Source: Spirochaetia bacterium (GTDB taxonomy: Bacteria > Spirochaetota > Spirochaetia > CADAEX01). Taken from it: 64,000 nt of DNA. Each line of letters opens with the position of its first letter. Positions within the stretch are counted from its first letter, which is position 1. This document shows positions 1 through 64,000 of this stretch, piece after piece. The notes under the pieces are model-generated. The model was not told the DNA's origin, searched no databases, and worked only from the letters and a program-made list of their open reading frames with translations. The stretch lies in contig CAXXHA010000008.1 in assembly GCA_963662265.2 (NCBI GenBank), positions 32,001 through 96,000 on the forward strand. Reading direction: 5' to 3'. Position numbers and translations under genes: made by a program.

Positions 1-121
1 ACACTACCCTTAATTCATAAATCAATTCTTTTAATTCTTTAACAATATTCTTCTCATCTTCAGTAAGAGACTTTTTTCTTAATGCTAATGACCAAACAGA
101 TGTATCTACGAGTATTTTCAC
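1..121 (-). CDS. vapC: PIN-domain (VapC-like) toxin, N-terminal part (runs off window)
   Basis: Manual translation from GTG at 121: MKILVDTSVWSLALRKK... (PIN DTS motif); GTGA overlap with the antitoxin stop. Confidence 0.85.
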   Translation of the reverse strand, partial: MKILVDTSVWSLALRKKSLTEDEKNIVKELKELIYELRVV

Positions 122-318
122 TTTCTGTTTCTCATTAATTTATAATCATAATCATCATCGTATTCAACATTTCCGAAAAGGTTTATAATCTCTTCCTGTT
201 TTCTTCTTTGGATAAATTCTTTTAATGCCTGGTTTACTGTATCTTTTTTCGTCTTAAAACCAGCTATATTTTGAGCTAAAATTAATAGATTATCATCAAT
301 TGCAAGATTTGTAGCCAT
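118..318 (-). CDS. vapB: VapB-type antitoxin
   Basis: MATNLAIDDNLL...TKKDTVNQALKEFIQRRKQ is a typical VapB/RHH-like pattern; GGAGG RBS upstream of the ATG at 318. Confidence 0.85.
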   Translation of the reverse strand: MATNLAIDDNLLILAQNIAGFKTKKDTVNQALKEFIQRRKQEEIINLFGNVEYDDDYDYKLMRNRK

Positions 319-348
319 AATATAAACCTCCAATCAGTTTATGTGTAT

Positions 349-377
349 ATTTTAACACAATATATTGTGTAGGTCAA
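349..377 (-). promoter_or_regulatory. vapBC promoter with palindromic operator
   Basis: Minus strand TTGACC-N17-TAAAAT; the spacer contains the perfect palindrome ACACAATATATTGTGT (355-370). Confidence 0.7.
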
Positions 378-615
378 TTTTCTTCTTGAATCCAGACAAA
401 TTCCCAATATCTTTCTACCTTTGTCTGGATTCAGGCATAATTCTCAAATATTTGAGTATTTTTAATCTATATTAGTAATACACTGGGAAAATTCATTCAT
501 AATTCTTGAATATATTAATAAATAAAGTCCAGACAAATTCCAATATTTTCCTACTTCTATGGTCTGGACTAGGGTTTTGATAAAAAACGTCATTCACTCC
601 CCCCGAAGGGGTACA

Positions 616-799
616 TAACTCCCAAGTTGAGCTGCTCCGGTGGTTCCTGAAGCGAAGCTGAAGGATTGGCATGTGTTTTTGCTTATCATTCTGCATTAAA
701 ACAAACGATTTGTATCAAATAATTGCTGCATTTTTTAATAATTTAACTTCTTCCTGCAAAAACCATGACAAAACCGGGGTCTGCTCCAACTTATTGTTA
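616..799 (-). repeat. attC, long type
   Basis: TAAC..AAGTTGAGC...GCTCCAACTT..GTTA arms with an AT-rich apical insert. Confidence 0.9.
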
Positions 800-1204
800 C
801 ATACTAAATCCACTCAAGATCAATTAGCAAGTTCTTTTTCTACATTTTCCAACCAGAAAATATCCTGCAGATCTTTATAAATTCGCCATTTTTCAGCCTG
901 GAGGATACCAAAACATAATTCTTGGATTATCGTCACATTATATTTTCGGCTCGCTCCAAATCGGCTGAAAAGCGCCTATTTTCTTTACTTCATTGGACAG
1001 TTTTATTTTTCATATTCGAGTGTCAAAGTGGCAGGCCACACTAACTATCCTCTACCCTCTTTTTGAATCGGGTTTTTTCAAGTACAACATATAAGCTTTT
1101 CTGCCGGGCGGGCCTCAAGATGATGCATACAATCCCAAATATTTTTTTCTTTACTCCACCAACTTTTTGTCAGTTTTACCGGTTTCCAATAACTTTTGTG
1201 TATG
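800..1204. other. Gene-less cassette body, family A (diverged allele)
   Basis: No credible ORF; homologous to 13465-13866 and 39125-39526; ends GTTACATA/TATGTAAC complementary. Confidence 0.85.
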
Positions 1205-1305
1205 TAACACCCAGTTGAGCTGTTTGACTGACCCGCCAGGGTTGGCGCGTGTTCTTGCTCTGCAAGAACCGTGACAAAAGTCAAATCTGCTCCAACTGAT
1301 TGTTA
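1205..1305 (-). repeat. attC, standard type
   Basis: Conserved arms with internal CCC-loop-GGG and GTTCTTGC/GCAAGAAC hairpins. Confidence 0.92.
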
Positions 1306-1310
1306 TCTTT

Positions 1311-1919
1311 TTAATTTATATATTTATAACTATTAAAAATGCATATTTCCAAAACTCTTAAATCAGAAACTTCATATCCAATCTTCTTTATTACTTTTTG
1401 TTTTATTTTTTCAAATTCACTTTCATTCGAAGCAATAGTTTTTAATGTGTCTAAATATTTTAAATAGTCATGTATATCATTAATATTTTTATAATTAAGT
1501 CTTTTTGCTATCCTACTATCCCATATGGCATAATTTTTAGGATTTACGAAATGGAGGAGTTTACTAGTTCCTGTTAATGAGTTGTTTATTACATTTTTTA
1601 ATTCTTCTATTTCTTTTAAATTGATTTGCTTTCCATTTTTGACTTTTTTCAAAATATTTAAAATATTATCAATTTTTGGTGTTTTTTTGATTTTTAAAAT
1701 TGTAGGCATCCAGCTGTAAACAATTCCAATTGCTGCCCAAAAATCACTTTCACATTCAAAATTAAACTGGTTTATTGTATTTAAATAATTATTATAGGTT
1801 CTAATATAAGTTCTTTCTAATTGTTCTGGTTGTTTTAATTCCTCATATTTTATTTCTTCATTATTATAATCAGGTATTTTTTTCTCATCTTTTTTTAATT
1901 CAGCAATATTATAGACCAT
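1311..1919 (-). CDS. Hypothetical protein with an HhH-like motif
   Basis: 202 aa; SKLLHFVNPKNYAIWDSRI motif; GAGGA RBS. Confidence 0.6.
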   Translation of the reverse strand: MVYNIAELKKDEKKIPDYNNEEIKYEELKQPEQLERTYIRTYNNYLNTINQFNFECESDFWAAIGIVYSWMPTILKIKKTPKIDNILNILKKVKNGKQINLKEIEELKNVINNSLTGTSKLLHFVNPKNYAIWDSRIAKRLNYKNINDIHDYLKYLDTLKTIASNESEFEKIKQKVIKKIGYEVSDLRVLEICIFNSYKYIN

Positions 1920-1930
1920 GACATTCCTCT

Positions 1931-2302
1931 TTATATAATTTTTTTAATTTCTTGCATTTCTAAAGTATAATATGGTTCGCCATCATCACCATCTGGTATT
2001 TTATCCATTAATACGAATCGGTCTTTTGGCAAATCATCAGATGTTAATATTTCTAATTCTTTTTCGTCTTCTACTTTTATTTTTCCGATTTTTACATAAT
2101 CATAATTCTCGGGATTATTTCCTAAATCATCAGTAATTCTATATTTTTCTTGATTTGTTATTAGACATATTTTCTTGTAGTTTTCTTCATTATATCCAAC
2201 AATTGATGGTTTTTTAGTAAATTCGCTTACAAAATTAACATATGCAGTATTTAAATCATTATACCAATTATTTAATTTATTATGGGAATATTCCTTTATC
2301 AT
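1931..2302 (-). CDS. Hypothetical protein (first gene of two-gene cassette)
   Basis: 123 aa ORF with GGAG RBS just after the cassette start. Confidence 0.7.
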   Translation of the reverse strand: MIKEYSHNKLNNWYNDLNTAYVNFVSEFTKKPSIVGYNEENYKKICLITNQEKYRITDDLGNNPENYDYVKIGKIKVEDEKELEILTSDDLPKDRFVLMDKIPDGDDGEPYYTLEMQEIKKII

Positions 2303-2328
2303 TATAAATCTCCATTTTTAAATAAAGA

Positions 2329-2421
2329 TAACGCCAAGTTGAGCTGTTTGGCGTCAAGTGGCGCGTATTCTTGCGCATGCAAGAATCGTGACATAGCCAA
2401 ATCTGCTCTAACTTTTTGTTA
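2329..2421 (-). repeat. attC
   Basis: Conserved arms. Confidence 0.92.
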
Positions 2422-2431
2422 TCTTCCGATT

Positions 2432-3610
2432 TTAAATTTCATCCAGTAGATATAATTTTTTAACCGAATCTATTACTAACTTTTTTTCTGCTTTGTAATT
2501 GTCAAATAGTTTTTTTTGTTTCTCATTCAATTCTGCATTATATTTTGATTCTATTAATATTTTATCTGAAGTAAAAAAATCTATTTCATTTCCTTCTTCA
2601 TACAAATAAAATAATTCTTTTTTATTTCTGAGCTTTAAATAAAGGTAATTCTCAAAATAGCTTCCTAAATCTCTATCTCCCATGAATAGATGTTTTATTC
2701 CTAAATCACATGCATATATTTTCTTCGGTGATAGTAATTTTTCATTTGTTTTTCCCCATCTTGGTAAGAGGTGAATTAAAAAGGTTTCTTCAAAATAATT
2801 TAGATATCTTCGTGCTGTATCAGGGGATATTTTTAATATATTAGCAATTTTGTTAATACTTAGCTGCTTTCCGCTTCTTTCCATTAAGAGAGTAAAATAA
2901 TCTCTCATTAGCTGATGATTTTTTAATCCATGATGTGCGGTTATATCTTTTTGAATTATATCATCTATAAGATTCATTAAATATTCTCTATTTGGATTTA
3001 AGACATTTTCAGGTAACCCACCCTCTTTCATGTAATCCTTAAAATATGATTCATTTAAAATATCATCGCGTTTTTTTACTTCTATATTTTTGAATAATTT
3101 ATATTCTTCAAAATCCAATGGTTTTACTTCTAGAGTTATTGATCTACCTGTTAAAAATGCTTTTTTGTCTCTTAATAATGAACTTGAAGATGAAGTAGCA
3201 AAAACTTTTATATTATATTTATCATATAAATTTTTAAGTTGTTGGTGATAATCGGCCTGATATGTTATTTCATCGAAGAAAACATATATTTTTTCTTCAA
3301 CTTTGATTTTGTTAATTTTTTTATATTCATCTAAAATATCAAATAAATTTTTATTATGAAGCAGATAATCATCAACACTTACATATAGTATATTTTTCTT
3401 ATCTACTTGCTGATTAAGTAGTTCTTTAATGATAATTTTCATCAAAGTTGTTTTTCCAACTCTTCTTAATCCTGTTAAAAAGATAATATGCTTATTTTCA
3501 ATATTATCTTTGAGAAAGTTTATATATTGTGACCGTTCAATTATATGTTCTAATGTGTATTCTTCTTCCCACCAGGGATTATATTGATATAATAATTCTT
3601 CCATAACCAT
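2432..3610 (-). CDS. AAA+ ATPase (AAA_14 + DUF4143 type)
   Basis: NPWW, Walker A GLRRVGKTT, Walker B FFDE, SSSS and GG-P motifs, C-terminal EIDF..IESK. Confidence 0.88.
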   Translation of the reverse strand: MVMEELLYQYNPWWEEEYTLEHIIERSQYINFLKDNIENKHIIFLTGLRRVGKTTLMKIIIKELLNQQVDKKNILYVSVDDYLLHNKNLFDILDEYKKINKIKVEEKIYVFFDEITYQADYHQQLKNLYDKYNIKVFATSSSSSLLRDKKAFLTGRSITLEVKPLDFEEYKLFKNIEVKKRDDILNESYFKDYMKEGGLPENVLNPNREYLMNLIDDIIQKDITAHHGLKNHQLMRDYFTLLMERSGKQLSINKIANILKISPDTARRYLNYFEETFLIHLLPRWGKTNEKLLSPKKIYACDLGIKHLFMGDRDLGSYFENYLYLKLRNKKELFYLYEEGNEIDFFTSDKILIESKYNAELNEKQKKLFDNYKAEKKLVIDSVKKLYLLDEI

Positions 3611-3639
3611 ATTATACGTTTAAATCATATATTTTTCAA
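3611..3639 (-). promoter_or_regulatory. Cassette-internal sigma70-like promoter (possibly leaderless)
   Basis: TTGAAA-N17-TATAAT; ATG at 3604 lies 7 nt downstream of the -10. Confidence 0.6.
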
Positions 3640-3680
3640 GATTTTTATACGATACGTATGTAATAAAACTTTAGTGAAGA

Positions 3681-3782
3681 TAACGCCAAGTTGAGTAGCT
3701 TGTATGATCCCGAAGGGTTGGCGCGTGTTCTTGCTTCTGCAAGAACCGTGACAAAATACAAGTCTACTCCAACTTTTTGTTA
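3681..3782 (-). repeat. attC
   Basis: Conserved arms. Confidence 0.92.
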
Positions 3783-3783
3783 T

Positions 3784-4695
3784 CTATTTCATTTTATCTT
3801 CATCATAAATAACTTTAAACTGTTCAAATATAACTATTATATCCTCATTGAATTCTTTCCCCATTTCTTCATATTCAAGCTGGAAAAAATATCTATGAGC
3901 ATCCTGCCAATATTTTAATGAAAGATCTCCCTCACCTTCTAATCTTGCTTCTTCTTCAGTTATTTCTCTAAATTTCTTATGTTTTATTTTTTCTGTTTTC
4001 AGTATACATCCTGGCAGCCCATTTCCGTAAGTTATTATTGAAATATCGCCTTCTTCCAGTATTTTTTCATCAATTTCAGCTGTTTCAAATATATCTAAAG
4101 CTGATGATGTTGCTGTCTTTTTTCCTTCTTTTACTAATTTAAGCAATTTATTGGGAAGATATTCTCCATAACAGAAATTCCAAACTTCATATTCTTTATT
4201 TTCATATTCAGGATTATTATTAATAAATCTTTGCCAGTATTCTTTAATAATTTCTGTTAATTCATTTTCTTCATATATTTTATATTTTAATAATAACTGA
4301 TCGTTTTCATTAACCTGAAGTATATTTGATTTATTCTTATTCGATTCAATGATAAATCCGCAGCTTTTCAGGATTTCTAATAATTCTGTATTGTCTTCAT
4401 AAATTTTAATTAATATTACATGTTTTTTGTTATTCTTAGAATATTCAATAATCTCTTCTAATAATTTTATTTCTATTCTTTCTTCTGAATATTTATTTTC
4501 TGCAGCCAATATAACAATTTCAGATATTCCACTATTTTCTTTTAATCCTATAATTCCAATATTATCCTTATCAGATAATACTTCCCAGAAAGATGCTATT
4601 TTCTTATATTTTTCCAGTTGAGTTTTATCTTCTTCAGACAGGTAGTTATATTTTTCCGATTTTATTTCATTTTTAATTTTATTTATTGAAATCAT
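3784..4695 (-). CDS. GNAT-like + ASCH domain protein
   Basis: C-terminal GKKTATSS, EGEGDLSL..W..AH..FF (ASCH); N-terminal GNAT-like fold pattern. Confidence 0.8.
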   Translation of the reverse strand: MISINKIKNEIKSEKYNYLSEEDKTQLEKYKKIASFWEVLSDKDNIGIIGLKENSGISEIVILAAENKYSEERIEIKLLEEIIEYSKNNKKHVILIKIYEDNTELLEILKSCGFIIESNKNKSNILQVNENDQLLLKYKIYEENELTEIIKEYWQRFINNNPEYENKEYEVWNFCYGEYLPNKLLKLVKEGKKTATSSALDIFETAEIDEKILEEGDISIITYGNGLPGCILKTEKIKHKKFREITEEEARLEGEGDLSLKYWQDAHRYFFQLEYEEMGKEFNEDIIVIFEQFKVIYDEDKMK

Positions 4696-4771
4696 TTTTA
4701 GATCCTTATTTATAATCTAAAATTATATCATGTTTTTCTTTTTTTCTCTAAAATGCCCCCGAAGGGGTAGA

Positions 4772-4872
4772 TAACGCCAAGTTGAGCTGTTTGGCTGTCC
4801 CGAAGGGTTGGCTGCGTGTTCTTACTCTGCAAGAACCGTGACAAAAGTCAAATCTGCTCCAACTTTTTGTTA
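4772..4872 (-). repeat. attC
   Basis: Conserved arms. Confidence 0.92.
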
Positions 4873-4884
4873 TCTATTAATTTA

Positions 4885-5991
4885 TTAATTGACTTCCCAT
4901 TTTCTCTTTAGATAATCTACAGTAAATATCCACTTTGAATTTCCTGGTCTACATACAGTATTTTGGTTACCAAAAAATCCCAGTTCTTTTGTTGCAAATT
5001 TAGTTTCAAATGTTTTTATCCAGTTTACTTTTACAATATATTCTGCATTATCTTCATCTTCTTTTTTTTCAGCTAAATAATTACCATTTAAATCTAATTC
5101 AAAAAGATTTTTTTCCTGACCATCTATTTCAAATGTTGTATCTTTTGCCATTTGAACTGTATCAGAAACAATACCTACCCCAACATAACCAGTATGAGGG
5201 ATGTTCACCCATATTCTATCATCAATATTTAGTTGACCAAGAGTTCTACTGTACCAGGGCTTTCCGCCTCCAGAAATGAAACCATATTTCATTGCATCAT
5301 TCCAGTTTCTCGTTTTTCCTTCTCCGAATGAAACATAATATTCACCATTCCATGCAACTGCATTCTTTTCATTTATTTTAATATTTGAGGCTTTTTCATC
5401 AGTATCTGCTGGATCGCTGAGCCATGCTCGACTTATTATTCTATTTCCATTAATGTTTAAAACTTTAAAGAATACTATATTGATTGGGATTTCAGAATCT
5501 GATAAATAATTAACAATTCTTTCTGTATGATTATCTAATTCCGAAGCTACTATGATTATTTGATGTGATTTATTAATTTCATCTTCTTGAAATTCCATAT
5601 TAAATTTATTATTTAATCCGGTACTCAAAGATAATATTTCAGAATTTTCTAAATATTTTATTTGATAGTTTTTATAGATATTTTCAATATCTGATGTTGA
5701 TAATTTCTTTACCCATGATGCATAATCTAATCCTTGGGCTACAACATCTCTTGTAGTTTTATTTTTCTTTAATTCTATAATTACAAGATCACCAGCATTA
5801 TCTATAGCTAATAAATCAATTCTTTTGTTATAATCTGTTATAACTTGTCTACCAATAATTAACCAGTTTGGGTTTAAAATATCAATTTTTCGTTCAATTA
5901 TTTCTTCTAATTCATTTTCTGAATTTAATATTGATTCTTCTATTTTGTTTATTGAATCATTTATTTCCCAAAACTCTTGATTTATTGGCAT
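4885..5991 (-). CDS. Endonuclease NucS-like (DUF91) PD-(D/E)XK domain protein
   Basis: IIGRQV..RIDLLAID..GDLVIIELKK..VVAQGLDYASW. Confidence 0.85.
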   Translation of the reverse strand: MPINQEFWEINDSINKIEESILNSENELEEIIERKIDILNPNWLIIGRQVITDYNKRIDLLAIDNAGDLVIIELKKNKTTRDVVAQGLDYASWVKKLSTSDIENIYKNYQIKYLENSEILSLSTGLNNKFNMEFQEDEINKSHQIIIVASELDNHTERIVNYLSDSEIPINIVFFKVLNINGNRIISRAWLSDPADTDEKASNIKINEKNAVAWNGEYYVSFGEGKTRNWNDAMKYGFISGGGKPWYSRTLGQLNIDDRIWVNIPHTGYVGVGIVSDTVQMAKDTTFEIDGQEKNLFELDLNGNYLAEKKEDEDNAEYIVKVNWIKTFETKFATKELGFFGNQNTVCRPGNSKWIFTVDYLKRKWEVN

Positions 5992-6051
5992 TTTAACTTC
6001 TCCATGTTTTTAATACTTCATTTTTATATATTCACCCCCCGAAGGGGTAGA

Positions 6052-6151
6052 TAACGCCCAGTTGAGCTGTTTGACTGCCCCGGAGGGTTGGCGTGTAAAT
6101 TGCGAATGCAATTTGCATGACAAAAGACAAATCTGCTCAAACTGATTGTTA
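6052..6151 (-). repeat. attC
   Basis: Conserved arms. Confidence 0.92.
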
Positions 6152-6189
6152 TGTTTTTTAACATTTTTTACAACTGAACAATAATATTA

Positions 6190-7629
6190 TTATTTAGTAA
6201 ATCTTCTTGTTATTGTTATAGTTAAAAAAGAAACAAAAATAACTCCCAATAAACCTTCGCTACCTGCAATTAATCTAAATATTGAATTATTATTTGGAAC
6301 TATATCACCATAACCAATTGTAACAAATGTTATTATACTAAAATATATTGAATCAGCTAATAGACTTAAAACTTCAGGAAACTCAATTAAACCTCCATTT
6401 ATCAAGCTTAACATTGATAAATGATAATTTTTTGTATTCGGATGTGTTATTCCATCTGGAAATAAAAAGTAAATTATAGAATAACTCAATATTATTAAAA
6501 TAATGCTTCTTAACATTACCTCCCATTTACAAAAATATCCAATTGATGTTTCTATAATTTTTTCTATCATTTTTAATGGAATACATAGTAATTTCATAAA
6601 TCCTTTTTTTACATTCCATCTATTTAGACGCTGATATTTCTTTATTAAATATTCTGTATGAAGTTCAACTTTTTTATTTTTACATTTTTCAGCGATATCA
6701 TTTAAATTAATAAAATTCTCAATTTCTTCAATATAATTATTTGTATTTCTTGATAATAAACACTGATATTTATTATTTTCGATAGCCCTAAAATCGATTT
6801 TTGTATTACTGAAATCTGTGTTTTTTAATTGTATTTTTCCTAATATCTCTTTTATTCCTATATCTCCATATCCTCGAATTATAAATTTATCAAATGATAA
6901 ATTACCATTATCATTTATTATAATGTCTTGCATTATGATACTATTTTCTATTATAACATCAATAACTGTTACCCAACTAATTATTGAATCAATTATCTGT
7001 ATCTTCCCAATCCTTACTCCTTGAATAATTGACCTTATTATTCCACCCTGTATCAAAATTGATTCAATTGTTTTACATCTAATATTAACTGAACCACTAT
7101 TTTTAAAAATAGTATTATTAATTTCAACAAAATCAACTTCACCAGATATTTCAAATCTATCATTGCAAATCGACTCTTCTAAATGTAAACCTAATTTTTT
7201 TGTTTTAGAAGTATTTGTAATTGAAACTAACTTTCTAAAAATACAATTATGAAATAATAAATATTCTACATCCCGAAAAACAAGTTCCAAAAAAATAATA
7301 TTATAAATATTATGAACTATATTAAAAAGTTTATTATCTTTTTCTATTTTAAAAGCCACAACAGCCTTGCGCTTTGGATATTTCCATGCAATCCCACCTG
7401 CTGCTTGCATTTTAATTATTTGATCTGATTCGAATTTTACTGTATATGAAAGGAAAAGCTCCAATTCACTAATATTTCTAATGATTTCATACTCTTCTTC
7501 AACTGAATTATTTATTAAAGTAATATTTTTTTTATTTTTTATAATATCACTAATTTCGTCATCTTTTTTTGAGATAAACTCTGATATTTCCAAATTATTA
7601 CTCCATATTATATTTTTTACTAAAACCAT
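6190..7629 (-). CDS. Protein with C-terminal potassium-channel (Ion_trans_2) domain
   Basis: YFSIITFVTIGYGDIVP selectivity-filter motif flanked by TM helices. Confidence 0.85.
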   Translation of the reverse strand: MVLVKNIIWSNNLEISEFISKKDDEISDIIKNKKNITLINNSVEEEYEIIRNISELELFLSYTVKFESDQIIKMQAAGGIAWKYPKRKAVVAFKIEKDNKLFNIVHNIYNIIFLELVFRDVEYLLFHNCIFRKLVSITNTSKTKKLGLHLEESICNDRFEISGEVDFVEINNTIFKNSGSVNIRCKTIESILIQGGIIRSIIQGVRIGKIQIIDSIISWVTVIDVIIENSIIMQDIIINDNGNLSFDKFIIRGYGDIGIKEILGKIQLKNTDFSNTKIDFRAIENNKYQCLLSRNTNNYIEEIENFINLNDIAEKCKNKKVELHTEYLIKKYQRLNRWNVKKGFMKLLCIPLKMIEKIIETSIGYFCKWEVMLRSIILIILSYSIIYFLFPDGITHPNTKNYHLSMLSLINGGLIEFPEVLSLLADSIYFSIITFVTIGYGDIVPNNNSIFRLIAGSEGLLGVIFVSFLTITITRRFTK

Positions 7630-7722
7630 TTATACTTATCATGGCATTTCTATATTTCACAACAATTGGATACTTTAATAATAAACATTTACTACAGTTA
7701 TCCGCTATTTCCTAAATGAACA

Positions 7723-7822
7723 TAACGCCCAGTTGAGCTGTTTAACTGTTCCGAAGGATTGGCGTGCAAATTGCGAATGCAATTTGCATGACAAAAGTTA
7801 AATCTGCTCAAACTGTTTGTTA
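7723..7822 (-). repeat. attC
   Basis: Conserved arms. Confidence 0.92.
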
Positions 7823-7835
7823 TGCAAATAATTTT

Positions 7836-8885
7836 TTACATACTATTTGGATATTTTTCATATAATATTTTAATAATTTTACTATGGTCTATTACAAATG
7901 ATAAACGTAATATACTATTTTCATCTTTATAATTTTCTTTAAAAGAATAAAATAAAGTCATTTCATCTAATGAATTTGTTATTTCTTCATTATTATAATT
8001 TCTCATTAAAAAATCTTTATTTATTTGATTATTTATTTTTATATATTCAGGTTTACCATATTGTTTTATCAATGTACTTAAACTGTCATTAATTGTAACA
8101 TCATTATATGTTTTAATTTTTTCGGTATGGATCTCTAGTTTATGGATTTTCTTTTCTTCATTTTTTTTATATATATAATCATTATTTATCATCACTTCAT
8201 AAGTAATATCTGTTTCATAATCCCATTTTTTATAATTATATAATTCATTTATATTAAATAACTGTAAAAAATCGTATTTCTCATCATCAATTAATATAAT
8301 ATGAGCATAACTACTTTTTTCATTAGCTTTTATTTCTTCAGCAGGTTTTAAAGATAATATACTATTTTTTACTTCTTCAATTGTTTTATTTTTATAAAAA
8401 TCTTGTTTAAGATTTATTACAATCTCAGGATCAATATTAATACCATTTATTAAAACTTCATAATGTAAATGTGCTCCATTTGTTAATCCAGTTTTTCCCA
8501 TTAATCCTATTAACATATATTTTGAAACTTCTTGATTCTTTTTTACTAGTATTTTATCTAGATGATTATATATTGTTTTAAAACCATTTCTATGATTTAT
8601 TTCAACATATTTACCTCTTCCTAATTCTTCATTTCCTATTTCTTCTATAAATCCATCTGCCGGAGCTATTATTTTTGTACCTCTTGCTTTTACAATATCC
8701 AATCCTTTATGGAAGTATGTTTCTCGAGTATATGCATGTATATTTTTTCCATAACTTTGTGAATAAAATATTTTATTATCATCTACAGGGTTTATATTTG
8801 GGATATCATTTGCATATATATTACCAATATTTATGACCAATACTAATATTACTACAATAATATTTTTATTCATTTTTTTATCCAT
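7836..8885 (-). CDS. M23 family metallopeptidase, secreted
   Basis: Signal-like N-terminus; HKGLD, YNHL, HLHYEV motifs. Confidence 0.9.
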   Translation of the reverse strand: MDKKMNKNIIVVILVLVINIGNIYANDIPNINPVDDNKIFYSQSYGKNIHAYTRETYFHKGLDIVKARGTKIIAPADGFIEEIGNEELGRGKYVEINHRNGFKTIYNHLDKILVKKNQEVSKYMLIGLMGKTGLTNGAHLHYEVLINGINIDPEIVINLKQDFYKNKTIEEVKNSILSLKPAEEIKANEKSSYAHIILIDDEKYDFLQLFNINELYNYKKWDYETDITYEVMINNDYIYKKNEEKKIHKLEIHTEKIKTYNDVTINDSLSTLIKQYGKPEYIKINNQINKDFLMRNYNNEEITNSLDEMTLFYSFKENYKDENSILRLSFVIDHSKIIKILYEKYPNSM

Positions 8886-8932
8886 TTTATATTATATTTT
8901 CCTTTTTTCTTAAATTGCCCTAAAAGGGTGCA

Positions 8933-9034
8933 TAACGCCAAGTTGAGCTGTTTGACTGCCCCGCCAGGGTTGGCGCGTGTTCTTGCAACAGCAAGAACCG
9001 TGACAAAAGTCAAATCTGCTCCAACTTATTGTTA
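8933..9034 (-). repeat. attC
   Basis: Conserved arms; same as 30288-30389. Confidence 0.92.
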
Positions 9035-9052
9035 AACGCTAAATTTCAATAC

Positions 9053-9877
9053 TTAATTCAGATTATATCCGAATTCTCTGGTTTTCATAATATTTTTCCA
9101 ATGTGCTTCTCTTCTAATTATTATTTCATCATCAGTAATTGACGATCTTACTTCAAGTATTGAAAATTGATAATTATTTGCATATTCAATTCCATTTTTT
9201 TCAATTACTTTTTTTAGATCAATATTATTTCCATGTCCATTTTTTGAATAATTTTTCCATCTATCCCAAAAAGCATTTTCCCCATATGCTGAACCAACAT
9301 ATAATTTTCCGTTTGTTTTATCAGTAATTAAATATACACCTTTTGTACTTGATAATGCACTTTTCCAAGATGCTTCTTCTTCATTAATTACTTCTTGTAA
9401 TTCTTCATAGTTCAATAATAAATTTTCATATCCGGGAAAGGGTTCAATTTTATACGGTTTTTCAAGTAATTCGCTAATTTCAAAATTATTGATGTGTTTT
9501 TCTAGTAATAGATATGAAGCTCGAAAATCTTTATTAAATTTAATTATTAGTCGACCAATTAAATCTTTTTGTAACTCTGTTAAATTTGTCTTATATGAAA
9601 AATATTCTTTTTCTTTTGATTTATCATATTTTTTAGTTACATCCAATTTTTCATAAATACCGCCGTAGATCCAATAATTTGGTTTATAATAAATAAGTGA
9701 TATAATATATTTTCTTTCAAAATTTTTATTATTCTGATATTCTTGCCATTCTTTGAATTCATTTCTTATTAATTTATATAATGGTTCTTTTTTATTTAAT
9801 CGACCTATAGCCATGTGGAGTTTGTATTCATCGGTTTTTTCTATTATTTCTGGGAAAATATGTTCGAATTTAACCAT
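9053..9877 (-). CDS. GIY-YIG nuclease family protein (copy 1)
   Basis: GVYLITD..GKLYVGSAYG...RW..Y, FSILE, RE..WK. Confidence 0.9.
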   Translation of the reverse strand: MVKFEHIFPEIIEKTDEYKLHMAIGRLNKKEPLYKLIRNEFKEWQEYQNNKNFERKYIISLIYYKPNYWIYGGIYEKLDVTKKYDKSKEKEYFSYKTNLTELQKDLIGRLIIKFNKDFRASYLLLEKHINNFEISELLEKPYKIEPFPGYENLLLNYEELQEVINEEEASWKSALSSTKGVYLITDKTNGKLYVGSAYGENAFWDRWKNYSKNGHGNNIDLKKVIEKNGIEYANNYQFSILEVRSSITDDEIIIRREAHWKNIMKTREFGYNLN

Positions 9878-10014
9878 TATTTTTCCTTATTTAAATTTTT
9901 TCTCTATCTTACATAATTATTGCTATTCAATATTTATTCATTTTTTATCAAAATTTAAGTAATTTTTTATGCAAAAATATTCTTTTGAGTTACAATAATA
10001 ACTATGATGCCGTT

Positions 10015-10119
10015 TAACGCCAAGTTGAGCAGCTTCGCAGTATCAAAAACCCATACTTCTTTGCTGTTAAAATAATCCTGAAAGTCAAAAGTCGCGAAGT
10101 CTGTTCCAACTTATTGTTA
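10015..10119 (-). repeat. attC, intermediate type
   Basis: CTTCGC/GCGAAG inner stem with a large loop. Confidence 0.88.
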
Positions 10120-10134
10120 AAAACTAAATTCTTA

Positions 10135-11346
10135 TTAATACAGAAATCCAAATAAATACAACGGTATTTCATTTTTATTTCCATACAATATATCATCTTT
10201 AACAAGGTAAGCGTTTTCTTTTATTCCTTTCAGCTGTTTCCAATCTTTATTCTTCCCACCAATTTCAAAGATATTTCCTTCAACTTCAAAATCGCCAGTT
10301 TTGCTATAAAATATTTTATTCCCGGAATTTTTAATCATCTTTATAAAAAATATTTCTCTTATTGTTCCTATCTTTGATTCAAATCCTATTTCTTCAATAA
10401 TTGCGTTATATAAATCTGGATTATCCAAATACATTTTTTCTGTATGTCTTAATAAATTGCTTCCTGATTTATTTTCTGATAATAATTCAATCAATCCTGT
10501 TTCATTCAAAATATTTAAATAATTCTGTATTGTTTTATTATCTAATCCTATATTCTTTGAAATGCTGTTTCTATTTAATTCTCCAGGAGGAATTGTAGCC
10601 AGATAAGATATTACTTTTTTGAAATATGCTAAATTTTCTGTTTTTAGTTTATAGAAATTGGAAATATCTTCATAAACTGTTTTTTCAATTATTCTTAATA
10701 TTTTCTGATGATATGTATTTTCATCTTCCATAAAAAAAGGATAGTATCCTTTTCCAATATAATCCTTAAAGTATCCTTTAATTTTTTTTATTCCTGAAAC
10801 CTTTTCTTCAAAATCTGATCGGTTATTTATTAATTCCTTGAGTGAAATTGTTTCTATATCAACAATATCATTGAATAAAAGATATTCTCTGAATGACATT
10901 CCATTAATTCTATACAAAACTCCCCTTCTGGATAAATCATATGTTCCTTTTATAAGATCTATACTTGAGCTGCCGGAAAATACTAGTTTTATATCAGGGT
11001 ATGAATCATATATATTTTTAAGTTCCTGATTCCAGTTTGGGTATTTATGTATTTCGTCAAAGAAAAAATATCTTATTCCATAATCTTCATATAATTCATT
11101 TACAAAATCTATTAATAGATTTTTGGAAAAATATATATTATCTATCGATGCATATATGCATTCATCCTTATCTTCTATTTTTTCCTTGATGTATTGAAGT
11201 AATAATGTGGTTTTTCCTGTTCCTCGCGGACCAATTAATCCAGTTAAACGGTTATTTGTATTAAAATCATCGTAAATATATCTATGATGCTTATATTTTG
11301 TACTTTGGAGAAGGCGTTTATAGGTTGTAATAAAATTATTTATCAC
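10135..11346 (-). CDS. AAA+ ATPase (AAA_14 type)
   Basis: GPRGTGKTT, FFDEIHKY, SGSSS, DLSRR, FEIGGKNK. Confidence 0.88.
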   Translation of the reverse strand: MINNFITTYKRLLQSTKYKHHRYIYDDFNTNNRLTGLIGPRGTGKTTLLLQYIKEKIEDKDECIYASIDNIYFSKNLLIDFVNELYEDYGIRYFFFDEIHKYPNWNQELKNIYDSYPDIKLVFSGSSSIDLIKGTYDLSRRGVLYRINGMSFREYLLFNDIVDIETISLKELINNRSDFEEKVSGIKKIKGYFKDYIGKGYYPFFMEDENTYHQKILRIIEKTVYEDISNFYKLKTENLAYFKKVISYLATIPPGELNRNSISKNIGLDNKTIQNYLNILNETGLIELLSENKSGSNLLRHTEKMYLDNPDLYNAIIEEIGFESKIGTIREIFFIKMIKNSGNKIFYSKTGDFEVEGNIFEIGGKNKDWKQLKGIKENAYLVKDDILYGNKNEIPLYLFGFLY

Positions 11347-11417
11347 TTGATCATACTCCTATATTATTTTCTTATAATTAGAGTATACTCTTATTTTTAT
11401 ATTTTTAAAAGTGTTTT

Positions 11418-11510
11418 TAACGCCCAGTTGAGCTGTTTGGCGTCAAATGGCGCGTATTCTTGCGTATGCAAGAATTGTGACATAGCCAAATCTGCTCCAA
11501 CTTTTTGTTA
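11418..11510 (-). repeat. attC
   Basis: Conserved arms. Confidence 0.92.
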
Positions 11511-11515
11511 TGTGT

Positions 11516-12679
11516 TTAATACTTATTATTATATTCTTCAACATATTTTTCTAAAAAATCTACCATATCTATTAATTCTTTAATTTCATATTCTTTAATT
11601 AACTCTATTGCTTTTTCCATATTTTCAAACTCTGACTTATCAAAAAAATTAATTCTACTTTCTTTATTTATAAATCCAGAATTTAGAATGTAATTAAATT
11701 TTTCTTTATACTCATTATTTAATTCTTCAATTTGATTTTCAGTCAATACATCTGAAAAATATGTTGATATCAATGTTAATAAATGAATAGCTTGTAGAAC
11801 AACTCTTAAAAGACTATTTGGATGTGATAATGTTCCATCATATCTAATTTCGCCATTATTGTTTTGGGCACTTGATATTCCTAGTAATAAACTATATGTC
11901 TTTATTGAATTTAGACATATTATTGAATTAGATTTAATTGTTTCTGAATAAGATTTTAAACCTCTGTATTCTCTATATTCTTTAGTATCAGGAGTATTTT
12001 TAATCATTGAACTATAAATCCATGTTACTGCAACCAAATCTGCAATTATTTCTAATGCACAAGATTTTGCAGGATTAGTAAGATTTTTTATATTACTAAT
12101 CGTATATACATGTGCAATTTCATGATAAGCTAAATGCATTGACATTAAATCGTAATCATTACCATATTCATTCATATCAAATACATCATGATGAAAATAA
12201 TTATAACTTGTTCTTATAGCATGTGCTAATCCTTTGTCGTTATATTCCTTAACAGCTAAATTAGCGCCATTAATAAAATATTTTATTTTTTCATATAATT
12301 GATTATCATTTAAATGTTTGACATAATTATTCTTTTTAAAGAAATAATTACCTACATATGATGTATATAAATATAAGAGTGTTGGTAACATTTCAGGTAT
12401 AATTATATCATAAGATTTTGGGCAACCATCATTATCATGATTAATTTTTATACAAGCATTTATAGCCCATGGGCTCATATTACATTTGTAACGATTATAA
12501 ATAACATTTAATTTTTCAGGTAATTCCTTGCTGTTTAAAACTTCTATACCAATTCTTAATATATTATATGACAATCTTTCAAAAGGAAAGATTTCATCTT
12601 TTTCTAAAGAAAACACAGAAGCAGGGATTTCAATTTTTGATATGTAATCTGATTCTATTGGTTTTCTTCTATTACACAT
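11516..12679 (-). CDS. HEXXH zinc metallopeptidase, Lit/peptidase U49-like
   Basis: YHEIAH, downstream EIIAD and SHP..R motifs. Confidence 0.55.
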   Translation of the reverse strand: MCNRRKPIESDYISKIEIPASVFSLEKDEIFPFERLSYNILRIGIEVLNSKELPEKLNVIYNRYKCNMSPWAINACIKINHDNDGCPKSYDIIIPEMLPTLLYLYTSYVGNYFFKKNNYVKHLNDNQLYEKIKYFINGANLAVKEYNDKGLAHAIRTSYNYFHHDVFDMNEYGNDYDLMSMHLAYHEIAHVYTISNIKNLTNPAKSCALEIIADLVAVTWIYSSMIKNTPDTKEYREYRGLKSYSETIKSNSIICLNSIKTYSLLLGISSAQNNNGEIRYDGTLSHPNSLLRVVLQAIHLLTLISTYFSDVLTENQIEELNNEYKEKFNYILNSGFINKESRINFFDKSEFENMEKAIELIKEYEIKELIDMVDFLEKYVEEYNNKY

Positions 12680-12737
12680 ATTTATTTTCCTATTATTTTA
12701 TTATTTCAACACACATTAAATAATTTTTATTAACACA

Positions 12738-12922
12738 TAACGCCAAGTTGAGCTGCACCGGTATGCCTGAGCGAAGCGAAGGATTGGCATGTGTTTTTGC
12801 TTAATTTCTCTGCTTTAAAAACAGATCTGGAAGTAGTAAATAATTGCTGCAATTTTCGATAATTCTACTTTTTTTCCTGCAAAAAACATGACAAAACCGG
12901 GGTCTGCTCCAACTTTTTGTTA
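12738..12922 (-). repeat. attC, long type
   Basis: Same as 29749 and 39527 copies. Confidence 0.9.
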
Positions 12923-13276
12923 TATTCTAAATTCTCTTTTGTTTTTTTAACAACGCCAAAATAGTTCAAGTATCCAGACTTTCACAATTATATCATAAAC
13001 CTTTACGTGTTTCACTTTCAGAAACAAAAGGCCATTATTTTCTTCCTGCGCGGGCTCAGCGTGGGGAGTTGGCCCCATTTCCACGAATCGCGTGGGCAAT
13101 TATCGCCAAACTTCACCACCCTCTATCCCTGCCAGGGTCGTGGAAATGTCTACCCTAGATTGGACTGTCAGGGATCGCCAGGTAGCCAGGACACCAATAA
13201 TCCGGTCTGAACCAATTCCATCCAACTTTTCCCAAATTCAGCTACGTTTTACAGCTCCTCAAATTTTGGTGGAATA
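12923..13276. other. Gene-less cassette body, family B
   Basis: No credible ORF; apparently identical copies at 29934 and 39712; stems such as CATTTCCACGA/TCGTGGAAATG. Confidence 0.88.
12987..13015 (-). promoter_or_regulatory. Extended -10 promoter in family B cassette
   Basis: Minus strand GTGAAA-N17-TATAAT with TG at the extended position (TGATATAAT); TGATATAAT conserved in all five B copies. Confidence 0.65.
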
Positions 13277-13464
13277 TAACGCCAAGTTGAGCTGCTCCGG
13301 CGGTGCCTGAGCGAAGCGAAGGATTGGCATGTGTTTTTGCATTTATACTTTGCTGTTAGAAAAATATGTAAAATAAGTGTTTTTTAGCTGCATATTTTTA
13401 ATAATTCTACTTTTTTTCCTGCAAAAACCATGTCAAAGCCGGGGTCTGCTCCAACTTATTGTTA
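13277..13464 (-). repeat. attC, long type
   Basis: Same as 38937 copy. Confidence 0.9.
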
Positions 13465-13866
13465 CATTCTAAATCCTCGTAAGATCAATTAGCAAGTTCT
13501 TTTTATCCATTTTTTAACCCAAATATATCCTGCAGATCTTAATTATTTTGCATTTTTTATGCAGGGAGTATACCAAAACATAATCCTTGGATAACCGTCA
13601 CAATATTTTTTCGGCTCGCTCTTTTTCGGCTGAAAAGCGCTTAGCTGTTTTTTCATTAAACAGTTATATCTTTTATTTTCGATTGTAAAAGGCTGTCCAC
13701 ACAAAACTATACTCTAACCTCTTTTTGAATCTGGATTGAATCAAAACAAAATCGCTTTTCTGCCGAGAGGGTCTCAAGATGATGCATACAATCCTAAAAA
13801 TATCTTTTTTATCACTTCTACCACAATATCGCCAGTTTTTACTGTTTCCAATAACTTTTGTGTATG
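13465..13866. other. Gene-less cassette body, family A
   Basis: No credible ORF; copy at 39125-39526. Confidence 0.87.
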
Positions 13867-13971
13867 TAACGCCAAGTTGAGCTGCTTCGCAGTACCAAAA
13901 AGACATACTTCTTTGCAGCTGAAATAATCCTGAAAGTAAAAAGTCGCGAAGTCTGCTCCAACTTATTGTTA
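13867..13971 (-). repeat. attC, intermediate type
   Basis: CTTCGC/GCGAAG inner stem. Confidence 0.88.
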
Positions 13972-14332
13972 TATTCGAAATTCTTTTTCAGTTTTCAAAA
14001 CAACACCAAAATAGATCAAGGATCAGGATTCTTCCAATTATATCATAATCCTATACGCGGTTCACTTACCGAAACAAATGGCCAGTTTTTTTCTTCCGGG
14101 TGGGCGAATGCAGGGCCGAGTTGGCCATTCCATTTCCACAAATCGCGCAGGCATTTATCGCCCAACTTCACAACCCTCTATCCCTGCCAGGCCTTGTGGA
14201 TATGTCTACCCAAGCTTGGACTGTCAGGGATCGCCAGGCAGCCAGGACACCAATATTCCGGTTTGAACCAACTTTATCCACTTTTTCCAGAATTCAGCTA
14301 CGTTTTACAGCTCCCCAAATTTTGGTGGAATA
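13972..14332. other. Gene-less cassette body, family B (allele 2)
   Basis: Diverged homolog of 12923-13276. Confidence 0.87.
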
Positions 14333-14432
14333 TAACGCCCAGTTGAGCTGTTTGACTGTCCCGCAGGGTTGGCACGTGTTCTTGCTCTGCAAGAACCGTG
14401 ACAAAAGTCAAATCTGCTCCAACTTTTTGTTA
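14333..14432 (-). repeat. attC
   Basis: Conserved arms. Confidence 0.92.
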
Positions 14433-14436
14433 TGTT

Positions 14437-15244
14437 CTAAAATTCTATACCCAATTGTATTATTTCATCAATTAATTCTATTTTCTTAATGTCAGTTTCT
14501 GTATTTTCCAGGAGACTAATACCTATTATTTTCTTTTGATTTTTTACTTCTTTGATTATTTCTATAACTTCTTCTATTTTCAAACCATTTTTACTCGGAC
14601 ATTTTACATTTTTATATATTGCTGGATCTAAAACATCTAAATCTATATGTATATAAACATATTCATTTTTATTATTTAATAATTCTGAAATATTTAAATT
14701 ATTTTTAATTTTTATATTTTCTTTAATAATGAATTCTTCTTCCGGTTTATCTAAATCTCTCGTACCTATTAATACAACGTCTTGCGGATTAATCTTATTG
14801 AATTTATATGAAATATCATTATTTGGTATTTCTTCGAGTAAAAATCTCAAAGACATACCATGAATATTTTTACTTGGAGAACTTTCAGGCGTATTTAAAT
14901 CTCCATGTGCATCAAACCATAATACATCTAACGTTTTATATTTATCTGAAAAATATGATACTATTGGGATTTCAATTCCACATCCCCCACCAACAGTAAG
15001 AATTTTATCTGGTTTTTCTTCATGTAATTTTTGAGATATTTTATTTAATTGGTTTTTTAATTGTTCTATAACCAAGAATATTTTTTTCTTTCAATAATTC
15101 AATATTCTGAGATATTTCAATTCTTTCAAAAACAACATTTGAATTTTCAATATATTCTTTTAAGGCACAAGCTCCACCATATAATTCTTTTAAAGCTCCT
15201 GAGACTTGCCATTGTGGAACAAATAGATTTAATTTTTTATTCAT
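14437..15244 (-). pseudogene. Arginase-family protein, frameshifted near 15070 (or assembly indel)
   Basis: N-term PQWQ in one frame; GGGC, WFDAHGDLNTP, HGM and HIDLDVLDP in the next. Confidence 0.75.
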
Positions 15245-15245
15245 A

Positions 15246-15593
15246 CTATCCCCAAAAACATCCATACTTATCTTCATCAATAATACTTAAAAAATCAGAT
15301 AGATCATCTACTTCTGGATTTGGTTCATATCCATGCCATTTCAAGTCAGATCGCATCCAAAATATTTTCCATATATCTTGAGTTCTTACATATGTTGCTT
15401 TTGCAATTTCAATATTTAGAATATTTTTTGGATTATCATATTGTGGTCTGATTTCATATATTTCTACACTCTGATTAGTTATTTTGTATGAAATATCTAA
15501 TTCCTTTCGAATGTTTTCTAGAGGTCTAATTTTTTCAATAAATTTATCTAATATTTGCTGATATTTTCTTAATTCGAACTCATTAAACGCCAT
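15246..15593 (-). CDS. DUF3024-like protein
   Basis: RP..IR.ELD..Y, IAKATY..WKIFWMRSDLKWHGY, D.YGCFWG. Confidence 0.8.
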   Translation of the reverse strand: MAFNEFELRKYQQILDKFIEKIRPLENIRKELDISYKITNQSVEIYEIRPQYDNPKNILNIEIAKATYVRTQDIWKIFWMRSDLKWHGYEPNPEVDDLSDFLSIIDEDKYGCFWG

Positions 15594-15679
15594 ATTTTCC
15601 TCTTAAATTCTCTATATTTTAATATGTATTTATTGATATTTCAATTTTTTTAACCATGCAATCCTACTCTAGTGGAACA

Positions 15680-15866
15680 TAACACCAAGTTGAGCTGCTC
15701 CGGTGTGCCTGAGCGAAGCGAAGGATTGGCATGTGTTTTTGCATTCTTTTCTTTGCTTTAAAGTAAAAACTGTAAGTTTCAAGTAACTGCTGTAATTCTT
15801 TTTTATTTCTACTTTTTTCCTGCAAAAAACCATGACAAAACCGGGGTCTGCTCCAACTTTTTGTTA
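15680..15866 (-). repeat. attC, long type
   Basis: Conserved arms with an AT-rich insert. Confidence 0.9.
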
Positions 15867-16300
15867 TATTCTAAATCCTCGCAATGTCAAATAGCAAGTT
15901 CTTTTTCCCCATTTTCCAACCCGAAGATATCATACAGATCTTCAATATTTCTATTCAAAACTGCCAGGCGATCATTTCGGCAGGGCTCACCGCCCAGACT
16001 TTTGCACCCCAATCGTTCGGCGATCCTCGGTAATGATCAAGCCCGTAAATTCCTACCCTATATTGGATGGCATCGGCGCTGGCCATTTCGCCAAAAAGAA
16101 GATCAATAATCCAATTGCTTTTCATAAATGAAGCAATAAGTGCGAAATGCCCCCGCCCAAAATTTCTTTCCCTAAATTGGCAGGCTCTGGAGGATGGCGG
16201 GCCTCAAAATGCTGCAAGCCATTTCCCAAAAATCCTTAATTTTTTAAGCGTTTACCAGTTTATTGGCAGTTTTTAAGGTTTCCGCTAACTTGTGTGAATA
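15867..16300. other. Gene-less cassette body, family C
   Basis: Homologous to 37684 and 45044; multiple stems. Confidence 0.87.
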
Positions 16301-16364
16301 TAACATCCATTTGAGTTGCGCCATCGCAGCAAAGCGAGAAGGCGTCAACTCCAAATGTTTGTTA
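16301..16364 (-). repeat. attC, short type
   Basis: TTGAGTTGCGCC/GGCGTCAACTCCAA arms. Confidence 0.9.
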
Positions 16365-18053
16365 TCTATATTTTTCTAAACATTTTTTTACAAATTCTTT
16401 CGATTTTGATATTTCATTATCATTTAAATCATATTTTAATGAATCAATTTTTTTTGTTACATTTTTTATATTTTCAATTATCTTTTTTTCATCTTTCAAA
16501 ATATCATATATTTTTTGACAATACTTTGTGGATTTTTTTGATTCAAATGAAGGACATTTTGAATTATCAATTTCATGCCTTACCATCGTTAATAAATGAT
16601 ATTTTATTTTTTTATATTTTTTATCTATTCTTTTATTTTTAAATAATGATTCAATTTTAAATATTGAATACGAAGCAACATAATAAGGAAACATTTCGTG
16701 ATTATCTATAAATAATTTATCTCCGAATTCTGAAAAAAGAGTACCGAAATATCTTGTTGCCATATCCGGCTTATCATAATATAGACTTGCAATTGCTTTG
16801 ATTTGAGTAGTTTTATCAATAATTCTTTTTCTCTCAACACCTTTGTTATTATACTGTTTTGAACGTCTTTCATAATATAAACGTTCTTCACCTGAAAAAG
16901 TAGTATAATAATCTTCTAACCTTTTTTGAAAATTCGAGAAAGCAATAAGATCTTGCTCTTTTACTTCTGTTTGTCTATTTGTTGATCTGATAACTCTTGA
17001 TGTAACTTCTTCATTCCCACTAATAATAAGCTTGATAGGTACTTTTACACTTGTATTTATGAGTTCTTTATTTTCAAAAAGTACATGTGATGTCTGGCAG
17101 CCATTAATAATTTGGTAGTTTGTAATTGTAAAAGTATCTCTAGTCGTCCGTAGATCTTCAGCAACAATTGTTATTCCATTATTCAAAATAGCAAAAGAAT
17201 CTTTATTACTTGAATTTATAGTTTCAGCTATTTCGCCATTAACTTTATTTACACCTTGAAAATCTCTTACATTATCATAAAAAACATTGGATAAAAGAGA
17301 TCCATCTTCATCTGTCATTATTTTTATAATTGATGAAGCATCAAGCACACCTATATATGCCTCTTTAACATTTTGTATTTCTGGTAAAGTAACTCTTCGT
17401 GTAAAATCAAAAGACTTTTCAACTGCTTGTCCAATTTTTTTATAACGATGTTGTAAATCAGCGGCATCAATTAAATCAAAATTTATTTTAGAAAAAATAT
17501 TTTCATCTGCTATATTTTTTTTAACACCTTCTTTAACTGCTAAAACATTTTGATCATTTTCATCATTACCCAAAGTTATATAATATAAACTACAAACAGG
17601 ATTTTCTTTTAATTCTGATATTCTATTAACAAAACAATTAAATAATTCAATTTTTTCTAGAGCAAGATCTGACCATTTCAATGTTTGTTTTTCAGCAATA
17701 AAATCATTTACAGCAAAACCAAAATTCCCAATTTCTTTTGAATCGAACTTAGCAGATGTTTTGGATTGAACAAATACTATTTCAGCAGAACATTTTTTAT
17801 GCTGCTCCAAAAAATCCTCGAGTTCATCCTTTGAATCAATTAATTGTTTATTTAATAATAATGCAAAACCATCTATACCAATAGTACCATTAGTTCCAAT
17901 ATTAATTCTTTCGATATCAAAACGATATTCTGTTTTTGTTTCAATCACTGTATAATTTGAAAAATGTTCAAATAATAAAGATTCATCATCAATAGTTTCG
18001 AATCCAAAGCTTTTTTTAAAATCAGTTACAAAACTTTTAGTTACCCTATCCAT
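16362..18053 (-). CDS. AIPR family (abortive infection phage resistance) protein
   Basis: FYDNVRDFQG, FAILNNGITIV, QIINGCQTS, TNRQT, YYERR. Confidence 0.9.
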   Translation of the reverse strand: MDRVTKSFVTDFKKSFGFETIDDESLLFEHFSNYTVIETKTEYRFDIERINIGTNGTIGIDGFALLLNKQLIDSKDELEDFLEQHKKCSAEIVFVQSKTSAKFDSKEIGNFGFAVNDFIAEKQTLKWSDLALEKIELFNCFVNRISELKENPVCSLYYITLGNDENDQNVLAVKEGVKKNIADENIFSKINFDLIDAADLQHRYKKIGQAVEKSFDFTRRVTLPEIQNVKEAYIGVLDASSIIKIMTDEDGSLLSNVFYDNVRDFQGVNKVNGEIAETINSSNKDSFAILNNGITIVAEDLRTTRDTFTITNYQIINGCQTSHVLFENKELINTSVKVPIKLIISGNEEVTSRVIRSTNRQTEVKEQDLIAFSNFQKRLEDYYTTFSGEERLYYERRSKQYNNKGVERKRIIDKTTQIKAIASLYYDKPDMATRYFGTLFSEFGDKLFIDNHEMFPYYVASYSIFKIESLFKNKRIDKKYKKIKYHLLTMVRHEIDNSKCPSFESKKSTKYCQKIYDILKDEKKIIENIKNVTKKIDSLKYDLNDNEISKSKEFVKKCLEKYR

Positions 18054-18159
18054 TTTTTCTCCATAATTCTTAATTATTTAATGATTATTTTATAGTAAAT
18101 GCTTTTAAAAATCATTATAAATATATAATTTTTATTACTCTCTCCCCCAAGGGGGTAGA

Positions 18160-18259
18160 TAACACCCAGTTGAGCTGTTTGACTGTCCCGTAGGGTTGGC
18201 ACGTGTTCTTGCGCTGCAAGAACCGTGACAAAAGTCAAATCTGCTCCAACTTATTGTTA
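18160..18259 (-). repeat. attC
   Basis: Conserved arms. Confidence 0.92.
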
Positions 18260-18276
18260 CACGTAGAATTTTTTAT

Positions 18277-18549
18277 TTAATATACTTCGTCATGTTTTCC
18301 AATATTTATTGGAATTATTTCATTATCCTGAATTATAAAATCTATAGTAATTCTATATGTCATATTTATTGAAACACTGTAATAATCAGATAATCTTCCT
18401 TCTAATTTATGAAGTCTTAATGATGGATGGGATGGATTTAATTCCATTAGCTGAAGTGTCTTTTTATACTGTTTAAGTAAATCTGGATGTTTCTTAGCAA
18501 ATTTCACTGCCCTTTTTACATAACTCTCAGTGAAGATAATCTTATACAC
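18277..18549 (-). CDS. RelE/ParE-superfamily toxin
   Basis: NP.HPSLRLHKL.G..YSVSIN..YRI..IGKHDEVY; overlaps the antitoxin end. Confidence 0.85.
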   Translation of the reverse strand: MYKIIFTESYVKRAVKFAKKHPDLLKQYKKTLQLMELNPSHPSLRLHKLEGRLSDYYSVSINMTYRITIDFIIQDNEIIPINIGKHDEVY

Positions 18550-18802
18550 CGGATATTCTCTTCATGTGATCATCTATTGATTCATCATATACTTTTCCAG
18601 CTTTTATATCATTTAAGGATTCATTTATTGCTGCTTCTAATTCATATTCCCTTAGATGATTGTATTCCTCAATTGATAAAACAACAAATTTATTCTTACC
18701 ACGAACTGTAATAATTGCTTCACTATCTTGATTTGTTATTTCTTCTATAACTGAAACACCTTTGGTTTTTAATTCATTTGCGGTGATTATATTATTCATC
18801 AC
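18542..18802 (-). CDS. Phd/YefM antitoxin
   Basis: ITANELKTKG..IITVRGK..VVLSIEEY; palindrome TACTATTAATAGTA upstream (18823-18836). Confidence 0.85.
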   Translation of the reverse strand: MMNNIITANELKTKGVSVIEEITNQDSEAIITVRGKNKFVVLSIEEYNHLREYELEAAINESLNDIKAGKVYDESIDDHMKRISGV

Positions 18803-19123
18803 ATTTACCTCTCTATTAATAATACTATTAATAGTACGTTAAAACAACTTTTTAAATACTCATTTTAAGTATATTTTCTGGTATTTCTATCGTCGAAGAC
18901 GATTTTCCTTATATTTTTTTCCCTAATTTGTTCTACCACTGGGGTTTTTAAGTGTTCAATTTATTTGTTTAATTTCTTCATTTTAACTAAAATTATTAGT
19001 TTTTTCTAAAATCCGCCTGAAAGGCCGTGTAACGCCCAGTTGAGCTGTTTGACTGCCCCGTGGAAATGGCAAGTCATTTTCCCCACATTTAGGAAATTAA
19101 AAATCCCCCACCTGCAGAAAAAA

Positions 19124-19864
19124 TTATACCCCCTTTTTCTCCTGAATTCTATATGAATCTCCCTCAAGGGAGAAAACATGCGCATGATGTAAAAGCCTAT
19201 CAAGCATTGCTGTTGTCATGATTTCATCACCCATCATTTCAGACCACTGATCAAAACCTTTATTTGAAGTAATTATTACTGACGATCTTTCATAGAGTTC
19301 GCTGATAAGATTAAAAAAAAGATTGGCCTCTTTTCTGTCGATAGGCGTATAGCCTATTTCATCAATAATTAGTAACGAAGATCTGAGAATCCTGTTTATT
19401 CTGAATGAACTTGATCTCATAGTTTCCATTGTTTTCAACAGTTTTATTAGTGAAGTTATCCTTTCAAAACAGACAGTGTATCCGGCTTCAATTGCCTTGT
19501 ACCCGAGAGCAATTGATAGATGTGTTTTCCCAAGGCCGGGAGGTCCAAAGAACATGATATTTTCAGATTTATCTATCCACCTGAAATCCTTGAGATTATT
19601 TAACTGTTCTTCAGTTATCCCTTTTATTCTTGAAAAATTGAATGTCTCAAGTTCCTTAATTACAGGAAAATGGGCACCTGTAAGATTTCTATGAAGACGT
19701 CTTTCATTTCTGAAATGTACTTCTTCTGTAAGAAGGATGCTTAAAAAATCAAGATGAGATATTTTCTCCTTTGTTGCTTTTTCAAGTGCCTCATCAAGAT
19801 TAACAGATATTCCTTTAAGCTTTAGACTATCAAGTATTCCTGTACAGTAATCAAAACAGCTCAT
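19124..19864 (-). CDS. istB: IS21 helper ATPase IstB
   Basis: GPPGLGKTHL, LIIDEIGY, ITSN, AMLDRLLHH, GDSYR. Confidence 0.95.
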   Translation of the reverse strand: MSCFDYCTGILDSLKLKGISVNLDEALEKATKEKISHLDFLSILLTEEVHFRNERRLHRNLTGAHFPVIKELETFNFSRIKGITEEQLNNLKDFRWIDKSENIMFFGPPGLGKTHLSIALGYKAIEAGYTVCFERITSLIKLLKTMETMRSSSFRINRILRSSLLIIDEIGYTPIDRKEANLFFNLISELYERSSVIITSNKGFDQWSEMMGDEIMTTAMLDRLLHHAHVFSLEGDSYRIQEKKGV

Positions 19865-21423
19865 AAAGCACCTCCTAAAAGACTTACAAGTGAGGTGTAG
19901 TAACTTAAATCCCTTTTCTTTACTTCTATGTTTTTATTCTCATGTTTTACAGCTTTTATTCCTGTAAGAAGCTGTGGCAGAATATCCGGATAATTTTCAG
20001 TTTCACAGCTTCTTACATAAAGATAAGACTCTTCAAAATTCCTTGCAGATAGTGTTCCGTTTTCAATGCATAAATCTGCAGTTTTTGCTATTAACTTATC
20101 ATCAGGATTTGAGTTTATGAAAGCATAAAGCTCGCGCTGCTGATCTCTGTAATACCTGCTGTATTTTTTGTAATTCTGATCAACATATTGTTTCCATGAG
20201 TTACTGCTAAATCTGTTCTTTAATTTTTTGATAACTTCATCGGGCTTGGAATCATAATTCCTGAAATGATTATGTTTGGTTATTTTTTTCCCCTTTATCG
20301 GTGAGATTTTGTGCCTGGCAATCTCTTCTCCATCTATTTTGTCATAGATAAAAAGGTCTGTATCTGTTTGGTAAATCCAGACAGTTTTTTTTCTGAACCT
20401 GTTAGGGACAGAGTAAAATGAAGATGAAACACTTATCAATGATTTACTATTTACTTCCCTTGATTCTTTATTTATGATGCTTTCCCTTCTGAAAATAGAC
20501 GGCTTTAATTTTTTAAAATGTGGAATCTCTTTAAGCAAAGCTTCTTGAGGAATTATTCCAGTTGCCTGGCATATTTTACCGTTAGCTCTTCTTGAAAGCC
20601 AATTATTTAATGCCTCCTGTATTTGATCAAAGGATGTGAAATGTCTTGCTGAAAAGAAACTGCTTTTGATGAATTTCACAAAGTTTTCGACTTTACCTTT
20701 GCTCTCAGGGTCTGCTTTTCTGCAGACATACATCTTAAACCCCTGCTCATCCTTGAAGGCTTTAAATTCTTTTGTATACTTAATATCTCCGCTGTTTTCT
20801 TTAACAACCATGACTTTGTCCTGATCAATCACGATTTCTTCAGGTACCCCTCCTATTATTTCAAAGGTATCAAGTAAATGATTTATCACATCTATGGATT
20901 TAAACGGCCTCTTCTGTACTGCTGCATACTTGAATCTGCTTACAGATAGAATGACTCCAAAGATATATACTTTCTCACCGGTTTCTATTTCAGTTTCTCC
21001 GAAATCAAGCTGTAGTTGTTTTCCATGTGGAAGTTCTTCAACCGGTGTATAGATTCTCTTGTATTCGTAATTATCTACTTCTCCTGTTTTCTTTAAGAAA
21101 ATGAGATAATTTCTCAAAGTCCTTTCAGTGCCGGGAAGTTCTCCATATTTTTCTTCAAGAACATCATAGATTGATGAAGTGTATATTTTATTGTTATTTA
21201 AATTAAAAATATTCAGTATTTCATCTTTGAAAGGAGCAAAAATCTTTTCCTTTTCTACACTGTTTATCTGGTATTCAAGATACTCTGCTTCCGACATTTC
21301 AAAGTATTTTCTAACTGTTTTTCTGTCGATTTTTAATTCTCTGGATATTTTCCTTTTTGAATATCCTCTATTCTTGAAAACTCTTATTTTTTGGTACATA
21401 TTCATAGTAATCATTTGAGTCAT
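19861..21423 (-). CDS. istA: IS21 transposase IstA
   Basis: N-terminal HTH, QLDFG, GGVPEEIVID, PESKGKVE. Confidence 0.95.
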   Translation of the reverse strand: MTQMITMNMYQKIRVFKNRGYSKRKISRELKIDRKTVRKYFEMSEAEYLEYQINSVEKEKIFAPFKDEILNIFNLNNNKIYTSSIYDVLEEKYGELPGTERTLRNYLIFLKKTGEVDNYEYKRIYTPVEELPHGKQLQLDFGETEIETGEKVYIFGVILSVSRFKYAAVQKRPFKSIDVINHLLDTFEIIGGVPEEIVIDQDKVMVVKENSGDIKYTKEFKAFKDEQGFKMYVCRKADPESKGKVENFVKFIKSSFFSARHFTSFDQIQEALNNWLSRRANGKICQATGIIPQEALLKEIPHFKKLKPSIFRRESIINKESREVNSKSLISVSSSFYSVPNRFRKKTVWIYQTDTDLFIYDKIDGEEIARHKISPIKGKKITKHNHFRNYDSKPDEVIKKLKNRFSSNSWKQYVDQNYKKYSRYYRDQQRELYAFINSNPDDKLIAKTADLCIENGTLSARNFEESYLYVRSCETENYPDILPQLLTGIKAVKHENKNIEVKKRDLSYYTSLVSLLGGAL

Positions 21424-21626
21424 TCCTGGTAGTTTTTGTCGTGATTACATACTAAGGTTTGACTCTTTTTTTTTCCTATAGGGTGGGGAATTTTATTTTC
21501 CATCCTATGGGGATTTCATGTTACCATTTCCACCCCGCTAGGGTTGGCGTGTAAATTGCGTATGCAATTTGCATGACAAAAGGCAAAATCTGCTCCAACT
21601 GTTTGTTAAACGCTAAATTGCTGTTC

Positions 21627-22452
21627 TTAATTCATATTATATCCAAATTCTCGCGTTTTCATAATATTTTTCCAATGTGCTTCTCTTCGAATTATAATTT
21701 CATCATCAGTAATTGATGATCTTACTTCAAGAATTGAAAATTGATAATTATTTGCATATTCAATTCCTTTTTTTTCAATTACTTTTTTTAGATCAATATT
21801 ATTTCCATGTCCATTTTTTTGAGTAATTTTTCCATCTATCCCAAAAAGCATTTTCCCCATATGCTGAACCAACATATAATTTACCGTTTGTTTTATCAGT
21901 AATTAAATATACACCTTTTGTACTTGATAATGCACTTTTCCAAGATGCTTCTTCTTCATTAATTACTTCTTGTAATTCTTCATAGTTCAATAATAAATTT
22001 TCATATCCGGGAAAGGGTTCAATTTTATACGGTTTTTCAAGTAATTCGCTAATTTCAAAATTATTGATGTGTTTTTCTAACAATAGATATGAAGCACGAA
22101 AATCTTTATTAAATTTAATTATTAGTCGACCAATTAAATCTTTTTGTAATTCTGTTAAAATAGTCTTATATGAAAAATATTCTTTTTCTTTCGATTTATC
22201 ATATTTTTTAGTTACATCCAATTTTTCATAAATACCACCGTAGATCCAATAATTCGGTTTATAATAAATAAGCGATATAATATATTTTCTTTCAAAATTT
22301 TTATTATTCTGATATTCTTGCCATTCTTTAAATTCATTTCTAATTAATTTATATAATGGTTCTTTTTTATTAAATCGACCTATAGCCATATGGAGTTTGC
22401 ATTCATCGGCTTTATTAATTATTTCTGGGAAAATATTTTCGAATTTAATCAT
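21627..22452 (-). pseudogene. GIY-YIG nuclease, diverged allele, frameshifted in a homopolymer
   Basis: Near-identical to 9053-9877; T7 instead of T6 at ~21814-21820. Confidence 0.8.
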
Positions 22453-22589
22453 TATTTTTCCTTATTTAAATATTTTTTCTATCATATTTAATTACTGCTA
22501 TTCTATATTTATTAATTTTTCATCAAAATTTAAGTAATTTTTTATGCAAAAATACTCCTTTGAGGTTAAAAAATATCTATAATGCCGTT

Positions 22590-22690
22590 TAACGCCGATT
22601 TGAGCTGCAAAACTGTGCCGAAGGCTTGGCATGTATTCTTGCATCAGCAAGAATCATGACAAAAGATTTGTCTGCTCCAAATCATTGTTA
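22590..22690 (-). repeat. attC
   Basis: Conserved arms. Confidence 0.9.
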
Positions 22691-23881
22691 TATCTTAATT
22701 TGTTATTTGCAAATTTAATAATTTTTTTTCGATACAAATATTCATTTTTATTTAAATTTAAATCTTCTTCGATTTCACTTATTATCTTCTTTCTAATATC
22801 TGTAAAGATAGAAAAACTCACATCATCTTGTGGTGTTTTATTTAAATTTATAAATTCTTCTTTCATTTTTTTTAACAATTTCATCACTTAAACTATTATA
22901 AAATGTAGGATTCATGTACCAATTATCTGTTCCATATATCATCCATGATTCTATTGCAGAAATGATATTCAAATGACAATTCATATTTTTTTCAATATAG
23001 TATTTTGCTAATTTTTCATAAGTTGTAAGAGTCGTTAATGTTATTACAGTACCTTTCTTATGTGGTAAAATTGAACAGAGTAAAAAAAATCTATAGACCT
23101 TATCAAGTTCTTCAATATATAGCGGTATCAAAGAAAATCCCGATAAAGTGATTGGAAGAAAAAGATCTGTGTCTATATTAATATGAAATAATTCGCTATC
23201 CTCTTCTTTTAATATTTTTTCAGAATTCCTTATTAATATTTATCAATAAGGACAGTACTTCATTGTTATCATTTATTAATTTCTCAAAGTTCCTAGTAAT
23301 ATAGTCTTCGTAACCAGTAAGTTTTATAGGACTAATATCATAATATTTATTAGCAGTTTTACTATATTCATCTAATTGGTCATTAAAATATTCAGATAGT
23401 TTTTCTTGCCAGATATCTCCAGTTATAGTCCTATTAACAATTTCTCTACTTAATGTTCTAAAATTTTGTAATATAATCATATTATTTAAATAATCATTAT
23501 TTTTTTCAAAAACTAGAAATATTTTTCATGTTTTTCACAAAATCCTGGAAATGTTGATGCATTTTCAATACCTATTTCAACAAAATCAATATTTGTTATA
23601 GAATTTTGTGGTTGAGGATATATTAATTTCCCTTTCTCAGCTATTTCCCGTAGAGGCCCTTGTTTTTGGATTGAATGACTTTTTTTTATTGTTTTATTCT
23701 CGCACGCAGGAAATACACATATTTTTCTCTTTCTTTTTTCTTTATGAATTTTATTTATTTGTTCAAAATACTTGTTTCTAAAATATTCTTGATCATATTT
23801 ATTAAGCAGATGATAATCATTGAATTCATTATTTTTTTCCATTTCTTTTTGTATTTTTATTATTTTCTCAACATTTTCCAT
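22654..23881 (-). pseudogene. Fragmented ORF with an N-terminal Cys/His zinc-binding motif
   Basis: C...C..SHSIQK..ASTFPGFC..H in the first fragment; four collinear minus-strand fragments fill the cassette. Confidence 0.6.
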
Positions 23882-23937
23882 AATATACTCAATATTTAAA
23901 ATATTATTAGCGTTTAACGCTATTTACAATGTAGATA

Positions 23938-24037
23938 TAACACCCAGTTGAGCTGTTTGTCTGTCCCGAAGGGTTGGCGCGTGTTCTTGCTCTGCAAGAA
24001 CCGTGACAAAAGACAAATCTGCTCCAACTTTTTGTTA
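23938..24037 (-). repeat. attC
   Basis: Same as 32996 copy. Confidence 0.92.
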
Positions 24038-24301
24038 CACGATTTATTCTTCAATATTTGAATATATAGTATAAATAATCATTCTTAAGTAATCCCTGAT
24101 ATATTATGTAAATAATTTTAAGCCTGGATAACACATCCCCAACCATTATATTCTACATCAAATAATTTACTAATACATACAAATAAAGCTGAAATTGAAC
24201 ATAATATATTTTGTTGAATAGGCATATCAATAAAAACATTTAATTGGCATTCCCCCAAAACTGTAGACACTTGATATACTTAGAAACTAAGGAGTATTAA
24301 A

Positions 24302-24589
24302 GTGCCAAAGAGTCCCTACACAGAAGAATTTAAAGACGAAATATTAAAGCAAATAATGGAAGAAGAACACAGTGTTCTTGAAGTATCAAAAGCAACAGGA
24401 ATAAGTGACGTTACTCTTTATAACTGGCTTAGAAAGGCCGGGTGGAAATCCGGGGAGTCTCGAGAAAAGAAAAAATTAACAGAAGCAGAAAAGGAAAACA
24501 GAGAATTAAAAGCAGAGATCAGAAAGCTTAAGATGGAGCGTGATATCTTAAAAAAGGCCGCAGCGTACTTTGCGAAGGAGTCCCAGTAA
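24302..24589 (+). CDS. IS3 OrfA
   Basis: HTH; ERDILKKAAAYFAKE; AAAAAAG -1 frameshift motif at 24550-24556. Confidence 0.92.
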   Translation: MPKSPYTEEFKDEILKQIMEEEHSVLEVSKATGISDVTLYNWLRKAGWKSGESREKKKLTEAEKENRELKAEIRKLKMERDILKKAAAYFAKESQ

Positions 24590-24636
24590 AGTACGCTTTT
24601 ATTCGGGACAACAGAAAAGCGTTTCCAATTCGCCCT

Positions 24637-25446
24637 ATGTGCAGGATATTAAAAGTTAATCCATCAGGATTTTATCGGTGGTTAAAAACACCAGAATCTC
24701 CTAGAACAATAGAAAATAAAAAAGTGACAGAACTAATCCGTTTTTACTGGGAAGAAAGCGGTCAAGTATATGGAAGTCCAAATATACATGAGGATCTAAA
24801 AGAAGCAGGTTATAGCTACGGTGTTAATCGGGTTGCTCGTTTGATGAGAGTAGCTGGAATAAAAGGTGCTTACAGACGGAAACGGCATCATGTACCTTGG
24901 GTTCCTGGAGAAATTTACCAGAAGAATACTTTGAATAGAGAATTTTCTGTTGCTGAGCCAAATCAAGCTTGGTGTACTGATATAACATATATCCGAACTT
25001 ATGAAGGCTGGTTATATCTGGCAGTAGTAATTGATCTATTTAACAGAGGAGTTGTTGGCTGGTCGATGAAGAATCATCAGAAAGCAATTATTGTTATGGA
25101 TGCTTTGTTTATGGCAGTAAAAAGAAGAAGACCTACAAAGTCTGTTCTTATCCATTCTGATCAAGGGTGTCAGTTTACAAGTAAGGATTGGGAGGATTTT
25201 TGTGAGGCCCACTCTTTGGAAATTAGCATGAGTAGAAGAGGTAATTGTTGGGATAATTCTGTAGTTGAATCATTCTTTTCAAATCTTAAAAGAGAAAGAA
25301 TCAGGAATAAAATTTATAAAACCAGAGAGGAGGCAAGAAAAGATATTTTTAATTATATTGAAATGTTTTACAATACAAAAAGACGGCATGGTCATTTAGG
25401 AAAGCGAAGCCCTGCTGATTTTGAAGATAAGTTTTCATCAGATTAA
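24637..25446 (+). CDS. IS3 OrfB DDE transposase
   Basis: WCTDITY, HSDQGCQF, GNCWDNSVVESFF. Confidence 0.95.
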   Translation: MCRILKVNPSGFYRWLKTPESPRTIENKKVTELIRFYWEESGQVYGSPNIHEDLKEAGYSYGVNRVARLMRVAGIKGAYRRKRHHVPWVPGEIYQKNTLNREFSVAEPNQAWCTDITYIRTYEGWLYLAVVIDLFNRGVVGWSMKNHQKAIIVMDALFMAVKRRRPTKSVLIHSDQGCQFTSKDWEDFCEAHSLEISMSRRGNCWDNSVVESFFSNLKRERIRNKIYKTREEARKDIFNYIEMFYNTKRRHGHLGKRSPADFEDKFSSD

Positions 25447-25677
25447 AGTGTCTACAGAATCAGGGGAATGCCAAATCTATAATCATTTTCATCAATATAC
25501 TGTATTTCCGTTTTCCCATAATTATTATCTGTAATAAAATCTGCTACAATATTTAGTTTATCATTATCCTCAGAAGAAAATGTAAAATCTACAGTTCTTG
25601 ATTTATTAAAATCATCTCCTTTTTTATCCAAGCTAAATAGAGTTTTTGTATCTTCCTCTGATATTTCTAATAATTCT

Positions 25678-25959
25678 TCAACTAATTTCATTTTTAGTCC
25701 TATATTTATTTTTTATTAATATTTTTAATCTTAAAATTAATAAGCATGATAATAAAATAAATAATAATGCAAGATAAAGTATTAAAATTAATCCTGACAT
25801 TATTATTAACATTATTGAATATTTCACTGCAAGTTTGTTAGTAATTGTATATACTTTATAAAAAGCATAAATTGAAATAGATTTATTTTTTATACCATTT
25901 AAACCTTTAATCAAATTATAAAGTATTAAAGTAATAAAAATTAGGCCTAATAAAAACAT
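25678..25959 (-). CDS. Small membrane protein (1-bp variant of 33563-33784)
   Basis: Hydrophobic; duplicate cassette. Confidence 0.55.
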   Translation of the reverse strand: MFLLGLIFITLILYNLIKGLNGIKNKSISIYAFYKVYTITNKLAVKYSIMLIIMSGLILILYLALLFILLSCLLILRLKILIKNKYRTKNEIS

Positions 25960-26096
25960 ATTTATAGTATTCCTATTAAAAAATACTTTTTACAATTGAT
26001 ACTATTATATAGTATTTTTTAGATATTTATATCTTTATTTTGACAATCATATAAATAATATTCTTTGTTTTATCTAAAAAGCCCTGTAAGGGCGTG

Positions 26097-26198
26097 TAAC
26101 GCCGTTTTGAGCTGCAAAAGCTGTGCCGTAGGCTTGGCATGTATTCTTGCATAAGCAAGAATCATGTCAAAAGATTTGTCTGCTCCAAAACTTTGTTA
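26097..26198 (-). repeat. attC
   Basis: Conserved arms. Confidence 0.9.
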
Positions 26199-26249
26199 TA
26201 TTTTAATTCATTAACTTGAACAATCTTTTCAATTAATTCTAAATAGTAT

Positions 26250-27293
26250 TCATAAAAATTCAACCAATTTATTGTCTTGTTTATTCTTAGATTCTCTAAT
26301 TTCGATGTATGATTCATCAAAAGATATATAAAGATTTAAAAGAATATCAAATATTTCATTATTACTTTGATGCTTCAAATTATCAATAAAATCATTAAAT
26401 GTTGTATAACTATAACTATTAACAATATTATATTTTACTGATAATATTGTTATTATTTCATCGATTTGTTCTATGAATAATTTTATATAAATAGTTTGAT
26501 CTATTTTTGATATTTCTGATAAAACACCATTTTTCCATTTTGCTTTAAAAATAGGGATATTATATTTTTTTGCTATTATACTTATTGGAATAGTACTTTC
26601 ATTAGATACTTTATAACCAACAATAATTCCAAACAAACAATCACTTATATCAATATAGGTTTCTTCACATTTATTATCTTCAACAAGTATTCTGAATTCT
26701 GATTCACTTTGCCAATCTTTATTTTTTAAATAAAATATTTCATACTTGTTTAATCTAATATATTTCTTATACTCATTACTAATAATTTTATTATCTTTTA
26801 TATGATTTTTTTGTATTGTAAGATATTGTTCAATTGTATTTAAAGAATATTTAATTTTATCACAACGGCAAAAATCTCTATATTTATTTTTCATTTTTTG
26901 AATTATTTTATCTTTTTTAAATAATAAACAAGCTCCAGAATGGCTATCACCATATTGTTCCCACATCCTGGGTAAATTATACGGTTCATTATTTTCGGTA
27001 TTACAAAAGCAACTTATTTTAATATTTTCTTTTAAAATATCACTAATCTCACTATTTAGTGATTTCTTAAAATTATCATATATTATCTGCGGCCATTCAA
27101 TTTCTGTATTATTATTATTTTCAGTTAAATATTTATGTGGTAGTTTAAAATGATATTTATGATTTTCAAATGGATCATTACTTTTATATATATTATTCAA
27201 TAATATCTGTTTTTGTTTCAATATTAAATTAAAGCATTTATCCAAACTTGTATAATGTGCAATTATTTCAATATCATCTTCATTTCCTATCAT
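26250..27293 (-). CDS. DUF2971 domain protein
   Basis: HYTS, NDPFE, SCF, MWEQYG..HSGACL, K..W..E.EFR. Confidence 0.85.
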   Translation of the reverse strand: MIGNEDDIEIIAHYTSLDKCFNLILKQKQILLNNIYKSNDPFENHKYHFKLPHKYLTENNNNTEIEWPQIIYDNFKKSLNSEISDILKENIKISCFCNTENNEPYNLPRMWEQYGDSHSGACLLFKKDKIIQKMKNKYRDFCRCDKIKYSLNTIEQYLTIQKNHIKDNKIISNEYKKYIRLNKYEIFYLKNKDWQSESEFRILVEDNKCEETYIDISDCLFGIIVGYKVSNESTIPISIIAKKYNIPIFKAKWKNGVLSEISKIDQTIYIKLFIEQIDEIITILSVKYNIVNSYSYTTFNDFIDNLKHQSNNEIFDILLNLYISFDESYIEIRESKNKQDNKLVEFL

Positions 27294-27384
27294 AATACTA
27301 CCTTTTTAATTATCAATATTATAACTTTTAAAATCTACATGTAAATATCTTTTACATCGTTATCCGCTATTTTTATTATAAATA

Positions 27385-27575
27385 TAACGCCCAGTTGAGC
27401 TGCTCCGGTGTGCCTGAAGCGAAGCTGAAGGATTGGCATGTCTTTTTGCATTTATATGTTTGCTTTTAAAACATCAACTTAAGGATTCAAATAACTGCTA
27501 CAATTTTTTTTATAACTCTTACTTTTTCTATGCAAAAAGCATGACTAAACCGGGGTCTGCTCCAACTGATTGTTA
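27385..27575 (-). repeat. attC, long type
   Basis: Near-identical to 40066 copy. Confidence 0.9.
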
Positions 27576-27948
27576 TATTCTAAACCCTCGCAAGGTCAAT
27601 TAGCAAGGCAAGATTTATCTCTTAACGACCCGCCTATACGCAGTTGCTCTTTCAATAATTCGAAACAAAACAGCCAGGAGATCATTTCCTGACAGGCCAT
27701 ACCTCCCCAATTTTTTTGACCCTAACTCGAGGGGCATATCTTGGAAATGATCAAGCCCAAGATTTTACTATTCATGAGTGGGCAGGCATTGTCAGGCCCA
27801 TTTCACACCCCAGATTTTCTTTCCCTAATGGTCGGCTGCGCAGGATGAAGGGGCTTAAGACGCTGCAAACAATCCCCAAAAAAATCTTTTTCAAACTGTT
27901 TACCCGTTTATTGAGTGTTTTAATGGTTTCCACTAACTTTTGTGAATA
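27576..27948. other. Gene-less cassette body, family D
   Basis: No credible ORF; copy at 40256; stem GATCATTTCC/GGAAATGATC shared with family C. Confidence 0.87.
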
Positions 27949-28018
27949 TAACGCCCATTTGAGTTGCGCCATCGCAGAAGCGAAGCGCCGAGAAGGCGTC
28001 AACTCCAAATGATTGTTA
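27949..28018 (-). repeat. attC, short type
   Basis: Short-type arms. Confidence 0.9.
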
Positions 28019-28591
28019 TGAAGTCTCTTTTAATTTTTCTTCCAAGGATTCATAGAATGCTTTTTTATACCATTCTGTTAATGATCCTTCTAACTCTTCA
28101 TGTTCTTCAATTATTTTATCAAATTGATTATCTAATATTTTTCCAGTATAAACTAAATGTCCTAGTAAAATTGGACTAGTATTAATATCTACCAAATCTA
28201 ATAATTTGGCGGCTAATTTTCTTGCACCTTGATCGTCTGTAATAAATGATTGCCGTGTTTTTTTTGCAAAAATTATGGATGTAAGTTCTCCTTTCGATTG
28301 TCTTTTACTGTTTTTAAGAACATCAGCACTTTGTAAATCCTCTATCGAAATTGTATAATCTCTAAACTGAGCTCCGGTTCTTTCCTTCTCAAATCTTTTA
28401 ATTAATTCAATTTGTTTATTATCAATTTTTTTTCTCTCTTTATGTAAACATTCATAGAGTACAAAACTTGTAATACTAAAAGTAAAACCTTCATTAATTA
28501 CGGTTTTATAAAACAACTTTGAAGAAATAAGATTCCAAATTGAGCATGTATCAATAACTGAATATTTTTTTATTTCTTTATATTTACTCAT
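28016..28591 (-). CDS. PIN-like domain protein
   Basis: VIDTCS, VLYE, GELTSI, FITDD..AR acidic PIN pattern. Confidence 0.7.
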   Translation of the reverse strand: MSKYKEIKKYSVIDTCSIWNLISSKLFYKTVINEGFTFSITSFVLYECLHKERKKIDNKQIELIKRFEKERTGAQFRDYTISIEDLQSADVLKNSKRQSKGELTSIIFAKKTRQSFITDDQGARKLAAKLLDLVDINTSPILLGHLVYTGKILDNQFDKIIEEHEELEGSLTEWYKKAFYESLEEKLKETS

Positions 28592-29730
28592 TTCGATATA
28601 ATCTCTTGTTGAATATCTTAAATATTTCTAATAATTCATTATGTTGAAGAAATAATATCTCCATCATTCTATTAAAAGTTATCAAATCATTTTCATAGGC
28701 CATGAAGCATTTATTCAAATAAATCATTGACAATCCATTTTCAAGTATATGAGAGATTCTTTCATAACTTTTTGTATTGATATATGAAGTTAATTCTGGA
28801 TCAACTTTTTCACTTTTATTGATCCAAGTTTTTTCTAATTCTTTATATTTTGAAGAATCAATTTTGTTGTTATTATTTAGGGCAATTAATAATGTTTTTG
28901 GATTTGCAAGTATTTTTTTTGACCAAAATATTAATTTTTCCCTTGTCCAGACTTTATTTTCGGGGATGCTTTCAATTATATCAGTTGGACACAAATAATA
29001 AGATGAAAAAGTATTTGCTCTTATCTCTTTTAAATCACTCTTATCCCATTTTAGAAAAACTAATATTAATATCATCTTTCTTATCAAATATTGCATGACC
29101 AGCTTCATGTGCAGCTGTAAATCTTTGTCGATAAACATCTTCTGTATAATTTACAATTATACAATCACCAGCAATAGGATGATTAATGTAAATTCCAGAT
29201 ATTTTACTGTTTTCTAACTTTTTTCGATAAATCTTTATACCAATTTTTCTAAAATCTTGATAAACATTTAAACTCAATTCATTTCTTTTATAATTGAAAT
29301 GTTTTCTTAGTGACTCTGCGGCTTTTATCCCATGTTCTTTAAAATAAGTACCTTGAGGAAGAAATTCATATTTAGATTGTTTAATACCTAGTCTTTCATC
29401 TAAATAGTGTTCACATTCAGCTGTATATAAAACTTCTTGTATTGTCCATTTATCAATTTTGCTTAATTCACCTTCAAATTTTCTAAATAATTTATCAGTT
29501 TGCTCAAAAACTGATTTTTTTTGATTAGATATAAAATAATTATAGTCACATTTAAAAAAGTCAGCAATTATTAATATTTCATCTCCTGAAGGCTCTAATT
29601 TGCCATTTTCTATTTGTTTTAGTCTTTCTATTTCAATTCCAGTATTTTGTGATAAATCTTGTTCCGATACGGAAAATAAATTACGGTATTGAGTTATTTT
29701 ATTCCCTAAGGTTTTTAATTCAATTGCCAC
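28584..29730 (-). CDS. XRE-HTH + ImmA/IrrE metallopeptidase (frameshift near 29045, possibly assembly indel)
   Basis: HTH (IENGKLEPS), RQRFTAAHEAGH, then E..AN.F in the next frame. Confidence 0.8.
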
Positions 29731-29748
29731 AAAATCTCCTTATCTTCA

Positions 29749-29933
29749 TAACGCCAAGTTGAGCTGCACCGGTATGCCTGAGCGAAGCGAAGGATTGGCA
29801 TGTGTTTTTGCTTAATTTCTCTGCTTTAAAAACAGATCTGGAAGTAGTAAATAATTGCTGCAATTTTCGATAATTCTACTTTTTTTCCTGCAAAAAACAT
29901 GACAAAACCGGGGTCTGCTCCAACTTTTTGTTA
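29749..29933 (-). repeat. attC, long type
   Basis: Same as 12738 copy. Confidence 0.9.
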
Positions 29934-30287
29934 TATTCTAAATTCTCTTTTGTTTTTTTAACAACGCCAAAATAGTTCAAGTATCCAGACTTTCACAATT
30001 ATATCATAAACCTTTACGTGTTTCACTTTCAGAAACAAAAGGCCATTATTTTCTTCCTGCGCGGGCTCAGCGTGGGGAGTTGGCCCCATTTCCACGAATC
30101 GCGTGGGCAATTATCGCCAAACTTCACCACCCTCTATCCCTGCCAGGGTCGTGGAAATGTCTACCCTAGATTGGACTGTCAGGGATCGCCAGGTAGCCAG
30201 GACACCAATAATCCGGTCTGAACCAATTCCATCCAACTTTTCCCAAATTCAGCTACGTTTTACAGCTCCTCAAATTTTGGTGGAATA
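29934..30287. other. Gene-less cassette body, family B
   Basis: Copy of 12923-13276. Confidence 0.88.
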
Positions 30288-30389
30288 TAACGCCAAGTTG
30301 AGCTGTTTGACTGCCCCGCCAGGGTTGGCGCGTGTTCTTGCAACAGCAAGAACCGTGACAAAAGTCAAATCTGCTCCAACTTATTGTTA
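30288..30389 (-). repeat. attC
   Basis: Same as 8933 copy. Confidence 0.92.
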
Positions 30390-30407
30390 AACGCTAAATT
30401 TCAATAC

Positions 30408-31232
30408 TTAATTCAGATTATATCCGAATTCTCTGGTTTTCATAATATTTTTCCAATGTGCTTCTCTTCTAATTATTATTTCATCATCAGTAATTGACGA
30501 TCTTACTTCAAGTATTGAAAATTGATAATTATTTGCATATTCAATTCCATTTTTTTCAATTACTTTTTTTAGATCAATATTATTTCCATGTCCATTTTTT
30601 GAATAATTTTTCCATCTATCCCAAAAAGCATTTTCCCCATATGCTGAACCAACATATAATTTTCCGTTTGTTTTATCAGTAATTAAATATACACCTTTTG
30701 TACTTGATAATGCACTTTTCCAAGATGCTTCTTCTTCATTAATTACTTCTTGTAATTCTTCATAGTTCAATAATAAATTTTCATATCCGGGAAAGGGTTC
30801 AATTTTATACGGTTTTTCAAGTAATTCGCTAATTTCAAAATTATTGATGTGTTTTTCTAGTAATAGATATGAAGCTCGAAAATCTTTATTAAATTTAATT
30901 ATTAGTCGACCAATTAAATCTTTTTGTAACTCTGTTAAATTTGTCTTATATGAAAAATATTCTTTTTCTTTTGATTTATCATATTTTTTAGTTACATCCA
31001 ATTTTTCATAAATACCGCCGTAGATCCAATAATTTGGTTTATAATAAATAAGTGATATAATATATTTTCTTTCAAAATTTTTATTATTCTGATATTCTTG
31101 CCATTCTTTGAATTCATTTCTTATTAATTTATATAATGGTTCTTTTTTATTTAATCGACCTATAGCCATGTGGAGTTTGTATTCATCGGTTTTTTCTATT
31201 ATTTCTGGGAAAATATGTTCGAATTTAACCAT
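30408..31232 (-). CDS. GIY-YIG nuclease family protein (copy 2)
   Basis: Protein identical to 9053-9877. Confidence 0.9.
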   Translation of the reverse strand: MVKFEHIFPEIIEKTDEYKLHMAIGRLNKKEPLYKLIRNEFKEWQEYQNNKNFERKYIISLIYYKPNYWIYGGIYEKLDVTKKYDKSKEKEYFSYKTNLTELQKDLIGRLIIKFNKDFRASYLLLEKHINNFEISELLEKPYKIEPFPGYENLLLNYEELQEVINEEEASWKSALSSTKGVYLITDKTNGKLYVGSAYGENAFWDRWKNYSKNGHGNNIDLKKVIEKNGIEYANNYQFSILEVRSSITDDEIIIRREAHWKNIMKTREFGYNLN

Positions 31233-31369
31233 TATTTTTCCTTATTTAAATTTTTTCTCTATCTTACATAATTATTGCTATTCAATATTTATTCATTTTT
31301 TATCAAAATTTAAGTAATTTTTTATGCAAAAATATTCTTTTGAGTTACAATAATAACTATGATGCCGTT

Positions 31370-31435
31370 TAACGCCCATTTGAGTTGCGCCATCGCTGGC
31401 GCAGCCGAGAAGGCGTCAACTCCAAATGATTGTTA
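31370..31435 (-). repeat. attC, short type
   Basis: Short-type arms. Confidence 0.9.
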
Positions 31436-31443
31436 TATTGTCA

Positions 31444-32895
31444 TTATGATAAAGCTATTTCTCTAAATCGTTCCTGTAATAAATTCTCGGAGAATTCAAT
31501 TCCTTTTTCTTCATAATTCATGAGCATACTAATAAGATCATCGTCAACTAAAGGAATTATCAATCCTCTTTCATCTTTATAAGTATCTCTGCAACGTTTA
31601 ATAAATTTATTCATATTATCAATTTTGCGACACAAAATAATACCAAATTTTCCACGGTTAGGACTAAATCTACCGGATATTTGATCTAACTCTGGATTAT
31701 TAACATCTCTTGAATAATTTTTGCATTCAACAAAAATAAATGGCGAAGGAATTTGATAAGTATTTGGTAATCTATAAAAAAATCCTCTTTCAGCTGCATT
31801 ATCGAAAGAAATATCAATTCTTTTTCTTCCATCGTGGATTTCTTTTTCTATCTGAGGAGATGTTAACTGAGGATAAAAAACTAATTCCAATATTCCTATA
31901 CAAAGCCTATGATATTTAGTTGCATCATCATTTCCAGGTTTTATTTCATCAATCAACTTTATTAAATAATCTATAATTTGTTTCAATAAATCAGGAGTTA
32001 ATTCTTCATTTCTAAGAGTTCTTACTTGATTTTTTGTATCCATTTTAAATTTTTCAAACACTTTAGGATGTTTTTTTGTAAAACTTGCTAAAAAATCTTT
32101 TGTTATATGTCCTATATCTTCTCTTATACTTTTTTTTGTTACATATTTTTTAATTATTTTTCCTTTTTTATTTCGTTTAATTTTTACTAAATGGGAATCC
32201 ATTTTTAAATGATCATATTGAAGGAAATTTAAAACAAAGTGTGTTGTATATTTTTGTGGAGTATAATCTTTTGAAAAAGAGACAATTCTTTTTGGTACTA
32301 ATAATATTTTCATATTATTAACAATAAGACTTTCAATATATTCATTCTTCCATTCTTGCGTTTTTCTTTCCCAATAAAATCCAGAAGGAACTCCTGCTTG
32401 TAAAGGCATTCCCCACAATTTACACTGATTTATAGTATATTCTATTAGATGTTTCTTAATGATATTTGTTGTTAAATCTGACATTTTATCTTTATCTACA
32501 CCTTCAACAAATATTCTAAAATCTTCAATGTCTTCAACAATTCCAGTTGTTATTGCTTTACTTTTTAATAAATTATCAAATATCTTTTCAGTATCTTTTG
32601 GACCTACACCTCTTCCATTAGGTTTACCTTTAGATAATCCTAAATGTGTTTCATTTGGTTCTTTTAAATGCGAAAAAATGTATTTTGCTTCTTTTATTTG
32701 ATTTGACTGTAAATATGTTAGTAATAATGAAAAGAAGTTTTCAAGAGTTCTATTTGCATTATTTGCCCATGCAAAGTCACATGTTCCTAGATAATAAGGA
32801 TCAATAAATAATGGCATATCACTATCAATATTGATATCTATAAAATCTAATTCATATTGAGTTTTATCTAGTTTAAAATACTTACTAATATTCAT
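31444..32895 (-). CDS. Hypothetical protein with a C-terminal PD-(D/E)XK nuclease-like motif
   Basis: 483 aa; RIDISF...FVECKNYS. Confidence 0.65.
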   Translation of the reverse strand: MNISKYFKLDKTQYELDFIDINIDSDMPLFIDPYYLGTCDFAWANNANRTLENFFSLLLTYLQSNQIKEAKYIFSHLKEPNETHLGLSKGKPNGRGVGPKDTEKIFDNLLKSKAITTGIVEDIEDFRIFVEGVDKDKMSDLTTNIIKKHLIEYTINQCKLWGMPLQAGVPSGFYWERKTQEWKNEYIESLIVNNMKILLVPKRIVSFSKDYTPQKYTTHFVLNFLQYDHLKMDSHLVKIKRNKKGKIIKKYVTKKSIREDIGHITKDFLASFTKKHPKVFEKFKMDTKNQVRTLRNEELTPDLLKQIIDYLIKLIDEIKPGNDDATKYHRLCIGILELVFYPQLTSPQIEKEIHDGRKRIDISFDNAAERGFFYRLPNTYQIPSPFIFVECKNYSRDVNNPELDQISGRFSPNRGKFGIILCRKIDNMNKFIKRCRDTYKDERGLIIPLVDDDLISMLMNYEEKGIEFSENLLQERFREIALS

Positions 32896-32995
32896 ACTTT
32901 TTCCTAAATATTTTAATTATTGATAATATTATAATTGTACACCCAAATATTAAAATCAGACAGATAAAGTTATATGTTACTAAATATTTACAATA

Positions 32996-33095
32996 TAACA
33001 CCCAGTTGAGCTGTTTGTCTGTCCCGAAGGGTTGGCGCGTGTTCTTGCTCTGCAAGAACCGTGACAAAAGACAAATCTGCTCCAACTTTTTGTTA
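32996..33095 (-). repeat. attC
   Basis: Conserved arms. Confidence 0.92.
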
Positions 33096-33175
33096 CACGA
33101 TTTATTCTTCAATATTTGAATATATAGTATAAATAATCATTCTTAAGTAATCCCTGATATATTATGTAAATAATT

Positions 33176-33517
33176 TTAAGCCTGGATAACACATCCCCAA
33201 CCATTATATTCTACATCAAATAATTTACTAATACATACAAATAAAGCTGAAATTGAACATAATATATTTTGTTGAATAAGCATATCAATAAAAACATTTA
33301 ATCTATAATCATTTTCATCAATATACTGTATTTCCGTTTTCCCATAATTATTATCTGTAATAAAATCTGCTACAATATTTAGTTTATCATTATCCTCAGA
33401 AGAAAATGTAAAATCTACAGTTCTTGATTTATTAAAATCATCTCCTTTTTTATCCAAGCTAAATAGAGTTTTTGTATCTTCCTCTGATATTTCTAATAAT
33501 TCTTCAACTAATTTCAT
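33176..33517 (-). CDS. RraB-like (ribonuclease E inhibitor-like) protein
   Basis: L...GDD....R.VDF.F ... Y.GWGC pattern. Confidence 0.7.
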   Translation of the reverse strand: MKLVEELLEISEEDTKTLFSLDKKGDDFNKSRTVDFTFSSEDNDKLNIVADFITDNNYGKTEIQYIDENDYRLNVFIDMLIQQNILCSISALFVCISKLFDVEYNGWGCVIQA

Positions 33518-33562
33518 TTTTAGTCCTATATTTATTTTTTATTAATATTTTTAATCTTAAAA

Positions 33563-33784
33563 TTAATAAGCATGATAATAAATAAATAATAATGCAAGAT
33601 AAAGTATTAAAATTAATCCTGACATTATTATTAACATTATTGAATATTTCACTGCAAGTTTGTTAGTAATTGTATATACTTTATAAAAAGCATAAATTGA
33701 AATAGATTTATTTTTTATACCATTTAAACCTTTAATCAAATTATAAAGTATTAAAGTAATAAAAATTAGGCCTAATAAAAACAT
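33563..33784 (-). CDS. Small membrane protein
   Basis: Two hydrophobic segments. Confidence 0.55.
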   Translation of the reverse strand: MFLLGLIFITLILYNLIKGLNGIKNKSISIYAFYKVYTITNKLAVKYSIMLIIMSGLILILYLALLFIYYHAY

Positions 33785-33921
33785 ATTTATAGTATTCCTA
33801 TTAAAAAATATTTTTTACAATTGATACTATCATATAGTATTTTTTAGATATTTATATCTTTATTTTGACAATCATATAAATAATATTCTTTGTTTTATCT
33901 AAAAAGCCCTGTAAGGGCGTG

Positions 33922-34051
33922 TAACGACGATTTGAGTAGCAAAATTGATCGGCGTCTTCGCCGAATTGTCACGATTCTGGAGTGAGCGATCAGCGAACGT
34001 CTTTAGCCAGAATCGTGACAATAAATTTTGACTACTCCAAATCTCTTGTTA
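33922..34051 (-). repeat. attC, divergent type
   Basis: TAAC..GATTTGAGTAG/CTACTCCAAATC..GTTA with branched inner hairpins. Confidence 0.85.
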
Positions 34052-34135
34052 TGTGCCGTTTATTATATATAAATATTCCTACATCTCACTATATAATTCT
34101 TTTTCCCTTTTTTATTACTCCCAATTTATATTCGT

Positions 34136-34600
34136 TTAATGATTCAAAACTATATTTTCATAATAAGATAAAATCTCTTTTTTATTCCAATTTCTTTGTA
34201 TCCATATACTTAAATTCATATGTACTACATGCCATGTTGCTGATACTTTTGTATTTTCAACAACATTTGTCTCTCTCATATGATAGATGGCAATTTTAGA
34301 GGCCATTATTGACATATCAGTAAATGGAAATTCATTTATATTTTCATTTGAACAAGATAAAATACCTCCCATTAACCATTTATACATCCAATATGGAGTT
34401 AATTTATGAAATTCATCAATATCTATATTTGGTTCATATAATTCCCATTTTTTTTCAAAATCTGTTTCAGTTATGGAACTAGATACTTTTTGTGGATAAT
34501 TATCAATATATGATAATGCATTATAATATACGAAAATAGGTAATAAAATTATAAATAGTACTATTATAATAATAACTATACCTAAAATTTTCTTAATCAT
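34136..34600 (-). CDS. Hypothetical membrane-anchored protein
   Basis: N-terminal TM segment. Confidence 0.65.
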   Translation of the reverse strand: MIKKILGIVIIIIVLFIILLPIFVYYNALSYIDNYPQKVSSSITETDFEKKWELYEPNIDIDEFHKLTPYWMYKWLMGGILSCSNENINEFPFTDMSIMASKIAIYHMRETNVVENTKVSATWHVVHMNLSIWIQRNWNKKEILSYYENIVLNH

Positions 34601-35069
34601 TTAGATTACCATGTCTTATTAATCTATTAGTAATTAAAAGTGCAATCATCATAATATATCCAATTATCCATATTGAACTTACCAATTTTATCGTATTTTC
34701 ATTTGCTATTGTAAAATCACTAAATGGCCAAAATATTCTCAAATCTTTATGCATCAAGGAATCTAAAAATAGATGTGATAAAACACCTGCTTCTCCACCT
34801 AATATGTATGAAATTATTGTAACGTCCTTAATTCTTATTTTTTTCATTATTATACCAAATATAATTGATACTGGTAGCATAATTGCGGAACCACCAATTA
34901 TCGTATGGCTGAATCCATGCAATTCGAAGTTACAATCAAAAAAAACAACCAAAAATGGCTGTATATCAATTATTATATTTGATATTACACACATTGGAAT
35001 ATTTATATATTTCTTTAGAATCATCCCAAAGCTTGCATTTTAACCAAAATGTAAAGGTGTTATTGGCAT
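34593..35069 (-). pseudogene. Membrane metal-dependent hydrolase-like gene with an in-frame TAA at codon 10
   Basis: MPITPLHFG*...DIQP..LHGFSHT..SHLFLDSLMH.D...WPF; stop at 35040-35042. Confidence 0.65.
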
Positions 35070-35142
35070 TCGACCCTTCTTACTTATGAATGTTTTATTA
35101 TATTTCATCTTCTAAAGATGTAGAATCACTTTTTCGTGCACA

Positions 35143-35247
35143 TAACGCCCAGTTGAGCTGCTTCGCAGTACCAATAAAACATACTTCTTTGCTGCTGAAA
35201 TAATCCTGAAAGAAAAAAGTCGCGAAGTCTGCTCCAACTGATTGTTA
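35143..35247 (-). repeat. attC, intermediate type
   Basis: CTTCGC/GCGAAG inner stem. Confidence 0.88.
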
Positions 35248-35259
35248 TCTTTTATATTT

Positions 35260-36315
35260 TTAAAATGGTATATCAATACATTCATCAAATATTTTTTCTA
35301 TTGTAAATTCATCTAATTTTCTCAAGGAATTATAAAGCTTTTGTTTTTTATCAGTTTCGATCTTTTCTAATTTATCCAGATCACCATTTACAACTATTGC
35401 ACGATTACTCTTATTATTAATTAAAAAAGTACAATTTCTATCTAAATTATTTCTACTGTCATGAATTCTAATATTATTTTCTAAATCAATTTCTGAAAAC
35501 ATTGTCATAAAATCATACCAGTTTTCATTTTCTTTTATACTTTGTTTAAATAACTCTATTGAAATTGCATAATTATCTATACTTAATTCTTTTTTAATTG
35601 TAATGAAGAATTGTTTTGCATTATTCTCATTATCTAAATCTAAAATTACTTTATCAGCATCGTCTTTATTAACAGATCTTAATATATTTTTCGTTAAATC
35701 TTCAATTTTTTCATTTATTGCAGAAATTGATGTTAATGCATTTTGAGTTTTTTCGTAAATTTGATATTGACTCCTTTGAACAAGAAAATCATAAAACATA
35801 CCAGACCATTGTTTTCTTAGATAGTTTTTTATTTCATTAGTATACTGAAAACTAAAATATCCATTATTTACTTTTGAAGATCTAACTAAATCTATAAATT
35901 TGAATATATTTATAGCAAAATCTTGTTTTTCAATTGATGGAAAAATAATTTGATTAGCATTTTCTTTATTTTTTATATATATCCGATGATCTTCATTTAC
36001 TTCGTTTTTGACAAATGTAAATACAGGAATATTCAATTCTTTAGCGGCAATATATTCAGCATTGACAATAGATTTATTAATATCTGCAATATAATTACCA
36101 CCAAATCGTCCTCCGATGATTAATATAAATAGCTGACAATTTTGTATTTCTTTTATACATGCATCATGAGTATGTAAATCAGGATGATAAAATACATCGC
36201 CTTTTTCACTAAGAATTGTATCAAATCCGAATGATTTAACAAATTCAATAAGATTATCTCTTACATCTGCTAAATCATAACATGTTGAACTTATAAAAAC
36301 TTTTGGGCAAGCCAT
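35260..36315 (-). CDS. DUF4062 domain protein
   Basis: KVFISSTCYDL..R..L, ILIIGGRFG, EY..A. Confidence 0.88.
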   Translation of the reverse strand: MACPKVFISSTCYDLADVRDNLIEFVKSFGFDTILSEKGDVFYHPDLHTHDACIKEIQNCQLFILIIGGRFGGNYIADINKSIVNAEYIAAKELNIPVFTFVKNEVNEDHRIYIKNKENANQIIFPSIEKQDFAINIFKFIDLVRSSKVNNGYFSFQYTNEIKNYLRKQWSGMFYDFLVQRSQYQIYEKTQNALTSISAINEKIEDLTKNILRSVNKDDADKVILDLDNENNAKQFFITIKKELSIDNYAISIELFKQSIKENENWYDFMTMFSEIDLENNIRIHDSRNNLDRNCTFLINNKSNRAIVVNGDLDKLEKIETDKKQKLYNSLRKLDEFTIEKIFDECIDIPF

Positions 36316-36452
36316 TTTATACTCCTAATATTTTTAATATTATACTTATTTTAGTTAGATATTAATATTTCTACAACTTTTATATTAATAATATTCATTT
36401 ATGTTAACATAAATACTTATCATTCAAAGTTATTGGACATTTTGAATAAAGA

Positions 36453-36554
36453 TAACGCCAAGTTGAGCTGTTTGACTGATCCCGAAGGGTTGGCGCGTGT
36501 TCTTGCAAAAGCAAGAACCGTGACAAAAGTCAAATCTGCTCCAACTTTTTGTTA
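36453..36554 (-). repeat. attC
   Basis: Conserved arms. Confidence 0.92.
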
Positions 36555-36665
36555 TCCGTTTCATCATTCCATGATAATATCCATAGACTTAATTAATTTT
36601 ATAAAATAATTTTTTCAATAAACATAATGTTTTTCAGGGTGGAGCTTTTATTATTAATCCTTAAA

Positions 36666-37160
36666 TTACTGAATCTCCTTCCCCATCCAAACAACACTAA
36701 AATATCTTCCAAATTTTTTTCCAATATTTTTAAATATTCCATATTCTATAAATCCATTCTTTTTATGGAATTTTATACTATTATTATTTTCTGAACAAAT
36801 ACTTGCTAATATTTTTTTTATTCCCATTTTTTCAGCTTCAGTTTCAAGTTTATTTAAAGCTTGTTTTCCAATTCCTTTACCTGTATATTCATGATGTATA
36901 AAATACATAATTTCAGCAACTTCGGAAAAAGTAGATAAAGATATATGAGGTTTAAGCATACAAAATCCCAGAATTTTATTTTTATCATCTTTAATTGCAA
37001 ACCCAGGATATTTTTTAGTTACTTCAAGAAAATTTAGGAAATGATCTTTTTTAACAGTATTTTCTCTATATGCAGCTGTTGTTTCTTTTATATAATAATT
37101 AAATATTTCCATTACATCATTTTGATGTTCAATACTTAATTTTTCAAATTTACATTCCAT
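36666..37160 (-). CDS. GNAT N-acetyltransferase (phosphinothricin-acetyltransferase-like)
   Basis: IFNYYI, GKGIG, N..SIKFH.K.GF, G.KFG. Confidence 0.88.
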   Translation of the reverse strand: MECKFEKLSIEHQNDVMEIFNYYIKETTAAYRENTVKKDHFLNFLEVTKKYPGFAIKDDKNKILGFCMLKPHISLSTFSEVAEIMYFIHHEYTGKGIGKQALNKLETEAEKMGIKKILASICSENNNSIKFHKKNGFIEYGIFKNIGKKFGRYFSVVWMGKEIQ

Positions 37161-37496
37161 ATTTACTTCTCCACAAATATTATTCTTTTCAATATTTATT
37201 ATTTTTGATTTATAAAATATTTTTCATTAATTCTTAAAGTTGATTTTTTATCATGATGCAAAGTATATAATTTGATAGGTGTAAAATTATAATAATCCTC
37301 TAATAATGACTTATTGGATTTATTAAATATCATATTTTTTCCCATATATCTTATATTATCATTTTTTTCAATATTTCTCTATTTTCTTAATCTCGAAGCT
37401 TGTTAAATATTCTTTTTTATTTCAAAGATCATGGATTTCATAATTTTTACGGTTTATTTTATCAGTTTTGCTATATTTACCGCCCGAAGGGCCGGA

Positions 37497-37683
37497 TAAC
37501 ACCAAGTTGAGCTGCACCGGTGGTTCCTGAGCGAAGCGAAGGATTGGCATGTGTTTTTGCATTCATTTCTTTGCTTTGAAAGCAAATCTGGAAGTAGTAA
37601 ATAACTGCTGCAATTCTTTTATAATTCTACTTTTTTCCTGCAAAAACCATGACAAAACCGGGGTCTGCTCCAACTTTTTGTTA
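37497..37683 (-). repeat. attC, long type
   Basis: Conserved arms with an AT-rich insert. Confidence 0.9.
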
Positions 37684-38118
37684 TATTCTAAATCCTCGCA
37701 AGGTCAAATGGCAAGTTCTTTTTCCCCATTTTCCAACCCGAAGATATTCTGCAGATCTTCAATATTTCTATTCAGAACTGCCAGGCGATCATTTCGGCAG
37801 GGCTCACCGCCCAGACTTTTGCACCCCAATCGTTCGGCGATCCTCGGAAATAATCAAGCCCTTAAATTCCTACCCTATATTGGACGGCATCGGCGCTGGC
37901 CATTTCGCCAAAAAGAAGATCAAGAAAACAAACGCTTTTCAAAATTGAAAGCAATATGTGCGAAATGCACCCGCCCAAAATTTCTTTCCCTAAATTGGCA
38001 GGCTCTGGAGGATGGCGGGCCTCAAAATGCTGCAAGCCATTTCCCAAAAAATCCTTAATTTTTATACGTCTACCAGTTTATTGGCAGTTTTTACGGTTTC
38101 CGCTAACTTGTGTGAATA
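37684..38118. other. Gene-less cassette body, family C
   Basis: Allele of 15867 and 45044. Confidence 0.87.
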
Positions 38119-38231
38119 TAACGGCCGCATGACCTGCAAACCTGGCCTGAGGTAATCCGAAGGATTGGCGCGGTTCTTGCCTGAGCAAGAATCCGTGCCA
38201 AAAAGGTTTGACTGGTCAATGCGATTTGTTA
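38119..38231 (-). repeat. attC, divergent type
   Basis: TAAC..CGCATGACC/GGTCAATGCG..GTTA. Confidence 0.82.
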
Positions 38232-38249
38232 AATGCCCATAGTTAGTAA

Positions 38250-38807
38250 TCAATTATATTTTGCTGTAACCAAACATCTTTTACCTGTAGAACCAGATGA
38301 TTTATCAATCTCAATAATAACTTCTCTTATTGATTCAGCAATCTTTTCTGAGACGTTAAGATTTTCTATAACAAAGCAATTATGAAACTCACATTTCTTA
38401 TCAAAGGATATGTGCTCCTCTCCATGGCTGCCTATACCATAACTATCGATCATAATGAACGATGGATGTTTTGACAAAAGCTGATCTAAGACTTCTTCTT
38501 TTAAAATAGTACATTTTGCTCCATACTCAGGTGTTCCATAACCATTTTTCTCCAAATTTCCTGTATAAAGGAGAACCGCCTTACCTGAAATATCAAGCGA
38601 TGATAATTCGTTGCTTAAAGGCATTTTATCCAAGCAGTTTACTGTTACAACCTCTAATTCAAAATGCGTTTTATCTGGTACTTTACTATAACAATCTATA
38701 TGAGTTCCTATATGCCCAAAAGCATTTACAGAATCAGACTGGTTCTTTGCCCAAATATATGAAGGATGTTCTGAGTTAATCTCTATGCTTAATTTTATTT
38801 CATTCAT
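38250..38807 (-). CDS. Cyclase family protein
   Basis: GHIGTHID motif, VIENL. Confidence 0.8.
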   Translation of the reverse strand: MNEIKLSIEINSEHPSYIWAKNQSDSVNAFGHIGTHIDCYSKVPDKTHFELEVVTVNCLDKMPLSNELSSLDISGKAVLLYTGNLEKNGYGTPEYGAKCTILKEEVLDQLLSKHPSFIMIDSYGIGSHGEEHISFDKKCEFHNCFVIENLNVSEKIAESIREVIIEIDKSSGSTGKRCLVTAKYN

Positions 38808-38936
38808 ACTGTATACCTCTCAACAAACCTTATATTAATTATCAAAATTGATAAATTCAATATTTAGTCAGTCGTTTCTAGATCTTTTTTAATTTTTCAA
38901 GATTTATCAAAGGCACATGAAAAATCAAGGTGCATT

Positions 38937-39124
38937 TAACGCCAAGTTGAGCTGCTCCGGCGGTGCCTGAGCGAAGCGAAGGATTGGCATGTGTTTTTGC
39001 ATTTATACTTTGCTGTTAGAAAAATATGTAAAATAAGTGTTTTTTAGCTGCATATTTTTAATAATTCTACTTTTTTTCCTGCAAAAACCATGTCAAAGCC
39101 GGGGTCTGCTCCAACTTATTGTTA
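38937..39124 (-). repeat. attC, long type
   Basis: Same as 13277 copy. Confidence 0.9.
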
Positions 39125-39526
39125 CATTCTAAATCCTCGTAAGATCAATTAGCAAGTTCTTTTTATCCATTTTTTAACCCAAATATATCCTGCAGATCTT
39201 AATTATTTTGCATTTTTTATGCAGGGAGTATACCAAAACATAATCCTTGGATAACCGTCACAATATTTTTTCGGCTCGCTCTTTTTCGGCTGAAAAGCGC
39301 TTAGCTGTTTTTTCATTAAACAGTTATATCTTTTATTTTCGATTGTAAAAGGCTGTCCACACAAAACTATACTCTAACCTCTTTTTGAATCTGGATTGAA
39401 TCAAAACAAAATCGCTTTTCTGCCGAGAGGGTCTCAAGATGATGCATACAATCCTAAAAATATCTTTTTTATCACTTCTACCACAATATCGCCAGTTTTT
39501 ACTGTTTCCAATAACTTTTGTGTATG
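39125..39526. other. Gene-less cassette body, family A
   Basis: Copy of 13465-13866. Confidence 0.87.
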
Positions 39527-39711
39527 TAACGCCAAGTTGAGCTGCACCGGTATGCCTGAGCGAAGCGAAGGATTGGCATGTGTTTTTGCTTAATTTCTCT
39601 GCTTTAAAAACAGATCTGGAAGTAGTAAATAATTGCTGCAATTTTCGATAATTCTACTTTTTTTCCTGCAAAAAACATGACAAAACCGGGGTCTGCTCCA
39701 ACTTTTTGTTA
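39527..39711 (-). repeat. attC, long type
   Basis: Same as 12738 copy. Confidence 0.9.
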
Positions 39712-40065
39712 TATTCTAAATTCTCTTTTGTTTTTTTAACAACGCCAAAATAGTTCAAGTATCCAGACTTTCACAATTATATCATAAACCTTTACGTGTT
39801 TCACTTTCAGAAACAAAAGGCCATTATTTTCTTCCTGCGCGGGCTCAGCGTGGGGAGTTGGCCCCATTTCCACGAATCGCGTGGGCAATTATCGCCAAAC
39901 TTCACCACCCTCTATCCCTGCCAGGGTCGTGGAAATGTCTACCCTAGATTGGACTGTCAGGGATCGCCAGGTAGCCAGGACACCAATAATCCGGTCTGAA
40001 CCAATTCCATCCAACTTTTCCCAAATTCAGCTACGTTTTACAGCTCCTCAAATTTTGGTGGAATA
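39712..40065. other. Gene-less cassette body, family B
   Basis: Copy of 12923-13276. Confidence 0.88.
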
Positions 40066-40255
40066 TAACGCCCAGTTGAGCTGCTCCGGTGTGCCTGAAG
40101 CGAAGCTGAAGGATTGGCATGTCTTTTTGCATTTATATGTTTGCTTTTAAAACATCAACTTAAGGATTCAAATAACTGCTACAATTTTTTTTATAACTCT
40201 ACTTTTTCTATGCAAAAAGCATGACTAAACCGGGGTCTGCTCCAACTGATTGTTA
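40066..40255 (-). repeat. attC, long type
   Basis: Near-identical to 27385 copy. Confidence 0.9.
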
Positions 40256-40628
40256 TATTCTAAACCCTCGCAAGGTCAATTAGCAAGGCAAGATTTATCT
40301 CTTAACGACCCGCCTATACGCAGTTGCTCTTTCAATAATTCGAAACAAAACAGCCAGGAGATCATTTCCTGACAGGCCATACCTCCCCAATTTTTTTGAC
40401 CCTAACTCGAGGGGCATATCTTGGAAATGATCAAGCCCAAGATTTTACTATTCATGAGTGGGCAGGCATTGTCAGGCCCATTTCACACCCCAGATTTTCT
40501 TTCCCTAATGGTCGGCTGCGCAGGATGAAGGGGCTTAAGACGCTGCAAACAATCCCCAAAAAAATCTTTTTCAAACTGTTTACCCGTTTATTGAGTGTTT
40601 TAATGGTTTCCACTAACTTTTGTGAATA
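40256..40628. other. Gene-less cassette body, family D
   Basis: Copy of 27576-27948. Confidence 0.87.
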
Positions 40629-40728
40629 TAACGCCCAGTTGAGCTGTTTGTCTGTCCCAAAGGGTTGGCGCGTGTTCTTGCTCTGCAAGAACCGTGACAA
40701 AAGACAAATCTGCTCCAACTTTTTGTTA
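40629..40728 (-). repeat. attC
   Basis: Conserved arms. Confidence 0.92.
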
Positions 40729-40738
40729 TCTATTTTTT

Positions 40739-41620
40739 TCAAAAATAAGATATTATTCTTCTTTCTGATGTTATTAATTCAAATATTCTATCATTTTTTC
40801 CCTTATGCATAGTTTTTTTAATAATCCAATTCTTTTTATTGTCAAATGTATATTTATATTTTATTTCATCAGTAACTTTATTATCTTTATATGTTATCTT
40901 AAATCTTATATTTCCATTCTTATATTCTTTTTTACTTTTTAATTCATCATTTATATATTCTTCAGTTGATTTAATTCTTCCTTTTCCATCATAATTATTG
41001 ATAACTACCCAACTACTAACAGCTTCATTAGAAATAATATTAATTTGTCGGATTAAGTCTTTTCCTTCATATTCATTTTCTACTATTATTTTTGTTTTAC
41101 TTTCTGGACTTAAAGTCTTTTGCTTTTTTCTTATAATGAGTTCACCATCGTATTCATAATTTATTAAAGTAATATGCTCTTCTTCCCCATTTATTGTTTC
41201 TTGTTTTATTAAATTTCCAAATTCATCGTATTCAAATGTAGATTCTGAAACCGGGATATCATCTTTTTCAAATATTGTCTTACTATATACGATTTGATCA
41301 TTTTTTTTAGTATTTACAACTATATACTTTCCAAATATTATATCATAACATGATATTTCAATAATATCATTGTTGTACTTACGTTCTTCAGAATAAACAA
41401 TTTCATCATTCAGACTAAATCGTTTATATAAGATTCTTTCCCCATTATTATTTTTTTCTTCAATTTCTCTTTTATACTCATTCCCTAAAATATCACTTTC
41501 AAATATTTCGGTACTCTGTATAATGAAATCGTTTTTTTTATCTGTATTTTCTAGTACACACCCACAAACTATAATTTTCATTATTAGTAGTAGTACTTTT
41601 ACTTCATGTTTTACTTTCAT
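40739..41620 (-). CDS. Putative lipoprotein with YD-like repeats
   Basis: Hydrophobic N-terminus with Cys; FEYDEFGNLIK, NYDGKGRI, YTFDNKKNWI repeats. Confidence 0.65.
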   Translation of the reverse strand: MKVKHEVKVLLLIMKIIVCGCVLENTDKKNDFIIQSTEIFESDILGNEYKREIEEKNNNGERILYKRFSLNDEIVYSEERKYNNDIIEISCYDIIFGKYIVVNTKKNDQIVYSKTIFEKDDIPVSESTFEYDEFGNLIKQETINGEEEHITLINYEYDGELIIRKKQKTLSPESKTKIIVENEYEGKDLIRQINIISNEAVSSWVVINNYDGKGRIKSTEEYINDELKSKKEYKNGNIRFKITYKDNKVTDEIKYKYTFDNKKNWIIKKTMHKGKNDRIFELITSERRIISYF

Positions 41621-41742
41621 TAATTGATCCTACATAATAATTCTCTAATTTTTATTTATTGAAATCGTTTTTAAATCCTTATTTTTATTTAAAATTATAT
41701 CATATTTTCCTTTTATTCTCTAATTTTCCACGAAGTGGTAGA

Positions 41743-41848
41743 TAACGCCAAGTTGAGCAGCTTAGCAATCACTGTAAAACATACTTCTTTGCTGCTTGAA
41801 ATAATCCTGAAAGTAAAAAGTCGCGAAGTCTGTTCAAACTTTTTGTTA
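41743..41848 (-). repeat. attC, intermediate type
   Basis: Arms with some mismatches. Confidence 0.85.
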
Positions 41849-42204
41849 TATTCGAAATTCTTTTTCAGTTTTCAAAACAACACCAAAATAGATCAAGGAT
41901 CAAGATCTTCCCAATTATATCATAATCCTTCACGCGGCTCACTTCCCGAATCAAAAGGCCAGTATTTTCTTCCTGCGTGGGCCCAGCGTGGGCCGAGTTG
42001 GCTCCATTTCCACGAATCGCGTGGGCAATTATTTCCCTACTTCACCGCCCTCAATCCCTGCCAGGCCGTGGAAATGTCTACCCAAGATTGGACTGTCAGG
42101 GATCGCCAGGCAGCCAGGACATCATTAATCCGGTCTGAACCAACATCATCCACTTTTTCCAGAATTCAGCTACGTTTTACAGCTCCCCAAATTTTGGTGG
42201 AATA
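41849..42204. other. Gene-less cassette body, family B (allele 3)
   Basis: Homolog of 13972 and 12923. Confidence 0.87.
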
Positions 42205-42274
42205 TAACGCCTAATTGAGTTGCGCCCTCGCAGGAGCGCAGCGACGAGAAGGCGTCAACTCCAATTTTTTGTTA
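42205..42274 (-). repeat. attC, short type
   Basis: Short-type arms. Confidence 0.9.
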
Positions 42275-42475
42275 CACGAATTATTCTTCCATATATAGAA
42301 TTTCAATCACACGTGTTTCTCTTAAATGTAAGATTTTTCTTCTTTCTATAAGTTGATATTACTCTACCTGAGGTGCCATGTAAACTTTTTTAATAATATA
42401 CAGCTGTTTTATACCATTTTCAGCATATTTACAGCTGCAGTTAATAATCCTTTAACATAGATAATTTTGAGATTT

Positions 42476-43576
42476 TTAAGCTGTTTCAAGACTGCATTCA
42501 TGCTCTGGAGGGGACTTATTTATTCTTAAATATTCTTTGATAATTTCCGGAATATCCTCATAACTGAACTGATACAGGACTTTCATTTCTGTATTACATT
42601 TCGGGCATTCTTCTTCATACTCTTCTGCTTTTTTTACTTCGAAGCCGAACTTTTCTTTCAGTTCAATTAGTTCTTCTTTATGCCGGTTTGAATAAAGTCC
42701 ATAGTTTCTCACAAGGACTATTCCTTTGGGGGGAATGTGATTAAAAAATCTTTCCATGAATACTTCATATCGTAAGCGGGTTATTTTCTTACCTGTCGGC
42801 TGATATATTATTTCTCTGTTTAACCTATCCCATTCTATTTCTTTTTCGGGATTTACAACTGTTCCGCAAGCTGATTTTGATAAATAGTTGACTATTGATT
42901 CTCCACTATTCTGATGAAAAGTAACATTCCAGCCCCACTCGTCTTTTGTAAAATTATCTATCATTCTATATCTTTTCTTTGCATCATTCGGCAGCTTTTT
43001 TAGAAATCCGCAGCTGAAACTTTTCTTTACTTCTTCCAGTATTTCGCTATAATTCATACTGAAATCATCTTCCCACTCGTGCTCATCATTCATTCCTCCT
43101 GGGGTAATAATACAATGCACATGCGGATGATAACTTAATCCTTCACCTACCGATTGAAAGACCATTGTCATTCCATATTGCAGTCCTTTTTTCTTTTGAT
43201 ATTTCTTAAAGGATTCATTTATAGAGTTGAACAAAGAACTTATGAATGCATGCTTATGATACATCCAGATCATTGTATACATATCAGGGGGCACTATTAC
43301 CAGATGATAATGGCCCATTTCAAGCAGCCGACATTTTATATTTTCCTTCCATTGCAGCTGGTTTTTCTTTCCGCAAACAGGACATCCTCTTTTATTGCAG
43401 GGGTTGTATAATACCATTTTTTCCTTACAATTCGGGCATTCAACAATTCGCCCTCCCATCTTTATTGTGCGGCAGTTTTTATATTTTTCGATTATGTTTC
43501 TGATATCCGACATTTCCGGTGATAATATTTCACCGGTTAATTCATCCAGTAATTCAACGAATTTTACATTTTCCAT
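42476..43576 (-). CDS. IS91-family-like HUH (rolling-circle) transposase carried in a gene cassette
   Basis: Zn-binding N-terminus (CRT..GG..CPNC..C..RGCPVC), HPHVH HUH motif, F..RF..HIPPKG...VRNYGLYSN, C-terminal CPKC. Confidence 0.88.
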   Translation of the reverse strand: MENVKFVELLDELTGEILSPEMSDIRNIIEKYKNCRTIKMGGRIVECPNCKEKMVLYNPCNKRGCPVCGKKNQLQWKENIKCRLLEMGHYHLVIVPPDMYTMIWMYHKHAFISSLFNSINESFKKYQKKKGLQYGMTMVFQSVGEGLSYHPHVHCIITPGGMNDEHEWEDDFSMNYSEILEEVKKSFSCGFLKKLPNDAKKRYRMIDNFTKDEWGWNVTFHQNSGESIVNYLSKSACGTVVNPEKEIEWDRLNREIIYQPTGKKITRLRYEVFMERFFNHIPPKGIVLVRNYGLYSNRHKEELIELKEKFGFEVKKAEEYEEECPKCNTEMKVLYQFSYEDIPEIIKEYLRINKSPPEHECSLETA

Positions 43577-43653
43577 GCAGCTCTATACTGCATTTTTATT
43601 ATTTCTGCTTCAAAATTATGTAATTTTCTTCAAAAAAGCCCTGAAAGGGCGTG

Positions 43654-43753
43654 TAACGCCCAGTTGAGCTGTTTGACTGTCCCGGAGGGTTGGCGTGTAA
43701 ATTGCGTAAGCAATTTGCATGACAAAAGGCAAATCTGCTCAAACTGATTGTTA
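43654..43753 (-). repeat. attC
   Basis: Conserved arms. Confidence 0.92.
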
Positions 43754-43760
43754 CATGGAT

Positions 43761-44735
43761 TTATTCTCCTATTTCTATATCACTTTTTAATATTTCAATA
43801 TTTTCAATATTTTTATATCTTAAAAATGATTTAAGAGAATGTTCTGCTTTTTTTGAGTTTAATGAGTTACCATAAATTATTTGGTTTATTGGTAGAGGCA
43901 TTTTTGTCGCTTCTTTCTTATTTTCTTTATAAAATGCTAATTTTTGATATGGAATCAGTAAATTATTTTTTTCTCTATAATGTATTTCATTGTTCATTTT
44001 TTTGGGAAATGAAATAATTCTCCATTCCTTTTCTTCTTCGAATTCTTTCTTCTTTAATAATGGTAATATATATACTATTAAGTCTTTTAAATATTCAATA
44101 ATTATCCGAAATTTTAAATTTTCATCAGAAGTAATATTATTTTCAGGAAAATCATTATCTAATTCAATAACTGTATTTTTAAAAATTGTTCTTACAAAGT
44201 CTTTCTGACTTTTATAGTCATAAAGTACTGGTTTTGGTAATAAACATGGGTAAAATTTTGAATCATCTTTTATATCTTCCCAATAAGGTCCAATTATCAA
44301 TTCCTCTGTATTATTAATACTTATACAATATCCTTTTCCATTTTGACCATATTCTCTCCATTGTCCTAACAAATTATTATGTTCACAAAACGATGTTATA
44401 TATATTTCATTATCTAGAATATTATTATCTGTATATTCTTCTTCCATTATAATTAAAAACATGTTTATTGCTGTTTTTACTGTGCTATTTTCATCGAATT
44501 CATCTTCCAATATATCTTTTATAATTTTTAAACCATATTTAATTTCATTAGGATCATTTAAATAACTATAATGAGTAGCCCATAAAGTATTTTCTTCTAA
44601 AATTCCTTTTAATCCATATGCACTTGTATAATGATATAACTTAGTAATTTTATTATTTTTAAAATATTTATTTAATTCATCAGTTATATTATCTAAAAAA
44701 AATAAATATTCTTTTTTATTCTTTTCATTTTCCAC
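43761..44735 (-). CDS. DUF2971 domain protein
   Basis: YHYTS..GL.GI, LNDPNE, SFC..LLGQWREYG..GYCI, K..F.EEKEWR. Confidence 0.88.
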   Translation of the reverse strand: MENEKNKKEYLFFLDNITDELNKYFKNNKITKLYHYTSAYGLKGILEENTLWATHYSYLNDPNEIKYGLKIIKDILEDEFDENSTVKTAINMFLIIMEEEYTDNNILDNEIYITSFCEHNNLLGQWREYGQNGKGYCISINNTEELIIGPYWEDIKDDSKFYPCLLPKPVLYDYKSQKDFVRTIFKNTVIELDNDFPENNITSDENLKFRIIIEYLKDLIVYILPLLKKKEFEEEKEWRIISFPKKMNNEIHYREKNNLLIPYQKLAFYKENKKEATKMPLPINQIIYGNSLNSKKAEHSLKSFLRYKNIENIEILKSDIEIGE

Positions 44736-44857
44736 ACTTTACTCCAATATATAGTTCCATTTTTTTAATGATCTTTTATTAGTTCATAAATATATTAAAA
44801 TATTACTTTATCATTATTAGCATAACTTTTACCAACTAGTTTTAAACATATTGCATG

Positions 44858-45043
44858 TAACACCAAGTTGAGCTGCTCCGGTGGTTCCTGAGCGAAGCGA
44901 AGGATTGGCATGTGTTTTTGCATTCTTTTCTTTGCTGTAAAACAAATCTGGAAGTAGTAAATAACTGCTACAATTCTTTTATAATTCTACTTTTTTTCTG
45001 CAAAAACCATGACAAAACCGGGGTCTGCTCCAACTTTTTGTTA
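44858..45043 (-). repeat. attC, long type (first cassette)
   Basis: Conserved arms with an AT-rich insert. Confidence 0.9.
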
Positions 45044-45478
45044 TATTCTAAATCCTCGCAAGGTCAAATGGCAAGTTCTTTTTCCCCATTTTCCAACCCG
45101 AAGATAAACTGCAGATCTTCAATATTTCTATTCAGAACTGCCAGGCGATCATTTCGGCAGGGCTCACCGCCCAGACTTTTGCACCCAAATCGTTCGGCGA
45201 TCCTCGGAAATGATCAAGCCCGTAAATTCCTACCCTATATTGGACGGCATCGGCGCTGGCCATTTCGCCAAAAAGAAGATCAATAATCCAATTGCTTTTC
45301 GAAAATGAAGCAATATGTGCGAAATGCCCCCGCCCAAAATTTCTTTCCCTAAATTGGCAGGCTCTGGAGGATGGCGGGCCTCAATATGCTGCAAGCCATT
45401 TCCCAAAAAATCCTTAATTATTTAAGCGGTTACCAGTTTATTGGCAGTTTTTACGGTTTCCGCTAACTTGTGTGAATA
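45044..45478. other. Gene-less cassette body, family C (first position at attI)
   Basis: Allele of 15867 and 37684; not followed by another attC. Confidence 0.87.
45045..45074 (-). promoter_or_regulatory. Putative downstream-facing promoter at the 3' end of the gene-less cassette
   Basis: TTGCCA-N18-TAGAAT; same geometry in families A, B (allele 1), C and D. Confidence 0.55.
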
Positions 45479-45500
45479 TAACATTACATATTCAATACTT
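45476..45500 (-). other. Putative attI recombination site (crossover G|TT at 45482/45481)
   Basis: Last GTTATAT core before intI; attC-like sequence stops here; minus strand GAATATGTAATGTTATATTC. Confidence 0.75.
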
Positions 45501-45641
45501 TTGTATAATATTTTACCCTATAAAGCCGTTTTTTAAAACTAAGTAAAAATAAACATAATCTGAATCAGAAATACTTAAAAACCTGTTTTAAAATATAAAA
45601 CTGTTGTTTTCCCCTCATAGAAAGAAAACAGGAGGTTTGGT

Positions 45642-46862
45642 ATGACATTAGAGGATTTTTTGATCAACAAAAGCAAAGTAAAAGAACAGCATGTTTTTTA
45701 CTACCTGAAATGGATTTCTGAATATCAGAGTTTCAAATTACATAATAGTGATTCAGATTTAAATGATTTTCTGTTAAATTTGAGCAAAAGATTTGAGTCC
45801 TGGCAGGTTAACCAGGCACAGAAAGCTGTAAACTTATACAAATATTACAACAATACTTATGCAGAAATTAAGCCTGAAATAATTCATCCACCCGATGACT
45901 GGGATAAAGCGATAACTAAAGCAAAAGAGCTATGCAGGTTTCAGTATAAATCGTTAAGCACTGAAAAATCCTATATTTACTGGATAAAATCATTTCAGAA
46001 ATACCTTTCTGGTAAGATTCCGGTTGATGTCAACGAATCAGATGTAAAAAATTTCCTGACATACCTTGCTGTTCAGAAAGGTATCGCCGATTCTACTCAG
46101 AAACAGGCTTTTATTGCACTGCTTTATCTGTTTAGAAATGTTTTAAACAAGGAAATATCAGACCTCAACAATGTTATTCGCTCATCGCAATATAAAAAAC
46201 TCCCCGTAGTTCTCTCAAAAGATGAAGTTGCCCTGGTTATCAGTAAAATGAAAGGAATATACAGAATAATGGCAGAAATTATCTACGGAGGCGGCTTGCG
46301 ACTTTCAGAATGCCTGTCACTGAGGATCAGGGATCTGGATTTTCAGAGGCAGTGTATAGTTGTGCATTCAGGAAAAGGAAACAAGGACAGACTTACTCTC
46401 CTTCCCGAATCTATTGTTCCTAAGTTGCAGAATCACCTGATCATTGTAAGAAAGAAGCATGATAAAGACAGGAGAGAAAAAGTTGAAGGTGTTCCACTTC
46501 CTGATGCGCTGGAAAAAAAGTACAAAAATGCCTGCCTTGAATGGGGCTGGTACTGGGTCTTTCCCTCTGATAAATTATCTTTCGACCCGAGAGAAAAAAT
46601 TATCAGAAGATATCATATATATCCGACAACGCTGCAGAAATCCTTTCATGATGCTGTTGTTCAGTCTGAAATAGCAAAAAATGCATCTATTCACACATTA
46701 CGCCATAGTTTTGCAACCCATTTAATAGAAAACGGTTATGATGTCAGGACAGTACAGGAGCTTCTGGGACATTCAGACATAAGAACAACAATGATTTATA
46801 CACACATTGCGCAAAAGAATAAACTGGGGGTTGTCAGTCCTTTCGATGATCTGAAATTGTAA
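45642..46862 (+). CDS. intI: Integron integrase
   Basis: R (GLRLSE), K (GKGNKDR), HTLRHSFATH, LLGH, TTMIYTH; IntI-specific insert VPLPDALEKKY..EWGWYWVFPS; GGAGG RBS. Confidence 0.96.
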   Translation: MTLEDFLINKSKVKEQHVFYYLKWISEYQSFKLHNSDSDLNDFLLNLSKRFESWQVNQAQKAVNLYKYYNNTYAEIKPEIIHPPDDWDKAITKAKELCRFQYKSLSTEKSYIYWIKSFQKYLSGKIPVDVNESDVKNFLTYLAVQKGIADSTQKQAFIALLYLFRNVLNKEISDLNNVIRSSQYKKLPVVLSKDEVALVISKMKGIYRIMAEIIYGGGLRLSECLSLRIRDLDFQRQCIVVHSGKGNKDRLTLLPESIVPKLQNHLIIVRKKHDKDRREKVEGVPLPDALEKKYKNACLEWGWYWVFPSDKLSFDPREKIIRRYHIYPTTLQKSFHDAVVQSEIAKNASIHTLRHSFATHLIENGYDVRTVQELLGHSDIRTTMIYTHIAQKNKLGVVSPFDDLKL

Positions 46863-46970
46863 GCCAGAAATTGAACAAAAAACAATTGAAAACTATTGTT
46901 CCATCATTTTAAGTGAAGATAAACATAAAACTGTTGTTTTGTAAGATATAATATCTACAGTGATATTTTC

Positions 46971-49523
46971 TCATTTTTTCATAAATTTCCTTACATCACC
47001 GGCACTTACAGCTTTAAACAAAGTTGATACACATTTCTCATTGCATTCTTTTGAAGAAATATTTCTAACAGCTTTTTTCACCAGCGGGATCTGAGAGGGA
47101 TTCATACTCAGGCTGTAGATACCTATTCCGATTAATAAAGTTGCGGCATCAGGATCTCCTCCCAGTTCTCCGCAGAGACTTACATCTATTCCCGCATTTT
47201 CTGCAGACAGTACTGTTTTCCTGACAGCACGTATGACAGCTGGATCATATGGATCTGAATAAGAAGCCAGGTTTTTGTTTCCTCTTTCAGCGGCAAGCAT
47301 GTACTGTGTAAGATCATTTGTTCCAATACTGAAAAAATCGCAGATACCTGCAAGTTCGGATGACATAAATACAGATGAGGGTGTTTCAATCATAATTCCT
47401 GTTTCAACCGGCCAGATATGTTTTATCCCTTCAGTCAGGAGGTCTTTATGTACTTCATTTATCAGATTATAGGCTTTTTCACATTCATCATATTGTGAAA
47501 TCATAGGTATCATTATTTTCAAATCGTTATCCAGACCTGCTCGGAGGATTGCCCTGATATGGGTTTTTAAAAGTTTTCTGTAACTTTCATAGATTCTTAC
47601 TCCCCTCATCCCAAGGAAAGGGTTGTCTTCATAAGGAAGTTTCATGTAGGGAATTACTTTATCCCCCCCTATGTCAAGAGTCCTGATTGTGACTGGTCTT
47701 CCTTCCATTATTTTAAAGACTGTAGAGAAAAAGCTGAACTGCTCATCTTCTGTCGGAGGTGAGTTTTTTTCAAGAAAAAGAAATTCTGTTCTTAAGACTC
47801 CAACTCCATCTGCTCCGTTTTTTACCGCTGCAGCTGCTTCTGAAACAGAGGCAATATTTGCATATATATTAATTCTCTTCCCGTCTTTTGTATAAGAAGG
47901 CTCGCGTTCTTCTCGAATAAGTTTTTCTCTTTCTGATATATAAGCCTCTTTTTTCCTTTTCAGTGTATCCAGTGTTTCATGATCAGGATTTACAAAAACA
48001 GATTCAGAATCCGCATCGAAGCAGATATAATCTTCTTCTGTTATTTCACTTAACTTTGAATATCCTCCCAACGCAGGGATTCCCAGTGATTTAATGAGTA
48101 TTGCAGCATGTGACGTAGCATCACTGTCAGACAGAATTATACCTTCTGTCTTTTCCGGATCCAGCTGCAGAATCTGTGACGGCGAAAGCCATTTTGCAGC
48201 AATGACTGCTCCAGAAGGTATTTCATGATATTCCTGCTGTCTGTTTCCTTTGAGAAATGAATAAACACGTGATGCGACATCTCTGACATCAGCAGCTCTG
48301 GCTTTCAGATATTCATCTTCAAGTCTTTCATACCTCTCAATAACATCATTTGCAGAAATACTCCAGGCAGATGATGCATTATAATTTTCATCACGTATTT
48401 TTCTTATACTTTCATCTTTCAAGTCAGGATCTTCAAGAAGAAAAAGATGTGTTTCTATGATCTGCATTTTATCTTCTTCAATATTATTTTTTCTTACAGT
48501 TTTTTTAATTTCAGCTTTTACACTATCCAGTGCAGAGTGAAGCTTTTCAACTTCTTCCTCGCTGTTATCCGCTTTTTCCGCTTTTTTCTCAAGGCTGATA
48601 CTGCCGGGAAACCAGACTTTTCCCAGTGCAATGCCTGAAGAAAGCTTTAAAAGACCTTTTCCGGTTCCTTTTAAAATTTGTTCTTCACGGCTTATACAGG
48701 TGTTATTGTCCGGAGTTATACTCTGAGCCTCACCAGTTCCTTCCCTGATTATTCCCATCTTCTCACCGAAATTTTCCCCGACAAGTAAGTCAAGCTCTCT
48801 GAAAAAAGCATTTGAAGATATTTCATCGCTAAATGCTTCAACAAGTATTTCGTCATTTTCTAGCACTTCAAGAGAAGAAAGACGGTTAAAACTACGCCCA
48901 TTTACAGGTCCCCTGTTTTTTGTCAGATTTGTAACTTTTACATTACTGCATCCTGAATCTGATACTGCTTTTATGAATTTCGCTGCAGGTCTTGCATGAA
49001 GTCCGTTTTCATTAACAATAGTATATTTTTTTGCAAATCCGGTTTCTTCAGATTTAAATATTGTTTTATCACCTGAAGACACAGTAGATTTACTATCTGC
49101 AGTTAATTCTGATTCCCCCCCCAGGTATTCAATTTTCTGATATAAGCTTTCTTCTGCTTCATTTATAGAATTTTTGATAGTAGCCCCGGCACCGCACTGT
49201 ACAGCTGCGCTGATAACCCCTTCGGCAAGAGGCGCCGATGAAATATGAATATTTGATGCTTTTTCAGGATCCATGAAATCGACTGCTGTTTCAGAACTTA
49301 TGAGTGCACTTCCCATATCTGCAAATATGACTACACCTTCTTCAGAATAAACAGATTCAACGGCATCCATTATATCTGTGGCATCTGTTCCATATTCATC
49401 ATCTTTACCTTCAAATCCCCCCGCATATGCAACAGGAATATTTTTCCCGCCCATTTCAATTGCAAGTTCAGCCAGGCTCTTTGCAAGGATTCTGCTGTGA
49501 GAGACAATAACAATACCGAACAT
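46971..49523 (-). CDS. dhaM: Dihydroxyacetone kinase phosphotransferase DhaM fused to HPr and enzyme I domains
   Basis: GIVIVSHS (EIIA-like), GLHARPAA (HPr), SHAAI, GVLRTEFLF, SIGTNDLTQY (EI). Confidence 0.88.
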   Translation of the reverse strand: MFGIVIVSHSRILAKSLAELAIEMGGKNIPVAYAGGFEGKDDEYGTDATDIMDAVESVYSEEGVVIFADMGSALISSETAVDFMDPEKASNIHISSAPLAEGVISAAVQCGAGATIKNSINEAEESLYQKIEYLGGESELTADSKSTVSSGDKTIFKSEETGFAKKYTIVNENGLHARPAAKFIKAVSDSGCSNVKVTNLTKNRGPVNGRSFNRLSSLEVLENDEILVEAFSDEISSNAFFRELDLLVGENFGEKMGIIREGTGEAQSITPDNNTCISREEQILKGTGKGLLKLSSGIALGKVWFPGSISLEKKAEKADNSEEEVEKLHSALDSVKAEIKKTVRKNNIEEDKMQIIETHLFLLEDPDLKDESIRKIRDENYNASSAWSISANDVIERYERLEDEYLKARAADVRDVASRVYSFLKGNRQQEYHEIPSGAVIAAKWLSPSQILQLDPEKTEGIILSDSDATSHAAILIKSLGIPALGGYSKLSEITEEDYICFDADSESVFVNPDHETLDTLKRKKEAYISEREKLIREEREPSYTKDGKRINIYANIASVSEAAAAVKNGADGVGVLRTEFLFLEKNSPPTEDEQFSFFSTVFKIMEGRPVTIRTLDIGGDKVIPYMKLPYEDNPFLGMRGVRIYESYRKLLKTHIRAILRAGLDNDLKIMIPMISQYDECEKAYNLINEVHKDLLTEGIKHIWPVETGIMIETPSSVFMSSELAGICDFFSIGTNDLTQYMLAAERGNKNLASYSDPYDPAVIRAVRKTVLSAENAGIDVSLCGELGGDPDAATLLIGIGIYSLSMNPSQIPLVKKAVRNISSKECNEKCVSTLFKAVSAGDVRKFMKK

Positions 49524-49583
49524 TCTTTTTTCCTCAATTTCTTTTTTAAAAATATTATCTGAACAAGAAATATATCCTAATTA

Positions 49584-50210
49584 CTACTTCCAGATATCTG
49601 CTGCTGCCTTTATCATCATACAGCTTGATGCTGCTCCCGGATCAAGATGGCCTATGCTTCTTTCCCCGAGATAGCTTGCCCTTCCCTTTGTCGCTTTCAT
49701 CTCAATAGTTGAATTCATACCCGCTTCTGAAGCTTCCGCCCCTTTCAGAAGTATCTTTTCAACTGTTGCTTTTTCGGTTAACGCATTCTCCATGGCATCT
49801 ACAGAAGGAGACCATGTATCTATCATTGTTTTTTCACCTTCAGTTGCATGTCCCCTCATCTTGATTCCATCAAGGCCTGCCCGGAAAAGGGACACAAGTT
49901 CTTTTCCACCTATTTCATTCTCTGACGACAGGGATTTTGACATCTGAAGAAAACATGTACCAAGTAACGGACCTGATGCGCCTCCCACTGTTTTTATGAG
50001 TATCATTGCTTCTGCCTTGAGAAGATCCCTGATGGAGCTGTAATCCTTTGCCTCAATATCTTTTTTTACTGCAGAAAACCCCCTGTCAAGGTTAATGCCA
50101 TGATCGGCATCACCTATTGCAGAATCAAGATCAGTAAGGTATTCCTTTTTTTCACTGTATATTTCAGATAACTTAATTAACCAGGCTTTGACATCGCTGT
50201 ATGTAACCAT
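49584..50210 (-). CDS. dhaL: Dihydroxyacetone kinase subunit L
   Basis: LD.AIGDADHG, GGASGPL, GRASYLGERS.GH.DPGA. Confidence 0.95.
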   Translation of the reverse strand: MVTYSDVKAWLIKLSEIYSEKKEYLTDLDSAIGDADHGINLDRGFSAVKKDIEAKDYSSIRDLLKAEAMILIKTVGGASGPLLGTCFLQMSKSLSSENEIGGKELVSLFRAGLDGIKMRGHATEGEKTMIDTWSPSVDAMENALTEKATVEKILLKGAEASEAGMNSTIEMKATKGRASYLGERSIGHLDPGAASSCMMIKAAADIWK

Positions 50211-50213
50211 TTT

Positions 50214-51215
50214 CTACATCCCCCACCTGAGAGCAGCTGTATGAACAGGATCATCAAAAAGTCTGATTATTTCATCATCAGCTTTCAGGAGGGAAAATGA
50301 ACAACCCTGCATGTCCAGAGATGTTATATAGTTTCCAACAAGGTTTCTCGATACTTTTATTCCCTTTTTTCCGAGTATTTTAAGTGCTTCATTATAAACA
50401 AGGTAAAGTTCAATAAGCGGAGTACCGCCCATCCCGTTTACCATCAGAATTGTGCTGTCTCCGGATTTGAAAGGAAGGTCTCCTGTTATTGTTTCAAGCA
50501 TCATCGCTGCTATTTCAGATGCTTCTTTTAGTTCCATCCTTTTCACACCCGGTTCTCCGTGGATTCCTATACCTATCTCCATTTCTTTTTCAGGAAGATC
50601 GAAAGTCGGCTTTCCTGCTGCCGGGACTGTACATGATGTAAGTGCCATCCCCATTGAGCGGCCGTAACTGTTTATTTTTCTGCAGAGTTCAGCTGTTTCA
50701 GGCAGGCTGTATCCTCTTTCAGATGCGGCCCCGCATATTTTTTCTGCAAAGACTGTTGTTCCGACACCTCTGCGGCCTTGAGTATATAGACTGTTTTCAA
50801 CAGCCACATCATCATCAATAACTACGGATTCTGTTTCTATTCCGTTATCTGAAGCAAGATCAGCCGCCATTTCGAAATTCATGACATCACCTGAGTAGTT
50901 CTTCACTATAAAAAGTACACCGGATCCTCCGTTAACCGCATTTGCTGCTGCTTCCATCTGGTCAGGAGTGGGTGATGTAAAAACATCCCCGGGGCATGCC
51001 GCATGAAGCATCCCTTTTCCGACAAATCCGCCGTGAAGAGGTTCATGTCCGCTTCCTCCCCCCGATATAAGTGCAACTTTTCCTTTAACAGGCCCATCCG
51101 CCCTGATTATCATATCAGGATTATGCTGTACTTTGATGATATCAGAATGCGCAAGCTGCATACCGTCAAGAGATTCGGAAATTACATTTTCAACACTGTT
51201 TATAAGTTTCTTCAT
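50214..51215 (-). CDS. dhaK: Dihydroxyacetone kinase subunit K
   Basis: [22 protein letters not shown]. Confidence 0.95.
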
Positions 51216-51565
51216 GTTCCCCTTCCTGTCAGTTTTTAATTTAATCCATTTTCATCTGACGTCATTATTCAGGTCATACAAGGATCTAATCTATATCATA
51301 ACTCTCAGTTACACGATCTGTCAAACTTACATTGCCTGAAATAACTGACACTGGTTCATTATTATTATTTATTACAGGGGTTGTTTTTATTTAATTTGCT
51401 TTTGAAGGAATATATTTTGAATAATAATTTCCTTTTTATCATATAAGATATCAGAGTAAATATTGTTTTCAGAAATTTATAAACCAGTCAGCCTGAATTG
51501 CGGAATAAAACTAATTCACACTTCAGCCTTTCAGCATGCTGCTGCTTTTCTGATTTTTAATCATA

Positions 51566-52315
51566 TTATCCGGCATTAAGAGATTCCATAAAGTTTTTTA
51601 CGCTTTCATAAACAGAACAGTCACCGGGGTTGTTGATCCGTTCCACTATTGCAGATCCTACAATCGCGCAGTCAGCATGTTTTTCAAGCATTTTTATCTG
51701 TTCTTTCCCCCGGATCCCGAATCCCGCAAGAATATTGAGGTCTTTTTTCCCTTTATTCCTTATAGTCTCAAGATACTGCCGGTTTGAACTGTCAATCACA
51801 GTCTCTTTTCCTGTTATCCCCTTTCTCATGGCGGCATAGATATAATCAGTCCTGTATGAAAGTATCTTTTCAAGCCTTTCCTCTTTTATTCCCGGTACGA
51901 CAACAGGCACTACAGAAAGGGCTGCTTTATCAGCTTCACTCAAGAGCCCCTCATCGCTGTCAAAAGGGAGGTCAGGAATTATGAATCCTGCAGCTCCTGA
52001 TTTTTTCCCCTTTTCAACGAATTCCCTTATTCCTGATTTATAGGCTATGTTTGCATATGTCATAATAAAGACAGGTATATCACTTGTTTCCTTTATTCTT
52101 TCAATAAGTCTGAATCCCTCTTCAACAGTAAAACCTGCTTCAATAGCATCGTATGATGCTTTTTCAATCACAGGGCCGTCTGCAGATGGATCTGAAAAGG
52201 GGAACTGTATTTCAAGATAGGATGCGCCGCCTGCAATAAGCGCTTCTGCCACTTTAAAAGATGTTTCATTGTCGGGAAAACCTGCTATCATGTGTGTCAT
52301 TATTTTAATACTCAT
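51566..52315 (-). CDS. trpA: Tryptophan synthase alpha chain
   Basis: PFSDPSADGPVI, IIPDLP, GFGI, VGSAIV. Confidence 0.95.
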   Translation of the reverse strand: MSIKIMTHMIAGFPDNETSFKVAEALIAGGASYLEIQFPFSDPSADGPVIEKASYDAIEAGFTVEEGFRLIERIKETSDIPVFIMTYANIAYKSGIREFVEKGKKSGAAGFIIPDLPFDSDEGLLSEADKAALSVVPVVVPGIKEERLEKILSYRTDYIYAAMRKGITGKETVIDSSNRQYLETIRNKGKKDLNILAGFGIRGKEQIKMLEKHADCAIVGSAIVERINNPGDCSVYESVKNFMESLNAG

Positions 52316-52444
52316 ATTTTCAAGTCCTTTAAATTAGTTATGCGAAAATAATACTGATTTATTCTTAACCTGTTATGTCCTGTTATGAAAATTTTATTCA
52401 TATTTCTTCCTCTCTCAACTTCACTTTCCAGGTATTCGATCCAG

Positions 52445-53621
52445 TTATTCTATCAGCTCCATGGCTGATATGAATATATCCTTATCTCCCCTTCCTGACA
52501 TGTTTACAATAACGGCCTCCCCCTTCTTATATTCACCAGCAACTTTCAGTGCAGTTGCAGCTGCATGTGAGGATTCGAGGGCAAAGAGAATTCCCTCGTT
52601 CCGGGCAAATATCTTCAGAGCTTCAAGTACTTCGGAATCCCGCTTTTCATGTATTCTATCCTGCCTGTTTTTCCCAGGTATGCAAGTTCAGGCCCTATCC
52701 CGGGGTAATCGAGGCCGGCCGAGATTGAATGGGACGGGAGTACCTGACCGTCATCATCAAGGAGGAAAAGGCTTTTATATCCCTGTACTATTCCCTCTTT
52801 CCCCTCGCCGCACATCCTGGCAGCATGGTTTCCCCTTCCTTTTCCCCTGCCTCCGGCCTCAACACCTATGAGCCGGGGAGAACCAGTCTTCAGGAAGGGA
52901 TAGAAGAATCCTATCGAGTTGGATCCCCCACCGACACATGCAATCATTGCCTTTATATCAAGGTTTTTCCTTTCAGCCTGCTTCTTTACCTCTTTGCCGA
53001 TTACAGACTGGAATTCCCTGACCATGTCTGGATAGGGGGACGGTCCGAGCGCTGAACCCAGGAGGTAATATGTATCATCTGTGTTCCATGCCCAGTCACG
53101 GAGCGCCTCGTTAACTGCATCCTTGAGTGTCCTTGTCCCGCTCTTTACAGGAACAACTTTTGCCCCGTAGAGTTCCATGTAGTATACATTCGGCCTCTGC
53201 CGTGCAATATCGACTTCACCCATATATACAGTGCATTCAAGCCCGAGCCGTGCGCATATTGAGGCTGTTGCAACTCCATGCTGCCCAGCCCCGGTTTCCG
53301 CAATAATCCTTTTCTTTCCCATTCTCTTTGCAAGAAGCCCCTGTCCGAGTGCGTATTGATCTTGTGTGCGCCTGTATTTGCAAGACCTTCAAGCTTGATA
53401 TATATATCTCCCCCGCCGATCTTCTCGGAAAGATTTTCAGCATACAAGAGGGGTGTTTCCCTGCCGATAAAATCCCTTGAAAGAGATTCAAGTTCCCCGA
53501 TAAAGACAGGGTCGCTTATTGCATCAATGTATGCCTCTTCCAGGCTGTCGAGAGGCCCCCTCAGGATTTCTGCAACATACCTGCCGCCGTAGGAACCGAA
53601 AAAATTATTATATTTATCCAT
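52445..53621 (-). CDS. trpB: Tryptophan synthase beta chain, broken by 2-3 single-base indels (probably sequencing errors)
   Basis: [29 protein letters not shown] and SGRGDKD found in successive frames. Confidence 0.9.
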
Positions 53622-53691
53622 CTCTTACTCCGAATGTTTCGTATAAACAGTATTATCTTACTGCCTGTGAATAATTTTTATTATTCTGCAG

Positions 53692-53904
53692 CTATTCAGC
53701 TGTAATTATCCATTAAATAAACAGTGGAAAATATTCGTTGATTCAATCATTTGAAATCGTTTTTGAATATTCATCTGTTATATGTTCCGTTTCTATTCAG
53801 CTGTAATTATCCTAAAAATAAACAGCTGAAAATATTCGTTGATTCAATCATTTGAAATCATTTATAAATATTCATCTGTTATTTATTCCGTTTCTATTCA
53901 ACTG
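53692..53904. repeat. ~101-bp tandem repeat (2 copies plus a partial third) between trpCF and trpB
   Basis: CTATTCA(G/A)CTG starts at 53692, 53793 and 53894. Confidence 0.85.
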
Positions 53905-54162
53905 AAACTGTTTCTTTATGCTCCTCTCATAAAATAATTTTTATGAGTTTTTTCACCGCATGCCGGATCAAGAAACTTTATTCCTGCCTGCAAGGCACCT
54001 TTACAAGTTTTCCATATCCCGGGCGGGTAAGCCTGCAGAAAAAACTATATTCTGGTATACGACACGTTATTACTTTACAAAAATCCATAATCTTAATCAG
54101 AACAAAATGATGCAACACCAAAACATGATCTCTCAGCAAATCACATGTTTCAGAATTCAAAC

Positions 54163-55614
54163 TCACAGATTCCCTTTCACAGTCCTTATGAAAAGTTTCA
54201 TCTTTCCGTGATCCTTAACACCGGGGGATGATTCAAGGCTGCTTGAAGCATCAATCAGTTCAGGTGAATATTTATCAATAATATCACCGGCATTTTCACA
54301 GGATATTCCCCCTGCAAGCCACAGCCTGTTTCCGGCTTTTTTCCTTACATCATCAAGAATACTCCCGGGGATTGTTCTTCCCGTCCCCCCGTAACTGCCG
54401 GCAGAAAAGCTGTCTGTGAGGATTCTAACGCTTCTGTATCTTGAAGCGTTATCATATTCATCAGCATTGCTGATTCTGATTGCCTTGTAAAAAGGGATAT
54501 CAAGGTTGTTGCAGAAATCAGCTGGTTCATCCCCTGAAAACTGTAAAGCATCAACAAGCCCTTTTTCATAGTATTTTCTTAAAGTTTCCATCATTGAATC
54601 ATCAGGGTTTACAACAACTGCAACTTTTGGAATATCAATCTCTGATATTTCATAAGGAAGAGTGATATCAGCTTTTCTCACTGAAGGGGCAAATACCATC
54701 CCTATCATGTCAGCTCCTGCTGATAATGCGGCCTCTGAGTCTTTTCTGCTTGTTATCCCGCATATCTTGACAAGAGGTCTGGCTTCTCCACTTTCACAAT
54801 TTCTGTGTTTGAATATTCTGTTCCAGAAACAGCGTTCCCTGTCCCTGGTTCTTTTTCCGATACAGTAAAATGCGTCAGTGTAGACAGAAACAAGAGATGG
54901 ATCCTTTATAACTGATTCCCCTGTCAGCATGCCGCTGAATCCTGATGAGAAAGCAAAGAAAGCATCAGACCTGCTTCCTATACCCGATTCATAGACAACT
55001 TCAGCGCCCCAGTCAATCTTATCCTTCAGAATGAGGGGGGAGATCATATCAACAGAAAAATCCTTCAGGTTCCGGGAATTTATCCCGACAAGTTCCGGTT
55101 TGAAACTTCTCACCTTAGATAGATCTTCCTCATCATGGATTTCGACAAGAGGCCTCATCCCCCTCTCAAGAGTAAGGTTATGCATTTTCTCGAGAACTTC
55201 TTTTTCTAGTGCAGATGCAATCAGCAGAAGCGCATCCGCCCCTGAGTTATATGATACTTCTATGTCATTTTCAGAGATGAGAAAATCCTTTCTCAGGACT
55301 GAAATATCAGGATATTTCCTTTTGATTTCATAGAGATAAGAGAGAGAGCCTTCAAAATAATTTTTTTCTGTGATGACGGAAATATTTTTTATCCCCTGCC
55401 TTATATATGATTCTGCAGCCTCAATATGGTTGAAGCTGTCAGTGAAAATTCCTTTCGACGGAGATCTCTTTTTCACTTCAGCTATTACAAAAGGGTCTCT
55501 TCCGAAAGGGATAACCGGGACTTCCCTCTTTTCAGGGGGAATGAAATTTCCTGTATCTGTTCCGGAGGCAATTTCTCCCTTACGCCTTTCAATTATCTCA
55601 TCAATTATTGTCAT
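54163..55614 (-). CDS. trpCF: Bifunctional IGP synthase / PRA isomerase
   Basis: IAEVKKRSPSKG, LRKDF, GINSRNL; then VKICGIT, LAGG, E.SPGVKD. Confidence 0.93.
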   Translation of the reverse strand: MTIIDEIIERRKGEIASGTDTGNFIPPEKREVPVIPFGRDPFVIAEVKKRSPSKGIFTDSFNHIEAAESYIRQGIKNISVITEKNYFEGSLSYLYEIKRKYPDISVLRKDFLISENDIEVSYNSGADALLLIASALEKEVLEKMHNLTLERGMRPLVEIHDEEDLSKVRSFKPELVGINSRNLKDFSVDMISPLILKDKIDWGAEVVYESGIGSRSDAFFAFSSGFSGMLTGESVIKDPSLVSVYTDAFYCIGKRTRDRERCFWNRIFKHRNCESGEARPLVKICGITSRKDSEAALSAGADMIGMVFAPSVRKADITLPYEISEIDIPKVAVVVNPDDSMMETLRKYYEKGLVDALQFSGDEPADFCNNLDIPFYKAIRISNADEYDNASRYRSVRILTDSFSAGSYGGTGRTIPGSILDDVRKKAGNRLWLAGGISCENAGDIIDKYSPELIDASSSLESSPGVKDHGKMKLFIRTVKGNL

Positions 55615-55680
55615 GAAAATATCCCTGTTAATTTAAGATCAGTTTTATAAAACAGATCTCTTAATATTCCGTTGTTTAAA

Positions 55681-55885
55681 TATATAATGTCTTTCACATT
55701 AAGCTCCTGAATCTACTGATCTTTTCAAGGACTTTTCCGCCGCCTGAATATATTAAATCTTTCACGCAAAGCTCCCTGGTTTCCAGACTTTTTCAAGAAC
55801 CTTTTACCGGTGCATAAATATATTTTGTCTTTCACATTGAGCTCCTGAGGCTCTGTACCTTTTCAAGTACTTTTCCGCTGCTTAA
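55681..55885. repeat. ~69-bp degenerate tandem repeat x3; the last copy is the 3' end of trpGD
   Basis: TATA..TCTTTCAC..AGCTCC..TTTTCAAG.AC at ~55681, 55749 and 55819. Confidence 0.75.
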
Positions 55886-57418
55886 GGTATCAGATGAAAT
55901 CCGGTACCCCTCTTCTATGCTACCTGCAAGTCCGTAAAGGTAAAGCGCGGCACCTGCATTAAGGCATACTGAAGTCCTGACTGCCTCGTTTCCTTCCCCT
56001 TTCAGAAGCCTTTCGGCCTCTCTTGCATTGTCAGCAGCGCTCCCCCCTTTCAGCATTTCAACAGGGTATGTTTTTATCCCGCATTTTTCAGGTTCAAATA
56101 CATATACATCCTCTTCGCCGTCCTCAAATATTTTAACTACTCTTGTGGGTGCTGAGACTGATATTTCATCAAGCCCGTCAAATCCGTGAACAACTACCAC
56201 TCTCTTAACGCCAAGCATTTTAGCAGCCTGCGCAATTGTCCTGCACAGCGACCTGTCATAGACACCTATAAGCTGATAGTCTGCTGATGCCGGGTTAACA
56301 AGTGGTCCGAGAAGGTTGAAAATACTCTTTACCCCTAACTTGTTTCTCACCGGTGCTGCATGCTTCATCGCGCTGTGATAATAGGGGGCGAAAAGAAAGG
56401 AAAAACCGCATTTTTCTATCAGATCTTCAGCTGTTTCAGGCTTTATATCAACAGGAAGTCCCAGGGCCCTGTAAAAGTCCGCGCTTCCTGAAAGAGAACT
56501 GACTGCCCTGTTGCCGTGTTTTGCAACCTTTGCACCTGCGGACGCAGCTATGAGTGCCGAAAAGGAGGATATATTGAATGACCCGAGTTCATCACCGCCT
56601 GTACCGACTATATCAAGTATTTTTCCCGAGGATTTGATATTGACTTTCTTCTTCATTAAAACTGATGCGCATCCTGCAATCTCATCTGCGGATGCACCCT
56701 TGGTATTCATTGCAGTCAGAAATCCTGAAATTACAACCTCATTCAGATTGCCTTCTGTAAGCTCCTCCATGAAATCGGCAGCTTCTTCAAAGGTGAGGCT
56801 CTTGTGTTTCATTATAGACTTGAGGATTTCCTTCGGTTTCAGAGACTCTCTCTTGTAATTGAGGAAATTTTTAAGAAGATGATGTCCTGCCTCTGATGCG
56901 ACAGATTCAGGATGGAACTGTACCCCCTCTATCATGTATTTCCTGTGCCTGAGCCCCATAATCTCACCCTCAGATGAAAATGCTGTTATTTCAAGTTCTT
57001 CGGGAAGGGATTCCTTTTCAACAATAAGTGAATGGTACCTTACAACTTCCATTCTGGGGGGAAGGTTTCTGAATACCCCTTTCCCGTCATTTTCAATAAT
57101 ATCAGTCTTGCCGTGGTAGATTTTATCTCCTCTGATAATTTTTCCGCCGAATGCCTGCCCTATGGCCTGGTGTCCGAGGCATATACCAAGGATGGGGTAA
57201 ACACCCTTGTATTTCTGTATGCATTCCACAATTATACCGTTCTCATCAGGTCTTCCCGGGCCGGGTGAAATAATAATACCTTCAGGATTCATTTCCCTGA
57301 TCTCGGAAAGGCTTATCTCGTCATTTCTCTTTACTGTTATTTCTCCCGGTTTGAGTTCAGTCAGGTACTGATAAACGTTATATGTAAAAGAATCATAGTT
57401 GTCTATTAGAAGATACAT
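55832..57418 (-). CDS. trpGD: Anthranilate synthase component II fused to anthranilate phosphoribosyltransferase
   Basis: IDNYDSF, SPGPG, GICLGHQ, QFHPES; then GTGGD, KHGNR, FNLLGPL; GGAGG RBS before the ATG at 57418. Confidence 0.93.
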   Translation of the reverse strand: MYLLIDNYDSFTYNVYQYLTELKPGEITVKRNDEISLSEIREMNPEGIIISPGPGRPDENGIIVECIQKYKGVYPILGICLGHQAIGQAFGGKIIRGDKIYHGKTDIIENDGKGVFRNLPPRMEVVRYHSLIVEKESLPEELEITAFSSEGEIMGLRHRKYMIEGVQFHPESVASEAGHHLLKNFLNYKRESLKPKEILKSIMKHKSLTFEEAADFMEELTEGNLNEVVISGFLTAMNTKGASADEIAGCASVLMKKKVNIKSSGKILDIVGTGGDELGSFNISSFSALIAASAGAKVAKHGNRAVSSLSGSADFYRALGLPVDIKPETAEDLIEKCGFSFLFAPYYHSAMKHAAPVRNKLGVKSIFNLLGPLVNPASADYQLIGVYDRSLCRTIAQAAKMLGVKRVVVVHGFDGLDEISVSAPTRVVKIFEDGEEDVYVFEPEKCGIKTYPVEMLKGGSAADNAREAERLLKGEGNEAVRTSVCLNAGAALYLYGLAGSIEEGYRISSDTLSSGKVLEKVQSLRSSM

Positions 57419-57419
57419 C

Positions 57420-58820
57420 TTAAACCTCCAGCCCTGCGATATGCGCAATTGATCTTAATTTATCCGCTGTTTCCCTGTATTCCTTATCAGGGACTGAATC
57501 ATAAACTATTCCCGCACCTGCCTGGAGGGTTAGAATATCACCTTTTTTCATTCCGCTTCTTATTGTTATGCATGTATTGAGGTTTCCGCCCGGTTCAAGA
57601 TAACCTATAACGCCTGCATAGAATCCCCTCTTTTCCTTTTCAAGCCTGTCAATTATGGAAATAGCCCTTATTTTGGGTGCTCCTGATACTGTACCAGCAG
57701 GAAAAGTGGATTTTAGAGCATCGAGGCAGTCTGTCCCATCATCAAGGCTTCCCTGCACCTCTGAAACTATGTGAATAACATTCCTGTACTTTTCAATTGA
57801 TCTTGAATCTGTAACTCTCACACTCCCTGCCCTGCAAACCCTTCCAAGGTCATTACGCGCAAGATCGACAAGCATCAGGTGCTCGGCAGATTCCTTTTCA
57901 TCGGCCAGGAGTTCCTTTTCGAGTCTGTCATCCTCAGCCTGGTTCTTTCCCCGTTTCCGGGTTCCTGCGATAGGTCTTACAAGAGCTTTACTGTTTTCAA
58001 CTTTCAGGTGAACCTCGGGAGATGATCCGAAAATCTGGAAATCACCGAAATCAAGGTAAACCATGTACGGGGATGGGCTTTCCATCCTGAGTTTCTTGTA
58101 TGCCTTGAACGGGGGAAGATCTGTCTTTATCATTATTTTTCTTGAAAGAACTACCTGAAGGAGGTTTCCTTCTGCAATTTCCCTCTTCCCCTCTTTTACC
58201 ATCTCTATAAACTCATCATACGGAGTCTCATAAACAACTTCAGATTCATAACCGTTTCTGTCCTGCACAAGGTAGTTGAAGTTAAGATCGTTGATTTTAT
58301 TTTCAATTCCTATCACTGCTTTTTCGAGGTCTGTTTCAGCTCCGTTGTAATTCACGCCGACAATATAGATCTGTTCTGTATAGTGGTCATATACAACAAA
58401 AGTATGCCCGAAAATAAACAGAGCCTCAGGAACACCTGTATCATCTTTATTCTCTGAAAAATATATCTTGTCGCAGCAGGATGCAAATTCAAATGAAAAA
58501 TACCCTATTCCCCCTGCAGGGAACGGAAATTCGAGCGCCCTGTGCTGTGATGCGACCGCATTGATCACATCTGTGAAGTTGTCATTAAACTCATCAATAT
58601 CAAAGTCTGCATTTTCCCCTTCCACATACACTTTTCCATTTTCCTGAATAATCCTGAATGCCTCATCAATCATCAGGAGAGAATGGCGGGCCTTCCCCAG
58701 GTTGTAGCTTGATGATTCAAGAACTACTTTTGCTCCCAGTTTCTCTGCCAGTGCGCATGGTGTAAAATTATCTCCAGGGATTATCCTGATGACAAGATCA
58801 TCCCTTTTTTCTGTAATCAT
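57420..58820 (-). CDS. trpE: Anthranilate synthase component I
   Basis: SPSPYM, GSSPE, PIAGT, EHLMLVDLARND, TFPAGTVSGAPK; start taken at MITEK with AGGAG RBS. Confidence 0.93.
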   Translation of the reverse strand: MITEKRDDLVIRIIPGDNFTPCALAEKLGAKVVLESSSYNLGKARHSLLMIDEAFRIIQENGKVYVEGENADFDIDEFNDNFTDVINAVASQHRALEFPFPAGGIGYFSFEFASCCDKIYFSENKDDTGVPEALFIFGHTFVVYDHYTEQIYIVGVNYNGAETDLEKAVIGIENKINDLNFNYLVQDRNGYESEVVYETPYDEFIEMVKEGKREIAEGNLLQVVLSRKIMIKTDLPPFKAYKKLRMESPSPYMVYLDFGDFQIFGSSPEVHLKVENSKALVRPIAGTRKRGKNQAEDDRLEKELLADEKESAEHLMLVDLARNDLGRVCRAGSVRVTDSRSIEKYRNVIHIVSEVQGSLDDGTDCLDALKSTFPAGTVSGAPKIRAISIIDRLEKEKRGFYAGVIGYLEPGGNLNTCITIRSGMKKGDILTLQAGAGIVYDSVPDKEYRETADKLRSIAHIAGLEV

Positions 58821-59076
58821 AATCTCTCCTGTTTCTATACACAGTATCGTTTCTTTAGGTAGAAACTTAACGCGGTACTTGATTTTTGTCAATATTTTTT
58901 CGGAAAATTATTTAAAACCTGACAAAAGAGTTAAAAAACTGATAATTTTATTACATCAAATGCTGTATTCTGATAGAATTCTGATAGGTTTCTGCTAACC
59001 AGGCAGTCTCTGTCTGCCTGTCAGCTTACTGATCAGGTATCAAATTCAAGTCTTAAGAACTGGTACAGGAGGGAAA

Positions 59077-60078
59077 ATGAACAAAATCACAATAAGAAAA
59101 CCTGATGACATGCATATACACCTGAGGCAGGGTGAAAATATGAAAAGCTATGCACAGGCTGCTGAATCTTATTATGCCAGAGCTCTTATAATGCCAAACA
59201 CTGTTCCCCCTGTAAATTCTGCCTCTTCTCTGATTTCATACAGAAATAAAGTCCAGGAAGCAGCTCCTTCTCTCATCCCCCTGATGGCTTTCAAGCTCTA
59301 CAGGGGGATGGGAAAAGAGGATGTTTACAAACTGAAGGAAGCAGGAGCTGTTGCAGGGAAGCTCTACCCTGCAGGAGCCACAACCAATTCAGAGGACGGA
59401 GTTCGAAACTGGAAAGAAATCAGAGATGCGCTTTCGGCCATGAGTGAAGCAGGAATAATGCTTTCTGTACACGGGGAAAAACCTGAATCTTTTTCACTCG
59501 ACAGGGAAAAGGATTATCTCTCAGAGCTTTATGAAATCATGAATAACTTCCCGGATCTTAAAATTGTGTTTGAACATGTATCATCAAGAGAGGGGGTTAA
59601 AGCTGTTCTTGAGGGGGGGGAGAACCTTTCGGCAACAGTCACACCACACCACCTCCTTTACACACTGGATGATCTCCTGGGGGGAATGCTTAATCCGCAT
59701 TTTTTCTGCAAGCCTGTGGTAAAAACCCCTTCAGACAGGGCTGCTGTTCAGGAGGCAGTATTATCAGGAAACAGTAAATTCTTCTTCGGTTCTGACAGCG
59801 CTCCCCATCCTGAAAATGCAAAATTCGGAAAATCAGGAAGCGCAGGTATTTATATAACACATGCATCTCTTCCGCTTCTTGCATCTTTTTTCGAAAAATC
59901 AGGCTGTATGGATATGCTTGAGAATTTCACTTCCCGGTTCGGAGCGGAATTCTACGGTCTTGAGCTTAACAGGGGAACAATAACGCTTGAGATGTCTCCC
60001 TGGAGTGTACCTGAAATTTCAGGGGGATCTGTACCTTTCATGGCAGGTGAAAATCTTGACTGGAAAATTATAAAATAA
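59077..60078 (+). CDS. pyrC: Dihydroorotase
   Basis: PDDMHIHLR, KLYPAGATTNS, FEH, GSDSAPH. Confidence 0.95.
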   Translation: MNKITIRKPDDMHIHLRQGENMKSYAQAAESYYARALIMPNTVPPVNSASSLISYRNKVQEAAPSLIPLMAFKLYRGMGKEDVYKLKEAGAVAGKLYPAGATTNSEDGVRNWKEIRDALSAMSEAGIMLSVHGEKPESFSLDREKDYLSELYEIMNNFPDLKIVFEHVSSREGVKAVLEGGENLSATVTPHHLLYTLDDLLGGMLNPHFFCKPVVKTPSDRAAVQEAVLSGNSKFFFGSDSAPHPENAKFGKSGSAGIYITHASLPLLASFFEKSGCMDMLENFTSRFGAEFYGLELNRGTITLEMSPWSVPEISGGSVPFMAGENLDWKIIK

Positions 60079-60209
60079 CAGTGGTGAGTATTTTCAGAAA
60101 ATAAAGATTGAATGCCCGGAAATTCCTTAATTCTTATAATTGTTTGCAGTACTTAAACATAATCAGGCATCAGCATGGCATGAATTATCAGGAATATACG
60201 GAGAAAATA

Positions 60210-60719
60210 ATGAAAAAATATCTGGTTTTAATGATAATGATACGGACAGTATCCCTCCTCTATTCGGAAGAGACTGAACTTCTGAAAACAGAGGGGAAAA
60301 GCGATAAAAATGTGAGCCTTGATTCAATTGATAAGAAACTTGAAGGGAAAGCTAAACTGGGTCTTTCTCTGGGCACGGTAACAGGAATCACATTCGGTTT
60401 TCAGGCCACAAGAATTATGGAACTGAATGCAGTTGTCGATATTTTCGACCTGGGCGATTTCGCAGGGGGAATGAGCGTACTTTTTGCATTACTGGACCTT
60501 GAAGCAGGCGATGCAGTATTTCCGGTTACAGCAGGGCCGGCTGTAGTTTTTAAAGCAGGAAACAATGAAAAAACAGATATCCTCGGAATAATCAGAATTG
60601 AATATGATTTTACAGATATTCCCTTGAACCTTTACCTTGAGGGGGGGATTGGGCTTAAGATAATACCTGATATAAAGACTGCCGGAGAAGGTGCACTTGG
60701 AGTCAGGTATATATTCTGA
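60210..60719 (+). CDS. Hypothetical exported protein, possibly outer-membrane beta-barrel
   Basis: Signal-like MKKYLVL..; amphipathic strands; terminal GVRYIF. Confidence 0.65.
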   Translation: MKKYLVLMIMIRTVSLLYSEETELLKTEGKSDKNVSLDSIDKKLEGKAKLGLSLGTVTGITFGFQATRIMELNAVVDIFDLGDFAGGMSVLFALLDLEAGDAVFPVTAGPAVVFKAGNNEKTDILGIIRIEYDFTDIPLNLYLEGGIGLKIIPDIKTAGEGALGVRYIF

Positions 60720-61010
60720 CTCCAGGAATTAAAAAACATAAATCTGCTTGAAATAAGAAGGATTATTTCTAAAAGCGGCAACATGACAGGTTGGGATCTC
60801 TACCTGCCTCTTTCAGTGTTGATAGAATACAGCTGAAAATTAAAGAAAAACACCCTGAAGATCTGCTCTGTAGGGTGTTAATCTAGAAATATCATCTGTC
60901 AGATTCTTTGCCAGACCGCTTATACTGCAAGTAATGACAGGGAATCTGAAGATAACAAATGCGGCCATCTGTCTGTCATGACTGGATGCAGCATTTTTTA
61001 TATATGTATT

Positions 61011-61919
61011 CTAAAGAATTCCCAGTGATTTCTTCAGGGAATTGAGAGTATTTTTCATCAGCATTGTGATTGTCATCGGCCCGACCCCGCCCGGTACAGG
61101 GGTAATGGAACCTGCAATCCCGCTTATTTCATCAAAATCAACATCACCCTTGAGAACAGCAATATTTTTACCTGTTTTTTTACTTATTTTTTCACCAATC
61201 CTGTTGACCCCGACATCTATGACACATGCCCCGGGCTTTACCCATTCAGGCTTTACAAGTCCCGGAACACCGGCAGCAACTATAAGTATATCAGCCCTTC
61301 TGCAGTGAACATCCATCTCTTTTGTTCCTGTGTGAACTACAGTTACTGTTGCATTAGCCCTCTCGCCTTTCTGGAGAAGCATGTTTGCAACCGGTTTGCC
61401 CACAACATTTGACCTGCCGACAACAACAACTTCCGCCCCGTTTGTCTCAACACCTGATCTCTTTATCAGCTCGATAATTCCTGCAGGTGTGCAGGGGGGG
61501 AATATAGCTTCTTTACCGCCTACAATGAGCCTCCCCACATTTACCGGGTGAAATCCGTCAACATCCTTTTCAGGATCAATAGCATAGATGATTTTTTTCT
61601 CATCAATATGCTTCGGCAGGGGAAGCTGGACAAGTACTCCGTTGATTGAATCATCATTGTTATACTTATCAATTTCTGCAAGAAGATCTTTCTCTGAAAC
61701 AGTATCCGGAAGGTTAACCTGAACCTCATGAAACCCGAGACTTTCCGCCGTCTTTATTTTAAGTGTCACATAGGAAACTGATGCGGGATTCTCCCCCACG
61801 AGAATAGTCACAAGTCCGGGGATTTTCCCGTATTTCTCTTTTATTGAATCAGTCTCCTCTTTGATTTCCCTGAGGATTTCTTTTCTGATCTCTGTACCAC
61901 TGATTATTTTAGCTGCCAA
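61011..61919 (-). CDS. folD: Methylene-THF dehydrogenase/cyclohydrolase
   Basis: LVQLPLP, KDVDGFHP, PCTP, GRSNVVGKP, TPVPGGVGPMT. Confidence 0.96.
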   Translation of the reverse strand: MAAKIISGTEIRKEILREIKEETDSIKEKYGKIPGLVTILVGENPASVSYVTLKIKTAESLGFHEVQVNLPDTVSEKDLLAEIDKYNNDDSINGVLVQLPLPKHIDEKKIIYAIDPEKDVDGFHPVNVGRLIVGGKEAIFPPCTPAGIIELIKRSGVETNGAEVVVVGRSNVVGKPVANMLLQKGERANATVTVVHTGTKEMDVHCRRADILIVAAGVPGLVKPEWVKPGACVIDVGVNRIGEKISKKTGKNIAVLKGDVDFDEISGIAGSITPVPGGVGPMTITMLMKNTLNSLKKSLGIL

Positions 61920-61951
61920 ATCATCTCCCTGTTTTCATTTCTTTTTATATA

Positions 61952-61983
61952 TTAAAAAAAGCGCCGGATTATATCACGGCGCT
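61952..61983 (-). terminator. Putative intrinsic terminator after panB
   Basis: Minus strand AGCGCCG-loop-CGGCGCT followed by a T run. Confidence 0.55.
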
Positions 61984-61997
61984 ATTATAACATGTTT

Positions 61998-62849
61998 TCA
62001 ACCCAGAAGCGCTTTAAGCTCTTCAAGTGTTTCCTTTTTTATGCTGAATGAGTGTTCAGGTCCCGGAAAACTTCCCTCCTTGACCTCTCTGCTGTACATG
62101 GAAAGCGCCTTGACAGATTCTGAATAAATATCTGCATAAACCTTCACAAACTTTGGTGTAAACTTCCTGTACATTCCAAGCATGTCATGATAGACAAGTA
62201 CCTGCCCGTCACACCCTGCGCCTGCTCCTATTCCTATAGTAGGGACAGAAATCTTTTCCGTGATAATTTGTGCAAGCCCTGAAGGAATTGCTTCAAGCAC
62301 TATTGCATATGCACCTGCCTCATCAAGGGCTACAGCATCATCCACCATTTTCTTTGCAGCATCAAGCTTCTTACCCTGTACCTTGTGTCCCCCGAGAAGT
62401 GCTGCTGTCTGGGGAGTTAGCCCTATGTGGCCGCATACCGGGATACCTGCCTTGAATACAGCGCTAACTGTATCGGCATAGTCTGTCCCCCCTTCAAGCT
62501 TGACAGAATCGGCCCTTCCTTTCTGGTAGAGTATGCCTGCATTTTCTATTGCCTGTTCTTTTGAAATATTGTAGCTCATGAAAGGCATATCGCCAATAAC
62601 ATGGGTATCCGGTGCTCCCCTCGTAACAGCCCTGATATGGATAAGCATATCATCCATTGTAACCGGGACTGTATCGCTGTATCCCAGTTCCACCATACCG
62701 AGAGAATCCCCGACAAGAATCATATCTACCCCGGCTTCCTCTGCTATCTGGGCCTGCGGATAGGAATAGGCAGTTACAACAGATATTTTATCTCCCTCTT
62801 TTTTCATGTCTTTAAGATTATTAAGAAGCAGTTTGCTGTTTCCTGACAT
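61998..62849 (-). CDS. panB: 3-methyl-2-oxobutanoate hydroxymethyltransferase
   Basis: LVGDSLG, DMPFMSY, KLEGG, GHIGLTPQ, GIGAG..CDGQVLV. Confidence 0.96.
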   Translation of the reverse strand: MSGNSKLLLNNLKDMKKEGDKISVVTAYSYPQAQIAEEAGVDMILVGDSLGMVELGYSDTVPVTMDDMLIHIRAVTRGAPDTHVIGDMPFMSYNISKEQAIENAGILYQKGRADSVKLEGGTDYADTVSAVFKAGIPVCGHIGLTPQTAALLGGHKVQGKKLDAAKKMVDDAVALDEAGAYAIVLEAIPSGLAQIITEKISVPTIGIGAGAGCDGQVLVYHDMLGMYRKFTPKFVKVYADIYSESVKALSMYSREVKEGSFPGPEHSFSIKKETLEELKALLG

Positions 62850-63061
62850 AATTACATCTCCTCATTATTTCAGTCATTCAATTTTCAGGCATTTTACCCA
62901 TCTGATCCATATAACGGAAACCATATCAGATATTACCTGATACATCCGGCAGATCAGACAGCTGAAATATTTCTTCCATATCACACATATATTTAATGCA
63001 TGACAGATTATTCACAGAAATCTTTGTAAATTATTCACTTTTTCTGTAAAATCCAAAAATA

Positions 63062-64000
63062 TTAAAGTATATCGGAAATCACCTTGATTATTTTCTCCGC
63101 AACTTCCTGCTTTGTAGCCATGGGTATCTTTATGTTCAGTCCCTCCCTGGAGAGCAGAATCATCTCGTTTGTGTCTGATTCAAACCCGGCACCGGATTTT
63201 GAAACATCATTGACTGCAATCATATCAGCTGCCGCCTTGTTCATTCTCCAGGATGCATTTTCAACAAGGTCTTTTTCCTCCATATCATGAAGAGCCCTGA
63301 ATGCAAGGAGAAATATATCAGGATACTTTTCCCTGATACTGTCTATAATCTTCGGTGTGGGTTTCAGTTCTATTGTAAGTCTGTCCCTGTTATGGGTTGA
63401 AACCTTCTCAGATGAAGGATTAAGAGCCTGCCAGTCTCCGACAGCTGCAGCCGATGCAAAGAGGTCATATTTTTCCCCTGAAAGCTCGCTGTGGACTGCC
63501 CTGAACATTTTTTCCGCTGTTTCACCGTCAACAACTTTTATTCTTGATGATGGCTTAACTGTTATCTTACCAGCCACAAGCGTGACATCCGCCCCTGCCC
63601 TTAGTGCGGCTTCCGCAATTGCTACCCCCATCTTGCCTGATGAGTTGTTTGATATCACCCTGACAGGATCAAGGTATTCTACAGTCCTTCCCGCTGTCAC
63701 AAGCACCCTCTTGCCTTTAAGCGGCTTGTTTTCAGTCTCGCTGTCCAGTATTTCTATGACTTTTTCAAGTATATCGCTGTTTTCAGGTATTTTAGCCTTA
63801 CCCTCTTCGACACGGGGCATCATGACAGTAATACTGTTTTCTTCAAGCTTTCTGATGTTTTCCTTTACAAAAGGATGCCTGTACATAGGCTCATGCATTG
63901 CAGGGACCACGATAAGAGGTATCCCCTCGCCGAGGCCTGTAGTGACAAATGTTGTCACAGGTGTATCATCTATTCCGCATGCAATTTTTCCCACAGTGTT
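63062..64000 (-). CDS. coaBC: Bifunctional phosphopantothenoylcysteine decarboxylase/synthetase, C-terminal part
   Basis: PAMH..M, VTAG.T.E.LDPVR.ISN.SSGKMG, AAAV.D; starts beyond window. Confidence 0.93.
   Translation of the reverse strand, partial: NTVGKIACGIDDTPVTTFVTTGLGEGIPLIVVPAMHEPMYRHPFVKENIRKLEENSITVMMPRVEEGKAKIPENSDILEKVIEILDSETENKPLKGKRVLVTAGRTVEYLDPVRVISNNSSGKMGVAIAEAALRAGADVTLVAGKITVKPSSRIKVVDGETAEKMFRAVHSELSGEKYDLFASAAAVGDWQALNPSSEKVSTHNRDRLTIELKPTPKIIDSIREKYPDIFLLAFRALHDMEEKDLVENASWRMNKAAADMIAVNDVSKSGAGFESDTNEMILLSREGLNIKIPMATKQEVAEKIIKVISDIL

Follow-up and report, generated by a model that had tools for sequence, protein, structure and literature searches.

Gene-less integron cassettes of a Spirochaetia genus with a promoter-like site and covarying hairpin modules, possibly a lineage-specific set of promoter cassettes

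The 64,000-nucleotide stretch of Spirochaetia DNA analysed here (the window) contains 40 attC-bounded cassettes between positions 616 and 45481, adjoining a true integron integrase gene, and 13 of these cassettes are gene-less. They fall into four families, A (three copies), B (five), C (three) and D (two). With a probability of about one half, they are non-coding cassettes mobilised by the integrase IntI and acting as promoter cassettes, forming one lineage-specific superfamily with families A to D in this array and two more, E and F, in a relative. Each cassette would join a recombination site, mostly a long attC of 185-191 nt, to a promoter-like site and, in families B to F, to hairpin modules. 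Promoter activity and the function of the hairpins are predicted from the DNA sequence. The former has precedents in gene-less cassettes of Vibrio (PMC11014356) and Treponema (PMC6557892), as reported in the parts of these papers used here.

Pattern mapping of attC cores located 39 left cores, the first at 613 and the last at 44858, and an extra attC of foreign type starting at 38119 brings the number of cassettes before attI (at 45481) to 40. This mapping bears out the 13 gene-less cassettes and four families proposed by an earlier sequence-only reading. The integrase gene intI (45642..46862, plus strand) is divergent from the cassettes and encodes 406 aa; residues 91-404 match TIGR02249 with 382.6 bits (cut-off 265), Pfam Phage_integrase and SAM_4 are matched as well, and about 90 additional residues are present at the N-terminus. 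Read directly in the sequence, the attI junction (45478..45520, minus strand) consists of the last ATAA/C core at 45478-45482, followed by non-cassette DNA until intI. All 13 gene-less cassettes are bounded by attC cores in the same orientation as the coding cassettes, and every one carries RYYYAAC / GTTRRRY cores and paired L boxes. Their ends are complementary, of the GTTATATTC/GAATATAAC type, with 9 nt of R'/R'' complementarity, and the suggestion that they are excisable cassettes fits this anatomy.

The gene-less cassettes are 462-622 bp long with bodies of 355-437 bp. Their body GC content is 0.33-0.46 versus 0.20-0.34 in coding cassettes, in a table that treated C2 and a cyclase cassette as one entry, and they are richer in GC than nearly all coding cassettes, as had been noticed before. 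The three sequence landmarks said to be common to the families, and the kinship deduced from them, were likewise found in the sequence. The idea that the set has its own attC class holds for 11 of the 13, which carry the 185-191-nt class that is absent from the coding cassettes of the array. It fails for B2 and B5, whose 105-106-nt class also occurs on two coding cassettes.

All cassettes of the set lie on the minus strand. In family A, A1 (616..1207) has its attC at 616-799 and a promoter-like site at 830->801 (TTGCTA-18-TAGTAT), and a 96% identical copy exists in genome G001. A2 (13280..13869; attC 13280-13464; promoter-like site 13495->13466) is identical to A3 (38940..39529; attC 38940-39124; site 39155->39126), which is without a hairpin module. 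In family B, three cassettes are identical, namely B1 (12741..13279; attC 12741-12922; site 12953->12924), B3 (29752..30290; attC 29752-29933; site 29964->29935) and B4 (39530..40068; attC 39530-39711; site 39742->39713). B1 and B4 each have a second promoter-like site with an extended -10 (13015->12987 and 39804->39776, respectively). The remaining two, B2 (13870..14335; 105-nt attC at 13870-13971) and B5 (41746..42207; 106-nt attC at 41746-41848), have a degraded -10-like hexamer, TCGAAT in B5. Family C consists of C1 (15683..16303; attC 15683-15866; site 15897->15868), C2 (37500..38121; attC 37500-37683; site 37714->37685) and C3 (44861..45481; attC 44861-45043; site 45074->45045). C3 contains two hairpin modules and is the first cassette after attI, ending at the attI junction. 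Family D includes D1 (27388..27951; attC 27388-27575; site 27606->27577) and D2 (40069..40631; attC 40069-40255; site 40286->40257).

Repeated copies demonstrate that these elements are true cassettes which move as units. Copies that are identical or 99.8% alike (A2 and A3; B1, B3 and B4; D1 and D2) stand in different neighbour orders, such as B-A-B and A-B-D, and the same cassettes occur beside other neighbours in sequencing runs from three further studies and in a single metagenome contig (L163), which places a B2-like copy behind a different cassette. Shuffling, as previously postulated, is therefore visible both within the array and between samples. Among the sequencing runs that contain this DNA, none is catalogued as RNA. 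The genome holds 15 copies, all inside this integron, and each of the 15 has a paralog in the array, compared with 3 of about 32 coding cassettes. In a second genome of the same genus (G002), gene-less cassettes stand first after attI, in the order F, E, E, F.

The distribution of the set is narrow. In a BLAST search of 401 Spirochaetia genomes, with the best two candidates per genome, the bodies were found only in the genus, in three of its three genomes. Outside the genus, this search and a scan of 151 genomes with the module model (R1) gave just attC-like or chance matches in coding DNA. A pattern scan of contigs returned at least 112 stretches, and among the matches listed the record of G002 was the one real case after checking with nhmmer. 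In metagenomes, the A/C/D pattern had no match, and the module pattern of B, E and F matched four stretches, one real (L163) and three by chance. Plasmid and phage collections yielded no match. No Rfam family reached its gathering score anywhere in the window; a permissive scan of A to D gave at best a plant miRNA model on an attC (E 0.065, far below gathering), and a scan of E and F gave nothing. Insertion sequences and MITEs were considered and rejected, as all body and module matches are confined to the integron and plasmids and phages gave none. The checks against Rfam, mobile elements, plasmids and phages produced no match.

Comparison between copies indicates, at the level of sequence, that the gene-less cassettes are non-coding. 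In nine pairwise comparisons, substitutions show no preference for a codon position (p 0.21-0.95), and 32 of the 40 indels have lengths not divisible by three; the proposed check for codon conservation disclosed no codon periodicity and mostly frame-breaking indels. Every sense frame is interrupted by stops. The earlier statement that no credible ORF exists is right in that no frame is conserved, but stop-free antisense frames (plus strand) of 126-169 aa do occur in B2, B5 and C2, without conservation between copies. For orientation, the ORF ceiling for gene-less cassettes was 210 bp in Blanco et al. (PMC11014356) and 150 bp in Boucher et al. (PMC1382264), according to the passages available. 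These long antisense frames might be taken as traces of decayed protein-coding cassettes, and some Vibrio gene-less cassettes derive from degenerated genes, as stated in the part of Blanco et al. used here. Such an origin is very improbable, since the frames differ among copies, lack codon periodicity and run antisense to every coding cassette, and since conservation lies on hairpin arms and hexamers rather than on a frame. Pfam gave no match for any of the four antisense ORFs tested, a protein database search found no homolog of the 169-aa ORF of C2, and no Pfam or protein-database relative speaks for a former gene.

Families B, C and D, together with E and F of the same-genus genome, are built of modules of about 120 nt, with one to three in tandem in B to F. 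Each module is a hairpin centred on ATTTCC/GGAAAT with covarying flanks. All module matches lie on the minus strand, as do the cassette ORFs, and the R1 model had no match in family A. In C3, module 1 (45252..45335; 58.7 bits; inverted repeat I1) has the arms GCATTTCGC / GCGAAATGGC, and module 2 (45141..45221; 61.3 bits) has the arms GATCATTTC / GAAATGATC. The corresponding pairs are 37892..37976 (48.9 bits) and 37781..37861 (56.4 bits) in C2, and 16075..16158 (58.7 bits) and 15964..16044 (54 bits) in C1, the last with one uncompensated change (ATTACC). In family B, the B1 module (13067..13157; 57.1 bits; inverted repeat I2) pairs CATTTCCACGA with TCGTGGAAATG around a 51-nt loop; B3 (30078..30168) and B4 (39856..39946) score the same 57.1 bits, and B5 (41996..42085; arms read) scores 58.9. 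The B2 module (14122..14213; 49.3 bits; arms ATATCCACA / TGTGGAAAT) has one mismatch, at a pair that is intact in the metagenome copy of L163. D1 (27674..27758) and D2 (40354..40438) both reach 57.6 bits, and the 3' arm of the D2 module overlaps a small terminator-like hairpin (40373->40353) with a T-run after it.

The pairing itself appears to be under selection. Base pairs seem to be kept through compensatory change in one helix type, with family A outside it; the covariation check had a positive outcome for a single kind of helix. Both sides have changed in 8 of 14 pairs. The helix cells are paired in 82.8% of cases versus 71% in shuffles, and the covariation score is 0.209 versus 0.071, a value reached by none of 500 shuffles, with 0.014-0.062 in slid controls. 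These shuffle statistics overstate the support, because the aligned modules are paralogs, several of them near-identical, and themselves supplied the helix that was tested on them. RNAalifold recovers the same module helix independently, and it found no common inner structure in the loops. In eight E copies, variable columns make up 2 of 59 in hairpin arms and hexamers, compared with 78 of 420 in the remaining body. The description of all families as structured therefore holds for B, C and D, with their covarying helix, and not for family A, which has no module; folding z-scores of single sequences are weak besides, from -0.6 to -2.2.

Several known kinds of hairpin were tried as models for the modules and rejected. 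The modules are not secondary attC sites, as their arms form near-perfect ATTTCC/GGAAAT duplexes devoid of R/L boxes, GTT/AAC cores and extrahelical bases. A CsrA-type GGA sponge is not indicated by the unremarkable GGA counts, and the arms do not fit REP/RAYT-type or IS91-end hairpins.

The feature common to all families is a promoter-like site, TTGCYA-N17/18-TAGAAT, which ends 2 nt before the attC and is directed downstream. Measured from R'', the hexamers take up the same position in 11 of 13 gene-less cassettes, whereas 1 of 26 coding cassettes has a comparable site. When distinct representatives are compared, with E, F and the C copy from G002 among them, 8 of 10 retain the hexamers while the spacer diverges. 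This site, of the sigma-70 type, would place the transcription start on the opening bases of the attC, from where transcripts would extend into the next cassette. Most likely, promoter cassettes of this kind would re-start transcription at the first position of the long array and further along it, and they would multiply within arrays by excision and re-insertion. Some points count against a promoter, including the degraded -10 in B2 and B5 and the suboptimal 18-nt spacer. Promoter-like matches overall are not above shuffled expectation in AT-rich regions (22 vs 17.3; 16 vs 14.3). Furthermore, part of the extended R'' pairing (GAATATAAC) is shared with the -10-like hexamer, whose conservation may therefore serve recombination instead of transcription.

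A promoter alone leaves unexplained the GC-rich and partly covarying stretch of roughly 300 bp that precedes the promoter-like site. The preferred guess is that the hairpins are cis-acting and would be recognised by a protein, either in read-through RNA or in the folded single-stranded DNA of the cassette. The bodies might instead be structured non-coding RNA genes on the sense strand, whose product would be a protein sponge or a trans-acting sRNA, with the tandem modules as working parts and the promoter-like site secondary or incidental. The covarying helix, the GC enrichment amid an AT-rich setting, the purine-rich sense strand with recurrent TGGCCWGC and GGGTA motifs and the terminator-like hairpin after the D module all argue in this direction. 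Each of the five family alignments also has a lower folding energy in sense than in antisense (B -78.7/-71.4, E -100.4/-93.8, C -75.1/-62.0, CD -54.4/-42.8, A -43.1/-40.0), and sRNA-Xcc1 from a Xanthomonas cassette, as cited in the part of PMC6557892 used here, is a precedent. An RNA gene is nevertheless unlikely, as no promoter-like site was found upstream of the modules, Rfam has no match, the single-sequence z-scores are weak and the loops have no common structure. Family A also lacks modules, D lacks one, and G-U pairs are scarcer in the module helices than is usual for RNA, numbering only 2 in about 200 core pairs.

This strict Watson-Crick covariation, with almost no wobble, is what DNA hairpins would be expected to exhibit. 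The modules may accordingly work in single-stranded DNA like attC, raising their own excision, capture or second-strand synthesis, so that the cassettes would be selfish integron parasites. The paralogy of 15/15 versus 3/~32, the identical copies at several places, the first position after attI in two genomes, the private long attC class and the confinement to integrons are consistent with such elements. A selfish reading was raised earlier for Vibrio non-coding cassettes (PMC1382264), and sequence alone cannot separate ssDNA from RNA motifs (PMC5737381), according to the excerpts consulted. Still, this mode of action is quite unlikely. The hairpins are free of attC-like R/L boxes and extrahelical bases, family A is equally multi-copy with no module at all, loops of 46-59 nt probably disfavour cruciform extrusion, and there is no known protein partner. 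A broader view would regard the modules as a new cassette-borne single-stranded element, either a regulatory RNA or an ssDNA device read by a dedicated protein, which would aid amplification and first position in integron parasites with their own long attC in one Spirochaetia lineage; it is tentative and, on balance, unlikely.

Under the promoter-cassette reading, the superfamily is this lineage's own counterpart of the non-coding promoter cassettes already described in Vibrio and Treponema. The idea of an undescribed system has to be given up, since paralogous, lineage-restricted non-coding cassettes were already reported for Vibrio, where they make up 6-49% of arrays (13/40 here) and were discussed under the alternatives "selfish or promoter" (PMC1382264, as excerpted). 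In the accessible parts of Boucher et al. 2006 (PMC1382264) and Blanco et al. 2024 (PMC11014356), the Vibrio cassettes, like those described here, are attC-bounded without a conserved ORF, of similar size (491-666 bp vs 462-622 bp) and highly paralogous; both sets keep to a single lineage, whose sister species carry close homologs. The host differs, Vibrio versus a Spirochaetia genus, and sense-strand promoter activity is a demonstrated property of the Vibrio cassettes and a prediction for the present ones. The bodies described here have a higher GC content than their neighbours; for Vibrio, AT-richness was the point discussed. Tandem covarying modules and the private long attC set the present cassettes apart, a distinction drawn from those partial descriptions and not from sequence.

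Two structured elements from other bacteria are also relevant, both known from excerpts. The Xanthomonas sRNA-Xcc1 (via PMC6557892) is a trans-acting RNA from a gene-less cassette, with no sequence or Rfam match here. The DUF1874 motif (Weinberg et al. 2017, PMC5737381) is a conserved structured motif in cassette-like arrays for which RNA and ssDNA are indistinguishable, as here. That motif occupies the gaps between successive ORFs and is perhaps an unusual attC in its own right, unlike the present modules, which lie inside cassettes with ordinary attC and match no Rfam family.

Non-coding cassettes of large chromosomal integrons may be selfish elements, promoters or RNAs, and this array is a clean, testable case beyond Vibrio, with five or six related families, a fixed promoter-like site and a hairpin with visibly selected pairing. 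If the hairpins act in ssDNA or bind a factor, they would add a new layer of cassette mobility; if the cassettes are promoters only, the promoter-cassette idea would extend to a canonical spirochaete integron with divergent intI. Treponema intI is of the "reverse" type, on the cassette strand (PMC11014356, in part). In oral Treponema (Tansirichaiya et al. 2019, PMC6557892), which are also spirochaete integrons, hairpin families of the kind present here do not feature in the portion of the description used. ORF-less cassettes account for about 20% there (13/63), and one of them, TMB4, is the first in its array, as is C3 here.

The integron array of the window holds 40 cassettes between 616 and 45481, and 13 of them are gene-less, as the sequence-only reading had claimed. 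Their grouping into families A (three copies), B (five), C (three) and D (two) was confirmed, with lengths of 462-622 bp. The bodies (355-437 bp) are indeed GC-richer than those of the coding cassettes (0.33-0.46 vs 0.20-0.34), and the complementary 9-nt ends and all three landmarks described as common to several families were found again. The claim that identical copies stand in differing orders also held: A2 equals A3, B1, B3 and B4 are the same, and D1 and D2 are 99.8% alike. An attC of 185-191 nt, present on no coding cassette within the window, belongs to 11 of the 13; B2 and B5 carry a 105-106-nt class that also occurs on two coding cassettes. Families A, C and D share sequence over some 110 nt at their 5' ends and some 90 nt at their 3' ends.

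The array lies in a genome of 3.77 Mb, and the GC content per kb is 0.23-0.39 from 1 to about 45.5 kb and about 0.40 further on. The ORF at 45642-46862 (plus strand) encodes an integron integrase (382.6 bits to TIGR02249, whose cut-off is 265). Because the cassette genes are on the minus strand and intI is on the plus strand, the array is a canonical one with a divergent intI. A good ribosome-binding site precedes the intI start, and about 90 additional residues (45642-45910) stand before the TIGR02249 match, a stretch that by eye resembles a second SAM-like N-domain. Mapping by attC-core patterns gave 39 left cores and, from 38119, an attC of foreign type.

Within the host genome, matches to the gene-less bodies are confined to the contig of the window, where two further A copies to its left bring the total to 15. 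Copy C3 is the first cassette after attI. Another genome of the same genus, G002, contains a C copy (68% identical) together with a related family E, in about ten copies, and a family F, in two; the first four cassettes after its attI are F, E, E, F. By BLAST, neither E nor F gave an alignment with A-D; a B-E alignment covers 'GAAGTTTGG(G)CGATAAT..GCC...TGGAAATG', and B has the same attC class as E. Copies of C, A, B and D also occur on contigs (of undeclared kind) in the runs of three other studies, with a similarity of 88-95% for some and full identity for others; among the matches listed, they are joined to other neighbours. On a further metagenome contig, L163, a B2-like cassette follows a different cassette. 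Outside the genus, nothing credible appeared in samples of 401 (BLAST) and 151 (covariance model) Spirochaetia genomes, and samples of plasmid and phage collections gave no match, the sampling being shallow in places. A second cassette cluster of G002 (C1:930000-947200) comprises at least four E copies and the C copy mentioned above. The 60 kb examined near it gave no match to intI, so this may be an attC cluster lacking an integrase.

The families form one superfamily, and the bodies of B, C, D, E and F are built from modules of about 120 nt, each with a hairpin centred on ATTTCC/GGAAAT. An inverted-repeat search detected, in B, C and E, arms 11-13 nt long that enclose loops of 46-51 nt, and 22 modules from B, C, D, E and the G002 C copy were aligned. 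Five columns of the helix are invariant or nearly so (ATTTC/GAAAT), whereas the flanks are variable yet paired: 10-88 (CG 16, GC 4), 16-82 (CG 15, GC 3, AU 1), 17-81 (AU 13, CG 4), 18-80 (CG 8, UA 5, AU 1) and 19-79 (AU 6, GC 2, CG 1). Paired cells make up 82.8% of the helix vs 71.0% in shuffles, and both sides have changed in 8 of 14 pairs. The covariation score of 0.209 (0.071 shuffled; slid controls 0.014-0.062) was reached by none of 500 shuffles; the rows are paralogs, with five to six near-identical E copies, and the helix was read from the same sequences. RNAalifold unaided predicts the same helix and no common structure within the loops. On the genome, the covariance model of the module has 13 matches; all belong to B, C and D copies of this integron and lie on the minus strand, and family A has none. 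In G002, every strong match is inside its two arrays. The B2 hairpin of the window has a mismatch and is intact in the B2-like cassette of L163. The motif TGGCCWGC(GC)/CCTGGC is strongly over-represented in bodies of all families (for example, positions 16781-17357 of L019, the sequence with the second G002 cluster), spaced by about 60 nt, one after each hairpin arm.

By comparison between copies, the gene-less cassettes are non-coding. Many stops interrupt all three sense frames, and in nine pairwise alignments substitutions are even over codon positions (p 0.21-0.95), with 32 of 40 indels not a multiple of three. Antisense stop-free frames of up to 169 aa are present, in a frame that differs between copies; four such ORFs tested have no Pfam family, and the longest has no relative among searched proteins of 92-296 residues. 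An origin as decayed genes is placed among the very remote readings. A sense non-coding RNA is an unlikely explanation. In its favour, all five family alignments have a lower folding energy on the sense strand; against it, single-sequence folding z-scores are weak, and about 200 core pairs of the helix include only two G-U and no A-C pairs. A single-stranded DNA device serving selfish spread is rather improbable. All 15 gene-less copies have paralogs in the array, and among about 32 coding cassettes one alone does, the GIY-YIG cassette, whose three copies (8936-10017, 30291-31372 and, in contig coordinates, 23152-24233) are 100% identical.

The favoured reading, to which a probability of about 0.5 is given, is that of mobile non-coding cassettes providing a sense promoter at the attC border, with the hairpin modules as a putative accessory structured element. 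On the sense strand, 11 of the 13 gene-less cassettes have TTGCYA-N18-TAGAAT ending 2 nt ahead of the R'' core, the attC border beside the body (B2 and B5 have TCGAAT instead of TAGAAT), and a comparable site occurs in 1 of 26 coding cassettes. Of 10 distinct representatives, among them E, F and the G002 C copy, 8 keep both hexamers with a spacer of 17-18 nt, and family B has an additional extended -10, TGATATAAT, about 60 nt further upstream. Among eight E copies, 2 of 59 columns in arms and hexamers (features chosen post hoc) are variable vs 78 of 420 elsewhere. Two points speak against the promoter reading: overall there is no enrichment of promoter-like matches, and the extended R'' pairing shares bases with the -10.

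This kind of element is already known, since there are precedents in Vibrio and Treponema. According to Boucher et al. (PMC1382264), non-coding cassettes form 6-49% of Vibrio arrays; they have paralogs (up to 45 copies), are conserved and restricted to a lineage, and were proposed to be selfish or to act as promoters. Blanco et al. (PMC11014356) found promoter activity, mostly in the sense direction, for 29 gene-less Vibrio cassettes of 491-666 bp, and Tansirichaiya et al. (PMC6557892) found it for ORF-less Treponema cassettes, one in first position. New in this case are the host, a lineage with a canonical integron; bodies that are GC-rich and modular and contain a covarying helix; a private class of long attC; and a promoter-like site that is fixed in place and common to all families. 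In the literature searched (main texts outside subscription journals), no report of structured or hairpin-bearing gene-less cassettes was found.

The coding cassettes carry typical cargo (AAA_14/DUF4143, AIPR, DUF4062, GIY-YIG, toxin-antitoxin pairs, GNAT). The cassette at 38122-38939 has a cyclase-like ORF (38250-38807) and an attC that is GC-rich and differs in type. It matches DNA of a genome from another family at 85% identity and is near-identical to DNA in a salt-marsh metagenome run, which holds this cassette only among the matches listed; it looks like cassette sharing between lineages. An IS21-family element (19030-21608) sits inside an attC, separating its left core (19030) from its right core (21608), and encodes on the minus strand an IstA-like protein (520 aa, 19861-21423) and IstB (246 aa, 19124-19864). 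An IS3-family pair, an HTH_Tnp_1 ORF followed by an rve ORF (24302-25446, plus strand, opposite to the array), is located within cassette 23941-26099. An IS91-type Y2 transposase (Y2_Tnp and Zn_Tnp_IS91; 42476-43576, minus strand) is either the cargo of cassette 42208-43656 or an insertion in it; this cassette has a GC content of 0.34 and a short attC of 70 nt. Between their outer and central stems, attC sites of the short class (about 100 nt; for example, 1205-1305 and 4772-4872) have a conserved side hairpin, CCCGNNGGG, with TTGGCGCGTG after it, an arrangement that hints at a three-way fold instead of a simple hairpin. In the sense direction, the gene-less cassettes D1 and C3 are each followed immediately by a DUF2971 cassette (26250-27293 and 43761-44735, respectively).

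Follow-up and report, generated by a model that had tools for sequence, protein, structure and literature searches.

What does a cassette that carries no gene do in an integron array? This question is raised by Family B, a gene-less body of 357 nt that occurs in five copies and three alleles in the window, the 64,000-nt stretch of Spirochaetia DNA analyzed here. The window contains a large chromosomal integron with at least 38 attC boundaries, and the attC array ends near position 45500. The cassettes of the array are read on the minus strand, and transcription of the integron integrase gene (intI) is directed away from the array. The orientation of intI therefore makes minus the cassette sense strand, in agreement with the cassette open reading frames (ORFs). 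Gene-less cassettes account for 11 of the 37 cassette intervals, in addition to the attI-proximal cassette. The features concerned are as follows.

45642-46862, plus strand: intI (Pfam Phage_integrase, 2.1e-38; Phage_int_SAM_4, 1.1e-18)
12741-13279, minus strand: Family B allele 1 cassette, attC 12741-12922 (182 nt) and body 12923-13279, with boundaries taken from attC motifs
29752-30290 and 39530-40068: further copies of allele 1, letter-identical, 539 nt each
13870-14335, minus strand: Family B allele 2 cassette, attC 13870-13971 (102 nt) and body
41746-42207, minus strand: Family B allele 3 cassette, attC of 103 nt
13160-13182: longest invariant block of Family B (23 nt), its most conserved part

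Family B is an integron cassette: attC motifs with complementary R boxes flank every copy, the array adjoins intI, and all copies have the orientation of the array. It is also mobile as a unit, as the three 539-nt copies of allele 1, starting at 12741, 29752, and 39530, do not differ in a single letter but stand among different neighbors. A search of its own genome returned these five copies only. Homologs were found neither in 60 relatives, which gave two matches of 20 to 21 nt (E of about 1e-3), nor in 400 genomes of the phylum, which gave one 24-nt match. Two exact Family B words of 20 to 21 nt had no occurrence in genome_contigs, and Family B had none in viral_contigs. Four loci matched in metagenome_contigs; a single one, L008, is a real homolog, and the other three share just 19 to 21 nt. 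Contigs from four DNA runs contained only the three known allele lineages.

The cassette could be a decayed or small protein-coding one, with a 126-amino-acid (aa) ORF on the plus strand of allele 2 or ORFs of 38 to 50 aa on the minus strand. The plus-strand frame of allele 2 is open for all 126 aa, a 148-aa protein that is 96% identical has been called in a public assembly, and minus-strand ORFs of 41 and 50 aa abut in all alleles at a TAA followed by TTG or ATG. However, the alleles differ by indels of 1, 2, and 3 nt that leave every frame broken; those of 1 to 2 nt shift the frames between alleles, and L008 has two more 1-nt deletions relative to allele 2. The 71 substitutions among the alleles lack three-base periodicity, and in our reading the changes in the best minus and plus frames fall mainly at codon positions 1 and 2. 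The 126-aa ORF has no Pfam match and belongs to no protein family, its one match in 5.77 billion proteins being a 96% identical copy. Moreover, the plus strand is pyrimidine-rich, a composition that by itself yields long stop-free frames; plus-strand ORFs of 82 to 169 aa are present in family A bodies as well. We disfavor the coding explanation and regard it as highly improbable. The Family B body is non-coding and, having no conserved ORF, belongs to a gene-less cassette. Family E, a gene-less family from a same-genus genome, likewise has alleles that are many single-base indels apart. In family F, from the same-genus genome, we rejected a plus-strand candidate for a small hydrophobic ORF resembling a type I toxin: it has a stop inside the second of the hairpin modules described below, and the family E alleles break the frame with 1-nt indels.

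The Family B body does contain an inverted repeat with long arms.

13076-13148: allele 1 hairpin module, arms CATTTCCACGA (13076-13086) and TCGTGGAAATG (13138-13148), with 51 nt between the arms
14131-14141 and 14194-14204: allele 2 stem, arms CATTTCCACAA and TTGTGGATATG, with an A-T swap and one T-T mismatch
42005-42014 and 42067-42076: allele 3 stem arms, 10 bp kept

A first-pass annotation of this DNA had described the arms of alleles 1 and 2 and a compensatory change from G-C to A-T between them. We found the arms at exactly the coordinates it gave, and the swap is real. It affects the tenth pair of the stem, and L008 has a perfect 11-bp version with A-T. The T-T mismatch, at the fourth pair of allele 2, is absent from that annotation. 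The two substitutions, 13085 G>A and 13139 C>T, co-occur in the same contigs (X6 and X8) from the four DNA runs, and neither is present in X4 or X17. Inside Family B, the compensatory swap arose only once. Among 1,000 dinucleotide shuffles of the body, 12 contained a perfect inverted repeat of at least 11 bp (loop of 3 to 120).

The hairpin module is common to the gene-less families A, B, and D of this genome and E and F of the same-genus genome. Its homologs in the window are the following.

16084-16149: family A homologous hairpin, arms CATTTCGC and GCGAAATG
37901-37967 and 45261-45326: further copies of the family A hairpin, the latter in the cassette next to attI
27680-27752: family D homologous hairpin, arms GATCATTTCC and GGAAATGATC, present also at 40360-40432

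Each module has a closing stem of 8 to 13 bp around an invariant ATTTC/GAAAT core, with 47 to 53 nt between the arms and 54 to 62 nt between the cores. There is one module in B, D, and the scored copies of family A, and there are two in tandem in E and F. Across 11 modules, 84.1% of cells were paired, compared with 73.2% in shuffles, a value reached by none of 500. Both sides had changed in 6 of 14 pairs, which 3 of 500 shuffles equaled. The covariation score of the closing stem was 0.205, compared with 0.056 for shuffled alignments (none of 500 reached it) and at most 0.057 for slid controls. Compensatory swaps are seen at a run of five adjacent stem positions that flank the core; a sixth such pair, on the outer edge of the stem, is paired in only 3 of the 11 modules. 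These core-flanking pairs differ between families yet stay complementary (CG/GC, AT/CG, CG/TA, and GC/AT), and the consensus stem had a z-score of about -20 on each strand.

A covariance model of the module matched 10 times in this genome and 24 times in G002, always within arrays, and not at all in the other 59 of 61 genomes; none of the 34 matches lies at a cassette boundary. A pattern of paired six-base words was also searched for; among its listed matches in G000 and G002 (there are 104 further ones), the 15 that pair past these words are all in arrays. As far as found, the module is restricted to integron arrays in two genomes, both from the same genus. The proposal that a single-strand fold is under selection is supported for the main, closing stem only, by covariation in a wider alignment of related cassette families. 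On this comparison, the closing stem is a conserved structured element of RNA or single-stranded DNA (ssDNA), whose pairing is kept by selection or, failing that, by some process in which the arms have to pair. Because pairing is maintained, the element would act in single-stranded form, either as RNA or as ssDNA.

Outside the closing stem, the evidence for folding did not hold up. Three further stems with G-T pairs had been proposed. Allele 1 does contain their complementary words, at slightly offset coordinates (AGATTGGA starts at 13157 and TTCCATC at 13216), but the stems decay between alleles. The pairing of AGATTGGA with TCCGGTCT acquires one mismatch and a third wobble in allele 2; that of GGGCTCAGC with GTTGGCCC has just 5 Watson-Crick pairs even in allele 1; and in alleles 2 and 3 only 3 Watson-Crick pairs of TTCCATC/GGTGGAA are left. 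Apart from the main hairpin, the body gave no folding signal on either strand, nor did the module interiors fold significantly on either strand in any of the 11 modules (z-scores of -1.86 to +0.35). In consensus folds of B and of E/F, the covariation term was positive, that is, unfavorable, on both strands. Rfam 15 gave no match at the gathering score in the whole window, and between 12700 and 14400, at E of up to 10, the best match scored 20.4 bits against a gathering score of 92. Two candidate resemblances were set aside: IS605-orfB-II, at 19.9 bits in a neighboring family C cassette, is far under its gathering score of 88, and the likeness of the hairpin loop TATCGCCAAACTT to the attC 5' arm TAACGCCAAGTT is too short.

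The first-pass annotation had further claimed that the fold is specific to the plus strand. On that view, the molecule with a function would be an antisense RNA to the cassette array or else the bottom strand of attC in single-stranded form, a strand that continues into the plus strand of the body. In attC sites the extra bases are on the R''-L'' arm of the top strand; here they are on the 5' arm of the minus strand, which makes plus the bottom strand of attC. A plus-strand molecule would also fit the RNA folding of the whole body as a single sequence (z-scores of -1.83 for plus and -0.57 for minus) and the alignment-shuffle z-scores, which were lower on the plus strand in every comparison (plus/minus: B body, -2.06/-1.43; B hairpin, -3.71/-2.49; right third, -0.53/+1.20; family E, -4.10/-2.44). 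In addition, in the proposed G-T stems together with an end-to-end stem (12954-12962/13263-13271), 4 to 5 transitions keep G-T pairs on the plus strand and one does so on the minus strand. The alignment-shuffle scores favor the plus strand only weakly, as the minus strand is rich in G and U, so that its shuffles fold well, and the gaps between strands are about 1 to 1.5 standard deviations. The G-T stems were picked on the plus strand and are therefore ascertained for it, and they are not conserved between alleles.

The sole helix with comparative support points to neither strand. Among 110 filled cells of the closing stem, 105 are Watson-Crick, 1 is G-T (plus strand, family D), and 4 are unpaired, and the energy of the consensus stem is equal on the two strands (-9.24 versus -8.98). 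Whole-body folds with DNA parameters are symmetric (-2.03 for plus, -2.13 for minus), and the hairpin region alone is symmetric or leans to the minus strand in the three alleles (-1.46/-2.09/-1.53 for plus versus -1.45/-2.68/-1.67 for minus). Strand asymmetry was thus absent from the DNA folds, the hairpin-region folds, and the consensus stem. Of the two tests that the first-pass annotation set, covariation held and strand asymmetry did not, and a plus-strand fold was not established. The minimum-energy fold of the allele 1 plus strand omits the 11-bp stem, the hairpin interior lacks a significant fold, and the covariation term of the consensus folds speaks against the plus strand as much as the minus strand. 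Nor did a promoter scan report a plus-strand promoter-like site within the Family B body. We consider a plus-strand functional molecule unlikely, though it is the strongest of the alternatives weighed here. Structures in ssDNA and in RNA are indistinguishable from sequence, according to the available text of PMC5737381, and since the stem is nearly pure Watson-Crick and palindromic, the data indicate neither a strand nor a type of molecule.

The near purity of the stem (105 of 110 cells, with one G-T) is also what copying from arm to arm would be expected to produce, which raises the prospect of an inverted repeat that matters only at the level of DNA and does nothing as a single strand. Its arms could be kept alike by template switching or gene conversion, or they could be a pair of half-sites for a DNA-binding protein, about six helical turns apart. 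The sequence-invariant ATTTC/GAAAT core resembles a recognition word, and the spacing of the arms is tight, at 47 to 53 nt. However, the positions flanking the core covary between families, whereas a shared protein site predicts their conservation. Arm-to-arm copying itself requires a hairpin in ssDNA, and the persistence of the module in at least five diverged families and two genomes is hard to explain in the absence of selection. We therefore judge a purely DNA-level origin to be quite improbable.

Promoter-like sites in the Family B body suggested a function on the sense strand.

12987-13015, minus strand: promoter-like site GTGAAA-17-TATAAT with TG (extended -10), 10 of 12 matches in an in silico scan
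12924-12953, minus strand: second promoter-like site TTGTTA-18-TAGAAT, which abuts attC and is not kept in alleles 2 and 3

The extended -10 site (GTGAAA-17-TGaTATAAT) faces attC and the cassette that follows it on the sense strand. The word ATTATATCA is present in all five Family B copies, within an invariant block of the alleles. By our reading, the extended -10 site appears to be absent from families E and F. At the position of the second site, families A, C, and D have TTGCTA-18-TAGAAT. A promoter-like site with at least 9 of 12 matches is present in the last 75 nt of 16 of 21 short cassette bodies and of 23 of 72 longer ones, and TTGNNA-18-TAG(A/T)AT is found at one fixed place abutting attC in 12 of the 21 short bodies (11 in G000 and one in G001). 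The scan gave no enrichment over shuffles, with 7 sites against 4.7 +/- 2.2 here and 21 against 15.8 +/- 4.3 in G002 cassettes. Because such matches are common in AT-rich DNA, we weighed only their positional conservation.

From these sequence features we infer a regulatory role for the Family B cassette. The explanation that we favor, with moderate confidence, is that Family B is a regulatory or promoter-type gene-less cassette of a genus-restricted group, with a selected single-strand hairpin. With the hairpin 60 to 130 nt upstream of it, the predicted minus-strand extended -10 promoter would send transcripts across attC and into the cassette that follows. Since the predicted start is downstream of the hairpin, the promoter leaves the hairpin unexplained; the hairpin may act on read-through transcripts, for example as a processing, stabilizing, or insulating element.

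Several counterpoints belong beside this explanation. Template switching or gene conversion can keep arms complementary with no selection on function, and Family B itself contributes one compensatory event. The plus-leaning alignment-shuffle scores are easier to reconcile with a role as antisense RNA or bottom strand than with one as sense RNA.

Gene-less cassettes with measured promoter activity have been described in Vibrionaceae (Blanco et al. 2024, PMC11014356) and oral Treponema (Tansirichaiya et al. 2019, PMC6557892). As presented in the available text of these reports, they resemble Family B in being short and ORF-less, in having a normal attC, and in being frequent in large arrays. They also share a sigma-70-like site that faces the downstream cassette and the occurrence of a gene-less cassette in first place, beside attI. 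They differ in that promoter activity was measured in PMC11014356 and PMC6557892, whereas the Family B promoter is predicted from its motif. The available text of the two papers does not mention a conserved hairpin or any secondary structure in the cassette body (0 occurrences of "hairpin" or "secondary structure" in the texts searched for these terms). The Vibrio and Treponema cassettes are unrelated in sequence to the module, which was found in one genus only. A precedent for a gene-less cassette that encodes a regulatory RNA is sRNA-Xcc1, a cassette-encoded trans-acting small RNA of Xanthomonas campestris (Chen et al. 2011, as cited in the available parts of PMC8876359 and PMC6557892); unlike it, Family B has no Rfam match and is known as DNA sequence. 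A BLAST search of the body against the whole genome for trans targets outside the array gave perfect words of 13 to 15 nt and one 18-nt match with a mismatch, at E of at least 1.

The module also has partial likenesses to known repeat and hairpin elements. Like attC sites, it is an imperfect or long-loop hairpin, lies on a strand that runs on into the bottom strand of attC, and occurs only in integron arrays. Unlike attC sites, it lies inside the cassette body and has no R boxes (no ...AAC/GTT... ends); its arms read CATTTCC.../...GGAAATG, and the ATTTC/GAAAT core is unlike the R and L boxes of the array's attC sites. It is therefore not an attC site. Like REP and other palindromic extragenic elements, it is a repeated palindrome in non-coding DNA, and a GTAG word, a feature of REP elements, precedes the hairpin on the minus strand in B, E2, and F2. 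However, the gap between its arms is 47 to 53 nt rather than a few bases, and it is confined to cassettes rather than dispersed in the genome. It differs from intrinsic terminators in the 51 nt between its arms and in lacking a T/U run on either strand, and a scan gave no terminator-like site at the module.

To our knowledge, promoter activity and one small RNA are the only functions shown so far for gene-less cassettes. Searches of the available literature turned up no description of such a cassette with a conserved hairpin in its body. The findings reach across two genomes of one genus, one metagenome contig, and the contigs of a few DNA runs. Within that range, several diverged gene-less families share one covarying, array-restricted hairpin, which makes it a defined element to test. 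A more speculative idea, to which we assign a low probability, is that the module is a structure that works in cis in a class of gene-less cassettes, "selfish" or regulatory, on the strand continuous with the recombinogenic attC bottom strand. As ssDNA, it may alter the folding or pairing readiness of the flanking attC sites and so make these cassettes unusually mobile, a property suggested by their multiple copies, letter-identical in several contexts, and by the presence of one in the attI-proximal slot. As antisense RNA, its pyrimidine-rich loop of roughly 55 nt might damp the expression of the array cassettes. Either form, if true, would add a functional layer that is new for integrons.

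The window covers most of a large sedentary chromosomal integron, with the following integrase gene and, as an example of a coding cassette, the following ORF.

45642-46862, plus strand: intI, tyrosine recombinase gene with an integron-type N-terminal SAM-like domain (Pfam PF00589, 2.1e-38; PF13495, 1.1e-18)
14437-15075, minus strand: arginase-family ORF (ORF and Pfam scan)

Below intI, a 44-nt repeat that forms the 5' part of the attC site occurs 32 times, and cassette boundaries marked by a looser attC motif number 38 in the window and 51 over the full contig. The ORFs of coding cassettes lie on the minus strand with attC downstream, and intI is transcribed away from the array. Read off the sequence, the extra bases of the attC sites fall on the minus strand's 5' arm. 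In canonical attC geometry, minus is then the top (sense) strand and the recombinogenic bottom strand is plus, so the strand labels of the first-pass annotation are right. Several coding cassettes, including one with a GIY-YIG domain ORF, are also duplicated within the array at 98-100% identity (9240-9539 = 21815-22114 = 30595-30894; 23935-24234 = 32993-33292), which indicates recent cassette shuffling or duplication.

Family B is a gene-less cassette with three alleles.

attC 12741-12922 (182 nt) and body 12923-13279 (357 nt), minus strand: allele 1 cassette, 539 nt, delimited by attC motifs
13870-14335: allele 2 cassette, with an attC of the 102-103-nt type, unlike that of allele 1
41746-42207: allele 3 cassette, likewise with an attC of the 102-103-nt type, unlike that of allele 1

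The allele 1 cassette is present in three letter-for-letter copies (starting at 12741, 29752, and 39530) with different neighbors each time; alleles 2 and 3 have diverged from it (83-87% identity). The 3.77-Mb assembly holds these five copies and no more, and the three allele lineages recur in contigs of four DNA runs. The one real homolog found outside the assembly is on a metagenome contig (L008), near-identical to allele 2 and with attC sites on either side. Searches of 60 relatives, of 400 genomes from the phylum, and of viral contigs gave no homolog, and a species-representative collection queried with two exact words returned nothing.

We ruled out a protein-coding Family B body on the following grounds. 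The 71 substitutions among the alleles lack three-base periodicity, and because of indels of 1, 2, and 3 nt, at two places, no reading frame is common to the alleles on either strand; L008 differs from allele 2 by two more single-base deletions. The 126-amino-acid plus-strand ORF of allele 2 had no Pfam match and, among 5.77 billion proteins, a single match, a 96% identical copy in one other assembly. The plus strand is pyrimidine-rich, and long stop-free frames follow from composition alone. Family E, a gene-less family of the same-genus genome G002, is also noncoding, since its alleles differ by many single-base indels. Plus-strand ORFs of 126, 169, and 124 amino acids (13966-14346; 37500-38121; 44912-45286) cross gene-less cassettes into attC sites and are seemingly a side effect of the strand's pyrimidine richness; a public assembly calls one such ORF as a 148-amino-acid protein (P0001), probably an annotation artifact.

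The first-pass annotation had described a stem in the Family B body with a compensatory swap between alleles. A sequence check located the 11-bp stem at 13076-13086/13138-13148 and confirmed the G-C to A-T swap. Allele 2 has an additional T-T mismatch; in L008 all 11 bp pair, with A-T at the swapped position, and allele 3 retains 10 bp. When the body was dinucleotide-shuffled 1000 times, a perfect 11-bp inverted repeat arose by chance in 12 shuffles. The substitutions 13085 G>A and 13139 C>T are never seen apart in the run contigs; judged from these sequences, the swap within Family B is one evolutionary event. Against column-shuffled alignments, the hairpin third of the body gave z scores of -3.71 on the plus strand (0/60) and -2.49 on the minus strand (2/60), and the left and right thirds gave no fold signal (-0.53 to +1.20). 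The ends of the body can also pair (12954-12962 with 13263-13271, CACCAAAAT/ATTTTGGTG; 9 bp, of which one is G-T in allele 1), and the R-box words flanking it, 12919-12927 and 13271-13279 (GTTATATTC/GAATATAAC), are complementary as well. Such pairing would draw the flanking attC sites together on one strand.

The stem belongs to a module found in families A, B, and D of the window and E and F of G002, the last two with two modules in tandem. Each is a perfect inverted repeat of 8-13 bp with the same core and 47-53 nt between the arms.

Module, family B: CATTTCCACGA
Module, family A: CATTTCGC
Module, family D: GATCATTTCC
First module, families E/F: ACATTTCCAT
Second module, families E/F: GATTTCCACAAT(T)

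The ATTTC/GAAAT core is unchanged across modules, bar one mismatch in allele 2. At the contiguous stem positions beside it, both sides vary and complementarity is kept (first outer pair C-G or G-C; inner pairs C-G/G-C, A-T/C-G, C-G/T-A, and G-C/A-T). An alignment of 11 modules supported the pairing: the covariation score was 0.205, compared to 0.056 in shuffles (0/500) and at most 0.057 in slid controls; 84.1% of cells were paired, compared to 73.2% in shuffles (0/500 reached this); and both sides had changed at 6 of 14 pairs (reached by 3/500), the sixth, at the outer edge, being paired in 3 of 11 modules. A covariance model matched 10 times in this genome and 24 times in G002, always inside integron arrays and in array orientation, and gave no match in the other 59 of 61 genomes (Infernal, stricter filters). 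A pattern search of the source genome (G000) and G002 listed 15 matches that pair beyond the six-base words of the pattern, and these 15 are all in arrays; 104 further matches lay outside the listing. From the covariation across the wider families and the array-only matches, we conclude that the stem is a real, selected element, more general than Family B. One stretch outside the window (G000:C32:115771-115989) matched the hairpin pattern by chance: a 65-nt unit, itself containing an inverted repeat, stands there three times in tandem at intervals of 77 nt. It may be a tandem array, CRISPR-like or of another kind.

The first-pass annotation had further held that selection acts on a folded plus-strand molecule. 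Covariation bears out a selected stem; plus-strand specificity was not confirmed, as folding scores were mixed, and comparison of both strands as RNA and DNA with shuffles gave only a weak plus lean in column shuffles. The wobble argument for the plus strand drew on three further stems with G-T pairs, which were chosen on that strand and are not conserved: in AGATTGGA/TCCGGTCT, allele 2 adds one mismatch and one wobble; GGGCTCAGC/GTTGGCCC is poor already in allele 1; and alleles 2 and 3 retain just three Watson-Crick pairs of TTCCATC/GGTGGAA. Of the 110 filled cells of the closing stem, 105 are Watson-Crick and four unpaired; the remaining one, in family D, is a plus-strand G-T. This stem is palindromic, with consensus energies of -9.24 and -8.98 on the two strands (both z about -20), and the 54-62 nt between the cores had no significant fold on either strand in 11/11 modules (z -1.86 to +0.35). 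Whole-body z scores were -1.83 (plus) versus -0.57 (minus) as RNA and -2.03 versus -2.13 as DNA; those for the hairpin regions of the three alleles were -1.46/-2.09/-1.53 versus -1.45/-2.68/-1.67. The minimum-energy plus-strand fold of allele 1 favors a local CCACG/CGTGG hairpin over the 11-bp stem. Column-shuffle z scores were lower on the plus strand throughout (-2.06 versus -1.43, -3.71 versus -2.49, and -4.10 versus -2.44 for family E), a consistent but weak lean; the minus-strand scores are diluted because its G+U-rich shuffles fold well. Covariation terms in the consensus folds of B and E/F were unfavorable on both strands. Single-stranded DNA and RNA motifs are hard to distinguish by sequence, according to a passage in PMC5737381.

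Of the window's 37 cassette intervals, 11 are gene-less (462-622 nt, no minus-strand ORF above 66 amino acids), as is the attI-adjacent cassette. In nine of the 11, attC measures 182-188 nt, roughly double the 90-102 nt seen in coding cassettes; the difference comes from an AT-rich terminal-loop insert of about 80 nt. Long attC sites are listed here.

12741-12922
13280-13464
15683-15866
27388-27575
37500-37683
38940-39124
40069-40255

Since both attC types are found next to Family B bodies, the two parts have re-assorted. A Family B profile found weak relatives (E = 3e-4) in the G002 arrays, and short cassettes clustered into B, A/C/D, and E/F, three groups of which the second has nine members in this genome and one in the same-genus genome G001, and the third has ten in G002. 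The two separate attC arrays of G002 (C1:931457-947113 and C1:2800988-2824852) both contain E/F cassettes with two tandem modules, 24 modules in total. Family C (13465-13869) has no ATTTC/GAAAT hairpin, yet both ends of its body are shared with families A and D. Family C has a homolog of 78% identity in G001 (L043/L026), and a terminator-like hairpin with a T run sits at 13627-13647 of the plus strand. The first cassette beside attI (44861-45500; hairpin 45261-45326) is a gene-less family A member, which would be the most recent integration and which puts a promoter-like cassette next to intI and Pc.

Family B is a mobile noncoding cassette, found only in integron arrays, in which hairpin pairing is maintained. 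We infer that it is a regulatory cassette. Two promoter-like sites bear on this role.

Minus strand: extended -10 promoter-like block TTATGATATAATTG, with GTGAAA 17 nt upstream (10/12), invariant in all alleles
Fixed place abutting attC: second promoter-like site, TTGTTA-18-TAGAAT (allele 1) or TTGCTA-18-TAGAAT (families A, C, and D)

The predicted extended -10 site points to attC and the next cassette, and a promoter-like site of at least 9/12 lies in the last 75 nt of 16/21 short bodies versus 23/72 longer ones. In reporter assays, the promoters carried by gene-less cassettes of Vibrio (PMC11014356) and oral Treponema (PMC6557892) were mostly sense promoters. Against a promoter reading, the scans were not enriched over shuffles and families E and F lack the extended -10; a section heading in PMC11014356 states that in silico identification of such promoters is not possible. 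Nor does a promoter explain the hairpin, since the predicted start is 60-130 nt downstream of it; transcription of the hairpin would require either sense read-through or an antisense transcript. The hairpin might serve as an RNA processing, stabilizing, or insulating element, as part of an antisense RNA whose long loop is pyrimidine-rich, or as a single-stranded DNA structure acting on recombination of the flanking attC sites.

Known precedents are gene-less cassettes, cassettes that act as promoters, and a single small RNA encoded in a cassette (sRNA-Xcc1, as cited in other work); in the literature searched, we found no report of a conserved covarying hairpin module common to several gene-less cassette families, and no Rfam family matched it. 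Unlike an attC site, the module lacks R boxes and is not at the cassette boundary, and unlike an intrinsic terminator, its loop is long and no T run is present; it is therefore neither. So far seen in one genus only, the module is a well-defined, testable element.
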